DNA of 64,000 bases, from contig CP158635.1 of the NCBI GenBank assembly GCA_050273025.1, positions 7,254,001 through 7,318,000 on the forward strand, given 5' to 3'. Every line of letters begins with the position of its first letter. Position 1 is the stretch's first letter. A program made the translations under genes and the position numbers. The notes beneath the pieces are model-generated. The model saw only the letters and a list, made by a program, of their open reading frames with translations, did no database searches and was not told the origin of the DNA. Source of the DNA: Cenococcum geophilum. Lineage: Eukaryota. Below are positions 1 to 64,000 of this stretch, piece after piece.

Positions 1-851
1 ATAAGCCGTTTCGGCTACAGTAGCTACTACTACTATTGCTGTGGCACGAGACTCTGCGCGAAGTCAGTGCCAGCGAGGTAGCTCGCAGGGTTGTCGCGGG
101 GGACCGTTGCCTGGGCCAAGGGTCTAGCGCCATTAGGTTGGTTAAAGTCTTAATGAGAATAGTAGGACACTCTAGTCCGCCGGCGCTAGGTTGTTAGTGT
201 AGTAGCACTAGGACCGCCTATAAGGTCCATAACCCGCAACTTTTGTATGGCGTTAAGGGTTGATTTGGCACCTATTATCGTATTAAGCACGTAGGCGGAC
301 TTCGCCCTAGGGCATATCTATCGCAACATGTACTACAATGCGTTCCTTTTCTCCCTATATAGCGTCGGGTCGCGATACGCCTATGTAAGGTGTGTGTTTA
401 GGGGTATGCGGTATCCGAATCTAACGTCGGGTCGCGATGTCCTGCGCACGATATGCGTTTAGGGTATGCGGTATCCTAGTCTTAGCATCTGACGTCGGGT
501 CGCGATGTCCTGCGCACGATGCGTTTAGGGTATATAGTATCCTAGTCTCGTTCTCTAACATCGGGTCGCGATGTCCTGCGCATAATATGCGTTTAGGGTA
601 TGCGGTATCCTAGTCTTGGCATCTAACGTTAGGTTGTGATATCCTGCGCACAATATGCGTTTAGGGTATGCGTTATCCTAGTCTCATATAGTATCTGGCA
701 CACTTGCTAGATACTCTGCGTAGAACAATATATAAGCTATTAGTACAGGTTACTACCAGCAGGTCACCAGCGGGTTACTAGCAGGTCATAGACCCCGGTC
801 AAAGGACCCCGGTTGAAGGACCTCGGTCACGGACGGACCTGCTACCTGACA
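1..851 (-). mobile_element. 5' end of a putative LTR retrotransposon (TGTCAGG start, repeat-containing leader, Gln-rich gag-like ORF from ~329 running off the window)
   Basis: Minus strand begins TGTCAGG at 851 and cuts the upstream gag. The frame from ATG 329 reads MLR(Q)ICPRAKSAYVL...SLVPQQ(QQQ)LL with only RIP-type stops. Confidence 0.5.
363..690. repeat. Tandem repeat, 5 units of 62-68 bp
   Basis: CGTCGGGTCGCGATGTCCTGCGCA...GCGTTTAGGGTATGCGGTATCCTAGTCT recurs at 363, 425, 493, 559 and 627. Confidence 0.95.
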
Positions 852-2016
852 GTTAGGCATTATTTATAGCGGTTTACCGCCAGTGTTCTTTGCGGTTACT
901 GCCTGCGTTCTTCTTGCGATGCGTAGGCGTATCGCCAGCGTCTGGGGGGTCCTCTAAGCTATTTGGCTGTTAAGTAGTCTCCCCTGGAGCTTAGTTGGGA
1001 AAGCGTCGCCTTCCTAGGGTTCCGTCCTCTAAACCTAACCCTGCGGAGCCTATGCTACGACCGCGCTTTAAACGCGAGGATCTGCCGCTGCCGGCTGCGC
1101 GGTCTTCCGCGAGCTTTATAGTGTGGAGCAGTTGCTCTATACGGCGGATTTCTGCGAAGAGGTCTTTAGCGGTTCTCACCCGTATAGCGAAGTTCTGGCG
1201 GAAGAGCTCTGCTTATAGGTAGGTTGGGAGGCGTAAGAACTAAAAGTCTACCTCTTAATTAGGGTTAACAAAAGGGGTGTACGAGAAGAGGTCCTCTAAG
1301 CTACGTATACGGGCTAAGAAGGTATCGAACTTCTGGTTCTCCTTTATTACAGTTATATAGTACGTAGTAGCATTTTTAAAGCGTCTTACTGTAGGGTTCT
1401 TAATCTGGTCTTGGACTATAGTCTTAAGTTCGTCCTATAATAGAGGACCTTTATCTTTGGCGCCTAGGCGGCGATACACCAGTTAGGCGACTGTCTTTTC
1501 TTTTGTAAGACCTTCAATGGCCCAGCGCGTACGTCGCTCGCAGTTATAGTTAGCGTTGTAGATCTCGAATCGATTTTTAATTGCAGCAATCCACCGGTCG
1601 AACTTCTGTTAAGTAGTGCCACTAATGTTAGGTGGTGACTTCTTAACCAGGGCGTTAAGATTCGTTCGTTGTATACGTTTAATACGCGACTCGTGCTCGT
1701 CACTAGAGAGGCGACGGGAGGGCTTTATCGAATCAATAATGCTCCGTAAGTTGGCTATTTTATTAGCCAGCTCATCTAGCTCCTTTAGGTCAGTAGTATT
1801 TGGTGGGACGCTAGTAACCTTACTAAGCTCCTGTTAAGCCCAGGTATATAAGTCGAACTAGTCTCTAGCGTTTGTAGATATCTGATTGTCTTGGGATTCG
1901 GAAGGTCGCGTAGATTCTGCTAATGTACTTCTAGCACTAGATCCTGAGGCGTTCTGCAGTCGTGTCGCCAGCGTATCGCCGTCGAGTGTAGGCATCGATC
2001 TTGTCTTCGGAGGCAT
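852..2016 (-). pseudogene. gag: Retrotransposon gag, RIP-inactivated, interrupted at 851
   Basis: ATG at 2016 (MPPKTRSMPT...) is in frame with ORF-track 991..1179. Gag-like motifs KFDRWIAAI..RF and (W)DELKTIV...ENQKFDTFLAR.RSLE. Stops are TAA/TAG at plausible CAA/CAG/TGG codons. Confidence 0.7.
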
Positions 2017-2074
2017 CGTAGATCGTAGAAAATTAAACCGGCTATCCTCCTAAAGGGATTAGTAAGGATTCGAA

Positions 2075-2287
2075 TATAAGGTAAGGATATGGATAGGGAG
2101 TCCAATGATAGAACAATAGGGTATATTGTATAAGTAGAGACGAATCCTTAAGGGAGAAGGAGGAGTCTGAGGTGCGAGGTAAGGGGTTTCCATAGGCACG
2201 TGCAGCGCACGTGCCTCACAGGCGAGTCGCCTGCGGGTCGCCTGTACCTCGCAGCTATATAGCTATCTACTCAGGTTTCACCTGACA
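2075..2287 (-). repeat. Putative 5' LTR (~213 bp) of the gag element
   Basis: Minus strand runs TGTCAGG...CCTTATA (RIP form of ...CA) just upstream of the gag ATG. No partner LTR lies in the window. Confidence 0.55.
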
Positions 2288-2795
2288 GTTTTTTAACTTT
2301 AACGAAATTAATATTAGGACTAAGTAATAGCCGTATTATAAAATTCATACTATTTAGAAGCCCTAAGTCTTAAAAATAATGTATAAACTTTTAGTAATAA
2401 TAACGCGTTATATAAATTAATGAATTAGATATCCGTAATCTCCATTTTACGGATTTTACTTAGAATTTTAACAAATCTCGCCAAACCCTCTTAGACGTGA
2501 TTTTGCAATTCGGAAGACGGCGTAGGTTATTCCGACGCTAGCTAAAAAATCACGTTTAAGCTCGCTAAGGTAACTATCACATATCGGGGGGGCTGATTTG
2601 GCGCGGTTAATACGAGGTTAGGGCCACCCCTGCTGATAACGCGCCCGAACCCCGCACGAGGTCGCGCAGCGATCGCCCCCGAGTACTTTCGCACGCGATT
2701 TTGGGCGAAAAGGTACATAATTTGTGTTAGATCGGTACTTCTAGACGGTCGCGTAATATTGCTCTGAATTTACAACACCTAAACGGGCTCTATTC

Positions 2796-3137
2796 CTATA
2801 TTAAGGCGTCTTAGTTACTATAGTATAGTCCTATATTAAGACGTCTCGGTTACTATAGTATAGTCCTACATTAAGGCGTCTCAGTCAATGTAGTGCAGTC
2901 CTATATTAAGACGTTTCGGTCACTATAGTGCAGTCGTATATTAAGGCGTCTTAGTCACTGCAGTGCAGTCCTATATCGAGACGTCTTAATTACTAGTATA
3001 GTCCTATATCGAGACGTCTTGGTTACTGCAGTGCAGTCGTATATTAAGGCGTCTTGGTCACTGCAGTGTAATTATATATAGAGGCGTCTTAGTCACTATA
3101 GTGCAGTTATATATTAAGGCGTCTTAGTTACTATAGT
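2796..3137. repeat. 35-bp minisatellite, ~10 units, downstream of the Crypton ORF
   Basis: CCTATATTAAGGCGTCTTAGTTACTATAGTATAGT-like unit repeated. Confidence 0.95.
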
Positions 3138-3148
3138 AAAATAACTAT

Positions 3149-5760
3149 TTAGATATTCTTATAAAGCCAATCTAAAGAACGCCGACCTCGTAGCTGTTCT
3201 AGCTGGTCGATAGCCTGTCTCTTATCTCTTACCGTACCGTCTTCTACGCGCCATCTTATATCCTTAATTATCCTACGGCGACAGCTGTAGAATATAGCCT
3301 CGCCGTTAACCCGCCAGCGTGCCCCCTAGCAGCAATTAAGAGCTTTAATCGACGGCCTACCCGCTAGCCCTAAAGTCCACTTAATCTAAAGCTGGAAGAC
3401 CGAATTATCGCCTTAAAGCATTTTATATTTCCTTAGCGGCGCCTATAGGTTAAGAATAAATAGGAGAGATAGTTAAGTATTAGCTTATGCCTGCGCTAGT
3501 AGGGGCGATACGGATATAGTAGATAGCTAAGCGGGCGGTGCGGATATTATAGACGGCTAAGCGGATGGTGCGGATATTATAGACGGCTGAGCGGACGGTG
3601 CGGATATTGTAGACGGCGGCTAAGCGGGCAGTACGGATATTGTAGACGGCTAAGTAGGCGGCGCGGATATAGTAGACGTTATAGTAGACGGCGCGGGCTC
3701 GCCTAAAGGTGGATGTATAGACTCCGTAGGCCCTATCCAGATACCTGTCTTCCCTTGCTAGATCTATATAGGTGCGAATAATGCTAATAACCTTTCTATT
3801 TTGCTAAGGCGTTTTAAGATCATCTATACGCGTAATTAAACCCCCTTTATCTCGGAGATCGCGGCCTTATATCTTAGCTTAGCTACGGCCTTATAGGCAG
3901 GCCAGTATTTCCGCATTATTAGCTTATTTAGCGTAACTACGTTAGCCAGCAAGCTTTCTACCCGTGTAGTGAACCTCCAATACTCCTTATAGCTAAAGAG
4001 GGGGTCCTTCTATAGGGGGTGGAGCGGGAACTGCTTACGTAGGATCACTAAGTCCTGTAATAGGATTACCCTAAGTACGTGGAGGAGGTATAGAAATCCT
4101 AAGCCCGTAAGGTTAAGCCGTATAACCTTATTATCGGCCCTACCTAGGTAGTAGGCCTCTATACGTTTTAGCTAGACGTTAGTCTTAGGCCATATCTTTA
4201 AATAAAGGGCCTCCTCTGGCACCTCCTATGCGTGGGGGAGAAAGTAGCCCTTTTCTTCCTTTAGGAAGCCGGCAATCGACCGCATAAACGCACGGGGTAG
4301 GTAGCTAAGGTAAGCTCCCGTTATTGCGTCCATATTCCAGCATCCGGCCTATCTAATTTAGGTCTCCTTAACGCCGCTAAGCTTAGTATACCAGACGCTC
4401 TATTTGCGGGCGCTATAGGTCTTCTCCTTTAAGTAAATTCCTACCCCCTAGAATATCTTTTTATTCTATTTAAACTGCGTATAATAGCTTAGCGGCCGTT
4501 GCGGTACTTTAATACTGCCAGGGAAGACGTATAGGTTATAGTAGTCCTCTAGCTGCCGAAAGGATAGGAAGCTCTTAGTACTATCTTTACCCTAGCGGTT
4601 AAAGAAGTAAAAGGCTACTATAGAGAGGGGGTAGAGGATAGGGTTAGCGTTCCGTATACAGCCTATATACTTAACCTTACCGTACTAATTCTGCTTCCTT
4701 TATATTATTAACATAATTATACACAGCGCTAACTCGTCTGGTTTAGGCCCTTTGTTCTCTAGTTTAATAAGAATAAGGTTAGTAAGCTAAACGTCTCGTC
4801 TACTTTTACTATAGGTAATGGTAGTATAGCCTAAGGAACGGGTTAGAAAACGGTAGCTATATAGACTGGGTAGGGTATATACAAACCTAATAAATACTTA
4901 GCTGCAGTTTAAAGGTAAGACTTAACTAAACCTAGTATCTTAGAGCCCGTCTCCTAGTACTAAGTAATTGCCTTTTTAAGCCCTTTAACGTTATAGCCAC
5001 TAGTAATTATAAATAGGCCTTAATTAATAAAGTTAACGCGTTAAATCTGGTCCTTGTCGCGGCGGACGCTATCTAGTACTACTAAGAGCTTCGCCCCCTA
5101 TAGCGGCTATAAGGTCTTACCTTCTAACTACCACATATAAAGCTCGGTAATAGTAAAGACGTAGCTATTTATAACTAAGTATTGGACTATCTCGTTGAAT
5201 AGGGCGTCTAGGGCCTCCTCGTCCTATATCTCCCCTTTCTCCTTTATAGCTTCCTCCCCTATACCTGCGGCTGCCCCTATGGCTACCCCTACGGCTAACT
5301 TCCCCTCTAGCTGCCCTGCCCGCTCGACCGTCTTCTACCTCTTCTTTGCCCGCTCGCCATCTTTCTATATCTCCTTCTGTTTTAACTTCCGTTTTTAATA
5401 GCTAGCAGCCTATAATTCTTGGTTAATAACTTGCTGCTCTAAAAATAGGTAAAGCTTATCTTCTGTTACCTAGGCGCCGTCTATATTGCCTTCTAATCTC
5501 GCGTACTAGTCTTCCCACTCTTTCTACTTTGGCTCGTACGCCCTTATAGTATTCTTTAAGCACTAGGCCTTATAAATATTATATAGCCGTACCGTCTGGG
5601 CCTTAAATTCGTTCTGGAGGCTATAGGAGGAGGGGGAGGAGGAGGCTAGGGGGGCTTCCTTTAACTATAAAGTAGACCGTAGGGTAAGAAGATTCTTAAA
5701 AGACTCTATCTCCGTAAGAGGTTAGGGGGAAGACGCGTGAGTGCGGCGTGGGTATAGGTA
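3149..5760 (-). pseudogene. Crypton tyrosine-recombinase transposase (NDC10-II-like core plus C-terminal GCR1_C domain), RIP-inactivated
   Basis: De-RIP translation: KNT.RAYEPKQKEWEDWC...VTEDKL.LFL; SRRDVQL.DL...LENEGP...KQNQHGKVEYMGCMRNADPILCPLS..AFYFFNRW; and C-terminal SVFQLW.EWTLGLAG.PSI.AL...WGARWR....FYS.RRRII...SLDWL.KNI*. Start codon approximate. Confidence 0.9.
3511..3680 (-). repeat. 30-bp coding repeat (PSTISAPSAQ-like) in the Crypton linker
   Basis: CGGATATTRTAGACGGCTRAGCGGRYGGTG with 30-bp period, ~6 units. Confidence 0.85.
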
Positions 5761-6125
5761 AATAAAGCTACTAAACGCGTAAATATTAATAGAGGAGGAG
5801 AAGAAGAGAGCTCTATATTATAGAATTAGAATTATAGTAGGCCGTTCTATATAAAACTAGAAGCCCTACGCGAGCTAGGAGCTAGCGCGGGTATAAGAAT
5901 AGAAAGAGGGTCAAAAAATGGATTGTCGAGGCGACAATAAGGTTAAAGGCACGCGACGAGGTCCTCTATACTAACCTAGTACTAACCTAGGCCTTAAAAA
6001 CGCGTCTAAAAAGTAGGGGCCACCACCAAAAGGGGGGGGTGATATTTGGACGATATGTCGCGGACCTTGGGGAGTCGTGCGTAACCCAAGGTTATGCCAA
6101 GCCTAACCCCGACCTCCGATACCTA

Positions 6126-8595
6126 TGGAAGTCGCTAATATACCTAATTGCACCTTCCTAATTAGGCAGTTTGGCTCACCGCCTACCGGCAGAATATGAA
6201 TTTCAACGCTAGACGCATCAAATTCGTTCTTAAAGCTTTAAATAAAATGCCATATATATATATTTGGTTGATTAATTAATATACTAGCTAATTAGAAGGT
6301 GTTAAGCTCTGCGCTAGCGTAGCTTCCTACCCTATAGAGGCTTAGGAACGTCCTCTACTGGTTAAATATAGCCTTCTCTATATTTAAGTCGCTGCCGCCT
6401 TCCTACCTTCTTTAGAATCTTCTATATAGAGCCTTAGTATAGTAGAGCCTCTGGCGAAGGGTCTACATAAGGCTCTACAGAGCTTAATTTAACGTTAATT
6501 GTCCTACTAGTAGAGGCCTTAATAGAGGCTCTGCCCTTATCTACGGCCCCACTAAATATAGTAGTAGAGTCCTTCTTCCTTACCTACTTCTTTTTTGGAT
6601 TATTAATTGTCTCCCACCTAATATTTATATCCTTCTGGTATTCTTCCTCCTGCTACTACTCCTACTGCGTTTCCTACTACTGCTATTCCTACTACCGCTC
6701 CTACTGCCGCCCCTACTACTACCTAATTTAAGGCTCTATAAAGCTAATTTTAAACGCTGCCTTTTTTATATTCCGGCCCTTTATATCTAGTCGATTCTAG
6801 ATCAATTGCGGCTAAGGAGGAGGAGGAGGTTCAATAGGTGGCAGAGGCTTAAGTGGAGGCTTAAGGAAGGAAGCTTTTAATTAAGTGGGCGGCTAGAGGG
6901 GGTCCCATTTATTGCAACGTCGGCGGCGAAGCTTTAGATCTTAATCGTCGTGTAGAGGTTTTAAATTAATTAAATTATAAGGTAGATAAGGGCCCATTTA
7001 TATAAGCTTTAGAAGCTCTAGCGGCTCGGGCTTTATTAATGGAGGCTCGTTCTCGTCAACTTAATTAAGGCTTAAAAGTACCTACTGTCGCATATAAGCA
7101 ATTATTTAACGGCGATATTGATCTAGCTTCTTAAGCGCCTTCCAATCTTATGCATAGTCAGCAGCGCCTTCGCGATAGTCGTTCCCTCCTCTATAGCGAA
7201 TAACCTCTTAAATATAATGTGGAATTCGCTCAATCCAAGCCTAAATTTACCACTGTTTAAGCTCCTCCCACGCCTTCCGCTAAGCTTGCTTAGCTTCTAC
7301 TCAGTTCCTAGGTACTCCCTTCTTTATAGTAACTTGCTTTAGGTAGTTCCAGCATAGTTCTATTATATTTAAATCCGGTAAATTGCCTGGCTAAAGCAAT
7401 TATTAGAGGCCAGCTGCGTTAAAATAGATCTGCTAGTGCTTTAATACGTAAGTAAGAGCTTTATCTTCTTATATAAGCGTATCTAGACGATTAATCTGGC
7501 ACTTAATAGTAAACGGGATAAGGATTGGAAGGAGAATCTTAGTGAGATAGCGATACCAATTAATACCGCCTTTTTAGAGTTTCGCTTAAAGGCTCCATTC
7601 TCCTTATTTATACGGAAGCTTAGCTTCCTACCTAGCTTATTATAAAGGCCTAGTTATCGTAGGCTAGTGGTAAGCTCCCATGCCTCTTAAAGCTCTAGCT
7701 CTATTGCCTTATTTATTATCTTAAGTTCTAGCTTTAACGCCTTCTTCTTATTTACTGTTTTAGGCCTCCAGATATAGCACGGACCTTTCCGGTTATATAA
7801 GAAACCGCCCTAGAATATAAATTCGTTAGCCTTTATAAATTAAGGACGAATAAACGACTTCTTAACACGTTCCTTAGCTAAGCGCCAGAGCCAATATCTG
7901 CCTTTCCTATAGTGTAGAATAACGCCCGTTTTGTTAGTCCAGATAACATTTTTCTAATCGTTAATTGTCTAATTTTAATACCGGAGGGCGAACTAAAGGC
8001 GAGCTTCTTTTATCGCGGGTAAGAGGCAGGGCTTTTTAGTCGGCTTTATCTTTCTATATCTATGACGTCGTAGAACTCGCCATACGGTTTAGGCTAAATA
8101 GCCGCATTTGGCAGTAATATAGGCGTAAGACTTTTCTCTACCGTATCGATTATAGGTGACTTTTTTAAGGATTCGTTGCTTAAATTCGCGGGTAACTTTA
8201 AGCTTTCTACTAGCCCGAGGAGCGTCAATAATATAGCCGTTAAGAATAAGAGGATTTGTAGTAGGATTCCAGCCGCAATTGAGAGCCTTTTTAATCAGAT
8301 ATTAAAGAGCGCGTCGTTTAATTTAAGTGATATTTTGGATGTGCTCTATTGTAGCTCCCATGGCCTTTATGGCTAGGGCTTACGCCTTAGTCGCGAGCTG
8401 GTAGAAGACCATAATTAGTATAGGGATTCAAAAGCTCCAGAGTTACTTATAGGCTATTTCTATGTGGATAATAGGGCTCTGGTGGCGTTTATCGGTATAA
8501 TAGCGGGGTTAAAGCCGCAGGAGTTATTCTGCCGGTGGGCGGTAAGCCAAACTGCCTAATTAGGAAGGTGCAATTAGGTATATTAGCGACTTCCG
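6126..8595 (-). mobile_element. Tc1/mariner DNA transposon (DD34E), full length, ~72-bp TIRs, TA target
   Basis: TA 6124-6125 followed by (C/T)GGAAGTCGCTAATATACCTAATTGCACCTTCC..., with the inverted copy ending at 8595 and TA at 8596-8597. Confidence 0.95.
6302..8412 (-). pseudogene. Tc1-family DD34E transposase with a long Pro/Gln-rich C-terminal extension
   Basis: ATG at 8412. Motifs (D)RYGREK, VIWT(DE)T, (Q)ED + 34 aa + (W)PGN(S)PDLN(M)IE, and WIERIPH...GGNDYREG. The frame continues into PPPPP and poly-Q. Confidence 0.9.
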
Positions 8596-8597
8596 TA

Positions 8598-8900
8598 AAC
8601 AATAGCTAATTCTTCTAGCTTAGTAAGCTTCCTTAAATTAGCCTCGCAATCACGTCGTAATTTAATTCCATTACGTTGTCGTCTAAGTATACGGTCGTCA
8701 ACGTTATAGGTTACTATAGCGCGTTGCACGCTCTGGAATTAATTCCGCTTGGGAGCTAAGATAGCTAGGGCTACCCTGCCTTCTCTATAAACTGATTTAG
8801 GAACGTTGTGTTAAGGCATAGTAGTTAGAAGCTAGTTGTACGCGTTCTCTTAGTAGGGTGCGGCGCTTGGTTGTATGCGGCGCTCGCTTATATAAAACGT
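8598..8900 (-). mobile_element. Fot1/pogo-type transposon 5' fragment (TIR + N-terminal HTH)
   Basis: TA 8901-8902 followed by ACGT terminus with GCGCCGCA repeats. ORF MP(Q)HNVPK...EGRVALAI.A.KRN(Q)FQSVQRA..TYNV...LRR.R.GI..RRDCEAN(S)RKLTKLEE.AIV. Confidence 0.85.
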
Positions 8901-11448
8901 TATAAGATAATATTAAAGAATATATATAATAAATTATTAGGAAAATTAAAGACCGATTACTAAAATTAATTATAGTTAATTAAATTAAAAAAGAGTAAAT
9001 TATTATATAGTCGTAGCTATAGACCTTTCTAAAGGGTTAGATTTAATATCTATATATTATATAATATAATAATATAGAGTAATTCTAAAATGGCATATAG
9101 CTAGACCATTAAGATTTTTGCTAGTTTATAAACTTTATAAAAACTTATACTTAAGAGATAGATTAAAAGTCCTTTAAAAATAAGGACGGTAGTATTTATA
9201 AAAAGGAGGTAGTTAGGTTTATTTAGGCTAGTAATTTATAATAAAATTAAGCGCGTAGGAGCCCTATTACGGATTACTATATATACCGATTTTAAACGAG
9301 TATGTAACGTGTCTCGCAGTACGTCACCATACAGCTAAAAAGATAGAGAGTAATCGCGAATCTATTGCGGCTCTTGCGAGATCCAATATATATACTCTTA
9401 TAGAGTGGTTCTAAATGCTAAGGATATAGTAAGGGACTAGACCTCTTCTAGTAAAAAGCTAGGGGTTAACTAAAAATATAGGTACTCTAGTAGCAATATA
9501 GAGTAGATCTAGGCTTTAAAGAAGCCATTCTTAAAAAGAACTTTAAAACGGTTAAAATTAGGAGCTTTAAGTAGTGGGAAAGACTTATAGGGCTAATCTA
9601 ATACCTATTTAATACACTTATAGGAATACTCTAAGAAGCGAAAAGGAAACTTCCTTAAAGGCAAATCTTATTAGAAGAATAAGTAGGGCAAAGCCGTACT
9701 AATAATCTAAAAAAGAAAAGCCCTAGTTATGGATATCTCTTAGCTATAGCTAGGGCAAGAAATAAAAGGGAAGACCCTTTATATTACTATTTAGCTAGAA
9801 ATAATACTCTCTATAAGCGAGATATATTAGTTTTAAGTACTATATAATAGCGGCGCTAAAATTAATCTTATAAGATATAATTTAGTAAAAGAGTATAAAC
9901 TTATCCCGTTATTAAAGTGGCGGAAACCTATTATAGGCTTCCTAGATAAGTATTAGATTAAACTATATAGTGCCTATAAGCTTATAGTATTAGTGGCTGA
10001 TATATATAACTATACTAAGGTAGTTAGCTTATAACCCTTTTAGGCGGCTAACTTTCTAAGCAGCTAACTTTATTTTTAGATACCCTTAGCTTATAGAAGT
10101 AGGTTTTTAAATATATTTTAAGATAGGAGCCTATAAATAGTAAAACGATAGAGAATTAAAAGGGTGTATATTACTGATAAACTTAGAATATATCTTAAAA
10201 GATATAGCTCTAGGTAAAATAGTATACACTTTATACCTAAAAGAGTATTAAATCCAACCCCTACTTTATAGTAAGATAGGTATAAAGCCTAGTATAGATA
10301 ATAACCCTTCTATAATAGATACTATAGGGAACTACTAGATAGGCTATAGAGATCTTATAGGGAGGTAGTGATTTTAAAGATCTTATAAGATACTTCTATT
10401 ATTATAGTTACTCTAGCTTAAGCAATATATAGAGAATATACTACGGTACCTTAAACCCTATACTAAAGAATCCACTACCCTTTACTAGCTACTATATACA
10501 ACTATTTAATTTATAGTAGTAACTATATATAAGTAACCACTATAGCGTATAACGCTTCCTATAAATATCTTAAGGGAACTTTAGGACCTACCTAATAATA
10601 ATATAAAGGATAAACGCAACCATAATTTATTAAATATTCTATTAGGCCTAAGGGACTTACTAAGGGTAGTTTTAGATAGGTAAGCTAAAGTCCTTCTATA
10701 GAACTTAGAACATAATTATATAATTAATTTAAAAGAAGGTAAATAACCGCTAAACCTTTTTATCTATAAACCTCTCTTATAAAGAGCTTAAAATCCTACA
10801 GAAGTACCTTAATAGTTTATTAAAAAAGGAATAAATATAGCCTAATAAGTTACTAGTAAGCGTACTAACTCTTTATCCTAAAACTAGATAGAACTATAAG
10901 GCTATATATAGACTATTATAGTCTTAATAAAATTATAATTAAGAACTATTACCTACTATTACCAGCTAGCAAAATACTAAATTAACTATTTAGGGCGAAG
11001 GTCTTTATAAAGCTAGATCTATAAGATACCTACTATAAGCTCTATATTAAAGAAGGGGATAGGTTAAACCCACTTTTAAAACCTAATACGGCTACTTTAA
11101 GTATTTAGTAATACCTTTTAGGCTAGCTAATATACCTATAATATTTTAATTATATATTTATAGGACCTTAAGGGGACTAGTTAATTGCATATATATTATT
11201 TATTTAGATAATATTCTAATCTAATTAAAAGATAAGGATTAGTATAAATAGCACCTTTGTAAAGTACTAGAACGTTTAAATAAGTAGGGTCTTTACGCTA
11301 AGTATAAGGTATATTACTAGGGTATATAGTAGAAAGTAGGCAAGCCGAGTATAAGTTATAAGGAGAGTCAATAGAAGAGGACGATATGGTAAAGAGTATA
11401 GCAATAGCCTTGTACGGAGACGAATCGATAAGGAGGGAAAGGGCTGTA

Positions 11449-13057
11449 CATCAGCAAAATGTTTGTGCCTCCTGACAGTACTGACAGCTCCTGACAGCTC
11501 CTGTCAGGGCTGTCAGGAGCTCCAGGAGACACTCACACTCGGCATCCTGTCAGGAACCTGTCAGGAGGTCGCTCGGACCACCAGGACTACCAGGACCTCC
11601 AGGACCATCAGGACCATCAGGACCATCAGGACAATAATAAAAATTCTAGATTTAAAAATAAGGTATATTAACACTCCAGTATTTACAGCTAGTCAAAAAA
11701 TACAAAATTAATTTAATTATATATAATCTAAATAATCCAAATCAATCTTTCCTGCCTACCGCCTGTGTCTGTCACGATCGCTCGGGCGTCGGGCGATCGA
11801 CTGAGGAGCCTCTTGCGGAGGCTCCAAATCGTCGATTGGCGGTGTTCCCAATAATCCGCCGGCCGTGTGCTGATTTCCTAACTAGTCCTAGTGCCTGTCC
11901 TGCCTGTCCTACCTGTCCTGCCTGTCCTGCCTGTCCTGCCTGTCCTGCCTGTCCTACCTGTCCTACCTGTTCGTGCCTACCTGTCTGTGCCTACCTGTCT
12001 GTGCCTATCTGTCTGTGCCTACCATCTGTGCCTGCCTGTCGTGCCTACCTGTCTATGCCTACCTACCTGTATCTATAATTCGGGGGAGAGGTCGGCCCGA
12101 TCGAAGGCTCTACTTAATTCGATTAATCGATTAATCGTATTAATTTAATTACGGTTAAGTGCATTAATTCAAATCATTCTCTATAGGCGTTCGCTAGCTA
12201 TACATTTAAACGGTAGTCGTCTAGGGTGCCTCCCTAGGAGGCCTTAATTCAATTTAATTTGGTAACGGGCTAATATTAAGGCTCTAGTTCGATTCGATCG
12301 ATCAATTAAATCAATCGTAGTGTTCGCTAGCTGGTCGTTCAAACGATTATCATCTGGCTCTAGCGACGGTCGTCTAGTTCTGGCGACGGTCTCTAGTTCT
12401 AGCCACCTACCTACCTGCCTGCCTGCCTATATCGGTATCTAATTCAATTTGGGGGAGGGGTCGGCTCGATCAAAGGCTCTAATTCAAATCGTTCTCTATG
12501 GCCGTTAGCTAGCTATACATTCAAACGGTGGTCGTCTGGGGTGCCTCCCTAGGAGGCCTTAATTCGATTCGGTGACGGGCCAATATCAAGGCTCTGGTTT
12601 AATTCGATCGATCAATTAAATCGTTCGTGGTATTCGCTGGCTGGTTGTTCAAAAGGTCGTCGTCTAGTTCTGGTAACGGTTGTCTGGCTCTAGGACGGTC
12701 ATCTGGTTCTGGCAACGGTCGTCTGGTTCTGGCGACGGTCGTCTGCTGGCCGCCGTTCTGGTGCCTCCCTAGGTAGGGAGGATGTAAGGAAGGGTAAATA
12801 AATAAGGTGGCTACATAGGGGTATACTTGACAAGGCGCGTGCAGGCTATCGGGAATATAGCGGGGACCCGATAGCACTGTGTGTAGGGTCCTGTTCAGGA
12901 ACGCATCAGGATGGTAGGGTCCTGTTCAGGAACGCATTAGGATAGTAGGGTCCTGTGAGTCCTGTCAGGAGCCTGTCAGGACGATCAGGACGATCAGGAC
13001 GGTCAAAATCCTGTCAGGAGGCCTCCAGGATCTTGGCACCCCAACAAAATGCTGATG
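11449..13057. mobile_element. 1.6-kb non-autonomous DNA element with CATCAGCA termini, subterminal CCTGACAG/CTGTCAGG repeats and TA duplication
   Basis: TA 11447-11448, CATCAGCAAAATGTT...AACAAAATGCTGATG, TA 13058-13059. The empty site GGGCTGTAAGCCTAAG is seen in the other LTR. Confidence 0.9.
11893..12072. repeat. (CCTGTCCTG/CCTA) micro/minisatellite
   Basis: 9-bp periodic repeat that degrades into CCTA/CTGT units. Confidence 0.9.
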
Positions 13058-13544
13058 TAGGCCTAAGTAAGGGTTAAAATAACCCTTATATTCCCCCCCC
13101 CTTTATTAGGGCTAGTCCCTAGCCTATATACCTAAATTAATTAATCTCTATATATAAAGAAAAGTAAGTAATATAGAAGCCTTACTTATATAGGGAAATA
13201 GGGAAAAAGACTAGCTAAGCAGCCTTAATAAAAACCTTAACCTATAGCTAAAACCTAGTGGGAAAAAAGGCCTATTTTAGGTAGAAAAAGAGCGTTTACT
13301 AATAGGGTAAGACTTAATCGTATATAATTAGTCTTGGAGATAATTGCCTATAATTAAGTCTTAATAGCTCTATAGCTAATAGCCGCAAGAATATTCCTTA
13401 TATCCCCCCCCCTTCTTATAGTTAGCCCCTACTATTACCTTATAGTAAAGGGAGATTATAAAGGGCTTGTCCCGGAAGGGTTTTAGAGAGATATTAGTAT
13501 TTAACCGTAATAGGATCTTATAAGCTAAGCTATAGCTTTTAGAG

Positions 13545-13728
13545 TGTCACAGTACGTGCGGACTGTCAAGGTACGATGTACGAGGTGACTGTATATGATT
13601 GACAAACGATGTCGTGTGAGGATCTATGTAGGAGGTGAGGCGGTATATATACGTGTCGCTCAGGGGTCAGGTCCGTGCTCATGCATACGCGTACACGAGC
13701 CATAACGCGTCAGGTCAGTGCCGTGACA
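13545..13728 (-). repeat. Solo LTR (184 bp), TSD TAGAG
   Basis: TGTCAC...GTGACA flanked by TAGAG at 13540-13544 and 13729-13733. Confidence 0.92.
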
Positions 13729-16699
13729 TAGAGTAAGTGAGTTATAGCTCTAAGACAAGCTATAGCTCTTAAGGTAAGCCGCAGCTTATAAGATTATATA
13801 GGATCTTAGAGTCAAAGCTCTTTTATATACCTTTAGCGTCATAATTACCTTCCCCTAGCTATATAATTAGTTTTTATAAAGAAGTAATAGCTAAATAGCT
13901 TATATACGTATATCTTTCCTTTTAAATTACATTATTATTATAGAGTAATATTGGCGGGTTTAAGCTATATCTTAAAAGATTACGTAGGATCTAAGAGCTA
14001 CTGCTATATCTTTTAGGTAAGCTATAGCTCTTAATATAAGCTAGAGCTTTTAGAGCAACTAAAGCCTTATAGAAAGAGAATCGCGTATAATTAATAAGCC
14101 GTAACTTTTAGACGAGCCGTAGCTCTAAAAGACAATCGCCTATAATTAGGTCTTAATAGCCCTTAGGCTGACAGCCGGAGAGTCTCTAGGTTAGGCCGTA
14201 GCCCTAAGGCGAGCTCTAGCTCTAAGGTGAGCCGTAGCTTTTAAGGTAAGCTATAGCTTATAAGATTATATAGGATTTTAAAGCCGAAGCTCTTAATATA
14301 AGCTAGAGCTCTTAGAGCAACTAAAGCCTTATAAAAAGATAATCGCGTATAATCTTTAAGCTATAGCTCTTAAGGTAAGCCGTAGCTTAATAAAAGACAA
14401 CTACCTATAGTTTAGTCTTAGAAGCCCTTAGGCTAACAGCTAAAGAGTCTCTAGGTTAGGCCGTAGCCCTTAAATAAGCTATAGCTCTAAGGCAAGCCGT
14501 AGCTCTAGGAGATAATTGCCTACGATTTAGCCTTAGTAGCTTTATAGCTAATAGCTAGAAAGTTTCCAGAATAAGCCCTAGCCTTTAAGCAATTATAAAC
14601 AATCTAAGAGCTGTAGCTCTTAAAGTAAGTAGTAGCTTATAAAACTACCTATAATCTTAAAGCCGAAGCTCTTTATATCTCTTTTAAGGACGTTTAACCT
14701 TCTAAGCTTTATTAGTAGGACCTCTATAGTAAGTAAACCGTAGTTGGCCTAGAGAGTATTACTAATTTCCTCTAGGAGGTAATCGCGTCTAATCTAGTCT
14801 TCCTTCTCTAATCTGTATTCTACAACCATTATTAGCGGACGCGATCCTAAATATCTGCTAGTATACTTACTTATTATAGTAAACTAATTAGCCTAGGTAA
14901 AAGAGAAAGTATTAAATTTTCCTTTTTTTCTCCTAATTTATATTTACTAACCATAATATACAGATGCAATTTACTAGGCGTCTGCTAGTATAGCTGCTCT
15001 ATAGTATACGCGATTGTTTTAGGTAAGGTAGAGAACCTAATCTATATTTTAATAAACCTTTATATACGGATGTAATCTATTAGGCGTCTACTAGTGTACC
15101 TACTATATTATAGTAAATGTAATTATCTTAGGTAAAAACAGAGAATTTTAAAATTACTTAAGGGCGAAGCCCTTAGCTTACTATAGGCTACTACCCGTAA
15201 GGGTATAGGATCGGTTTAAATATAAAATATATTACTAGGGTATATAGTAGAAAGTAGGTAAGCCGAGTATAAGTTATAAGGAGAGTTGATAGAAGAGGAC
15301 GATATAGTAAAGAGTATAGTAATAGCCTTGTATGGAGACAAACTAATAAGAAGAGAAAGGGCTGTAAGCCTAAGGTGCTTATAAGGAGGTACTAAGCCTA
15401 GCCTTCGGCTAGGCCTTAGCTACCCCTAAGTGGCCCTTAGGCGATGCACCCAAGTAAGGGTTAAAATAACCCTTATACTAAGGCGTTAAAGTATATCTTT
15501 AATACTAAGTGGGCCAAGTTCCTAAATTATATTATAACGCCTATAAATATAGTTATAGACCTAGTACAGGTATAGATAATTTAAGAGTAGCTAGAGTTAG
15601 AGAATTATTAGAATATTTAAGTGTCTCTAGGCTTTTCTAATTTCTATAGGCGCTTTATTTATAACTACTTAGATATTACCTAGTACCTATCTAACTATAT
15701 TATAAAAGCCTTTTAAGATCTAGCCTAGTAAGTAAAAAGCTTAAAAGTAAAGAGGAAGAAAACTAAAAAGGGATTAACTAAATAGTATAGACTATAGATA
15801 TGGCCTGGAAATGTTTAAAAGGCCTTTTAGAAACTATATATAAAGTTTATAAAAGCTCTATTACTATAATATTTTAGCCTAAATTAGCTATTAATAATAT
15901 TTACTAATATATTAAATTTTACCCCTATTAGTACCCTATTATAACCTAATATAAATCTAAATACTACCTAGCTCTACTAAAGACTAGTGGTATTTTATAA
16001 TAGAAAATTTTAGAGGCCTAAAGTTAAGTATTATACCTTTAATAAGAAACTATTAGCTACAGTTAATTGTTTTAAATAATGGCGATAGTATCTCAAGTAC
16101 GCGAGCTATACTACTTATATACTCTTAAATTATTATAATTAATACTACTTTATAACTATAAAGGAGCTTATATATTAATAGGCTAAATAGGTAAAAAAGC
16201 TTATGCGATTAAATTTTAAGATTAAATATAAACTAAGGGGAAATGACCCTATTAATAGACCGTTATAATGGTTAGACTATACTAAAGGCTCTAAAACAGG
16301 AGAAGGAAAACAGATAATAAATATCTTACTCCCTATATTATAGAATAAGCTTTAGGAATAGAATACTTAAGTATTTCATTAGGATTTTTTTGGGCGGCCG
16401 AAAATTAGGGTCTGCAAAACCTGCGTAAGTCGCGATTCTGGCGATTTGCGGCGACTTGCGGCGACTTGCGGCGATTTACTACAGCTTGTAACTCGCGTAA
16501 AGCCGAACGTCTTACCCCACTAAAACGATACAGCTATATACACAACTAGCTTCTCCTACTCTCCTCCCCTTATATAATTTATAAGAAGTTAAAATTTATT
16601 CTTATAATAAAAGCTTACCTTATAGTTACTATAATCTACTATAGTTAGCCGCTATAACTAGCTACTATAACTAATAAATAGGAAGTATAACCGTAGGGG

Positions 16700-17590
16700 T
16701 AGGCTAGTAGACCTCTCTTATTAAATACAAAATTGCCGTATATTACCAGGCACACTACCTAGTTCTTTAAGTGGTAAGTTAGTATACTTCTATTATTAAG
16801 TATAAAATTGCCGTATATTGCCTAGTATATTACCCAGTTCCTTAAGCGGCAAATTACTATACTTTAGTTATTAGGTATAAAATTACTATATATTACCTAG
16901 CATATTACCTAGTTCCTTAAGCCGTAAGCTAATAGACTTTTATTACTAAATATAAAACTGCTGTATATTACCTAGTATATTACCTAGTTCTTTAAGCGGT
17001 AAGCTAGTAAACTTCTATTACTAAGCATAAAGTTACTGTATATTGCTAAGTATATTACCTAATTCTCCAAATTATAAGCTGGCAGGCGTTGCCTATTAGT
17101 AAAGTATTCTAATATATTAGCTTATATATTACCCTATTCCTATATTATAAGCTAGTAGACTTATTAATAGAGCACCACAATATATTGCCTAGCGTATTAC
17201 TTAGGTCCTTAAATAGCAAACTAGTAGTTATCGCTTATTAATAAAGTACTATAATATATCCAGTCGCTTATTGCCTAATTCCTTAAATAGTAAGATAGTA
17301 AGCTTCTTTTACTAATAAAAGAATTGCGGTATATTACTAATATATCGCCCTATTTTATAAAAAATAACTTAATATACCTTTTATTAACCGTAAGACTACA
17401 GTATATTGCTAAGAAATATTACTTACTTTACTAGAAAAAAACCCCTAGTATATGCCTTCTATTAGCCATAAGACTGCGGTATATTGCCTATTATATTGCC
17501 TAATTCTTAAAACAATAGCTGGTATACTTCTTCTACTAAATAAGACTTTGCGGTAAATTGCTTAGCACACCGCCTAATTTTACGCTAAAA
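16700..17590. repeat. 75-bp tandem array, copy 1 (~12 units, degenerating rightward)
   Basis: AATTGCCGTATATT-like anchor at 16731, 16806, 16881, 16956 and 17031. Confidence 0.92.
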
Positions 17591-20500
17591 TATTAAAAAT
17601 ACCTCGCTAGAGCACTTCCATTAGCTACTCCTTTAAACTCCTCAGCTTATTTATATTAACGTCTAGTATCTTATCTACAGCGGTCTTTTTAAACTTATTG
17701 TTACGGACGCTTTAAGTACGATGTTACGACTACTAGGAGAGGAGTTGGAAGAAGCTAGTTGGTTAATTTAGGTACGGTTTAGGATAGAGCTAATAGAGCT
17801 ATATAATGAGGAATGGTAACTAAGGTCACGTGGGGTGATCTATATAATCTGTGGGATCTATATAATCTATAATAGAGTAGATAGAGCATACGTATATTAC
17901 GTATAAGAAGGATTTTATAGGAGTACGGTTGTGTATTTAAGGACCCTTAGTCCCTACCTAGATAGTTCCTTCCTTGTAGTAATTCTTAGAATATAATTAG
18001 AGTTAATTTATTAGGTAACCACTCCACTAGTTGTTATTACATTGTTAACTTTTATACTTGCATTTCCTATATACCTAGCCTATTAATGAGCCCACCGTAG
18101 TTCTTGCTATAAGGTTCCGTTATATAATTACTACTATGGTTATGGTATTAATATAAGAAGTCGAATAACATGCCACTAAAAGCAGCTACTACGACGCTAT
18201 TAATGATAGCAACTACTTTAAGATTAGGTAACGACACCAGTATGGCAGACACTGACTTATAGTAACCTGTAACGGTTGGATAACTATAAAAGATAGTTAA
18301 CCAGTTAATAGAAAATAATGTAGCGTTAGAAAATAGGATTAACGGGATAGGCGCAGTAAAGGTTAAGTTACTATTGATTAAAAGGTACTTAGAAGAGAGA
18401 TTAAAGCTTAAAGAATTCCTTACGTAAATGCACTTTAAGGTTATGTAAGAGGGAGCTAAGCTAGCAACACCTATGGATCAAATAGTATACGCAGGATTGT
18501 TCTTAATAGGAAGGGCACTTAAATAGTTTAAGCCTTACCTTACAGAGATACAAGCGAACGGCATAACAACTACTAACTAAGAGGTACGGTTTATATTCTT
18601 AAGCTAGAATGGATTTATAGAGCGACTTATATAGATATTTAGAGACCTAGAGGCAGTAACTATGGCGGAAAGAAAACTCTAAGACATTATATAACGGACC
18701 TTAGTAATTAAGTATATAACGTAGTTCCAGACGTTAGTAATATAAGTAGAGTGGAATAATAGGGCGCTTATAGTATAGTATAAATAGGGACTTAAGGCTA
18801 AAGTCTAGGACGCGATTATCTTAATAGAAGATACGGATACCCTAAGGGAACTAATAGATTAGGTAATTAAGATTAATAATTAGATCTACTAAAGGGAATA
18901 GGCTAAGAAGAGCTAGGATAGAGTTTTATAGTTATATAAGGCGCAGAGTACGCAACAACAAAAACTAAGTTAAAAACTATAGTATAGCGCAGAGCTAATA
19001 GACCTAAGTGGTACTAAAGAAGCCTATAAGAGATGGAGTAAAAAACTATAGAAACCCAGAGGATAAGAATTAAGTAATTAAGGGTCTAGGGAGCAGAGGC
19101 TAAATTAGGGATCTTAGTAGCAGAAGATGTTTAGGCGGACTCCATAGCAAGAAAAATAGTTTAAAGAAGGAGCTTATATAAATTGCAGAAAACAGGGTTA
19201 TTATATTAGAGACTATAGAAGTAGGTAGAGTTACTATATAGTAAAAGGCATAAGACTAGTAGACAATATATACGTATAGAGGGATAATAATATACTACAA
19301 GGAACAAAAGAATGTTTAATTAGAAGTTTTGCGTTTTGTTATAATAACGTATACCGAATTTATAGGGATGCTAAGTATGGCGTAAGCTATTAGCTATAGG
19401 AGCTAGCACCTATAGGATATAGAGGAACTAATAAACTAGCTCGCAGATTGGATATTAAGGACGATAATTTTGATATAGGCGAAGCATTTTGTAACGATAA
19501 GGTAATAAAGGCAGCTTACTAGGAGCATATAAACCTAAGAGATATTATAATAGAAGTAGAGGATAATTCCACTATAGAATAGGGAATATTAGTAGGGATT
19601 AAAACCCCACTAGATACAATGTTTATCGCTTTATAAGATATAAGAGAAGTAGGATAGTAAATCACTTCGGCACTTAATAAAGGCAAAAGGCCATAGACTT
19701 AAGATTCTTATAGTAAGATAAGAGACGACCAAGATTCTTAAGATAAGATGAGGTAAGCTTAAGGACCTATAATGGACGATAACCAATAGAGCAGAGTAAT
19801 GGCTTAGTTTAGTAATATATAAATAAGCTTAGGACGAAGTTTCCTAAAGGTATAAGACTCTTAAGATAAGATAAGTGAGATTTAAGACTCTTAAGACGAG
19901 ATAAGAATACTAAGTAAGCCTAGTTAAACTAAGGCAGGAGCTAAGCTTAAGTTAGAAGCAAGCTCAGGATTAAAGAATTTAAGGGATTAAGAATTTGGAG
20001 TATAAATTAGGACACCTATAAGTAAGAGGCAAGGAGCTTCTTTATAGATTAGAGAATCTATAGTATAAACAACAATTAGACTAGGAGACAAATATATAAA
20101 CTTAGAAGACTTACTAGTAGAACACAGTATTTAGACTAAAGATTAAAAAGTTAATACTAAGATTAAGAAGTATAAAGACTTTAAGGATTAGAGCGCGAGA
20201 TATAAACTAAAAGAAACTATAGAAGAATTTAGACAGAGAATTATCGCATAGTAAGAACAGAAACTAGATAAGAGATCTAGCATATTAGGACGTATAAAGG
20301 ATAGAGCGCTAGTATAAAGAATTACTAATAGGCTAAGAGCAGGCACACTAAGAGCTAAGTAGCTTGCTAAACTAAAAGATAAAGAGAATCTAGGGATCCC
20401 TACTAGGTTTAAAGAACGATATATAAAGAGCTGTTATAATATAGTAATAAGAAGATACTTCCTTATAGATAAGCCGTATATACTCCAGTAGCTATACTAA

Positions 20501-23500
20501 AAGTGGTATAGGTAAAGGCATAATAATAAGTAGGAAGATTTCTATATATAGTTGGATAAATAAGTTATCTAGGACTACCTAATTATAGAAAAGGCTATAA
20601 CGCATATTAAAGGAGTCTTAATTATAACATTAAAGGATCTAGAGGAACGATTAGAGGACTAAAGAAGTAAAAGACGTATCTTAGTACCTACAAACGAAGT
20701 TATAACGTTTAGATTAGCACGATAAAGGTTTAAACTTAAGAACGAAGACGAGTTAAGAGTTAACCCAAAGCACCTAGTATACTACACGTTATTATAGATC
20801 GCGTGCGTAGATAATATATATAAAATGCATAAGAATCTAAAGGAAAAAAATTGGAAATACTTTATAAGGATATACTAGATAATAGACGAGTAATAGTATA
20901 GGAATGCCAAATATATATATAGATGGCATCCAGCAGAGGTCTAAGAGGAAGGAAGTTTAGTACTTTAACTAGGAAGATTTCTTACGGAAGAATGCTTAGA
21001 CGGATAATAGTAGTAGGAATGCCTAAAAAATATATGTCTATAATATATTAAAGATAAAAAGCGAACTAGGTATTGGCTAAAGAGTGAGCTAAGTATATAA
21101 GGATTAAGCAGCTAATAGTTAGGAAAAGTAGAGGCCTATAGGACTAAAGGGAGCTAGTAGTAGAGCCTTAGACCCTTAAAGGAATTTAAGGATAATACCT
21201 AAATTTACAAGTTAAATAGTAAGATTAGTAGTTCGAAGTATTAATAGATAGTAGAATAATAAGGAACTATATCTTACTAGCAGTAGTTAAGAGAATGGGA
21301 TTACCTTATAGGCAAAAGGAGGAACCTTATTTATTAGTAACGATTTTAGGAGATCTAATAGCTTATAGAGGAGGCATTATTAATCTTAAAATAGGACCTA
21401 TTTAGATAACTATTAAAGGGAGACAAATTAAAATGTCTTTTAATATCCTACTATTGGGATAGGATAAGGCAGTATTAGGGATGCCTTAGTTATAGGAATA
21501 TAATCTAAAGATTAATTAGATTACAGGTTAGGTTGATATTAAAGATACTTAATAACATAAGATGCGATAATAAGCTAAGTTAGTATAGTACTAAGTCAGA
21601 GTAATATACGAAGAGACTAAGTAAGGCTTAAGTTATGTACTAAAGAGATACTATAAGTACGGTAAGAAACTATAGTTACTAGAAAGTAAAAAGCTGTTAG
21701 AGTATATAGTATGGGATTATAAGATAGAGTTAGAACTAGGAATAAGTCTAAAGTTCTTTCCAATCTATAAGCTTACTGAAGAAAAAGGTAGAGTATTAAA
21801 AGAGTTTATTTAGGAAAACTTATAAAAGGGATATATTAGACTATTATAGTTATTAGTAGGTTATCTAGTACTATTTATACTAAAGAAGAATGGTAAACTA
21901 AGGCTATATATCGACTATAGACAGTTAAACAGCATCACTAAGAAGGATAGGTATCCTTTACCCTTAATTAGCGAGATTTAAGATAGGATAGGTAACGCGT
22001 AAATCTTTACGAAGATAGATTTAAGATAGGCGTACTATTAGATTAGAATTAAGGAAGGCGACAAATAAAAAGCAGCCTTTAGATTAAAGGAAGGACTGTA
22101 TAAACTATTAGTTATATAATTTAGGCTTATAAACGTACTAGCAATATTCTAGAAGCGTATTAACAATGTATTAGGAGAATACTTAGATGAATTTGTTATA
22201 GTATACCTTAATAATATTATTATCTACTTAATAACTAAGGAAGAACACAGGGAACACGTTAAATGGGTTTTAAAGAGACTATAAGAAGAATAGATGCTAG
22301 TAGCAATTAAAAAATACAAGTTCTTTATAAGGAAGACCAATTTTATTAGATTTATTATTAAACTAGGCCAACTTAGTATAGATCTAAAGAAGATTAAGGC
22401 TATAGTAAATTGGCAAGAACTAGAAAACGTTACGCAGTTAAGATTATTTCTAGGGTTTTGTAATTACTACAGAAGGTTTATAGCGTAGTAGTTAAAGGAT
22501 ATTAAACTATTTACGCAATTAATAAAGAAAGAAGAACTATAGGCATAGGGAGAGGAATAAAGAGAACTCTTTAAGAAAGTTAAAGAGTTGTTTACCTAGG
22601 AGCCAGTTCTTAAGATCTACTAATTAGGACTAGAAACGGTTATAGAGACGGATGTATTAGACTATATACTAGGGGCATACTTTATATAAAAATATTAAGA
22701 TGGATAGTACCTAGTAGCATATTATAGTTGAAAAATAATACTACTAGAGTTAAACTATAACATCTATAATAAGGAGTTATTAGGTATAGTTACAGCACTA
22801 AAGAAATAGAAAGCATTTTTGTAAGGTATAGAGAAACTATTTATAGTTAAGATGGACTATAAGAACCTAATAGGATTCTTAATAATAAAGGAACTTAACT
22901 AAAGATAGGTTAGATAGGCAGAGATGCTTACAGAATACTATTTTAAAATTTAGTATACTAAGGGCACAGATAATACGAGAGTAGATGCTATAAGTTATAA
23001 GGCTAAACTATAAAATAACGAGAAGCCATTAGGGGCTTTACTGCGAAAAGATATAGATGGATTAATTAGGTATAATTATCCGAAAATTGCAGTAACTTAG
23101 GAAAACAACGAGTTAGAAAGAGTCTACGAGACACTAGAAAGCTTTTAGGTATAAAGAATTCTAGAAGTATAGCTAGAGGATCTATAGATGGATATATATA
23201 AAAACTAAAAAGCGAAGTATATCCTAAGAAGCATAGCAGAGTAATTTATGGAAGAATTCTATAAGGGATTAACTTAAGGACATAATGGAGCTATAGGCTT
23301 AGTGTTAAGACTCTAAGAGGAGTATATTATTAATAGAATCTAGAAAATAGCTAGGAAGGTTATAAAGGAGTGTCTAAATTACTAAAGGAATAAACTAATA
23401 AGGCATAAGCTATATAGAGGGCTATAACCTATTAAAATACTAAAGAGACTATAGGAGGTTATATTATGGGACTTTATTATTAAGTTGCTAAAGTTAAGAG

Positions 23501-24089
23501 ATCCTATTACCAGATAAGATTATAACGTAATCTTAGTAATAGTAGATAAGCTTATAAAGTGGGGATACTTTATAGCATATATAGAAGAAATCTTAGCGGA
23601 AGATGTCGCTAGAATCTATGTTAAAGAAGTGTTTATAAGATATGGAGTACTAAGTAAAATTATATCAGATAAAGATCTAAGATTTATAGTAGTATTTTAG
23701 GAAGTATTTTTAGCGGAGTAAGGAGTTCGAGTAGCAACTTCCACCGTATATTATCCGCAGATAGACGGTTAAATAGAAAGATTAAATTAGACGCTAGAGC
23801 AGTATCTAAGGCACTATATTAATTACGCATAGAATAATTAGGTATCGCTATTACTAATTATATAGTTTGCATATAATATAACACCTTAAGAAGGAATAGG
23901 TATATTACTATTTAAGGCAAATTACGGATATAAGCTAAGAATATTATTATTACTACGGCAAGCAAAGAAAATAAGTAGCACAGCTAAAGAAAGAATAAAG
24001 ACGTTGATAAATCTTTATATAAACCTTATAGAATTAATAAAGAAAGTATAAGAGAGAATAAAAAAGTACTATAATACTAGGAGATCTAA

Positions 24090-27000
24090 TGTCACGGCAC
24101 TGACCTGACGCATACTGTTTCATACTGTCTCGTACTGTTCCCTACTGTTAGCTAGCCCACTACTAGCGACTTAGCGGCCGGCCCTACTATTTGTATATAA
24201 TACCCCCTTTCCACCTTCTTCCCCTCTTTATACTATAACGTAGTTATTTAGTCTACTTTATTACAGCACTGTGACAGTTTATAGTATCTTTAATTTGCGC
24301 CCTATCGCGATCACTGATTCCCCGTACCCTAGCTAATTAACCTCCGCCCTAGAGTAATCGCGACCTATACGCGCCTCTACTAAAACTAACACGTCCCTAG
24401 CACAGTCCTAGAACAATCCTTAGTTTTTACCTAGCGCCTAGATAGGCGACACTAATAACGCCAAAATGGCCGAAACCTAGAACCCCTATAACGTTTTCGC
24501 AGACCTATTTACAGAGATATACCCCAATATCGCGTGGATAATCCGCCGCTCCCTACCATACCCTAAGACCTTTAAGCCCAGCAAAGCTTACCTTACCTTT
24601 ATTAACTATACCAATGAGTTCCTTAATAACATTAAAGTAGGACTATAGTGTATATATAACATAAACACCGCCAACAAAAAAGCCAACAAAAACCTTAGTG
24701 CCCTTATCGCTTCCTAGATAGGAACTATTAACTCTTAGGTAGAGACTATTACCGTTCTAAAATAATTAACCCCTATAATAACGGTAGTAACCTAGCAGAA
24801 AAAACGGAGATCTAAAGACCCGCCAATATTTAGCGGAAAAGGCACCCCGCTAAAATAATAAGCTAACTTTAAGACCTAGCATATTAAGATTAAGGGAGTC
24901 TTTAACTGGGACTAGGACTACTTTAATATAGTTTAGTCCCAGATCCTTTATATCTTAGATATGCTAGAGAATAAGGCCTATAAGTTTATTAAGCAGGGCC
25001 TAGAGCTTATATATAAGAACCCAAACAATATATCTATATAGAAATGGCCTACTAAGGAAGATATGCTTAAAGACCTTACTACCTACTATAAGGTCCTTAA
25101 TATAACCCAGGTTATAAAGAATAAGCTTAACCATTTCCCCTAAGGCGAGCGTAATTACTGGTCCTAGAAGGGAGAGCTTAATAAGCTAATGGTCCGCGCT
25201 AAGAAGACAGACGAATAGAAGGTAGACCTACTCTAAAAGTTTATCTCTCCAAAGATGGAAGAGCTGGTACTTAGACTAGCCCACGAAATTAATAATAGCG
25301 ACTATACAGGTTGGAGTAAGTAGATAGATATGTTTGCTAAGAACCTCGCGAACTATATATACTAAGCCAACCTTAAGAAGAACGCTAACCACTACCTACC
25401 TGCCTAAGCCCCTGCCCCTATATTAACCCCAACCTTAGCAGTAACTAGAGAACCTATAGACCTTAATAGAATCTTAGACACAGAGCGTAAGCGCCGCGTT
25501 AATAATAGACTATACCTTGCCTATAGCCTGCCTAGCCACTAGAAGGATGCCTATAACCCCGCTAAGACAGTAAACCTAGTCCCAATGCTACCCCGTCAAA
25601 TAACGCGAACAAATAACCGTAGACGCGGCAACTGTGGAGTTTATTATAGACGCGGCGACCGCAAAGCCTATTATGGCCGCAGCGGATAACCCCCCCCCTT
25701 TAACCCTACGGCTTAGTTACTCTAAACCATGCCCTATATAGGAGCCCAACCCGTTAACAACGCCTAGCATTAGTAACTTTGCGCTAGCGAATACGAACAT
25801 AGCCACGTTATTGGCGAGGTATTATCTTCTTATACCCTAACCAAAATAAAAATAGACACCGCCAGCTAGATGGATACTAGACCGCCCTGTTAAGACAGCC
25901 CCGTACCCTAGTCGTTAAAAGGCAGACCCTTAGACTAAGTTGCGCCCAAGGGTCTAAACCATATAAGGAGGAAGACGAGAAGATTAGGTCCCTATTACTA
26001 GATTAATTAATCCTTTCTATTAGTAAACTGCCACTTAATCTTAGATTAGCAAACAGTAACAAGAAATTAATCCTTATTTAAACCCAACTCTCCTTATTAT
26101 ATAACTTATACCCCTAAGTTTATATTAATACAGTAAGCCTAGTAGACTCTAGTAATACTATAATGGCATTTGCTAACGTAGAGTCTATTATAAGAAAGTA
26201 TAACGTTATAACCAAGAAGCTGCTAGCACCTAGGCCACTACGCCTCGCAAATAGCATCCCAACTTCACTTATTATGGACTACTTCACCACCCAAATATTA
26301 ATCGGCCTCTATACTAAAGCTATACTCTTTTTTGTTACTAAACTCTCGCCTACTACCCCAATTATCCTAGGCATGCCCTAGCTTCAGAAGCATAAGCCCT
26401 GTCCTAGCTTTAGGAAACTTAAGATCCGCTTTAACTTAGACTACTACTCTAGGCACTACCTCCTGTAGGGGATAGCCGACGTTAGCAGGGACACCCCATA
26501 TAGACACTCAGCACTACTAAGCCTAGTGCCTAGGACTATATACAAAGCCCTAATAGTAGAAGACGTTCCTAATAAAGGGGAGCCCGTATAGCTGCAAAGA
26601 AATAAGACAGTAAAAGACTAGACTAACCTAGCACTTAAGACCAAAACGACGGGCTAGCTAGCCCTGCCAAGACCAAGGAAGAAGGTCCGCTTTGCGCCGC
26701 CACTACTAAGAAACTAACCCCAACCTAGGCACTATTTAAACCCTAGCTACCTAGCCCGACACCTAGAACTAAGCCATATGCCATATACGCACACAATAGC
26801 TCGCGTTATAGCAAGGACTAGCTATAGAACTACTAAGACCCGGATAATAGAAACCGCGCCACCGCAACGCCTAACCTTATACCCGTCTCCCGCGCATACC
26901 GTATAGGGCCGCCGCCTCATTTCCGCCCCCCTAGGCCGACCGAGCTATGCTAGCCTAGCTATAGCACCGGAAAGCCAGATACGCCCCAACCTAGACAATA

Positions 27001-30000
27001 TTAAATGCACCTATACTATTAATTTTACCCAGTTCTATAAACAAAAAGACGTAAAGGTAATAAGGATCCACATAGCGGAGCTAGTAGAACTAGTTAAACA
27101 AGATAAGCACCGATAGCTGTTTAAAGAGCTGCCTATAGGCCTAATAGAAGTACCGAACCTATTAAAAAGGTCTTTCCGCCGGCTAGTGGAAGGCAACTAT
27201 ACGATAAAGGAAGCCCGTAAAGCGCTCCCCCCCCTATTTCTATAACTTCCTTAAGACAAATCTAAAAACTAAACCCGAGCTTTTATGTTAGAAGATAGTT
27301 AACACCGATGTTAAAAAATTCCTAAAAGGCAAACCAGGATTAACCCACAAAGATATTCTATAATGCCTACTAAAGGAGTTTAGTAAATATATTAAGCACT
27401 TCCTCCCTAAGAATATAGATAAGCTGCCCCCTTACTAACCATGGGACTATAAAATTAAGATTACCCCTAGAAACTAGGCCCTATACTATAAAAATAGACC
27501 ACTCTTACCTGCTAAACTTAGGTGTGTAAAGAAGTGGATTAATAAGATGCTAGATAAGGGTTTTATCCGCGAATTAACCTTACTAGCTGCCGCACCACTC
27601 CTCCTTGCTGCTAAGCCTGGCGGCGGTGTACGAATCTACTACGACTACCAAGGCCTAAACACAGTCACTATTAAGAATTAATACCTACTGCCACTAATCC
27701 GCAAGACACTTGACGCACTTTATAGCGCCAAATACTTTACTAAACTTAATATAATTGCTGCGTTTAACCGAATCTGGATTGCGGAGGGCTATAAGTGGCT
27801 TATAGCATTTATTACCCGGTTTAGACTCTATAAGATACTAGTTACACCATTTAGCCTCTATAATATACCCGCTATATTCTAAAACTATATTAACCATGTT
27901 CTATATAACGCCCTTAATAACTACTACACTGCCTACCTTAACAACGTCCTTGTCTTTTTTAAAACACGCGCCAAGCATACTAAGTATATAAATGAAGTCA
28001 TCTAAAGACTCGGTAATGCTAGACTTTAGATTAATATTAATAAGTCTAAGTTCTACTCTACTAAAATAAAATACCTTAGCTTAATTATCTCGACTAATGG
28101 TATAACCATAGACCCTAAAAAGATACAGGCCTTATAGGAATAGAAGGACCCGACATTAATTAAAGAACTATAATAATTTCTCGGCTTTGCGAACTTCTAC
28201 TAACGATTTATCTAAGGCTACTCTGTTATTGCTATACCTATAATAAAACTTCTAAAGAAGGATATCGGATGGCTATAGGGACTAGAATAAGCCAAATCGT
28301 TTAAGGCCCTTAAGGGAGCCTTTACTTTAGCACCAGTACTAGTATACTATAACTATATAAAGAAAACAGTGGTAAAGATAGACGCATTAAATTAGGCTTT
28401 TGGCGGAGTCCTTTCCTAGTATAATAATAACGGAAAATTAAGACTAGTCGCATTTTTCTCCGTAAAGCACTCCGTGCTGGAATGTAACTATGAGATCTAT
28501 AATAAAGAACTCCTAGCTATTGTTAAGGCTTTAGAGGAATAGCGTCCTAAGCTATAAGGGACTAAGAAGCCGTTTAAAATTATTACCAACCATAAGAATC
28601 TATAGACGTTTATAACTACTAAGCAGCTAAACTAGCGCTAAGTCTAGTAAGCAGAGTTCCTTTTATAGTTTAACTTTGTAATTATATATAGACCCGGTAG
28701 TAAAGCCACGCTCCCTAACGCCTTAAGCCGGCTACTAGGAATAAGGCCTAAAGACGCTAATAATAAACGCCTCCGCCACCGAGCCTAAGTTGTTATACCG
28801 CCCTAGAAAGTTAACCCTATAATCTTAAAAGAATTACTATATAAGTCCTGTAACTCTAATGACGCGGAGTTTATAGCCGCTCTAGACTCTAAAATAGCCG
28901 AAAAGTTACTAAACGAGTTAATCTAGCTAGGATACCAGGAGAACGAACTTATAAGAGATATAGTGGCAGCCCTGCGTAATTAGAAAGCTCGCCGTTAGCT
29001 AAAGAAAATTAGGAAATTACTCCGTTATAATAAGTTAGAATGTAGTATTGTTAACAAACAGATCTACTTCCACTAACGTCTCTTCGTCCCTAATGCCCTA
29101 GACCTCCGCCTAGAAGTTACCTATCGCTCTTATAGCAGCGGCCCCGCTAGTTACCCCAGCCGGGTTAAAACTCTTAACCTCTTAAACCAAACATACTAGT
29201 GGCTAGGAATCTCCCAGTTTACGGCTACCTTTGTTAAAGACTGTACCCTATACTTTCGCACTAAAACCCCCTATTCTGCCCCACCCGGTTTCCTAAAGCC
29301 ACTAAAATTACCTACCCGCCCATAAACCGATATCTTAATTAACTATATTATAACGCTGCCAGTATACTAACGCTACGGTAAGGTATACGAACATATCCTT
29401 GTTATTATAGACCGCCTAACTAAAATGCGATACCTCGTTCTAGTAACAGGACTCTTAATAGAGGAGTTAGTTAATAGCTTTGTTAATAATATATATAAGC
29501 TCCACGGTGCACTAAGCACGATTATCTCCAATCACGGCATATAATTTATTAATAACTTCTAGCAACGACTAAGTAAACGCCTTAAGACAACCTTACGACT
29601 AAGCTTAGCCTAGTACCCAAAAACGGACGGCCAAACTAAAATTATTAACGCCGCCGTAAATAAATACCTTTATGCTTTTGTTAGCTTTATATAGGACGAC
29701 TGGGTTAACTACCTGCCGCTCGCCGAGTTTGCTATAAATAACTAAGTCAACGAGAGCACAGGCATCTCCCTATTTTTTACAAATTATAGCTTTAACCCTC
29801 GCCTCAGAATCGAGCCTACTGGCCCCTACCTACTAACACTATTAGCACAAGCAAAGAAGGAGTTCTTCCGCGTAGACTCTGTGGCCAACTGCTTTAAGCA
29901 GATATTAATATAGCTTAAGGCCCTAGCCCGGATTTTATAGCAACGCTATAAAGATAATGCTAATACCCGTAGGGATAAGAGCGCGTTATTCTACGAAGGT

Positions 30001-31005
30001 AATATAGTTATAGTTAGCTTAGAAAATATAAAGATAAACAGACCTAAGAAGAAATGGGACGACAAATGGGACGGCCTGTACCCCGTACTCGCAGTATACT
30101 AAGGGGCAGTTATAGTAGACCTCCTAGACCATATCTGAGTAAATAAATCCTTTTATACATCTAAGGTCCGCCTCTAGGCTGCTAAAGAGATCCCTGGCTA
30201 AGCAAATATTAATACTATAGAGCGCCGTAATATATAAGGACGAGTGGTAAAGAGAAATAATAACGGCAATATAGAAGACAAATGGGAGTTTAAGAAAATC
30301 CTTAATGTATATAACGAAGACCCCCAGGGCCTAACTTATAAGATTAAATAGAAATATTATAAGGATACAACCTAGCAGCTAGAGGAAGACCTAAAGGGTT
30401 GCAAACAAGCTGTATAGCGCTTCTATAAGCAACACCCTAAGAAGCTAGGACCCCTAGACTGGGCATAAGATAAGGAAAAGTCACGCTAAGGTCGCGGCCA
30501 ACCACCGCATTAAAATTTGTGGTAGTTAAGATGTTATAGAACTTTAACCGGCAGTTAAAGTTGTCTAATTAGCCAAATTCTCGCCAAGAAACGCCACACG
30601 GACCGATTTGGGTGGCGGTGTAGAGTTCTGCCGACCTTACTCACTAAACTAACTAATCAGGATTTTCCATGCCCGGCATAGAAAATCGCTATTAGCTTGG
30701 TTAAGGGCGGTAAGCGGAACTAATATCTTTGCGGTAGAAAATAGGCAACCCCGTACACTGCCTATTTTTAAGTTATCTATTCGGTTTAGGGACCAAACCA
30801 TCTAGGGGAGAGGAGTACTGTTACGGCACTGACCTAACGCATACTGTTTCATACTGTCTCGTACTGTTCCCTACTGTTAGCTGGCCCACCACTAGCGACT
30901 TGGCGGCTGGCCCTACTATTTATATACAATACCCCCTTTCCACCTTCTTCCCCTCTTTATACCACAACGTAGTTATTCAGTCTACTTTATTGCAGCACTG
31001 TGACA
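24090..31005 (+). mobile_element. Full-length chromoviral Ty3/Gypsy (family B, copy 1); 187-bp LTRs (24090-24276, 30819-31005); TSD TCTAA
   Basis: TSD at 24085-24089 and 31006-31010; PPT GGGGAGAGGAG. gag, LVDS(G) ~26140, RT ~27430-28100, NYEIY(D)KELLAIV ~28490, integrase P(E)TDGQT ~29620, chromodomain ~30280-30460. Confidence 0.97.
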
Positions 31006-31409
31006 TCTAAGGAACTAGATCTTAAGGAGGGAGATAAAGTATAGCTACTATATAAAAATTTTAAGAGTTAATAACTAAGTAAGAAGTTAGACTACGTTAG
31101 ACTAGGACCTTTTAAAATTACGTAGAGGGTTTTACTAGTTACGTTTAAGTTAAACCTACTAGCTAAAATAAAGATTTACCCTATATAGCATATCGTAATG
31201 CTAGAGCCAGTATATAGGAATGTTAAGCTACTAGTTTATAAAGTAGACATGTATAGAGGATAGGAAGAAGACAAATAGTAAGTTTTAAAGATTGTTAGTT
31301 ATAAGGACATTAATAATAAAATATAGTATAAGGTTAAGTAGATAGGCTATACTAAGACTACCTAGGAGCTATTAGAAAATTTAAAGAATACTATAGGAAA
31401 GGTACAGGA

Positions 31410-32063
31410 GTATTGGAAGAGATTAGGTTAGGCAGTATTAATAAAGAAGGATCGCTAAAGAATAAGTTACCTAAGGGGGACCTAAGAAAAACAGTTACTA
31501 AACTACTTAGATCTGTTTCCTTCTCTATTAAAGAAAAATTTATTCTTTTATCGCCAAGTTTTAGTAAATCTTATTCTATAAGTTTCTATTTCTTAAAATA
31601 CACCTTTTTATAAACCTTCTTAAGACGAATTAACCAAGTAGACGCTATAAGATGAGACTTAAGAGCCCGTTGCTAAGCATTAGCAGCCTTCTATTCTGTG
31701 TTATAAGAACGGCGTAGTTCCGCCAGAGTAATAGATAGTTTATTATCTAGCCGCGTAGTAGTAGATTAAATATAAGACCCTAAGATAAATCAATTAGGGA
31801 ACCAGACGACTATTAAGAGTAATAGGTTACGTATATTTAGCATTAGAGATAGAGCGAACGTTATAGGACGAATAAATATTCGCTTTAGTACACTCTGAGT
31901 AAGAGGACGGTTATTGTAAAAATAGGTTCGCCAACGTAATATAAACTAACCCCTCTTTTAAACAGTAAGAATATGGAGATGGTATAATCTTACTAAGAGA
32001 TAATATCGCAGCAATAGTGCGAATACGACGAGTAGTTGAAGAAGAAGAAATTACTTTAGGTAT
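31410..32063 (-). pseudogene. Antisense accessory ORF of the outer Gypsy: Zn2Cys6-like cluster plus coiled coil, one probable intron
   Basis: De-RIP: MPKVISSSSTTRRIR...MPSPCSYC.KEGLVC...PSSCSECTKAN..SSCNV. Intron (G)TACGT...TTAG at ~31781-31835, then WS.I...LD.EL...L.EL. Confidence 0.65.
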
Positions 32064-34206
32064 AATAAGTAACAATATTAACTAAATTAATTAGATAGAT
32101 ATTATACCTCTAGTAAACGACTTAGAGATATTTTAAATCTTTAAGGACGAAGATAAAAAGGAGGGAGATAGTGTTACGGACGCTTTAAGTACAATATTAT
32201 AACTACTAGGAGAGGAGTCGGAAGAAGCTAGTTGGTTAATTTAGGCACGGTCTAGGATGGAGCTAATAGAGCTATATAACAAGGAATGGTAACTAAGGTT
32301 ATATAGGGTGATCTATATAATCTGTAGGATCTATATAATCCGTAATAGAGTAAATAGAGTATACGTATATTACGTATAAGAAGGATTTCATAGGAGTACG
32401 GTTATGTATTTAAGGACCCTTAGTCCCTACCTAGATAGTTCCTTCCTTATAGTGATTCTTAGAATATAATTGGAGTTAATTTATTGGGCAACCACTCCAC
32501 TAGTTATTATTACGTTGTTGACTTTTGTACTTGCATTTCCTATACACCTAGCCCATTAACGAGCCTACCGTAGTTCTTGCTACAAGGTTCCGTTACACTT
32601 ATACTTATTTAGAATTCTAACCTTAATATAGGAAGCCGTGTTATATAAAATATATACTATTAAAAGAGGGTTTTTTTTTAGCTAATTCGGTAGATATGGT
32701 ATATAAACTGTTCCTATTTGCTAAAGGATAAATTAAGCTCTATAAGTATAATAAAGTATACCTTATTAAGGGTAATACCCTCTATAATAGCCTTTAGAGA
32801 TAATAAAAGAATCTATAGTCTAGTTAGCTGCTTCTATAAATTATAGATAATATAATTCTTTTACTTTAGTAATGTTCCTCTAGGGAGATATATAATAGTG
32901 TCCTCGCTATATTTAGCAACCAAGGCCTAAAATAAGTATTAGCTTAGAGTTCCCGTTAAGCAAGCTGCTGTTAAGAGGTAAAAAAAATAGAGTGTTTTAT
33001 TACTTATTGCTATATATACCGCCCTAATAGTTAGGAAATTAGTACTAATAATAACCTTACTATAATACCCCCTAATGTTTTTTTAATTATATAGCTTCTT
33101 TATAGATAACTAAAAGCGCCTTAAACTTTGCGTTGCCGTAAAGAATTTCCTCCTTATTCTTATCTAAGATGCTTCTAATAGGAGATTTAATTAATTTTAC
33201 GTGAAATTTCGCTTATATATTAATTTTGTCGTTATTTAGCAGATCCTTATTATATCTATCCTTCTATAAAAGTAACCTAGGCGTTATCGCTGTAACATAG
33301 CACGTAAAGTAGGTGCCTAAGGAGGTACCGGCCATTTGTACTAGTTAGTTCCCCTTAAAAGAACTATCTTCTTTCTATTTAACCATTTTCTACTAAAATA
33401 CCTCTTCTATTTCTAACGCTATTGCACTTTTTATACCCTATAGCAATTTAATTTCTATAGTTCTATACTTATAGTTTAGGTAGTAAGTTTAGAGCTCGCC
33501 TAAAATAACTTTTAATTTTTTTCCATTAAAGCCGATGGTATTTAAGGTACGGCGAATTTTAAAGTTTATAAGTATTTCTCTACCGACCTAAACTAATTCT
33601 TTATATGCCGTAGACTGTAAAACCCCTTTAGGGTTGCTCTTTCCTTATTTTAAAAAATGACTTTATAGCTTTACTATTTTTTTTTTAACTTTAACAGACG
33701 TGTATTTTTTAAGAATGCTATTATCTTAGGCGCTTGCCTAATCTAGATCCGAAAGGCCACTTATAATAAACCAATATATATCTATAACACTATTCTCTAT
33801 TAGAGTCCCTAATATAGCCTAAATAAAGAATCTAAGGCGTTTTGGTATAGTACTTTTATAGTAATAAAGAAATTAGTTAACTATAGTCTCTTTATTCTTC
33901 TTATTATAAAACTTATCCTATAAAACTCTACTAAAAAATGTGGTCTTAACCGACTGCTAACCTTTATCCTCTCGCTTACCATTAGATAAGAAGCGGTAGA
34001 CACTTCTAGTAATTATAAAGTTATTAATAATACGCTATTTTAGGTATTTAGATATTATAATTATAATAAATCTTATTACTAGGGCAGCCGGGGTACTAAT
34101 TAAAGGATTGCCCTTTTTAAGTAGTAGGACACTGTTAGAGAACTATAGGTAAGGGGTTTTTGCTTTATCTGTAAGAACCTAATAAATATTTAAAGCATTA
34201 TAGGTA

Positions 34207-34640
34207 ACGTACACCATAAGCGAGCGGCCCACCCAAGCGAGCGGCCCACCTCAAAACTCGCCAAAAAATGGCAAAATCGCACCTTAGTATCTCAACAACC
34301 ACTTAATAATAAATTCTAATAATTTAGATTTAGACTTTTATATATACTCTATAGCTTCTATTAAAGTTACATAGTAGCTAGCTTTGTAGTTTTTAAGATA
34401 TTAAATTTTGGGGGCCAAAATAAGGCCAAATTGGGTTAAATTGCTATATCTTAAAAACCACTAAGCTAGCTACTATGCAACTTTAATAGGAGCTATAGAG
34501 TATATATAAAAGTCTAAATCCAAATTATTAGAATTTATTATTAAGTGGTTGTTAAGATGCTAAGGTGCGATTTTGCTATTTTTTGGTGAGTTTTGAGGTG
34601 GGCCGCTCGCTTGGGTGGGCCGCTCGCTTATGGTATACGT
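34207..34640. mobile_element. Fot1/pogo-type MITE, 434 bp, ~195-bp TIRs, TA TSD
   Basis: TA+ACGTACACCATAAGCGAGCGGCCCAC... and ...GTGGGCCGCTCGCTTATGGTATACGT+TA. Nearly the whole element is a palindrome. Confidence 0.95.
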
Positions 34641-37199
34641 TAGTCTAGTTTCCTAATATTTTTATTTCTAGCTACTTATTTAAAGTTGGCTGCTCTATGC
34701 CCGGAGAAATATCTACTGTTAAATAGTATATTATAACTCTTAGCGGTGCCTACGCTTACGTTATAAGTGGTAAGTCTTTAAACAATAAGATATAATTATC
34801 TCTTTAAGCAGTAATAATATGCGGAACTGCGATAACTAGGCTGGCACTATATTATTTACGCATTATAAATATAGCGTTGCGATTTACGCGTAAGTACGGT
34901 AGAGGTATTTTATCCTAGCTAGGATACTTAGCGTTAATATCCTAGTGGCCCTTCGGTAAATATTAACTAGTATTTCTAGACGCTTAATTAGTAGCTACTT
35001 TGTCTAGGTTTATAGCATAATAGTAATTTAAGATAATAGTTAAGTATGCGGTTACTATTTTGCCGGTCCCTATACCGTCTATAAAAACCCTACTATTTAG
35101 CTTTATGCGTTTCTAGTAGAATATCTTAAATATACTATATAGCTAGTATAAGAACGCCCTAAACTTTAGATTTAGACCCTATCTATAGGGAATAGGGACT
35201 ATATTATTCCCTAGGAGGGCCCCCTTAAAAACCCCCTATAGCTTAGCTAAGCGTTTATACATCTACTACTCTATTCTCTTAACCTTACCGCCTACTTTTA
35301 CTATAGCGGCTTTTCAAAATATAAAAAAAGCTAATATTAGTCTAATTTAAGATGTACTCTATATACTTATATACCTATACCTTTGCTTAATATAATTGGC
35401 AGCCTTTGCCTCCCTATTGGCTTTGTTTATTATATCTTTAAGGGCCTCTTCTTTTAGGTTATTGTCTTTTATAGAAACCTGTATAATATTACTAGCTAGA
35501 TCGTCTATAGTTATAACCTATAATTAAGCTGGTTTAAGATCTAGAGCGGTTGCGCTTTAGAGAGCATTATAATTATCTTTATTCTCCTTTATACTATTAG
35601 GACCCCCTATAGGCTAGATAGCTAGACCGCCGCGGCTGTCCTTAGTAGTTTACTATAATTTGCCTTTAAATGCTCTAGCAGGTTGCTCCCTTTTATAACT
35701 ACGTTTCTTTTAACCTAATAAACTTAGAATACTGCTGTACACTAATAAGGTTAATAAAGCATCGCTCTTACTTTTAGTGTCTTTATTAATAAACTTATTA
35801 TCTAAGTACTCTAAGTGCTTGCGGGTCTGCTTAGACGCAGTCTTTTACTATTTCTTATATATGGGCTTGCCGCGCAAAAACTGGCGAACTGGGGTATTGG
35901 TAATGCTGGGAGGGTTTATACTTTACTTGCGCGGTATTTAGTACGGTGTTTTTATAATTGGATACTTAGCTGCAATTATTAGTATATAGATAGCTAGATA
36001 TTATTAAAAGAACTTATAATTAGTACTCTTAAGTATAAATTCCACTTTACTTCTATAGTATAGCATATATCGCTAGAATGCGGCTTATAATACCCCTTGC
36101 TAGGTAATATAAGCCTTTTTATAGGATTTAACGTCGACCTATGCAATTTAATCTTTGTCTGAGTTAAACCCTACTAATATTATAACCTCTTAAAATAGCA
36201 AGAAACTAATATCTTTAATTATTAGAGTTTCTATATTGGCTTTTATAATATTATAGATCGTATAAAGCTCTATAGTGTTTTAGGTAGTTAAGTTTATTCT
36301 TTAAAATTAAAAGGTTATATTTTTAAGTAAAAGCGGCTTACCTAATAATGTAGGGCCTAGTAATTCTAAGATTTGCTTAGGAGCAAATATAGGCGCTAGC
36401 GTTATTATAGGTTTAAATTTAGTTTAAGTCTAACTTCTAAGTTTTAACTTATTTTGCTATTTTATAGTATTAGTTCTCTAAGATATTATTAAAGTAATAA
36501 TAGTATCTTTGGACTAGCTCTCTAAAATATCTTTCCTTTTAGGCAAGTTACTAAGAACCTTCTAAATAAAGTTATTGCGTAGTACTTTATCTCTAGCGGT
36601 ACGAAACGCGACTTTATTAAGCCTGGCCTTTACTATACTATTTAAGATTATCTTCTTAATTTCCTTAAGGCGACGAGCATTAATTTTCCATCTATTTATA
36701 ATATCTAAGTCCTTTATAGTAATGCGTAAAGATACCGAAATAGAATAAAGGAGAAGTAGAGCGTTGCTATATAAGAGCGGAAGAATCTAGTTAGTGTTTA
36801 GTAAAGGTGCAAGCCTAAAGTAGGTAGGTAAGACAAACTAATTATAAAAATTAATTAACTGGGCAGATTGCTATAGTTTTAGGGTGTAAGTTATAGCTTA
36901 AAGCTGTAATTAGCGGTTAAACGAATTAATTAATTAATTAATGTCGCGTAGAGGTGCCGTGCAAGAGTTAGTTAAGGTAGTAGAGGTAAAGAGTTAGGCG
37001 AAGTAGATATTAAAGTTAAGTATTTCCGCAGTAACGCTAGTAGGTAAATTGCCGCCATTTAATGCTTATTAATAGTAAGGTAAATTAAGAAGTTCTAGTA
37101 AATATATAGAATGCTAAGTCTAGCGGCATTTTATAGTAGATTACCTTAGGTAGTATAAGTCTTATATAGTTATAATCTTTAGGATTTAAGAACTAAACT

Positions 37200-38200
37200 A
37201 ACTTATTAGTTTATTAAACTTTATAAATCCTGCCTAGACTACTAATATAAAAAGGTAATAACCTAGCTAAGTATAGAATTTATATATTGTTTTTAATTAT
37301 TTTATAATAGGAGAGTAGGTAAAGCTGATTGAGCCTTTACTATAGCCTCCTTTAAGCACTCCTTCTGCCCTTAATTAATCCTCTATTAAACAGCCGCTGG
37401 TTAAACCGTTTAATTACTTATAGCGCTTAATATACCTCATTTAGCGTATATAGTACGTCCTCCCTTATAACCTTAAGCTAGTTCTTTACTAAAAGCTCTT
37501 AAAATATTACCTTTCTCTAATTTATATCATTACGCGCTTTGGTTAGTTGCGAATATAGTTTTATAACCTTAGAGATAGTCCTACTTTATTACTTAGGCGT
37601 CCCGGATTAGATTAACAATAGATATATTTTAAGCCTTTTTAGCTTTTTAAAGTTTCTTAATTTCCATCTTTAAACTCTTAATATTCTGGTAATTAGCGGG
37701 TAATATAGTCTATAAAGTATCCTACCCCTCCTTTATGCGACTAATCGTCTAACCTATAATATTAAAGAGGTCCCTCTTTTATAGTTTTCTAGTGTCTATA
37801 ATAGCCATCTTCGCGGCACTATTTTTATTTAACTCGGTTCTCTTTAGACTATGTATAGCGACATTTCTAGCGGCTGGCAGGATAGAATGGGTTAGTAAAG
37901 GCTTCTTAATAGGTAGCTAAGCTGTCTTTATAGCTTTAGCTACCTTACTATTCTTTTCCTACTTAATTAGAAACCCTCTAATCTCCTTTTAATAGCTATC
38001 TACCACTTTCTTCTTTCGCGGCTTTAGAGCTGGCTTAATGGTCCCATCTCTATTTTTTAGTAATGCCTTTTTAACGTAGGACGCTTAGTGCGCTTAGCTG
38101 GGGTGGCTGCATACCTAGGGTTTTTATTTATCTATAATAACCAATTAGCATAAGATATCTATAACTCCTTATTGGCATATATACTATTATAATGTTTACT
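37200..38200 (-). pseudogene. Unassigned degenerate ORF (Lys/Glu-rich)
   Basis: Protein-like frame ...KKALLKNRDGTIKPALKPRKKKVVD... and an intron-like signal at ~38140-38180. No family recognised. Confidence 0.35.
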
Positions 38201-39489
38201 TTAAAAATAGGTTGAGGGCTAGTATATAGTTAAGTTAAGGGGAAATTAGTTTTAATGTAGAGAATAGGTAATAGATAGATAGATAGTATTTAGTAGTAAG
38301 ATTTAAGAGGGAAGCTTATCCTTATTAATATTAAGAACGCGTATAAAGCGGATAGGTAGTAGTAATTTAGGGGAAGACTTTAATAGAGGATTTTCCTATA
38401 TAATCGGCAGCTGCTTAATAGAGGAAGGGTAGAAACCTATAGCTATAATATTATATATTATAACTTTTTACCTAACTTCCTCAAATATATATATATAGGT
38501 AGTGGCCTTCTATAGCATTTTATCGGCATTATAAGTTAATGCGTTTTAGTAAGGCTTGCTAATAAAATTACGCTAGCTAGGGTGCCCATAGTATGCTAAC
38601 TTAGGTAGGAGCGCCTAAAGCGCCTAATATAAAAAGTCTTTTTTACTAGATAAAGGGATATGGGGCTTAAAGCTCCTTACTGTTCGGTTATAAATCGCCT
38701 CTATATTATAACTGTTTAATCTATACGCCTTTTAATATTACCCGTTTTATAATTAGTGGCGGCTACTACTACGGCTTATATAAATCTGTAATTAAGTTAA
38801 TTGTTTAGTAAGGCTTTAGAATAAGGCTCTAGATTTGACTTCGCATATTAATGTGTAATTAACATTAGTAAGCGATTTAAAAGAGCCCCTCTTTACCACT
38901 AGGCCTCTACCGCGACTCCCTACTTTAGTATAGTAATAGAGCCTCCTCCTCGACTAACGTCCTCTCTATAATCGGCGTTTCCTATATCTTTACCTACCTT
39001 TTGTATAAACCCCCCAGAAATAAGCTTATCGCGATTAGGGTATGTGGAGTTGCCATATTATAAGATGTCGTCACTTTAGCACGTATATAAGAGCTTTAGA
39101 TTAAAATAGAATATAGAATGGGAGCTTAAAGCTATATATTAAAATGGTGCTAAAAACCTTATTTTAACTACTATAATCTAGAACGAGCCGTGTACTAGTA
39201 TAAAGAGAATAGCAGTAAAATAAGCGGGTGTTTTAGATTTTATGGTTAATATGCCCCTTAATAAATACCGAGTTAATAGCAAAGCTCTAGGAGTTACTAA
39301 TTGGCCTTATATTAAGCACGGAATCACTAGTAATCTATTCTTCCTTAGTTATATTTTAAATTAGGTATAGATTTAAAGCTTTAAAAGCTATATTAACTTT
39401 ATATTTACTTAGCTCTACTAATTAAATGGTTAGATCTAAAGTCTATATTAATTATAACTCTAGCTAGGAGCTCTAATCTAATAAGATTA

Positions 39490-40390
39490 CTGCCTTAAAG
39501 AGCAAACTAGCGGACTTCTATTACTAAGCGCGAAATTGCTATATATTGCCTAGTATATCGCCTAGTTCCTTAAGCGGCAAGCTAGCGGACTTCCATTACT
39601 AAGCGCGAAATTGCTGTATATTGCCTAGCATATTACCTAGTTCCTTAAGCGGTAAGCCAGCAGACTTCTATTACTAAGCACGAAGTTGCCGTATATTGCT
39701 AGGCATATTACCTAATTCTTTAAATTATAAGCTAGTAAGCGTCGCCTATTAGCAGAGTATTCTAATATATTAGCTTGTATATTGCCTGGTTCCTATATTA
39801 TAAGCTAGTAAACTTATTAATAGAGCACTACGATACATCGCCTGGCGTATTACTTAGGTCCTTAAATAGCAAACTAGTAGTTGTTACTTATTAATAGAGT
39901 ACTATAATATATCTAATTATATGTTACCTAGTTCTTATATTATAAGCTAGTAGCTCCTCTTATAAGTAGAGTATTCTAAATATTAGCTTATATATTGCCT
40001 AGTTCCCGCGTCATAAGCTAGCGGCTTCTTTTATTAATAGAGTACTGCGATATATTACTTACGCATTGCCCAGTTCCTTAAATAGTAAGATAGTATACTT
40101 TTCTTATTAATAAAAGAATTGCAGTATATTGCCGATATATTGCCTAGTTCCACAAAAAATAACTTAGTATATGCCTTCTATTAGCCGTAAGACTACGGCA
40201 TATTCCTAAGTATATTGCTTAATTCTATAAAAAAAAAATTTAGCATTTGTCTTTTACTAACCTTAAGACTGTGGAATACTGCTTACTATATTACCTAATT
40301 CTAAAAATAATAGTTTGTTATACTTCTTCCACTAAAGAAGAATTTAGGGCAAACTACCTAGTATATTGCCTAATTCCGCGCTAAAAGGAT
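39490..40390. repeat. 75-bp tandem array, copy 2
   Basis: Same unit as 16700-17590; anchors at 39534 and 39609. Confidence 0.92.
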
Positions 40391-40427
40391 TAAAAACACA
40401 TCGCTACTATAATCTATAACATTTGTA

Positions 40428-43400
40428 TTAGCTACTTCTTTAAAATTTTTGGCTTATTTATATCTACGTCCAGTCTCTTATTAGTGGCGTTCTTCTTAAA
40501 CTTAAGCTTATTTAGAATTCTACTTTTAATACGGAAAGCCGTTAATAGTAACACCCTCTATAATAGCCTTTAGAAATAATAAGAGAATTTACGGTCCGTT
40601 AGCTGCTTTTATGAGTTATAGATTATATAGTCCTTTTACTTTAGTAGTATTTCTCTAGGGAGGCATATGACGGCATCCTTACTATATTTAGCAACTAAGG
40701 CCTAAAATAAGTATTAGCTTAGAGTTCCAGTTAAGCATATTGCTATTAAGAGGTAAAAAGATAGAGGGTTTTGCTACTTACTGCTATATATACCGCCCTA
40801 ATAATTAAAAAATTAGTACTAATAATAAATTTGCTATAATAGCCTTTAATATATAATACTGCTATAACTTCTTTATAGATAGCTAAAGCGTCTTAAACTT
40901 TGCGTTGCTATAAAGAATTTCCTTATTTTAATCCAAGATACTTCTAATAGGATTTTTAACTACGTTGGCGTGGTATTAAACTAGACGTTTATTTTTTTTA
41001 TTGTCTGGAAGATCCTTATTAAATTTATCCTTTTATAAAAGTAACCTAGACGTCGTTGCTGTATTACGGCACGTAAAGTAGCTGCTTAAGGAGCCGCTGG
41101 CTATTTATACTAGTTTTTCCCCAGTAGGAGAACTATCTTCTCTCCACTTAACTATTTTCTGCTAGAGTGCCTCTTCTATTTTTAATACTATTGCACTTTC
41201 TATACTGTATAGGAATTTAAGTTCTTTAGTTTTATAATTATACTTTATATATTAAATTTGGACCTTATCTAGGATAGCTTTTAGTTTTTAGTTATTAAAG
41301 CTAATAGTATCCCAGTTGCGGTAAATAAGAAAATTTATAAAAATTAGGCTACTAACCTTAACTAATTTTTTATATATCGCAGACTATAAGGCACTTTTGG
41401 GGTTGCTCCTTCCCTACTGTCATAGTGCTGCAATAAAGTAGACTAAATAACTACGTTATGGTATAAAGAGGGGAAGAAGGTAGAAAGGGGGTATTGTATA
41501 TAAATAGTAGGGCCGGCCGCCAAGTCGCTAGTGGTGGGCTAGCTAATAGTAGGAAATAGTACGAGATAGTATAAAACAGTATGTATTAGGTTAGTGCCGT
41601 AACAGTACTTCTCTCCCCTAGATAGTTTAGTTCCTAAACTAAATAAATAACTTAAAAATAGGCAGTATACGGGGTTGCCTATTTTTTACCGCAAAGATAT
41701 TAGTTCTGCTTACCGCCCTTAACTAAGTTAATAGCGATTTTCTATACCGGGCATAGAAAATCCTAATTAGTTAGTTTAGTGAGTAAGGTCGGTAGAACTC
41801 TACACTACTACCTAAATCGATCTATATGGCGTTTCTTAGCGAGAATTTAGCTAATTAGATAACTTTAACCGCTAGTTAAAGTTCTATAACATCTTAACCA
41901 CCACAAATTTTAATACGGTGGTTGGCCGCGACCTTAGTATAACTTTTCCTTATCTTATACCCAGTCTGGGGGTCCTAGCTTTTTAGGGCGTTGCTTATAA
42001 AAGCGCTATATAGCTTATTTATAACCCTTTAGGTTTTCCTCTAGCTGCCAGGTTGTATCCTTATAATATTTCTATTTAATCTTATAAGTTAGGCCCTAGG
42101 GGTCTTTATTATATATATTAAGGATTTTCTTAAACTCCCATTTGTCTTTTATATTGCCGTTATTATCTCTCTCTGCTACTCATTCTTGTATATTACGGCG
42201 CTCTGCAGTATTAATATTTGCTTAGCTAGGGATCTCTTTAGTAGCCTAAAGGCGGACCTTAGATATATAAAAGGATTTATTTACTTAGATATAGTCCGAG
42301 AGGTCTACTATAATTGCCCCTTAGTATACTGCAAGTACGGGGTATAGGCCGTCCTATTTATTGTCCTATTTCTTTTTAGGTCTATTTATCTTTATATTTT
42401 CTAAGCTAACTATAACTATATCGCCTTTATAGAATAACGCGCTCTTATCCCTATAGGTATTAGTATTATCTTTATAGCGTTACTGTAAAATCCAGGCTAG
42501 GGCTTTAAGCTATATTAATATCCGCTTAAAGCGGTTGGCTATAGATTCTATATAGAAGAACTCCTTCTTTACTTATACTAATAGTATTAGTAGGTAGGAG
42601 CTAGTAGGCTTAATTTTAAGGCGAGGGTTAAAGCCATAGTTTGTAAAAAATAGGGAGATACCTATACTCTTATTAACTTAGTTATTTATAGTAAACTTAG
42701 TAAGTAGTAGGTAGTTAACCTAGTCGTCCTATATAAAGCTAACAAAAGCATAGAGGTATTTATTTATGGCAGCGTTAATAATTTTAGTTTAGCCGTCCGT
42801 TTTTAGGTACTAAGCTAAGCTTAGTCGCAAGATTGTCTTAAGGCGTTTACTTAGTTGTTGCTAGAAGTTACTAATAAATTATATACCGTAATTGGAGATA
42901 ATTATGCTTAGTGCACTGTGGAGCTTATATACGTTATTAATAAAGCTATTAACTAGCTCCTCTATTAAGAGTCCTATTATTAGAATAAGGTGTTATATTT
43001 TAGTTAAGCGGTCTATAATAATAAGGATATATTTATATACCTTACCATAGCGTTAGTATATTGGCAGCGTTATAATATAGTTAATTAAGATATTAGTCTA
43101 TAGGCAAGCGGGTAATTCTAGTAGCTTTAAAAAACCAAGTGGGGTAAAACGGGGGGTCTTAGTGCGAAAGTATAGGGCACAGTCTTTAACAAAGGTAGCC
43201 GTAAACTAGGAGATTTTTAGCCACCAGTATATTTGGTTTAAGAGGTTAAGAGTCTTAACCTAGCTAGGGTAATTAGCGGGGCCGCTACTATAAGAGCGAT
43301 AGGTAACTTCTAGGCGGAGGTCTAGGGCGTTAGGGATAAAGAGATATTGGCGGAAGTAGATCTATTTATTAATAATACTATATTCTAACTTATTATAACA

Positions 43401-46400
43401 GAGTAATTTCCTAATCTTCTTTAGCTAATAGCGAGCTTTCTAATTACGTAGGGCTATTATTATATCTCTTGTGAGTTTGTTCTTCTAGTATCTTAGCTAA
43501 ATTAACTTGTCTAGTAACTTTTTAGCTATTTTAGGGTCTAAAGCGGCTATAAACTCCGCGTTATTAGAGTTACGGGACTTATATAGTAATTCTTCTAAGA
43601 TTATAAGGTTAACTTTTTAGGGCGGTATAATAACTTGGGCTTAGTAGCGGAGGCATTTATTATTGGTGTCCTTAGGCCTTATTCCTAGTAGCCAGCTTAG
43701 GGCGTTAAGGAGTATAGCTTTACTACTAGGTCTATATATAATTACAAAGTTAAACTATAAAAGGAACTCTGCCTACTAGACTTAGCGCTAGTTTAGCTGC
43801 TTAGTAGTTATAAACATCTATAGGTTCTTATAGTTGGTAATAATTTTAAACAGCTCCTTAGTCCCTTATAGCTTAGGACGCTATTCCTCTAAAGCCTTAA
43901 TAATACCTAAGAGTTCTTTATTATAGATCTTATAGTTATACTCTAGCGTAAAGTGCTTTATGGAGAAGAATATAACCAGTCTTAATTTTCCGTTATTATT
44001 ATACTGGGAAAGGACTCCGCTAGAAGCCTAATTTAATACATCTATCTTTACTACTGTTTTCTTTATATAGTTATAGTATGCTAGTACTAGTACTAAAGTA
44101 AAGGCTCCCTTAAGGGCCTTAAACGATTTAGCTTATTCTAGTCCCTATAGCCATCCAATATCCTTCTTTAAGAGTTTTGTTATAGGTAGAGCAATAGTAA
44201 AGTAGCCTTAAATAAATTGTTAGTAGAAGTTCGCGAAGCTAAGAAATTATTATAGTTCTTTAATTAATGTCGGGTTCTTTTATTCCTATAAGGCCTGTAC
44301 CTTCTTAGGGTCTATAGTTATACTATTAGTCGAGATAATTAAGCTAAGGTATTTTATTTTAGTAGAGTAGAACTTAAACTTATTAATATTAATCTAAAGT
44401 CTAGCATTACTAAGTCTTTAGATGATTTTATTTATATACTTAGTATACTTAACGCGTATTTTAGAAAAAACAAGGACGTTATTAAGGTAGGCAGTGCAGT
44501 AGTTATTAAGGGCGTTATATGGAATATAGTTAATATAGTTTTAAAATATAGCGGGTGCGTTATAGAGGCCAAATAGTATAACTAGTATCTTATAGAGTCC
44601 GAACCGGGTAATAAATACTATAAGCTATTTATAGCCCTCCGCAATCCAAATCCGGTTAAACGCAGTAATTATATTAAGTTTAGTAAAGTACTTAGCACTA
44701 TAAAGTGCGTCAAGTATCTCGCGGATTAGTAACAGTGGGTATTAATTCTTAATAGTGACTATATTTAGGCCTTGGTAGTCGTGGCAGATTTATATACTAC
44801 CACTAGGCTTAGCAGTAAGGAAAAGTAGTGCGGTAGCTAGTGAAGTCGATTTACGGATAAAACCCTTATCTAGCATCTTATTAATCCACTTCTTTACACA
44901 CCTAAGTTTAATAGGTAAGAGTAGTCTATTTTTATAGTACGGGGCCTAGTTTCTGGGGGTAATTTTAATTTTATAGTCCTATAGTTAGTAAAGGGGCAAC
45001 TTATCTATATTTTTAGGGAGGAAGTACTTAATATATTTACTAAACTCCTTTAGTAGGCGTTATAGAATGTCTTTGCGGGTTAATCCTAGTTTACCTTTTA
45101 GGAATTTTTTAATATTAGTATTAACTATCTTCTAACGTAAAAGCTTAGGTTTAGTTTTTAGATTTATTTTAAGGAAGTTATAAAAATAGGGGGGGAGCAC
45201 TTTACGGGCTTCCTTTATCGTATAGTCGCCTTTTACTAGCCAGCGGAAAGACCTTTCTAATAGGTTTAGTACTTCTATTAGGCCTATAGGCAGCTCTTTA
45301 AGTAGCTATTAGTACTTATCTTATTTAATTAGTTCTACTAGCTCCGCTATATAGATCTTTATTACCTTTACATTTTTTTATTTATAGAACTAGGTAAAAT
45401 TAATAGCATAAGTGTATTTAATATTATCTAGGTTAGGGCGTATCTAGTTCTTCGGTGCTATAGCTAGGCTAGCACAGCTTAGTTAGCCTAGGGGGGCGGA
45501 AATGAGGCGGCGGCCCTATATAGTACGCGCGGGAGACAGGTATAAGGTTAGGCGTTATAGTAGCGCGGTTTCTATTATCTGGGTCTTAGTAGTTCTATAG
45601 CCAGTCCTTGCTATAACGCGAGCTATAGTGTGCGTATATAGCATATAGCTTAGTTCTAGGTATTAGGCTAGGCAGCTAGGGTTTAAATAGTGCCTAGGTT
45701 AGGGTTAGATTCTTAGTAGTAGTAGTATAAAGCAGACTTTCTTCCTTAGTCTTAGTAGGGCTAGCTAGCCCGTCGTTTTAGTCTTAAGTGCTAGGGTGGT
45801 CTAGTCTTCTACTATCTCGTTTCTTTATAGCTATACAGGCTCCCCTTTATTAGGAATGTCTTCTACTATTAAGGCTTTATATATAGTCCTAGGCACTAGG
45901 CTTAGTAGTGCTAAGTATCTATATAGGATGTCCCTACTAACGTTGGTTATCCCCTATAAGAGGTAGTGCCTAAAGTAGTAGTCTAAGTTAAAGCAGATCT
46001 TAAGTTTCCTAAAGCTAGGACGGGGCTTATGCTTCTAAAGCTAGGGCATACCTAAGATAATTAGGGTAGTGGGCAAGAGTTTAGTAATAAAAAAGAGTAT
46101 GGCTTTAGTATAGAGGCCGATTAATATTTAGGCGGTAAAGTAGTCCGTAATAAGCGAAGTTAGGATACCGTCTATAAGGCGCAGTAGCCTAGGTGCTAGC
46201 AGCTTCTTAATTATAACGTTATACTTTCTTATAATAGACTCTACGTTGGTAAATGCTATTGTAGTACTACTAGAGTCTACTAGGCTTACTATATTAATAT
46301 AAACTTAGGGGTATAAATTACGTAATAAGGAGAGTTGGGTTTAAATAAGGATTAATTTCTTATTACTATTTGCTAATTTAAGATTAAGTAGTAGTTTACT

Positions 46401-49400
46401 AATAGAAAGGACTGATTAATCTAGTAATAGGGACCCAATCTTCTCGTCTTCCTCCTTATATGGTTTAGACCCTTAGATATAACTTAGTTTAAGGGTTTAC
46501 CTTTTAATAACTAGGGTACAGGGCTGTCTTAGTAGGGTGGTCTAGTGTCTATCTAGCTAGCGGTATCGGTCTCAGTTTTGGTTAGGGTATAGGAAGATAA
46601 TACCTTGCTAACGACGTAGCCGTATTCGTATTCGCTAGCATAAAGTTGCTAATACTAGGCGTTGTTAACGGGTTAGGCTTCTATATAGGGCATAGTTTAG
46701 AATAACTAAGCTATAGGGTTAAAGGGGGGGGGTTGTCCACCGCGGTTATAATAGGCTCTATGGTTGCCGCGTCTATAATAGACTCTACGGTTACCGCGTC
46801 CGCGGTTATTAGTTTGCGTTATTTAATAGGGTGGCATTAGGACTAGGTTTACTATCTTAGTAAGGTTATAAGCATCCTTTTAGTAGCTAGGTAGGCTATA
46901 GGTAAAGTATAGTCTATTATTAACGCGGCGCTTACGCTCCGTATCTAAGATTCTATTAAGGTTTATAGGTTCTCTAGTTACTACTAGGGTTAGGGTTAAT
47001 ATAGGGGTAGGGGCTTAGGTAGGTAGGCGGTGGTTAGCGTTCTTCTTAAGGTTGGCTTAGTGTGCATAGTTCGCAAGGTTTTTAGTAAATATATCTATCT
47101 ACTTACTCTAACCTATATAGTCGCTATTATTAATTTTATAGGTAAGTCTAAGTACCAGCTCTTCCATCTTTAGAGAGATAAACTTTTAGAGTAGGTCCAC
47201 CTTTTATTTATCTATCTTCTTAGCGCAGACTATTAGCTTATTAAGCTCTCCCTTTCAGGACTAGTAATTACACTCGCCCTAGGGGAAATAGTTAAGCTTA
47301 TTCTTTGCGACCTGGGTTATATTAAGGACCTTATAGTAGGTAGTAAAGTCTTTAAGTATATCTTCCTTAGTAGGCCATTTCTACGTAGATGTGTTATTTG
47401 GGTTCTTATATATAAGCTTTAAGCCCTACTTAATAAACTTATAGGCCTTATTTTTTAGTATATCTAAGATATAAAGGATCTGGGACTAAACTATATTAAA
47501 GTAGTCCTAGTCCCAGTTGAAGACTCCCTTAATCTTAATATACTAGATTTTAAAATTAGCTTATTATTCTAGCGGGGTACCTTTTCCGCTAAATATTAGC
47601 GGGTCTTTAAATCTCCGTTTTCTTTACTAGGTTACTACTATTATTATAGGGGTTAATTATTTTAAAACGGTAATAGTCTTTACCTAGGAGTTAATAGTTC
47701 CTATTTAGGAAGCGATAAGGGCACTAAGGTTTTTGTTAGCTTTTTTATTAGTGGTGTTTATGTTATATATATACTATAGTCCTACTTTAATATTGCTAAG
47801 GAACTCGTTGGTATAGTTAATAAGGGTAAGGTAAACTTTACTAGGCTTAAAGGTCTTAGGGTATAGTAGGGAGCGGCGGATTATCTACGCGATATTAGGG
47901 TATGTCTTTATAAAGAGGTCTACAAAAACATCGCGGGGGTTCTAAGTTTCGGCCATTTCGGCGTCGTTAGTGTTGCCTATTTAGGCGCTAGGTAAAAACT
48001 AAGGATTATTCTAGGACTATACTAGGGATGTATTGGTTTTAGTAGGGGCGCGTATAGGTCGCAATTGCTCTAGGGTAGAGGTTAATTGGCTAGGGTATAG
48101 GGAATTAGTAATCGCGATAGGGCGTAAATTAAAGATACTATAAACTGTCACAGTGCTATAATAAAGTAGACTAAATAACTACGTTGTGGTATAAAGAGGG
48201 GAAGAAGGTGGAAAGGGGGTATTATATATAAATAGTAGGGCCGGCCGCCAAGTCGCTAGTGGTGGGCTAGCTAACAGTAGGAAATAGTACGAGACAGTAT
48301 GAAACAGTATGCGTTAGGTCAGTGCCATAACACCTACTTTAAAAATTGGGTCTATAGTTTAGCTATTTTATTAACTTCCGTAGATGTATATTTTCTAAAA
48401 ATACTAGGGCTAGCTTAAGCGGTTACTTAATCTATATCTTTAAGGGCGCTTATAATAAACCAGCACATATCTATAACACTATTCTTTATTACTATACTAA
48501 AAATAGCCTAGGTAAAGAATCTTAGGTATAGCGGTACTACTTTTTTTAAAAAATAAAGGAATTAGTTAATATAAGTTTCTTAATTTTTTTATTATAAAAC
48601 TCATCCTATAAGATTCTGCTAAAGAGCGTAGTTATAACGGTCTATGTACCTCTATAGCGGGCTATTAAAGAACTATAAGTAGGGCGTTTTCTTTTTACCT
48701 ATAAGAGTCCGACTATTATCTACCGTATTATAATCTAACTAGTCCCTTAAAGTCCCTATTTAAAGGCATTCCTAAAGGTTTAGTTACGCCATTCCTTTAA
48801 ATATACCTTCTATCTTATAGTATATTGCAAACTATAGTAGCGTCTGCTCTTTTATTATAAGCGTAAAGTCCTTAAATAATAAGATGTAATTGTCTAGTAA
48901 TTACACTTGGAATTATAATAACTAGATTTGCACTATACTGTCTTTATATTATAGATATAGCGTTTTAATTTATATATAAGTATAGAAAAGGTATCTTATT
49001 TTGGCTAGAACACTTAGCGTCTTTAGCCTAGTTATCCTTTTATAAATACTAATTTGTATTTCTAGCCGCTTAATTAGCAGCTACTTTATTTAGGTTTATA
49101 GTATAGCGGTAACTAAGGATAATAGTCAAGTACGCGATTACAGTTTTTTTAATTCCTATACTATTAGCAAAAACACTACTATTTAGTTATATGCGCTCCT
49201 AGTAAAACATCTTAAATACGCTATATAGCTAGTATAAAACGCCCTAAACTTTAGATTTAGACCCTATTTGCTTAGAATAGCGACTGTGTTATTTATTAAG
49301 ACGGCCTTTTTAGGAACTCTATATAGCTTAGCTAAAGGTTTATACATCTACTACGTCATTTAATAACCCCTACCTCCTGCTTTGGCTATAGCCGCCTTTT

Positions 49401-50807
49401 AAAATCTAAAAAGAGCTAATGTTAGTCTAATTTAAGATGTACTCTATATAACTATATACTTATACCTTTACGTAATAGGCGTTATAGCCTATATCTCCTT
49501 AGCTTAGGTTATATTATCCTTAAGCGCACCCTTATAAGGTATCTTAGATTGTATTAGTTTTTATAATTTTATTAAAGAAAGCTTTTATAGATATAGAGTT
49601 TAATTATTATATAGGGTCTAAGCTAATTAGGGATATAAAGCAGTTTTGCTCTAAGGAGTATTGCGATTATCCTTGCCGTGCTTTATATCGTTGGGATTAT
49701 CCGTAGGCTAAATAACTAGATTATTACGGCTGTTTTTAGCAGCTTGCTGTAGTTTGCTGTAGTTTACCTATAAATGCCTCTAGTAGGTTACTCCCTTTTA
49801 TAATTATATTTCTTTAGACTTAATAAATTTAAAATGCCGCTATATGTTAATAAGATAGATAAAGCATCTCTTATTCTCTTTGTCTTTATTAATAAACTTA
49901 ATATCTAAGTGCTTGCGGATCGGCTTAGGCGTAATCTTTTACCGTTTCTTAAGTGCGGCCTTAGTGTGTAAATACTGGTAGTTAGAGTATTGGCAATACT
50001 AGGAGGGTTTATACCCTACTTATTTAGTAATTAGTATAGTACTTTTATAATTAAATGCTTGGCTATAATTATTGGTATATAGATAGCTAGATGTTATTAA
50101 AGGGACTTATAAACCGTACTCTTAAGTAGAAATTCTACTTTACTCCTATTATATAGTATATACTACTAAAACACAGCTTATAATGGCCCTCGCTAGGTAA
50201 TATAAACCTCCTTATTAGTAACCACGTTAAGCTAGGTAATTTTATCCTTATCTAAGATAAAACCTACTAATACTACAACCTCTGGAAATAGCGAGAAACT
50301 AATTTCTTTAACTATTAGAGTTTCTGTATTACCTTTTAAATTTTATAGACTATATAAGGCTCTATAGTGCTTTAAGTAATTAGGTTTATTCTTTAAAACT
50401 AAAAGGTTATATTTTCTAGTATAAACGACTTATTTAGTAATATAAAACTATATAATTCGGAGACTGGCTTAGGAGTAAATATATATACTAGCGTTATTAT
50501 AGATTTAAATTAGGTTTAACTCTAACTTCTAAGTTTTAACTTTATATTATTTTGCCGTTTAGTGGTATTAGTTCTTTAGGATAATATAAAAGGAATAATA
50601 GCCTATCTAAACTAGATGTTTAAAGTACGTTCCTTCTTAGGTTAGTCGCTAAGAACCTTCTAAATAAACTAATTACTTTATCTTTAGTAGTATAAAACGT
50701 AGATTTTTTAAGCCTGGCCTCTTATATATTATCTAAGATTGTTTCTTAATTTCCTTAAGGCGATAAGTATTAATATCCTATCCCTTCCAGATATTTAGGT
50801 TATTTAT
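40428..50807 (-). pseudogene. SNF2-family helicase, paralog 2; interrupted by Gypsy 41418-48332; lacks the motif VI segment
   Basis: Collinear with paralog 1: (GG)VFA(DGM)GI(G)KTV at ~49140-49180, RIL.DEF(H) at ~48600, same intron positions, shared upstream region to ~51080. Confidence 0.85.
41418..48332 (-). mobile_element. Full-length Gypsy family B, copy 2; LTRs 41418-41604 and 48146-48332; TSD CCTAC
   Basis: Reverse complement of 24090-31005. TSD at 41413-41417 and 48333-48337. Confidence 0.97.
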
Positions 50808-51749
50808 TATAATGCGTAAAGATACTAGGACGGAATAAAGGAGTAGAGCGTTGCTGTATAAAAGTAAAAGAATTTAGTTAGTGTTTAGTAAAGGCGTAAG
50901 TCTAAAGTAGGTAGGTGAGATAAACTAATTATAAGGGTTAATCTACTAGGCAGATTGCCGTGGTTTTTGGGGGTAAGTTGTAGCTTAAAGTAGTAATTGG
51001 CAGTTAAACTAATTAATTAACTAATTAATATCCCGTAGAGGTGCCGTGCGAGAGTTAGTTAAGGTAGTAGAGGTAAAGAGTATAAAGTAAAGTGAATCAG
51101 CCTAAGGTAAATACTCTCGCAGTAATAATAGCTAAATAGTTTTTGCATTTATATACTTATTATAACTACTTAAATAGGAAAAGGCTAACCGGAATAGTTG
51201 GCGTTAAGTAGTAAGGTTAAGGTAAAGCTAGTTTATACTAATGGAATATAACGCGCGCGCGTTAAAGGGCAATTTACTATAGCAGATTACTGCTAAATAC
51301 GCTTCCTCTAGTTATAGAAAATATTCTTTATAAATAACTAGTATAATAGGCGGAGTTAGAAGTACCTAAGAATGAAGGCTAATACCCTTAGGACGTTTTG
51401 CCTGCCTAGGATCGATATTTTAGCTTAATTAAGGCCGCTTTAATATACCCTTTTAAGTAGGGCTCCTAGTAAATAATTAAGACTCTAAATAGTATTAAAT
51501 TTAAAGCTATAAGGACTGCTACTATATACCACGTATATTTATAACTATAAAAACAATTATATCCTTAAAGGCTTTAAGCGTTTATTATATTGTATACTTT
51601 AAAAGTCCCATATTCTAAACTAGCATAATTATTAGTATATCTGCCTATAACTCCTCTATCTCTAGGTTAACTCTTACATCCTAGATAATATTAAAAAATT
51701 TAGGGAAATCTAAAAGACTTATCTACCCTTCCGCTAAGTTAGTTTGAAG

Positions 51750-52480
51750 TAGACTAGTACCTAAATCTATATAAATTATAAACTGTGGTATATTCTTTAG
51801 ATCTTAATATATATAGATTATAAGACCCTAAACGTTATATTTATTAATATATTTAGGTAAAAGAGATTAATATACGTCCTAAGGCTCTATATAAGGGTAC
51901 CCTATAGTAGAATTTATAGCTCTATACCAAAGTCCTAATTTAGCACTAGCCCGGCTAGCTTTCTTGCGTATATTTAACTACGTGCGAATAAGGAGATATT
52001 AAGCCACTTCCTTAGTCTACCTAACTAGAGCATTACTAGACTCTGGGATTTAATTAATAATTTTAGCTATAATTTTACTTTAAATGGCGTAATTTATTTA
52101 GTCTTAGAAGCGTATAAATATTATATTACTTTAATTTATAATATCCTTAACTGCCCTTTTAATCTTATATAAACGAGCGCTGCTAATATTAAACCCAAAT
52201 ATAATCTGCTTATCCTTCCTAGGAGTTTTACTAGTAGACTTATACTATGCCTTATCTATAGTATATATACCATCTAATTGTGTTGTTATTATACTAGGTA
52301 TGTATAGTATTAGTAAGGGCCGCGGGATTAAAGGTTTATAAATATTTAGTGGTTATAAATTAATTGTAATAGGTACTGTAGGATATAATACTGCTTTATA
52401 TATTATTAGCGCTTAGGATAATATACTACTTAGTATATTTAACTTATAATTTAAAAGGAGCAAGCTATTATAGTTATTAG
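51750..52480 (-). pseudogene. Unassigned degenerate ORF, divergent from the Plavaka gene
   Basis: Protein-like frame A(W)YKST.KTP.KD.QIIFGF.I..ARLYKI.RAV.DI...(W)T.EVA(Q)YLLIRT. Family not recognised. Confidence 0.35.
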
Positions 52481-52563
52481 GATAGCTAGCAGATTACCAC
52501 AGATTATAGCTATTAAATTAGTTATATAATCTACCGTAATATAAACCGACTTATCTAATCTTA

Positions 52564-55500
52564 ATAACAACGTAAGGAGCCGCATTTGTTGCTATTATAA
52601 TAGGCTTAATAAATCGCCAGTGCCCTAAATGTAAGTATACAATTTCTACCATGGGTAGATTAGCGCGATATAAGCTATACTGTAAAGCTATAGGTATAGA
52701 CTATCTTAACTAACAGGATAATATCTATCCTATAATTTAGGCTTAAGTAGATATATATAAAGATGACGGGTTTACTATAGAATAATGGGTATATAACCTT
52801 ATAGTAACTAACATCGCTATTAATAATACTTTATTAACTATTATAGGAGATATCGGCTTAATATTAGTAGAGGAGCTAAGCTATATAGCACCCGTAGAAC
52901 AACTAACTAGTACCAAAACGCACAGTTATATAGCAATAAGCCTCTCTACCTTAGATATTTATTACGCCTAAACTTATTATAAAGTAACTAGCCGCTATAT
53001 AGGAACCCCGCTTAGCCACATAGAGGGAAACTCTAATTAGTAGTTTACTATAGATTGCGACTACCTGCTAAGGCCTAGCTAGCTAGTAAATGGAATAAAT
53101 AAAGGCAATAATATGTTTTACCCTTTTATAAGCTCTGTAGAATGGGCGTAAGTTGCCTAGTAGGTATATAATAGTACGTTAATAAAAGAAATAGACGCGT
53201 GGTTATAAGACCCCTATATTAAAAATATAAGGGACGGATATATATTATGCTAAAATACAAAAAAAGTTAAGATAAAACTACGTTTTATTTTTAAAGGTGT
53301 AAGTAATAAGAGCTGGTAAATTATAGAACTTAATATATACGGCAAAAACCTAAAGATATACCACTATAATATACTTAGCGTGGTAGCCTTCCTAATTAGT
53401 TATTTCCTATTTAAAGATAATATAGTTTATTCTCCTATTTATTAATTAAATGTAAAAGGTAATAGAGTATATAACGAGGTATATACGGCTAACCGTTAGT
53501 AAAAGATATAAGATTAATTACCTAATAGTGCGACGGCTATTATAGTAATACCTAGTAGCGACTAAACTAAGCTAACTATACTATTTAGAGATAAAAAGGC
53601 GTATCTAGTTTATATTATAATACTTAATATCTTATTAAAGACTTAACGTGCAGCTAGTAGGCTAGTAATACTTCTGCTAGGTTATATACCTATAAACTTA
53701 CTAAGTAACTAGATAAACAAACTGGATATATACTATTAAGTAATAAGTATTATGTTTAAACGTAAGTATTTGCCTTAGTAGTGTATTGGTACTTAAGTTA
53801 ATATAAAAGCTAGCCCTTAAACGCGCTACTAGGCGCGGTATACTAATATAATACGCGGATAGGTTTATCCGGTAATGTTACTTTATACTTACTAGGTTTA
53901 TAGCAGATTATAAAAAGTAGGTTATATTAATAGAAGTAAAATTAGGGTAATACTATATAATATGTTACGTACCGCCTTATAAACGAGGTAACCTACTAAG
54001 TACTATATTTGGCAAATAGCTATAACGGACGCATAAATTAACTATTAAGCAACTTAAATAATAGTAGAACTTGCAGTTAAATCACAGCGACCCTAAATAT
54101 ATTAGGCCAATTTAAAATTTTGCCTAGTCCTATTATATAGTAGATATACATACTATAATGGCCCCTAATTTATTATACTAGCTATATAAAGGCATTACGG
54201 AGCATTTAATAAGCTAGCTTTAGGCATTACTACTTAATATTAAGAAAGAGAAAGGAAGGGTTCTAATAACTAATTAGAGTAGTGTAAAAACTCTATTATC
54301 TACTAAGGATAGGGTAAAACGTCTTTTAACTATATAATTTGCTAAGGTTAAACCCTTTAAGGATATAATTAGGTGGGATAACTTTGTAGAGTTAAGCTAA
54401 TGGACTAGAAAGATATATAAGTCCTTCTTTAATAGATTATACTAGTTATGGTACCGTTGCTATATAGGCATAAGGGGGCAATGCTGTTTATTTATGCTAT
54501 AGTTAACTTTATATTATTAGCCGAATATAAATTATATAATAAAGATACGATTAAATATCTTAAAGCTGTATTATATTAAATGGATAAAACTAAAGAGGTA
54601 TTTTTACTATACCGACCTAATAATAAAAACCTACCTAATTTTAATATACCTAAACTTTATGCAATTTCCTACTATCCGGAGATAATTTATATATTTAGCG
54701 CCCTAATAGGAACTATAATAGAGCACGGCAAAAGGGCATATATTTTTAGAAGAATTTTTATTAAAGATTAAATAAGCGTAAAGGGTATAAAAAGTAAATG
54801 ATTTATCTTAATATGGAATTAATAAACACTATAGTAATACAAGAAATGGAGATATAGGAAAATATAAGGCCAATATTAGCAGCTAATACTATAGAAGATT
54901 TATATATTGCATTATTATTAGGCATAGTTAACCTAATAGACGAGCCGTATAGATGGGATTGCTGCTAGTTAACTAACTAAATGTTTTTAATGCGCGGAAT
55001 AAACCCAAATTTATAGCGTAGAGCCTACGAAATTTAGACTAGGCTAGGTATTAATAAATTTATTATAAAACTAGCTTTATTTATACGGGAATGTTATAAG
55101 CGAGTTAATAGTATATAAGTAACGGATTTAGACATTAAGCGCCTTAAAATGGATGCAGCCTAGGTATAAGATTTACCTATTAGTATTTATTACTCTATAA
55201 TATGCCATACCTAACGCGGTAAAGACTTCTATAATCTTAATCAACTATATAAAGTATAGGCACGCTATAATCCAGTCTAGATGCTGACTACTGCCCTATA
55301 AAGGGACTAAGTTCTTATATAAGAATATAAGAACGCACTAGATAGAATAAAGGGAACGCGGGCTGCTTATTTAGAATTACTGGTATTAGTATAGGACTTA
55401 AATTATATAGATAAAAATAGTAGATACTAAGTATACTATAGAGTACTTTTTAAGCTATTCCGTCCATATAATAGAGGTAAGGTAAATCCTTTTAATAGGA

Positions 55501-55740
55501 TAATTAAAGTGGAACGATTTCCTATAAATATAGCGCAAAATAGATAAAACCTAGACGGCTACTAAATATATAACATTTCCTATATTAAGAGACCTATATA
55601 ACTAATACCAACTTTACTAAATAAAAGAAAAACGTTTTAAATAAACTCATATATAGATTAGGATATATACAATTAATTCTATAATAACAATTTTCTTTAG
55701 ATTAATAGCATACGTGTAAATAAGTTTATAAAGAAATAAA
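52564..55740 (+). pseudogene. Plavaka transposase with N-terminal C2H2-like zinc finger, RIP-inactivated
   Basis: QCPKCK.TISTMGRLAR(H) at ~52615. Signature RVYNEVYTA(D)R(WWE).QD(Q)LP(DG)ATAI.VI..SD(Q)TKLT.LF(G)DKKAY(P)VYI.I.NI at 53460-53630. Intron GTAAGT at 53762. LPNFNIPKL(H)AISYYPE.I..F.A at ~54630. Confidence 0.85.
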
Positions 55741-56799
55741 AATCTAAAACTAAGCTTCTAATTAAATTATAGGAGGCCTTAGAACGAAAATAAAAACGGC
55801 TAATATAATTAATAGGGAATCCAGTATATTTAATCCCTAGGAATTTGGGCAAATTAGCTATAAAATAGGGTAAATTGGCTATAAGATAAGGCAAGATAGA
55901 GAGAAGTTAAGAAAGCTGTTAGTTGGCTTAAAGGCGGAGGCAGCGTGTCCAATATATAGGTAAATTAAGTAGTGGAGGGGCTCGTTAGAGTAAGAGGCTG
56001 GCTAGCTATACGTATTTTAGCGAATTTTGTATTAGCAAAGTAGTATAATAACCCCCCCTCTTTTGCCTTTCTCTTCCGATTTACCGCACGTTTTTCTTTA
56101 ATAGGCTTTATTTTTATAATAATCTCTACCTTTATAGTTTAAGCTTCTTCTATCTATTCGTAATTGAGTATATTAACTCTATTAATATTTAGGGCTAAAT
56201 TAATAGCTAATCTTTATAACTGTCGCTTCTTAATATATAGAATAGCCTTATGCTACTCCTCTATAAAGGCTCTCCTTAAGTTTTAAATATAAAATAACTT
56301 TATTAGCTTATTGCCTAAGCTAATACGCTTTAAAGGAGACTTTAGGTAAAAAAGGCGGAAATAGCGCGATTAAACTAACTTTACGTCTTAGGTGTATTTA
56401 TAGGCTAATTAGGTATAAATAGAAGCTTTGGAGTACGTCTTAATAAGGGGGGAGAATAAGGATAACCATTAAGCACTTACTGCTTAGGTGGTGTTAACCT
56501 ACTAAACCGCTAGAAAATGTTAGCTATATCTATATAAATTGGTTAAATTCTTATATTTTTATAGGTAGTTATAACGCTTTTGCCCGTAAAGATTAGCTTT
56601 AGTACTTACTTATTAGTAGGAATTCTTAATATTAGGTAGCTAACGGCAAGATAATACGGTAATTTGCCGTAATTTGCCCTAAATAGGCTGTGATAGGCCT
56701 AAGCTCCCTAGCAGAATATTAAAACCTACCCCTTTACTCCTCTATTTCGTTAACTATATCTATACTAGTAAATATACGATTTAAAAGTGTTATACTTTA

Positions 56800-58500
56800 T
56801 CTTTGTATCTTTATAGACTTCTTTAACTTTTATATTAGTTATACTAAAGGTTTACCAACCTCTACTATCCTAAAAGAATATAACTATAGTTTCTAAAAAA
56901 AAAATAAGGTATAGATTACCCTTTATATAACTGCTTAAAATACTAATATATACTTACGACTAAGGGAAAGGTAAAAGAAATAGCACTATTAGTGTAAGAA
57001 GAATCTAGGAACGTATAAGCGAACGGTAGTCGGGCTAAAGTACTATAAATTGTATATGCCCGGTAGCATATAGCTAACTATAGTAGACAGCTATATATGG
57101 CGACGGAGTATCTAGAAATAGTATCCTAAAACGTTAATTAGATATAAATAGCGGTTTTAAAGAAGATAGATACCTAGTGCCTTAGGGTAAAGCGCACCGC
57201 CGATAACTCCAGTAGAGTTTAGATAAAGAATCTCTAGATCTATATATACGGAATTTAACCGTAGTATTTATTATATAAACTCTATTCCTTTATACCTGTA
57301 ATACTTTAGCAGCGGTTATAAGTCCTAAATTGCCCTAATAAGCAGCTTTAACGCTACCGTCCCTTTACTAAAGGGCTTATTTCTAGTGGCGAAGATAATA
57401 CTATAGCTAAGCCAGTTTACGCGGCGTTTATACATAGTAATAAACCGTAAAAGGCTTAATATAGTATAGATATAGTCAGAAGATAGTAAGGATTAGGTTG
57501 TAGTAGTAAACTAAAACTAAAACCTACGGATAAACTAGTATTAAAAACTGCCGTGTGCTTTTTTCTAATGTTTATAATATTAGGCAACGCTCCTAAAGGT
57601 ATTCCTCTTATACTATAGCTAGAAGGGAGTATAATAACTCTGGAAAAGATAATAGACTTAGTATAGGATAAAGTAGTAGAGTATAATATGGTTTTTAAAG
57701 GCGATAGTCCTAGCAAGGCTATATATAAACCGTCGCCATTAATATATCGCATGGTAAGCTACCTTTTATCGCTTCTATATATACTAACATAAAATAGATA
57801 TATAATACCCTAAGCGTGTTTTGGTATAAACTATTAAAACACATCTAATATTGCGTAAAGGCTAAGTACTTATTTAGAAAACTCTCTAAGTAAGAAATAA
57901 TTACTAAAGTAGAAGAGCTACTCTATATAGATAACTTTTAATACTCTAAAATAGTATATATAGCTATACTACCTTAGTACCCTCCTAACTATTCATAGGG
58001 CGAGTAATCCTACTTTATAGTATTAGTTATTATAACAGGTCTCTCTAAGTTATTCTTTAAAGGAAAGTGGTAATTTAGGTTTAGTATAGATACGCAGCAC
58101 TTTCTGCCTAATTAACCCTAGGGCAGTTATGCTAATTTATATAATAATCCGCCACGCTATTAATAAATAGAAAAGTAGTAGCTTTATTTAATAAAAGTTT
58201 AAAGCAGGTGCCAATCTTTATAGTAATTTATTCTTTCTTTACTCTTATTCTAACTACCTAGGCTACGCCGTAACTAATTTTAATATTAGCCGCCTGGGGA
58301 TAAATAAAGGCTATATAGGTAGATTAGTTAATAGAGCGCTAGAACTAGATTTTAGGGCTTTTGTAATAGGGCGTCTTAAAGAGACTTTAAGTAACTATAT
58401 ATAGTAATAACCCTGCTATATAAGTAATTCCAAATTTATTTAAATATAATTTTAATAATCTTTTTAACCTAGACTCTAACTATAATATAGGATTTAATAA
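56800..58500 (+). pseudogene. Second ORF downstream of the transposase, DUF6532-like C-terminus (tentative)
   Basis: Intron GTAAGC...CTAAC..TAG at ~57753-57798. Frame FC.I.PRAVMLI(CT).IRHAI(DEW)KS(G)SF....F.AGANLY resembles the DUF6532 pattern from memory. Boundaries approximate. Confidence 0.35.
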
Positions 58501-58607
58501 GCAGCGCTTTAATATACTTTTATTGGTATATAACTACTTATAATAATAGTTTTAGACTAATGCTTATATCTAGGTACTTAACGCGTCCCTTTCCTTAAAC
58601 CTAGATA

Positions 58608-58743
58608 CAGTACTAGGACAAAAGTCTTTGCGTCTAAGCGATTTCACACCAAAACTCACCATATTCGCAGTATAATTTCTACTACTATAAATTATAAATT
58701 TATTCTAAAAAAATTAATAATTAAAAATAAATAGTATTCCTAA
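58608..58743. mobile_element. Probable Tc1-like terminus cut by the Copia insertion
   Basis: TA followed by CAGTACTAGGACAAAAGT, similar to the Tc1 CAGT...CAAAA terminus. No partner end in the window. Confidence 0.4.
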
Positions 58744-61700
58744 TATTAGTTACACAAGGTAATATTACGTAGCTACGGTTCGTAGATAGTATAATAATTA
58801 TTATTCTTCTTAATATCCTTAAAGAAAGGGGTAAGGAACTTAAGGTTCCTTACCACGCTAGTGCCGCGGCGGCACGTAACGGTAACTTGCCGCATATAAC
58901 GGCAATATACCTTATATGCCTTTATTCCCAACACTGGCAACTCTTTTTTTATAGTTGCTATCTATATATATATAGACCGCTTAACTAGCGGAATAAAAAT
59001 TAATTCTCCTTACTTACTATTGCCATTGTAATATAAGTCTCGCTGTCTTAAAATTTGCCTCTTAGCACGTAATGCTTTCTTAATTATAAGTTGTGGGTAG
59101 GTATCTTATTGGTAGGGCCGCTAAGGCGCTAGCGGTAAGCGAACTAATAGCGATTTTCCATCTTAGGGATAGAAAATCCTAATTAGCTGGTTTAAGTCAG
59201 GGTCTGTAGAATATAACTAATTAGACAACTTTAACCGCCGGTCAAAGTTCCTGGACATCTTAAGACCTTACGTAACTAAGAAATTTCTAGGGACTCCCTT
59301 TTAACCTAACCTTTAACTCATATATATAGAGTATTTATATTAATAAGCGTCTCTAGTGCCTTGTTTAGGTTCGCCTTTATTATTATATTTACTAGGTTAT
59401 CTTAGCCATTAATCTATTAAATTTTAAAGAGTTCTTAACGCTTATAGGATTGCTAAAGTGCCATAATATCGATTATAAGGCGCTTCTCCTTTATAGTACT
59501 AAGCTTAACTAAACACTTATAGAGGGAATATAAGTTAGTGTATATAATTATAGGGATAATAGGAAGTTTGAGTCAATCTATAATTATCTTTAGGGTAGTT
59601 CCAATTGTAATTGCTATATTAACTCTGCTAACCATTCTATATATCTCTAACGCTAGAACGCTTTAAGTAACGCGCTTACTCTTAGTTAAGCTCTAATAGA
59701 TAAGATTGCTATAGATTATAAAGTTATTCTCTCTAGTAGATTTATTCGCGATAATAATTTTATATTTTAGCTAGGAGCTAAAGTCTTTATTATTTATAAA
59801 TAATCTATTAACAAATATAAAGAGCTTAGCGGTAGGAAGATTAATAGGCACGTAGAGTAGTCCCTAATTAAGATAGTTTATTTACTAGGAAAGACGCTTA
59901 TTTAGGGTAAGAATATCTTCCTTAGTTAGTTCCTGGTGTTAAGCGGCAACTAAGAGATTAAAGGAAGCCTCGGGTTAATAGATAAAAGCAATATAAGCTC
60001 CGCAAGCGCGTTACTCCATATATTCTTACTTTAGAGAATTAACATTAATAATATTAATTTTCTTGCCTTAACCCTTCTAGCGTAAAGCAATGGTTCCCGT
60101 AGTTATAATAAAAAAGTATAGATTAAATATAAATATAGTTATTAAAAGTTTCTCTTTGTGGTGCTTACTATAGGTGGCCCACTAATAAGTTTCTGCCTCT
60201 GCAATTCTATATAACGGCTTAAGTATAACCATAATTATATCTTCGGGATATTAGTGGCGAATTTACTCTAAAAGGTATGCTAATATTAAGCGCTAAAGGT
60301 ATATTTTTAATTGGGTATAGGCCTAAGTAATATCTCGCAAATAGACCGCTATTCCATTCTTTATTAAGGAGGGAGCTAGCGCAATAATAACTCGCTAACT
60401 AGCTCGTTAAATTATGGGAGATTATATAAGAATTACCTCCTTACCATTGTCGTTATAGCCTTGGATAATAAGCCTTAATTTCTTAAATAGGGCGTTAGTA
60501 GCTTTGCCCTTAATCTCGTTAACTATTCTTAACTTAAAGATGCGAACTCTATTGAACTTAATAGGGTTATACTTCTTAAATTTAAAGACTCCTTTTGCAA
60601 TAAGACCGTTAATCTCCTGCTTGTCGGATACTTAGAAAGGAGCTCCTAGGGTTATAATATAACCTTCCTTTTAGAGCTATTTTACGAGCTTAAAGTTAGC
60701 CTTCTCTTTGGCTATTATAAAGGCTATTAATAACTTAACTCCATTCTTAATAGCAGCAATAAATTGTTCTTTAAAATTAATAAGATATTAGCAATTTTGT
60801 AATCCCTTTAGGCGACCTCTACCGCGTTACGGTTATAGCGCATCTACTACAATTATATTGGGATCGTAATCGCCTTCTAGAGTATATTAATTATAGTTCT
60901 CTTCTAGGGCATCTTCTAGGGCATCCTATAAAGGCTCAGAATTATTATCTTTATAATAAGGCTTAATAATAGTTAAATAGAATTAAGTGGGTCTGTAAGG
61001 CATCTAAATAGTATAAGTTTAACTATTAATTATAATAAGTTAGTATAGGCCTAACCATCTTCCCTTTTTATGCTATACGCGTACTTTAGACTGGAGTGGC
61101 AGATTAAGCGTAGTTAAGGTATTTGGGCCATTTCTTATTCCTAGTGCGTTATTAACCTAGTATATAGCGTAGAGACGTTACACCTCCTTTATTGCCTTAT
61201 AAATAGCCTTAGCTTATTACACGATAGAGGGAGATAGTAGAGAATTATTAGTTATTTAAGGGTAGGCGCTAAAGACTAGTAATATAAGTATAAGTCTATC
61301 CGGGCCAGCAGAATTGTTAATAGCTTTAACAGCTATTTATAAGGTAAGTTCTTTGCTAGTATCCTTTAGTTCTAAAGAAATAATCTTATATACGCGGCGT
61401 AATGGCGCGTAATATTACTCTACTTTTTTAATACTATTATATGCCTTAATGGGGACTTCCTTAACCTTAATTGCTATTGCCTTTATCTGCTATCGGAACT
61501 CTATAGATAAGAAGTTCTTTCCTATATTATAGATAATTTAATTAGGGGGTCCTAAATAGATATTAATCTAGTATAACTAAAGGGTATCCTATACGTTTCT
61601 GGCTAATATATCTTTTAAGAAACGCGCGGCTTAGAAGAAGGTTAAGAAGTTAATAACTTAGAGTACTAGCTTGCCGCTAAGATATATAACATTAATAATA

Positions 61701-64000
61701 ATATAGAAGTTAAAGTTATAGTTATTTTTAAGGGTAAACTTAAATCGGCTAGGGGACTTCTGGTTTATTTAGTAGTAATAGTAGTACTTTATAAGATGCT
61801 TAATTGCCTTAATCTTAACTTTATAGCCTACTTGCTAAAGAACCCTAAGCAATTAATAAACGGATGGGTGGCCAAAACGACGGTATAGTTGGCGTAATTC
61901 TAACTTAGTTAAGTAGCTCTAAGCAACACTCTTTTCTAGTTAATAAAGGAGCAACTAGGGGTAACCCTACTTGTGTATAACGGGCACCCGATTATCTCCC
62001 TAAATAAGTATATTCTTAAGGTTATTAAGCCTAACGCCTAATTTATTTATATTTATAATATAAAATAAAAACGGAGTGTTTATAGGGATAATATAGAAAG
62101 TGATATATCCTAAGGGGGTTTAGACCCTAATTATGCTAAAAGAGATTATAGTACCCTTACCAAAACAAATCGTGTGTTGGCCTACTGTTAAATAGTTAAT
62201 CTAAATAGAGCTATTAAGCTACTAAAGGGCTTAAACTTAAGGTTCTCCTACTATAGATACTCCTGCGGCTCTAGTATCCGGCATAATACTATAGAAGACG
62301 TTCGCTAAGTATCTGTCGTTAAAGGAAAACGCGGAGCTCTCCTTTAGCTTATTAAAGATATCTAACTTCGTAATAGAATGGAGCGTAGATTAGTCATTAA
62401 GAACAGCAACGGTTTATATACTATTTACCTCACCATACTCAGTAAAGTATTAGTTAGGTAAGTAGTCCTTAATTTCTATATCTATAAGGAGCTGTTTAAC
62501 CTTATTAACCTTACCCTTAAGATCTTCTACGCCTTCGTATTAAACTAAAAAGCTTTAAAAGTAGGCCGCAGTAACCTTATAATTTCTAACATTTCTTATA
62601 CTCTAACGGAACCTATTATATGCCTTTTTTTGTTTATTAAGGGAGTATCTAGTTAACTAGCAATTTAGCTTCTTATAAACGTAGCACTTCTTTTAGTAAT
62701 TACTTTAAAATAAACCTCTACGAGGACCTCTATAATTACCTTATAGTTAATATTAATCGTACCCTCTTCTGTATTCCCTACTACGGCCACTATATATTTG
62801 ATTAGTCTAGTTATAATTATATTAGTCAGGAATACTTAGTTAGGTAGGGTTTTCGGTATAAAACTATTAAGATTCTTATATTCGTATTATAGTACCTATA
62901 GTAGAGCGTAGCTTAGCATATACTCCTTTAAACGTATCCGCAGGTTTATATAGCGCTAAGTTATACTTAGGAACGCCACAGTATGCTAAGATAACCTAGT
63001 CCCTTAGGCTGTTCTTATTTTAGTAAGTTTTGGTAAAGCCATATTAGATTTTCTAGAGTTTATTAAAGAGTAGTTAAAGGTACTCTAAATAAGTCTTTAT
63101 TAGGTTAAAAGCAATAACTCTTTAGAACGTAGTTTCCCGCCATTCGGATATATAAAGTTGGCGATTCTTATTAGTCTTAAAGTGAGCTTTAGTAAGCTAA
63201 AGCATTACATTAAAGCTATAGTTTTTACCTATAATATAGTTGTAATAGAATATTGCTACCCATCCCTTTAATATAATAGAGAAAGTGTGGTGGTACTAGT
63301 AGTATTAAATTCTAACCTTATTGCAACAGTTATAAAAGACCTATAGTTTTACTCTAAGTATATTATACAGTTCTCCTCTAAACTTCTTTTCTTCGTCTAA
63401 GTATACCTTTATTAGATTCGTAACTTCTTATAGTAAAGGGTTACCGGTTAGCTGGAGTAGAAAAGCTAGAGGCAGCGGTAGAGGATAAGTACCTCTAGGT
63501 GGGAGAGTAGCGTTCTAGGGGTTTTGTTTTAAATTAAAGTTGCCTTTTAAAGAATATGGGTTAGTTCTAAGTTTCCGTAGTTAACGTATAATCTTAGCTT
63601 CTATCTATACTGGTTCTTCTATACTAATAATAACGGCCTAAATATTGCTAGCGATTGGGTTACTATTCTTAGTAATATATACCCCGTTCCTACGGAGGAA
63701 GTCTTAAAAATCCTAAACAATATTAATATTGCTAAGTGCCCAGGTGTTAGCGGTCCATCCTATAAAATCCTCCCTAAAATATTCCCATAGCTGTATATTG
63801 GCGTAGTATCTACTTTAGTAGAATATAATACGGTGTAGGAGAAAGCTATTAACTTATTTTGCGGTATAAGTTATTATATTAAAGGTAAATTCGTCCTAAT
63901 TTTCATTAATAAGTTTCGCGTATAAAGCTACCCCTAGTAGTAAGGAGTCTTCCCAGTCGTTTAAAGTAGGTGTAGCTATATTTTTAGAGGGAGGGAAGTG
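58744..64000 (-). mobile_element. Ty1/Copia retrotransposon (fungal GalEa-like); 3' LTR 58744-58933; runs beyond the window
   Basis: AAAAGAGTTGCCAG precedes TGTTGGG. Integrase LRQL(H)RRFGHPSV at ~61870 lies upstream of RT (RVRIF..; ..RL..Q.YND at ~60450-60560) and RNase H, which is the Copia domain order. Confidence 0.93.

What the first reader, a model, noticed from the sequence alone, without database searches (positions are those of the whole stretch)
16377..58600. Candidate giant cargo-carrying Plavaka element with two SNF2 chromatin-remodeller-like genes
Seen: removing the nested Gypsy elements and the MITE (all with clean TSDs) leaves ~20 kb of contiguous, uniformly RIP-mutated sequence. 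It starts at a TIR-like end with subterminal repeats that truncates a Gypsy pol, and holds two intron-bearing SNF2 genes, repeat arrays, unknown ORFs, a Plavaka transposase and a DUF6532-like ORF. Known: Plavaka is a CMC/CACTA-related fungal transposase family described near TET/JBP genes, and RIP targets repeated DNA. Inference: this is one multicopy mobile unit carrying chromatin-acting cargo, Starship-like in size and concept but DDE-driven. I know of no description of a Plavaka+SNF2 element, but cannot search for one.
Basis: partly seen in the sequence, partly recalled or inferred. Interest (0 to 1): 0.9.

Follow-up and report, generated by a model that had tools for sequence, protein, structure and literature searches.

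The report
Dead giant Plavaka transposon with SNF2 genes
This is a mutation-killed copy of a roughly 20-kb cut-and-paste transposon of the Plavaka kind that seems to carry two old, diverged copies of a chromatin-motor-like (SNF2-type) gene, a layout resembling a fungal repeat family described in 2010 but not then recognised as a transposon.

Summary
Three nested Gypsy elements have clean 5-bp duplications. A hairpin insertion, two 75-bp arrays, heavy RIP and a Plavaka transposase domain (Pfam E 1.2e-17) are all present. Removing the nested elements leaves 20,103 bp.

The two SNF2 genes are two direct copies of one module: a 75-bp array plus a minus-strand SNF2-like gene. They are invisible to Pfam and PDB searches. 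A RIP-aware motif chain supports them (0 chains in 100 simulated windows). So does a phmmer hit (E 2.2e-5) to a 1310-aa protein with a Helicase_C domain. DUF6532 and introns were not confirmed.

I found the missing right end. TCCTAATA|TT at 58738-58747 mirrors TT|CATTAGGA at 16375-16384. This fits the published PlavakaB termini (CATCA..TGATG) and 2-3 bp duplications.

Contigs from three strains and a root metagenome show that 39.0-58.3 kb is present in dozens of diverged copies, at flat depth across the SNF2, spacer and transposase parts.

The single-unit reading is therefore favoured (about 0.6) but not proven.

It is not undescribed. The 26-kb X3X3R8 repeat (2010) has the same architecture, and giant cargo Plavaka elements are known in red algae. 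This scan had already noted Plavaka+SNF2 in other genomes.

The parts
16375..16376 (.). left target-site duplication TT (candidate)
   Evidence: Read directly. Identical to the 2 bases after the right terminus.
16377..16694 (+). 5' terminus CATTAGGA plus a 318-bp leader. The leader holds GGCGACTTGC x3.5 (16440-16474) and a CpG-rich island with little RIP (16401-16550).
   Evidence: It has no homolog elsewhere in the window, even in purine/pyrimidine space. Homology to Gypsy pol fades at about 16305-16376.
16695..17698 (+). 75-bp tandem array 1, lying downstream of the 3' end of SNF2-like gene 1
   Evidence: Self-BLAST and TRF. 70.6% identical to array 2 over 1017 bp.
17699..32597 (+). nested Gypsy C (not part of the element). 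It contains nested Gypsy A at 24090-31005.
   Evidence: LTR pairs, TSDs CTTAT and TCTAA, and Pfam RVT_1/RNase H/Integrase_H2C2 hits. Module 2 shows the empty site.
32598..37071 (-). SNF2-like gene, module 1 (dead). Motif II is at about 33917, III at about 33821, V at about 32809, VI at about 32710. The N-terminal half and upstream region run up to 37071.
   Evidence: RIP-aware colinear motif chain, with 0 chains in 100 simulated windows. phmmer gave 19 hits, including P0016 at E 2.2e-5. Motifs align in register with P0016. Pfam and PDB found nothing on the window itself.
34203..34644 (.). nested GC-rich hairpin (MITE-like) insertion, not part of the element
   Evidence: The arms are about 86-89% complementary. 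It is absent at the equivalent site of module 2. Its TSD was not resolved.
37072..39492 (.). 2.4-kb spacer of unknown content between module 1 and array 2. At least 39001-39492 is multicopy.
   Evidence: No homology to any other part of the window. No Pfam or PDB hit. Depth at place 39066 equals that of the rest of the element.
39493..40504 (+). 75-bp tandem array 2
   Evidence: Multicopy in 4 of 4 runs.
40505..41417 (-). SNF2-like gene, module 2, 3' part. Motif V is at about 40585. Motif VI is lost through a 127-bp deletion relative to module 1.
   Evidence: 78% identical to 32766-33647, or 92.8% in purine/pyrimidine space. Motif V found; deletion seen.
41418..48332 (-). nested Gypsy B (not part of the element)
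   Evidence: LTRs and TSD CCTAC. Contigs of 3 of 4 runs join 41412 to 48333, so other copies lack it.
48333..51162 (-). SNF2-like gene, module 2, 5' part. Motif I is at about 49156 and Ia at about 49093.
   Evidence: 73.6% identical to 34645-37071 over 2467 bp, or 90.2% in purine/pyrimidine space. Motifs found. Multicopy.
51163..53343 (.). 2.2-kb region of unknown content upstream of the transposase domain. It holds an internal terminus-like GT|TATTAGGAT at 52475.
   Evidence: Multicopy with no step in depth at 52475, at a bin size of 667 bp.
53344..54215 (+). Plavaka transposase domain (dead, split over two frames)
   Evidence: Pfam PF18759: E 1.2e-17 for profile positions 42-168, E 5e-9 for 195-316, and E 0.024 for 258-323.
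54216..58737 (.). 4.5-kb 3' region of unknown content, still multicopy. The claimed DUF6532-like ORF would lie here.
   Evidence: Pfam found 0 families. Summed depth in X1 is 3.1-7.3k against about 80-90 per single contig.
58738..58745 (+). candidate 3' terminus TCCTAATA. It is the reverse complement of the left CATTAGGA apart from one G>A transition.
   Evidence: It lies where the family's depth gives way to a far more abundant neighbour. Loose ends occur at 58733 (behind, X6 only) and at 58762, 58829 and 58834 (before).
58746..58747 (.). right target-site duplication TT (candidate)

Best explanation
The stretch 16377-58745 is one RIP-killed copy of a large Plavaka-type DNA transposon. It is about 20.1 kb without the four later insertions. 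Its termini and duplication look like the PlavakaB lineage.

Layout, left to right:
- terminus CATTAGGA with a short leader;
- [75-bp array + minus-strand SNF2-like gene];
- a 2.4-kb spacer;
- a second, partly deleted [array + SNF2-like gene];
- 2.2 kb of unknown sequence;
- the plus-strand Plavaka DDE transposase;
- 4.5 kb of unknown sequence;
- terminus TCCTAATA.
The whole is flanked by a TT duplication inside an older Gypsy pol.

Shown:
- the transposase domain;
- the two-module structure;
- the multicopy state of the right 60% of the element;
- the nested insertions;
- RIP.

Inferred:
- Both modules and the transposase moved as one unit. The transposase would cut at the two termini and make a 2-bp duplication.
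- The two SNF2-like genes were an old internal tandem duplication, already present when the family amplified.
- Their product acted on the element's own chromatin or DNA, possibly through the 75-bp arrays. It might open or de-silence the element, or help repair after excision.

Nothing here is functional now.
For: 1. Transposase. PF18759 scores 64.7 bits (cut-off 26.3), E 1.2e-17, on the + strand.

2. Termini. TT|CATTAGGA at 16375-16384 and TCCTAATA|TT at 58738-58747 are RIP equivalents of CATCAGGA/TCCTGATG. [quoted passage not shown]

3. Independent boundaries. Homology to Gypsy pol fades just before 16377. On the right, the family's depth ends between 58343 and about 58830, where loose ends of a much more abundant neighbour begin.

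4. Multicopy state. 57,041 contig pieces of X1 were laid on 39001-59000 at 80% likeness or more. All 30 of 30 bins are covered in 4 of 4 runs. Summed depth in X1 is 5.1-7.9k across 48.3-57.0 kb (SNF2 5' part, spacer, transposase, 3' region). Single contigs have depth of about 78-94. X5, X8 and X6 show the same flat profile.

5. Module junction in another copy. A contig with 21 differences spans 51053-51265, in X1 and in X8. The junction between module 2 and the right part therefore exists in at least one other copy.

6. Leader only at the outer end. The leader at 16377-16694 has no counterpart before array 2. DNA left of array 2 (place 39066) is as deep as the rest. Array 2 is therefore not an element end.

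7. Age of the module split.
- The modules differ by 407 transitions and 171 transversions over about 2.4 kb.
- Differences between this copy and other family copies are 3083 transitions to 209 transversions (X1; this count includes Gypsy B).
- The module split therefore predates the amplification.

8. Literature. X3X3R8 of S. nodorum is a 26-kb repeat. It consists of a full helicase repeat, a second incomplete copy 10-20% divergent, and a reversed third part (PMC3017866, passages read).
Against: - The terminal 8-mer YATTAGGA is not rare. It occurs 13 times in the window against 14.3 expected. 3'-type sites followed by TT occur 8 times against 3.6 expected. The inverted repeat does not extend beyond 8 bp.
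- A second 5'-like site, GT|TATTAGGAT, lies at 52475, 870 bp upstream of the transposase domain. A second 3'-like site, TTCTAATG|TT, lies at 57563.
- The 81 bp to the right of the candidate end could not be shown to be the resumed Gypsy. Its alignment score lies within the shuffled range, and tblastx found no integrase at 51-64 kb.
The multicopy state of the leader and of module 1 rests only on short ENA ORF fragments that lie closer to module 1.
- Contigs are 200-480 bp long. None links an SNF2 module physically to the transposase.
- Summed contig depth is not a copy number, as the tool itself warns. It is about 1.6 times higher over 39-41 kb than over 48-57 kb.
- The leader holds a CpG-rich island with little RIP, which is odd for a repeated terminus.
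- The DDE triad and the C2C/H3-4H motifs were not tested.
Confidence: 0.6

Rival explanations
1. A short autonomous Plavaka element, roughly 52475-58745 (6.3 kb) or 52475-57570, sits next to an unrelated repeat family made of array+SNF2-like modules. The SNF2 genes are neighbours, not cargo.
For: - An internal terminus-like site, GT|TATTAGGAT, lies at 52475. It shares the 9-mer YATTAGGAT with the 16377 end and lies 870 bp upstream of the transposase domain.
- Alternative 3'-like sites exist at 57563 and 58738.
- A Plavaka element without cargo could be this small. That is my recollection; no size was read in PMC12730594.
Against: - The flanking dinucleotides do not match: GT on the left, TT on the right.
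- There is no step in summed depth at 52475 in any of the 4 runs. In X1 the bin 51674-52340 gives 6061 and the bin 52341-53007 gives 6998.
- The motif is common by chance.
- X3X3R8 shows that helicase modules and a third part recur together.
Confidence: 0.18
2. These are two separate elements of related families lying head to tail. One is a transposase-less or truncated element (16377 to about 39.4 kb). The other is a full one (about 37-39.5 kb to 58745). Each carries one SNF2-like gene.
For: - The two modules are direct repeats with old divergence: 7% transversions.
- The regions that follow each module (37072-39492 and 51163-53343) are unrelated.
- RIP-degenerate terminus-like sites exist in the spacer at 37676, 38730, 38329 and 39137.
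Against: - The leader and terminus of the 16377 type are absent before array 2.
- DNA just left of array 2 is multicopy at the family's depth, so array 2 is not an end.
- The spacer sites do not match CATTAGGA beyond the degenerate pattern.
- The published X3X3R8 unit also holds two tandem helicase repeats as a recurring pattern.
Confidence: 0.12
3. This is a segmentally duplicated endogenous gene cluster (helicase genes and neighbours) that became repeated and was then hit by RIP, as Hane and Oliver read X3X3R8. The Plavaka transposase would be a chance insertion or a domesticated neighbour.
For: - Published interpretation of the architecturally similar X3X3R8, some copies of which carry gene models thought to be functional (PMC3017866).
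- No flank continuity could be proven here.
Against: - Dozens of diverged copies occur in each of three strains, and the transposase part is as deep as the helicase part.
- The termini and TSD fit PlavakaB.
- The insertion lies inside a Gypsy pol.
- Another copy lacks Gypsy B, as expected for dispersed copies.
Confidence: 0.08

Closest known systems
X3X3R8 repeat family of Stagonospora (Parastagonospora) nodorum SN15 (Hane & Oliver 2010, PMC3017866; passages read)
   Same: - A large (26-kb) RIP-affected repeat.
- It is made of a full Rad5/SNF2-like helicase repeat, a second incomplete and diverged copy in tandem, and a third part in reverse orientation.
- It is multicopy.
   Different: - It was interpreted as an endogenous gene cluster, not a transposon. 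No transposase, termini or duplications were reported.
- It also holds a Rad6/ubiquitin-conjugating gene. I did not find one here with a RIP-aware motif scan.
- Sequence homology to this window could not be tested, because no X3X3R8 or SNOG sequence was at hand.
PlavakaB DNA transposons of fungi (CMCT/EnSpm-related; PMC12730594, passages read)
   Same: - Plavaka transposase domain.
- CATCA..TGATG-type termini, here in RIP-mutated form.
- A 2-bp duplication.
- Some members carry an accessory chromatin/DNA-modifying gene (TET/JBP).
   Different: - The cargo here is SNF2-like, not TET/JBP. The paper mentions SNF2 0 times.
- The host shows ascomycete-type RIP. The reconstructed families in that paper are mainly from Agaricomycotina, with the PE type also in Pezizomycetes.
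- Lineage A or B was not tested by phylogeny.
Giant Plavaka elements of red algae (Bostrychia moritziana, 17.4-19.1 kb; bioRxiv 10.1101/2025.02.11.637652, passages read)
   Same: - Size class.
- A DDE Plavaka transposase plus several accessory genes with chromatin or DNA-modification flavour.
- Tandem repeat arrays next to an accessory gene, proposed there as its binding sites.
   Different: - The accessory genes differ: PAG1-3, which are a 6mA methylase+SET protein and a ParB+2OG oxygenase.
- The preprint's only mention of SNF2 concerns host gene families.
- A different kingdom, and no RIP.
Starship elements of Pezizomycotina (recalled, no call)
   Same: A large cargo-carrying mobile element in ascomycetes.
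   Different: Starships move by a tyrosine recombinase 'captain' (DUF3435). This element has a DDE Plavaka transposase, short inverted termini and a 2-bp duplication. The likeness is in size only.

Membership tests
Plavaka DNA transposons (PF18759; PlavakaB lineage) | Transposase with the Plavaka domain | tested here: met
   PF18759 scores 64.7 bits against a cut-off of 26.3, E 1.2e-17. A second piece scores 36.2 bits.
Plavaka DNA transposons (PF18759; PlavakaB lineage) | Termini 5'-CATCA..TGATG-3' (PMC12730594) | tested here: inconclusive
   CATTAGGA at 16377 and TCCTAATA at 58738 fit after allowing RIP transitions. However, the 8-mer is common in this DNA: 13 seen, 14.3 expected.
Plavaka DNA transposons (PF18759; PlavakaB lineage) | Target-site duplication of 2-3 bp | tested here: inconclusive
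   TT is found on both sides of the candidate ends. This is one copy only, and no empty site was seen.
Plavaka DNA transposons (PF18759; PlavakaB lineage) | [quoted passage not shown] | not tested
   The gene is riddled with stops and split over two frames. No reference transposase could be fetched: 0 of 442 candidates scored.
Plavaka DNA transposons (PF18759; PlavakaB lineage) | Dispersed multicopy family | tested here: met
   Tens of thousands of diverged contig pieces cover all 30 bins of 39001-59000 in 4 of 4 runs. One joint shows a copy without Gypsy B. Dispersal to unrelated flanks was not shown.
SNF2 family ATPases (SNF2-rel_dom PF00176 + Helicase_C PF00271) | Ordered helicase motifs I, Ia, II, III, IV, V, VI with SNF2-type spacing | tested here: met
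   RIP-aware scan. Motifs II, III, V and VI are colinear in module 1, with 0 such chains in 100 simulated windows. Motifs I, Ia and V are found in module 2. The motif patterns were recalled, not taken from a library.
SNF2 family ATPases (SNF2-rel_dom PF00176 + Helicase_C PF00271) | Significant match to the Pfam models | tested here: not met
   No families for any frame of the window's modules. The distant homolog P0016 passes Helicase_C (28.6 > 23.5 bits) but not SNF2-rel_dom (18.6 < 24.9 bits). The same scan also missed an obvious Copia, so it is insensitive on this DNA.
SNF2 family ATPases (SNF2-rel_dom PF00176 + Helicase_C PF00271) | Homology to a solved SNF2 structure | tested here: inconclusive
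   The window frames and profile A1 gave 0 PDB hits. P0016 gave one weak hit, 9jao_C, an SNF2-family remodeller, at E 0.0068.
Rad5/Rad16 subfamily | RING finger between motifs III and IV (and HIRAN in Rad5); feature recalled | not tested
   By eye, the intact-looking fragment P0003 shows no cysteine-rich RING pattern across that interval. No formal test was run.
X3X3R8 repeat family | Two tandem helicase repeats (the second incomplete and diverged) plus a reversed third part | tested here: met
   Architecture, compared with the description.
X3X3R8 repeat family | Sequence homology to the X3/R8 consensus or the SNOG genes | not testable with these tools
   No sequence of that family could be fetched. 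The supplements were not opened.
Starship | Tyrosine-recombinase captain (DUF3435) at one end | tested here: inconclusive
   No such Pfam hit in the six-frame scans of 16001-30000, 32596-39500 and 48333-64000. The stretches 30001-32595 and 39501-48332 were not scanned, and the scan is insensitive here.
Giant Plavaka of red algae | PAG1-3 accessory cassette (methylase+SET, ParB+2OG oxygenase) | tested here: inconclusive
   No methyltransferase, SET, ParB or 2OG Pfam hit. The scan is insensitive on this DNA.

The most novel reading that the evidence does not exclude
A lineage of giant PlavakaB transposons in RIP-competent ascomycetes carries, as a fixed part of the element, an anciently duplicated pair of divergent SNF2-like ATPases. 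Each gene is followed by its own 75-bp array. The ATPases would be recruited to the arrays to remodel the element's own chromatin, either for access by the transposase or to escape silencing. This would be a transposon-encoded chromatin motor, parallel to the TET/JBP and PAG cargo of other Plavaka elements.

The long-known X3X3R8 'gene cluster' would be the same thing. The internal terminus-like site at 52475 would then be a scar of how a short Plavaka element captured the modules, by using a distant upstream end (macrotransposition).
Probability: 0.3. Interest if true: 0.75.

Novelty: new variant of a known kind. Interest (0 to 1): 0.55.

Why it matters
Transposons that bring their own chromatin or DNA-modifying enzymes are rare. 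Known cases include TET/JBP in fungal Plavaka/KDZ elements, VANC in VANDAL and PAG genes in red-algal Plavaka. They bear on how mobile DNA evades silencing.

An SNF2-type motor as standing cargo of a DDE transposon appeared in none of my literature searches. If it holds, a repeat family filed since 2010 as an endogenous helicase gene cluster would be re-read as a giant transposon. That would explain why SNF2/Rad5-like pseudogenes are so abundant in RIP-rich ascomycete genomes.

This copy is dead, so its value is as anatomy: candidate termini, a duplication and the order of parts. These make the question testable on complete assemblies and on intact relatives.

Tried and rejected
SEARCHES THAT FOUND NOTHING
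- Standard ORF listing: no ORF of 100 aa or more.
- No whole genome is held for this window.
- Pfam, six frames with X at stops. Only Gypsy domains and Plavaka were found. There were 0 families in 6 of 6 frames of 32596-39500. There were 0 in 13 of 13 shorter pieces at E<=10. There were 0 in 6 of 6 frames of 59901-64000, although a Copia integrase/RT is readable by eye. There were 0 in 3 of 3 frames of 57000-58100. The lack of Pfam hits is therefore not evidence of absence on this DNA.
- PDB phmmer with three minus frames of 32596-39500: 0 hits at E<=5. Profile A1 (19 sequences): 0 hits.
- The search for homologous proteins: SNF2 part, 0 of 1600 candidates. Plavaka part, 0 of 442. P0016 found only itself among 8000 candidates.
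- Metagenome locus scans: for P0016, 26 pattern matches and none confirmed. For P0003, 46 pattern matches and none confirmed. The neighbours of intact relatives therefore stay unknown.
- Rfam and tRNA scans of the window: 0 hits.
- No note on this genome or on look-alike sequence in the scan's index.

READINGS I DROPPED
- A helicase motif-VI-like string at about 37370 and an 'SGTPK' string at about 37530 in the spacer, both seen by eye. They lie too close together and lack residues, and nothing supports them.
- Homology of the spacer 37072-39492 to 51163-64000 or to 1-16376: tblastx found none. In purine/pyrimidine space the scores are no better than shuffles. My first transition-tolerant local alignment was too permissive, since shuffles scored as high.
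- An inverted partner of the left terminal 24-50 bases: none in the window.
- Resumed Gypsy integrase to the right of the element: tblastx found none. The 81-bp right flank aligns no better than shuffles.
- A Rad6/UBC-like gene, as in X3X3R8: no convincing RIP-aware motif hit.
- The hairpin MITE as a Plavaka-derived MITE. The TCCTAATA at 34651 belongs to the host module, because module 2 has it too.
- The reversed-sequence control in purine/pyrimidine BLAST was a poor control.

NOT REPEATED

Full report
WHAT THE WINDOW IS

The whole 64 kb is repeat DNA wrecked by repeat-induced point mutation (RIP).
- No stop-free frame exceeds 138 codons.
- TA/AT is 1.4-2.0 and (CA+TG)/(AC+GT) is 0.37-0.78 in every segment.
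- Two Gypsy copies of one family differ by 730 transitions and only 11 transversions.
- The C-to-T changes fall mostly at CpA, then CpG and CpT, and rarely at CpC. This is the ascomycete type of RIP.
- No whole genome is held for the window.

NESTED ELEMENTS

- Gypsy C, 17699-32597: 427-bp LTRs at 91.6% identity, TSD CTTAT.
- Gypsy A inside it, 24090-31005: 190-bp LTRs at 93%, TSD TCTAA.
- Gypsy B, 41418-48332: minus strand, 89% identical to A over 6.9 kb, TSD CCTAC.
- A GC-rich hairpin insertion at 34203-34644. I could not resolve its duplication.
- Pfam sees RT, RNase H and integrase zinc-binding (Integrase_H2C2) domains for the Gypsy elements.

Taking these out of 16377-58745 (42,369 bp) leaves 20,103 bp.

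THE UNEXPECTED STRUCTURE

The remaining DNA is not one string of different genes. It holds two direct copies of one module.
- Copy 1: array 16695-17697, then, after Gypsy C, 32593-33967, 34132-34202 and 34645-37071.
- Copy 2: array 39493-40504, then 40496-41416 and, after Gypsy B, 48335-48732 and 48739-51162.
- Identity is 70-78%. It rises to 88-93% when transitions are ignored.
- The copies differ by 407 transitions and 171 transversions over the longest block. They are therefore old paralogs, not a recent duplication.
- The stretches that follow each copy (37072-39492 and 51163-53343) are unrelated to each other and to anything else in the window.
- The 318-bp leader at 16377-16694 has no counterpart before array 2.

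ARE THE MODULES SNF2 GENES?

Ordinary searches say nothing.
- Pfam gave 0 families in all frames.
- PDB gave 0 hits.
- The word-indexed protein search gave 0 of 1600 candidates.
- The same Pfam procedure also missed a Copia integrase/RT that is readable by eye at 59.9-64 kb. It is therefore blind on this DNA.

I then scanned all six frames, allowing each T to have been C and each A to have been G. On the minus strand of copy 1 this gives a colinear chain:
- motif II at about 33917 (DKFY);
- motif III at about 33821 (AILGTLIEN, i.e. SGTPIEN);
- an 'IRRTL' block;
- motif V at about 32809 (LLLSLKAIIEGITL);
- motif VI at about 32710 (QFIYHIYRIS*, i.e. Q...R.HRIGQ).

The spacing is of SNF2 type. 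No such chain appeared in 100 simulated windows, both strands. Copy 2 keeps motifs I (about 49156), Ia (about 49093) and V (about 40585). It has lost motif VI through a 127-bp deletion. The motif patterns are recalled consensus patterns, not library models.

Independent support came from phmmer of 33111-34178 (minus strand, X at stops) against 1.84 billion representatives. It gave 19 hits.
- 18 hits are short ORF fragments of 40-275 aa at 40-83% identity. The five I looked up (P0001, P0002, P0003, P0005, P0016) are singleton clusters; the four short ones come from ENA contigs of about 0.8-1.2 kb.
- These fragments are other, variably mutated copies of the same gene. 15 of 18 lie closer to copy 1, 1 closer to copy 2, and 2 tie. 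The query was copy 1, so this split is biased.
- The 19th hit is P0016, 1310 aa, E 2.2e-5. It passes Pfam Helicase_C (28.6 bits, cut-off 23.5). It falls short for SNF2-rel_dom (18.6 bits, cut-off 24.9).
- A pairwise alignment puts DKFY/DEVH, GTLIEN/GTPDNG and IRRTL/IRRAE in register.
- P0016's only PDB hit is an SNF2-family remodeller, at E 0.0068.

I conclude that the modules encode a divergent SNF2-like ATPase. Membership of the curated Pfam family is not shown on the window itself. Introns were not shown. One frame change in copy 1 is an indel, since copy 2 reads through it.

TRANSPOSASE AND ENDS

PF18759 (Plavaka) matches the plus strand at 53344-53709 (E 1.2e-17) and 53816-54196 (E 5e-9). 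It therefore lies on the strand opposite to the SNF2-like genes. It is the only transposase relic found in the window.

The left end reads TT|CATTAGGA. At 58738-58747 the sequence reads TCCTAATA|TT. This is the reverse complement of the left 8-mer apart from one G-to-A change, followed by the same TT. After allowing for RIP, the ends are CATCAGGA...TCCTGATG. The published PlavakaB ends are 5'-CATCA..TGATG-3' with 2-3 bp duplications (PMC12730594, passages read).

Caveats:
- YATTAGGA occurs 13 times in the window, against 14.3 expected.
- The inverted repeat stops at 8 bp.
- A 5'-like GT|TATTAGGAT lies at 52475, and a 3'-like TTCTAATG|TT lies at 57563.

The 16377/58745 pair is favoured for three reasons.
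- Its flanking TT dinucleotides are identical.
- The left end coincides with the point where Gypsy pol homology fades.
- The right end coincides with the end of the family's read depth (next section).

I could not show that the 81 bp to the right are the resumed Gypsy.

COPY NUMBER AND EXTENT

One run search and one lay of 39001-59000 at 80% likeness or more were allowed.
- All 30 bins are covered in all 4 runs: three strain runs and a root metagenome.
- 27,341 to 57,041 diverged contig pieces were laid per run.
- In X1, single contigs have depth of about 78-94, including two that are identical to the window.
- Summed depth in X1 is 9.6-11.7k over 39.0-41.0 kb, 5.1-7.9k over 48.3-57.0 kb and 3.1-4.8k over 57.0-58.3 kb.
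- By contrast it is 115-304k over Gypsy B and 166k beyond 58344.
- The other three runs show the same flat profile.

The tool warns that summed depth is not a copy number. I read it only as 'dozens of diverged copies, at a similar level across the SNF2 5' half, the spacer, the transposase and the 3' region'.

Further points from the same lay:
- Contigs in 3 of 4 runs join 41412 to 48333, so other copies lack Gypsy B.
- A contig with 21 differences spans 51053-51265 in two runs. The junction between module 2 and the right part therefore recurs.
- Place 39066, left of array 2, is as deep as the rest, so array 2 is not an element end.
- Loose ends 'before' 58762, 58829 and 58834 mark the start of the abundant right neighbour.
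- Variant places are 3083 transitions to 209 transversions in X1. Family copies therefore differ almost only by RIP, whereas the two modules differ by many transversions. The module duplication predates the amplification.

COMPARISON WITH WHAT IS KNOWN

A note from this scan on another genome pointed me to Hane & Oliver 2010. I read passages of it.
- Their X3X3R8 family of S. nodorum is a 26-kb pattern.
- It consists of a full Rad5/SNF2-like helicase repeat, a second incomplete copy 10-20% divergent, and a third part in reverse orientation.
- They interpreted it as an endogenous gene cluster.
- The architecture is the same as here. Sequence homology is untested. I found no Rad6/UBC relic.
- 'X3X3R8' occurs in no other paper of the library.

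Other comparators:
- Giant Plavaka elements (17-19 kb) with three accessory genes and adjacent tandem arrays are described in a red alga (bioRxiv 10.1101/2025.02.11.637652, passages read).
- Fungal PlavakaB elements with TET/JBP cargo are described in PMC12730594.

No paper found with 'Plavaka' (20 papers hold the term and 16 were listed; I read passages of two), with 'SNF2'+'EnSpm'+'transposase' (2 papers, both irrelevant), or with the Rad5/SNF2/RIP terms (40 papers hold the terms and 12 were listed; only Hane & Oliver is relevant) describes an SNF2-type gene as Plavaka cargo.

This scan has 8 earlier notes on Plavaka+SNF2 in other genomes. Some affirm the SNF2 part and two fail to find it. 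They are unchecked notes, and I use them as leads only.

HOW IT MOST LIKELY WORKED

Inferred: the transposase bound the CATCAGGA-type ends and perhaps the subterminal GGCGAYTTGC repeats. It excised the whole 20-kb unit and reinserted it with a 2-bp duplication.

Inferred, by analogy with TET/JBP, VANC and PAG cargo: the SNF2-like ATPases, each with a 75-bp array just downstream, acted on the element itself. They may have opened its chromatin or countered silencing, or assisted repair of the excision gap. The arrays are candidate binding platforms.

Shown: every gene here is dead, and the copy was later hit by three Gypsy insertions and a hairpin element.

VERDICT

DUF6532, introns and 'uniform' RIP are not confirmed.
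- The single-unit interpretation is the best reading, at about 0.6.
- The rivals are: a short Plavaka element beside an independent SNF2 repeat (0.18); two head-to-tail elements (0.12); and a duplicated endogenous cluster (0.08).
- It is a new variant of a known kind, giant cargo-bearing Plavaka. It is probably the transposon identity of an already published repeat family.

Noticed in passing
window 11298-15383: A roughly 4.1-kb element bounded by 150-170-bp direct repeats. They are 90% identical, or 98% ignoring transitions. It sits inside the RT of the host Gypsy, between 11278 and 15516. It has internal tandem repeats (12152-12716, 14019-14678) and GC-rich stretches with little RIP (11401-13100, GC up to 0.61). 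It looks like a small LTR-type non-autonomous element.
   Followed up: partly
window 16401-16550: A CpG-rich island (GC 0.52, 12 CpG per 100 bp) with little sign of RIP. It lies in the element's leader, between heavily mutated DNA on both sides. It is the only such island in the element outside the nested Gypsys, and it is unexplained.
   Followed up: partly
window 59900-64000, minus strand: A Copia-like integrase and RT can be read by eye in the translation. Pfam gave 0 hits with stops read as X. This shows how blind profile searches are on this DNA. Its left end, or that of another very abundant repeat, lies at about 58762-58834 according to the loose ends.
   Followed up: partly
window 34203-34644: A hairpin insertion with GC-rich arms that carry no visible RIP (GCGAGCGGCCCACC repeated). 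It is younger than the RIP episodes that killed its host gene, and its family is unknown.
   Followed up: partly
window 59136-59263: A short fragment similar to the region just upstream of the 3' LTR of Gypsy A/B (30526-30714), in reverse orientation.
   Followed up: no
window 39001-41001 versus 48339-57009: Summed contig depth is about 1.6 times higher over array 2 and the 3' part of SNF2-2 than over the rest of the element, in X1. Possible causes are cross-matching of module-1-type copies or extra solo modules.
   Followed up: no
window 51082-51239: Other copies replace or skip 118-156 bp here (joints in X1 and X8). This is right at the point where homology between the two modules ends (51132-51162).
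   Followed up: no
window 344-697 and 2794-3138: Short tandem repeat arrays (units of roughly 65-70 bp, 75-87% identity) in the less AT-rich left part of the window. Not examined.
   Followed up: no
run X6 (root metagenome), laid on window 39001-59000: A root metagenome holds 40,128 diverged contig pieces of this repeat family and of Gypsy B. The fungus or close relatives are therefore present in that kind of sample.
   Followed up: partly

Follow-up and report, generated by a model that had tools for sequence, protein, structure and literature searches.

Quasi-palindromic hairpin cassettes shared by Copia and Gypsy retrotransposons downstream of pol in a 64-kb region of Cenococcum geophilum

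The region analyzed here, referred to as the window, is a 64-kb stretch of contig CP158635.1 of Cenococcum geophilum, a RIP-active fungus, and contains a RIP-degraded Copia element as well as two copies of a Gypsy element (Gypsy B), one of which is inserted in a second Gypsy element (Gypsy A) (Table 1). In the Copia frame, which extends to about 59290, an integrase zinc-finger region is located ahead of the peptides ..KKLRLIIQGY.. and ..DNLVNIIIKAN.., i.e., RIP-damaged forms of the RT motif KSRLVI and the RNase H motif ADxxTK by which GalEa Copia elements are defined (PMC5445492). Based on its sequence features, namely an integrase encoded before RT, damaged RT and RNase H motifs, an LTR starting TGTTGGG, and relatives ending ..ACCAACA (LTR matches with this end were present in 12 loci), we class this element as a fungal GalEa Copia. 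A Pfam search of the Copia frames gave no match because of the RIP damage. A purine run is present near 58945, just upstream of the Copia 3′ LTR. In Gypsy B, the RVT_1, RNase H and integrase domains follow the Gypsy order, and a chromodomain-like pol tail stops near 30487.

Our analysis confirms two observations made in the initial annotation, that a motif downstream of the Copia pol matches both copies of Gypsy B, and that it is found on the sense strand just after pol in both elements, as the ends of the two pol frames given above demonstrate. A Copia stretch of ~120 nt (59144-59263, minus strand, RIP-mutated) matches ~170 nt of post-pol sequence in each Gypsy B copy (BLAST, E about 6e-12), and a blastn comparison of the motif with the 64-kb window resolved two blocks, namely block A (56 aligned nt, 82-84%; E 5.9e-12 and 7e-11) and block B (59-70 aligned nt, 78-80%; E 2e-11 to 3.7e-8). 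Neither blastn nor a profile search identified further matches in the window, and a covariance model run over it with filters off scored the three known copies at 75, 69 and 69 bits (75.2 for Gypsy B copy 1, 69.2 for Gypsy B copy 2 and 68.7 for the Copia), with the runner-up at 17 bits (E 0.098). Intermediate diverged copies of the cassettes were absent from the about 0.5 Mb searched by profile and covariance model. The same two methods found no such cassette in Gypsy A, and therefore the cassettes are not universal. Every reading frame of the motif is closed. The motif occurs about 205 nt upstream of the Copia 3′ LTR and outside both LTRs of Gypsy B, demonstrating that the cassettes are integral to the internal 3′ region of these elements.

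Table 1. Retrotransposons and cassette features in the 64-kb window
Feature	Position	Strand	Description and basis
Gypsy B copy 1	24090-31005	+	LTRs 24090-24276 and about 30816-31005; nested in Gypsy A
Cassette A, Gypsy B copy 1	30526-30572	+	blastn, alignment
Gypsy-specific spacer	30573-30652	+	Own small hairpin CGCCAC..GTGGCG; holds left flank of type II B unit (GGTGGCGGTGTAGAGTTCTGCC...)
Cassette B core, Gypsy B copy 1	30653-30695	+	G:C allele at stem pair 11; blastn, covariance model
Right flank of type II B unit	30696-30740	+	CTTGGTTAAGGGCGGTAAGCGGAACTAATATCTTTGCGGTAG; alignments
Gypsy B copy 2	41416-48332	-	Carries A-spacer-B module
A-spacer-B module, Gypsy B copy 2	41730-41897	-	B about 41730-41772, A 41851-41897; blastn, covariance model
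Copia 3′ LTR	58745-58936	-	TGTTGGG ... AACTAATA (RIP form of ACCAACA); depth step about 58744, LTR matches, alignments
Right flank of type I B unit	59116-59143	-	TTCGCTTACCGCTAGCGCCTTAGCGGCC; conserved across lineages; transversion diversity 0.029
Cassette B core, Copia	59144-59186	-	43-nt hairpin; fold, covariance model
Copia spacer (left flank of type I B unit)	59187-59216	-	TTATATTCTACAGACCCTGACTTAAACCAG; contains ATTCT junction motif; alignments
Cassette A, Copia	59217-59263	-	23-nt hairpin 59227-59249 (11+1+11 palindrome); 5′ tail TTAAGATGTCCAGG, 3′ tail GTCTAATTAG; blastn
Copia gag-pol (GalEa-like), RIP-degraded	59264-64000	-	Integrase before RT; 5′ end beyond window edge

Both hairpins are perfect palindromes through the apex, and the un-RIPped palindrome forms are found exactly among the copies described below. 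The inner part of hairpin B (59152-59178) is a 13+1+13 palindrome; its outer part consists of a 3x3 internal loop enclosed by a 5-bp stem, CTAAT/ATTAG (un-RIPped, CCAAT/ATTGG). Apex sequences are ..ATCCCCGGGAT.. or ..ATGCCCGGCAT.. in B and ..ACCG[G/C]CGGT.. in A, with a self-complementary apical core of CCCGGG or CCGG in B and of CCGG in A. Folding energies are -38.4 kcal/mol for the Copia stretch (z -3.7), matched by 0 of 200 shuffles, and -51.8 kcal/mol for the Gypsy stretch (z -2.75), matched by 1 of 200. When the whole B unit was folded (mononucleotide shuffles, n=30), nothing robust was present besides hairpin B and small adjacent hairpins, and the sense and antisense strands folded about equally. 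Across the 130 B copies among the matches listed, stem pair 11 is of the C:G type in 79, of the G:C type in 49 and ambiguous in 2, with no unpaired transversion intermediate, and the paired fraction of cells is 92.3%, a value that 0 of 500 shuffles reached. This is the one stem pair with a compensatory transversion; the remaining stems show no covariation, and since they are invariant, covariation says little here. The part of the motif first described as a variable “loop 2” is in fact the top of this stem, and differs between Copia (C:G) and Gypsy B (G:C) by this single compensatory change and by RIP transitions. A catalytic RNA, one of the roles first proposed, found no support: Rfam returned no match over the whole window at the gathering score, and at E<=1 returned nothing in 58900-59400 and only a 13-bit match to IRES_Pesti (gathering score 180), attributable to chance, in 30400-30850. 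A known RNA family or self-cleaving ribozyme was rejected on this result. The tails of cassette A are common to 54 oriented copies from 50 sources, and these copies have G (28 copies), C (25) or A (1) at the centre of hairpin A, a position that is polymorphic within 5 of 6 multi-copy flank clusters. This is suggestive of a “flip-flop” inversion of hairpin A, but an old polymorphism shuffled by the exchange described below explains the centre nucleotide equally well, and we therefore do not use it as evidence.

Our search of metagenome contigs with a RIP-tolerant pattern for hairpin B identified at least 130 copies in at least 127 loci; B positions 0-35 are set by this pattern, and their conservation is thus one of ascertainment. 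With pol neighbours called by searching with the pol translations of the window itself, pol adjoins 74 of the 130 B copies among the matches listed (47 Copia and 27 Gypsy), and at least three Copia lineages and four Gypsy lineages have hairpin B located 3′ of pol on these related contigs. For example, B is carried by Copia elements with a pol 67-82% identical in amino acids to that of the window Copia and by others at 38-44% (L033, L039, L051, L076), and is inverted in Copia elements at about 41% (L014, L048). B is also carried by the Gypsy B lineage (pol 52-78%) and by Gypsy elements at about 30% (L001, L062), and is inverted in Gypsy elements at about 33% (L026, L027, L028, L050, L056, L069). 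The pol proteins of B-bearing lineages are thus 30-40% identical or not alignable, yet the ~110-nt unit around hairpin B is 88-95% identical when RIP-type transitions are ignored. On this basis the type I unit of the window Copia is 88-95% identical to that in 8 other contexts, including the Gypsy elements L001 and L062, and 5 of the 6 comparisons made for the type II unit give 89-93% identity. The proposal of the initial annotation that sequence has been exchanged between superfamilies is supported by a B unit this similar in elements whose pol is ~40% identical or that belong to the other superfamily, and these alignments give good support to exchange, and to neither chance nor common descent, as the probable origin of the sharing between Copia and Gypsy.

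No pol was found near 56 of the 130 B copies among the matches listed, most of which have just 300-nt flanks, and no stand-alone cassette outside a retrotransposon context was recognised among the 130 listed copies, these 56 with their mostly short flanks included. Twenty-nine pol-less loci are at least 2.5 kb in length, and 8 of them show no similarity to pol-bearing elements or relatives in a six-frame tblastn comparison, which mixes DNA-level and protein-level likeness. In the Gypsy element L062, a PPT and then an LTR are present downstream of the cassettes, and small LTR-flanked derivatives without a recognisable pol (L017, L072 and L010) retain the module.

The motif was originally described as one element with two hairpins, a description that our survey does not uphold, as A is found upstream of B in only 25 of the 130 copies among the matches listed. 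Other families contain A on the opposite side of B, inverted, and relatives of the window Copia comprise 35 pol-bearing copies in an upstream cluster without A versus 9 in an A-holding cluster, i.e., A is absent from most of these relatives. The B unit itself is present in both orientations relative to pol, which speaks against an RNA motif specific to one strand. A further cassette, C, is present in 33 loci, and in 29 of 34 locus-B pairs has the same orientation and lies <=300 nt downstream. Short tandem ATTCTGCC-type repeats accompany the cassettes, giving a mosaic architecture, and homology between type I and type II flanks ends around the margins of the 45-nt hairpin, reaching only 5-20 nt to its left and 0-10 nt to its right. 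Judged from these arrangements, A and B are separable cassettes that vary in combination, order and orientation.

Cassettes that are short, hairpin-forming, multi-copy and found in either orientation relative to pol are reminiscent of MITEs and foldback elements, and could represent a small non-autonomous DNA element repeatedly inserted at a tolerant spot between pol and the PPT and then copied with its hosts. The discrete, sharp hairpin boundaries and the hairpin arms, which are inverted repeats, are consistent with this, as are the variable presence of a cassette inside one Copia lineage (with joints that skip 78-89 nt) and a marginal, frame-only variant at 39271-39307, detected by nhmmer and by the unfiltered covariance model, in which the outer frame of B surrounds a different 16-nt core. 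However, no direct repeat or other sign of a target-site duplication was seen at A or B junctions in alignments judged by eye, and the presence or absence of A is a replacement (11 nt versus 78 nt) and not a clean insertion. In addition, no copy outside a retrotransposon-like context could be resolved among the matches listed, no end motif typical of a known transposase family was found in the cassettes, which have no known transposase partner, and the co-sharing of larger flank units and further cassettes is unexplained by a 45-nt insertion. We regard repeated insertion of such an element as decidedly unlikely.

Our best reading is that A and B are members of a group of short hairpin cassettes, quasi-palindromic in sequence and located between pol and the PPT/3′ LTR of many Copia (GalEa type) and Gypsy (chromovirus type) lineages. 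That these cassettes are both integral to the elements and exchanged by recombination is, in our view, quite probable. They would pass between lineages through reverse-transcriptase template switching among co-packaged RNAs, and the hairpins and short ATTCTGCC-like repeats may act as crossover points. Plant LTR retrotransposons have hypervariable 3′ untranslated regions that bear tandem repeats, and undergo inter-element recombination by template switching, a process reportedly described for LTR retrotransposons by Sabot and Schulman in 2007. The cassettes resemble these plant regions in their pol-PPT location, their short tandem repeats and a mosaic evolution that would proceed by RT template switching, but the cases reported in plants concern related families, whereas the near-identical unit described here spans superfamilies.

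Such switching might also generate the cassettes as a neutral by-product, with hairpins and repeats causing RT pausing and template switching, and with the 3′ mosaic homogenised around cassettes that serve no purpose. Perfect palindromes can arise without function via template-switch “correction” of quasi-palindromes, and the mosaic architecture with its tandem ATTCTGCC-type repeats, the crossover limits at hairpin edges, and the presence of both stem-pair-11 alleles and both hairpin A centre nucleotides within the same host lineages all agree with a neutral origin. Against this, palindromes are unstable during reverse transcription and those observed here remain perfect, deletion derivatives keep the module, and heterologous co-packaging would still be required. 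The unit flanks are also more conserved than the adjacent non-coding sequence: across 33 copies from one Copia family, the unit flanks, which lie outside the search pattern, have transversion diversities of 0.062 and 0.029, compared with 0.07-0.15 in pol and 0.16-0.33 further downstream. Within this family the unit is, by this measure, at least as conserved as pol, although its near-identity could reflect recent spread instead of constraint. Overall, we consider a purposeless by-product unlikely, and the proposition that the cassettes are a functional cis element and not a neutral by-product stands at about even.

One un-RIPped cassette copy is transcribed, as RNA reads (27-31) cover 59146-59184 with an un-RIPped variant. 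The single extra change in this variant forms a G.U wobble on the strand taken as transcribed, library strandedness being inferred from pol reads. Over the motif, read depth is comparable in magnitude to that over pol and the LTR, and it drops ~100-fold outside the element.

Palindromy through the centre and freedom of orientation are also what a double-stranded DNA palindrome would show if it were a putative orientation-free site for a dimeric host or element protein, such as at an enhancer, an insulator or a CCAAT-box complex. The un-RIPped ends of B read CCAAT ... ATTGG, and the CCG-N-CGG core of hairpin A resembles the palindromic repeated motifs of plant Sireviruses, which are located close to env and, in the LTR, on the upstream side of the TATA box, and have been read as transcriptional cis elements (Bousios et al. 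2010, PMC2829016). The likeness extends to dyad symmetry, a CGG/CCG core and high conservation in Copia non-coding regions, but the Sirevirus motifs are confined to one plant genus-level lineage, and the parts of that article used here report no sharing across superfamilies (PMC2829016). The cassettes are located downstream of the coding region, outside the LTR promoter, and a dimer site that is symmetric would not be expected to contain the asymmetric 3x3 internal loop conserved here. We consider this DNA-level role very unlikely.

In fungal GalEa Copia elements the PBS is replaced by a Conserved Hairpin Site (CHS), which immediately follows the 5′ LTR, and an extended CHS of 33-62 bp is common to different families within one species; the authors of this work themselves raise an analogy to the retroviral DIS (2017, PMC5445492). 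Like the CHS, the cassettes are short conserved hairpins with a palindromic CTGATCAGT/CTAATTAGT-like 9-mer, located in non-coding sequence of this type of element; unlike the CHS, they occur after pol and upstream of the PPT, in Gypsy as well as Copia and in both orientations, and their un-RIPped sequences differ. We rejected the motif as a CHS because of this post-pol location, not immediately after the 5′ LTR, and on comparison with the CHSeq1/CHSeq2 9-mers and their conserved A/A mismatch, as CTAATTAGT is a RIP form only: the cassette A tail with the fewest mutations reads CTGATTGG, and B has CCAATCAG as its left tail. CHSeq1 itself (CTGATCAGT/CTAATTAGT) is found directly 3′ of the 5′ LTR in two related loci, L017 and L005; the 5′ LTR of the window Copia lies past base 64000. 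The 3′ cassettes might nevertheless aid priming or strand transfer by pairing with the CHS that replaces the PBS, given that relatives of the window Copia have CTGATTAGT or CTAATCAGT right after the 5′ LTR, matching CHSeq1 (PMC5445492), and that the RIP form CTAATTAGT also terminates cassette A. However, the un-RIPped cassette A tail reads CTGATTGG (L121) and not CTGATCAG, so its likeness to the CHS arises largely from RIP; Gypsy elements bear cassettes too; and duplexes of the 5′ leader with the 3′ module do not outperform shuffled sequences (z -0.5 to -1.6; 14 to 63 of 200 equal), a result on which 5′-3′ cyclisation was also rejected. We consider a role in CHS pairing extremely improbable. 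Likenesses to a Helitron 3′ end (a hairpin and CTAG-like tail) and to an Mcm1-type CCTAATTAGG box were dropped together with that to the CHS, since they rest on RIP-generated TAATTA strings, the un-RIPped forms reading CCAATCAG and CTGATTGG. Our literature searches, which included term look-ups in PMC12910237, brought up no description of such 3′ cassettes.

Returning to cassettes exchanged between retrotransposon RNAs, we infer that the motif may have an RNA function, such as packaging, dimerisation or export, and that this role may be RNA-RNA pairing. As palindromy extends through the apex, the same stem and self-complementary apex are present in either RNA orientation, and two cassette RNAs could form an intermolecular duplex, i.e., a dimer-linkage site. 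The DIS of HIV-1 and its relatives is a 5′ leader hairpin, with a 9-nt loop containing a 6-nt palindrome, that promotes genomic RNA pairing and template switching. Hairpins A and B share with it a self-complementary GC-rich apex, and differ in their 3′ location and in stems that pair almost to the apex. With apices fully paired and loops of 1-5 nt, a classical kissing loop is not expected, and only an extended-duplex dimer fits. Known retroviral and Ty dimer sites are located near the 5′ end and not the 3′ end, which counts against this assignment, and we view dimer linkage as the specific role of the cassettes as rather unlikely. If pairing does occur, shared cassettes would allow unlike elements to pair, co-package and recombine, leading to further cassette spread. 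The hairpins might then be a common “docking” sequence for the pairing, co-packaging and recombination of Copia and Gypsy genomic RNAs, an extension that we hold to be doubtful. The 3′ non-coding region would in that case be a pool of shared modules circulating horizontally within one genome, a retroelement counterpart, acting through RNA-RNA pairing, to the tail shared by LINEs and SINEs. Taken as a whole package, i.e., an integral, recombination-exchanged and functional hairpin cis element, our interpretation is tentative and falls somewhat short of an even chance.

LTR retrotransposon families are usually treated as independent lineages, with recombination documented mainly among close relatives. 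The non-coding unit described here is almost the same in elements whose pol proteins are 30-40% identical or that belong to different superfamilies, and is kept by small non-autonomous derivatives. The cassettes therefore offer a testable handle on cross-family RNA co-packaging and recombination, on the cis sequences that retrotransposons need beyond LTR, PBS and PPT, and on the origin of the very large repeat load in such fungi. Even if they are neutral passengers, the cassettes would still be precise markers of template-switch junctions.

Our analysis confirmed the Copia sense-strand (minus) sequence as the initial annotation had written it, and also the claimed match of this motif, two short palindromic hairpin sequences located after pol (cassettes A and B), to both copies of Gypsy B. 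In the 64-kb window, block A gave a cross-element match of 56 nt at 84% (E 5.9e-12), block B gave cross-element matches of E 2e-11 to 3.7e-8, and the same sequence comparison returned no further matches to either block. A profile search, and a covariance model with filters off, identified only these three copies (69-75 bits, with the next at 17 bits), and at the thresholds used neither cassette is present in Gypsy A. The A-B spacer is 30 nt in Copia and longer in both Gypsy B copies. Cassette B's outer frame (CCAATTAG ... GCTATTAACTCGG) recurs at 39271-39307 (-), where 16 other bases stand in place of the 27-nt hairpin core, followed by a flank of the TAAGGGGC type (type II) and adjoined by a tandem-repeat array; it is the sole frame-only variant found in about 0.5 Mb.

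Cassettes and LTR retrotransposons located in the window
Feature	Position	Strand	Basis	Remarks
Cassette A, Copia	59217-59263	-	sequence reading	
Cassette B, Copia	59144-59186	-	sequence reading	
A and B blocks, Gypsy B copy 1	30526-30695	+	sequence reading	
A and B blocks, Gypsy B copy 2	about 41730-41897	-	sequence reading	
Gypsy A	17696-32595		self-comparison	LTRs 17696-18122 and 32169-32595, 91.6% alike
Gypsy B copy 1	24090-31005		self-comparison	LTRs 187 nt; nested in Gypsy A
Gypsy B copy 2	41416-48332	-	self-comparison	
Copia 3' LTR	about 58745-58936	-		starts TGTTGGG; relatives end ..ACCAACA

The positions of LTR, pol and polypurine tract (PPT) in both hosts place the motif inside each element, between pol and the PPT. 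In Gypsy B, RVT_1, RNase H and integrase occur in Gypsy order with a chromodomain-like tail reaching near 30487, and the module starts about 40 nt past pol and ends about 120 nt short of the PPT and 3' LTR. In Copia, protease, integrase, RT and RNase H follow Copia order in a frame that extends to near 59290 and has no Pfam matches because of heavy damage by the mutation process RIP, and read depth drops ~100-fold at about 58744, the LTR edge. Elsewhere in the window, two related tandem-repeat arrays (16695-17697 and 39493-40504; repeat period roughly 75 nt; 67-83% similar) each adjoin the start of another element, namely the 5' LTR of Gypsy A at 17696 and a repeat beginning at 40542. This repeat has two copies (32766-36994, and 40542-41416 plus 48335-51081), and since Gypsy B copy 2 interrupts the second (40542-51081), the first supplies the empty site near 33646. 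At 34205-34642 lies a large palindrome, 441 nt that are 89% identical to their reverse complement.

The window's stretch was also found in sequencing runs of two organism labels and in root and soil metagenomes. Contigs aligned to the window showed the Copia family to be extremely repetitive, with depth over the motif comparable in magnitude to that over pol and LTR, depth not being equal to copy number; contigs with only 59144-59186 in common run on into Gypsy-B-like flanks. Scanning metagenome sequence with a RIP-tolerant pattern identified hairpin B in at least 127 loci and at least 130 copies. Searches with pol translated from the window itself showed that 47 of the 130 copies listed lie beside Copia pol and 27 beside Gypsy pol, with the remaining 56, mostly in loci with only 300-nt flanks, having no adjoining pol; of 29 longer loci listed without a pol match, 8 have no element assignment. 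Copia lineages with B share 67-82% or 38-44% (L033, L039, L051, L076) amino acid identity with the window's element, and at about 41% (L014, L048) the whole block is inverted relative to pol. Gypsy hosts include the Gypsy B lineage (52-78%), a lineage at about 33% with B inverted (order pol, A(+), B(-); at least 6 copies), and L001 and L062 (about 30%), in which cassette A lies about 100 nt past the end of pol and the cassettes are followed by a PPT and an LTR of the TGTTACGG type. The module is also kept in three small LTR-flanked derivatives among the matches listed. Locus L013 has, at the far end of its minus-strand reading, an open frame like an E1-like (Atg7-type) activating enzyme, named by eye, no more than about 2 kb from a small element with the cassette; at least some copies therefore adjoin host genes.

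The motif was initially viewed as one two-hairpin unit, which does not hold, as A is upstream of B in only 25 of the 130 copies listed. Among listed Copia copies with a pol match, 35 fall in the upstream cluster without A versus 9 in the cluster holding A. Where A is present, about 78 nt stand in place of 11 nt, the right junction lying within an ATTCT common to both forms. Such presence and absence could reflect nested MITE-like elements, which is distinctly unlikely given that the Copia junction alignments contain no TSD where A replaces the 11 nt. Hairpin B occurs within two kinds of flank, type I, whose main downstream cluster has at least 76 copies, and the Gypsy-B-like type II. Homology extends about 50 nt left and 45 nt right within one type, and between types covers only the hairpin with 5-20 nt left and 0-10 nt right. 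A third block, cassette C (~75 nt, TTCTCCTTAGCTTAGTATTCTTATATAGTAGCAAT...TATACGAGCC), follows B in at least 33 loci (L034, L102, L017, L062, L001, L072, L033 and at least 26 more), usually 0-300 nt downstream; part of it is inverted in the window's Copia (AGTAAGTAAGGAGAA). Arrays of 9-23-nt repeats with TTCTGCC often lie upstream of B, preceded in several families by GTGCTAGAGCGCGYCACCTGC, and in L070 a ~23-nt tandem repeat (AARTTCCACYGCAACTGTCCACC) precedes two tandem copies of B about 75 nt apart.

Ignoring transitions, the type I unit of the window's Copia is 88-95% identical to eight other contexts, Gypsy included, and neither the profile search nor the covariance model found intermediate, diverged cassette copies. 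The contrast between near-identical units and divergent pol genes argues for exchange of cassettes between lineages, in agreement with the initial proposal that Copia and Gypsy share the motif through exchange; a neutral recombination mosaic is an unlikely account of the same arrangement. In one Copia family (33 copies), transversion diversity in the parts of the unit outside the search pattern is 0.062 and 0.029, compared with 0.07-0.15 in pol and 0.16-0.33 in downstream sequence.

Each hairpin is palindromic about a single central base, with arms of 11 nt in A (11+1+11) and of 13 nt in B (13+1+13). The B palindrome is enclosed by an outer stem of 5 bp, CCAAT/ATTGG in copies without RIP transitions (un-RIPped), and has a 3x3 internal loop that is conserved. 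Across 33 sequences, pairing holds in 92.3% of cells, and two pairs are altered on both sides. At stem pair 11 of B, 79 of the 130 copies listed are C:G-type and 49 G:C-type, with no unpaired transversion intermediate among them, and the two alleles are found together within host lineages; exact un-mutated copies among the matches listed number at least 4 for C:G and at least 1 for G:C. The central base of hairpin A (G in 28 of the matches listed, C in 25) is polymorphic in 5 of 6 flank clusters, possibly through flipping or through the shuffling of an old polymorphism. That these palindromes act as double-stranded DNA binding sites is very unlikely.

In one RNA run (X21), 53 reads aligned to the window's copy, all below 95% identity; expression of this RIP-mutated copy was therefore not detected in that run. 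An un-RIPped variant of cassette B, with flanks of the L090/L118 type, covers 59146-59184 with 27-31 reads (17-20 distinct starts); its one extra substitution would form a G.U wobble on the transcribed strand if the reads over pol are sense. Over the Copia pol region, X21 reads derive from a different un-RIPped relative and have the opposite first-mate strand.

The Rfam search called for by the initial annotation, which had proposed a functional RNA element, matched no RNA family, and no Rfam family resembles the motif. The host Copia is consistent with the fungal GalEa clade, and CHSeq1 directly follows the 5' LTR in related loci, as described in PMC5445492. The nearest described feature is that paper's Conserved Hairpin Site (CHS), with an "extended CHS" common to families of one species; the CHS lies at the 5' end, whereas the cassettes lie 3' of pol. 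Its likeness to the cassette tails is largely RIP-made, and a link of the cassettes to CHS priming is extremely improbable, with tests for 5'-3' pairing between the 5' leader and the 3' module being negative. Sirevirus palindromic motifs (PMC2829016) are a looser analogue, and in the literature searched we found no description of 3' cassettes common to several lineages. Our survey shows the cassettes to be integral to the pol-PPT interval, modular, invertible and exchanged among distant lineages. Exchange would proceed via RT template switching at hairpins and short repeats, and the cassettes may serve as orientation-independent RNA-RNA pairing sites.
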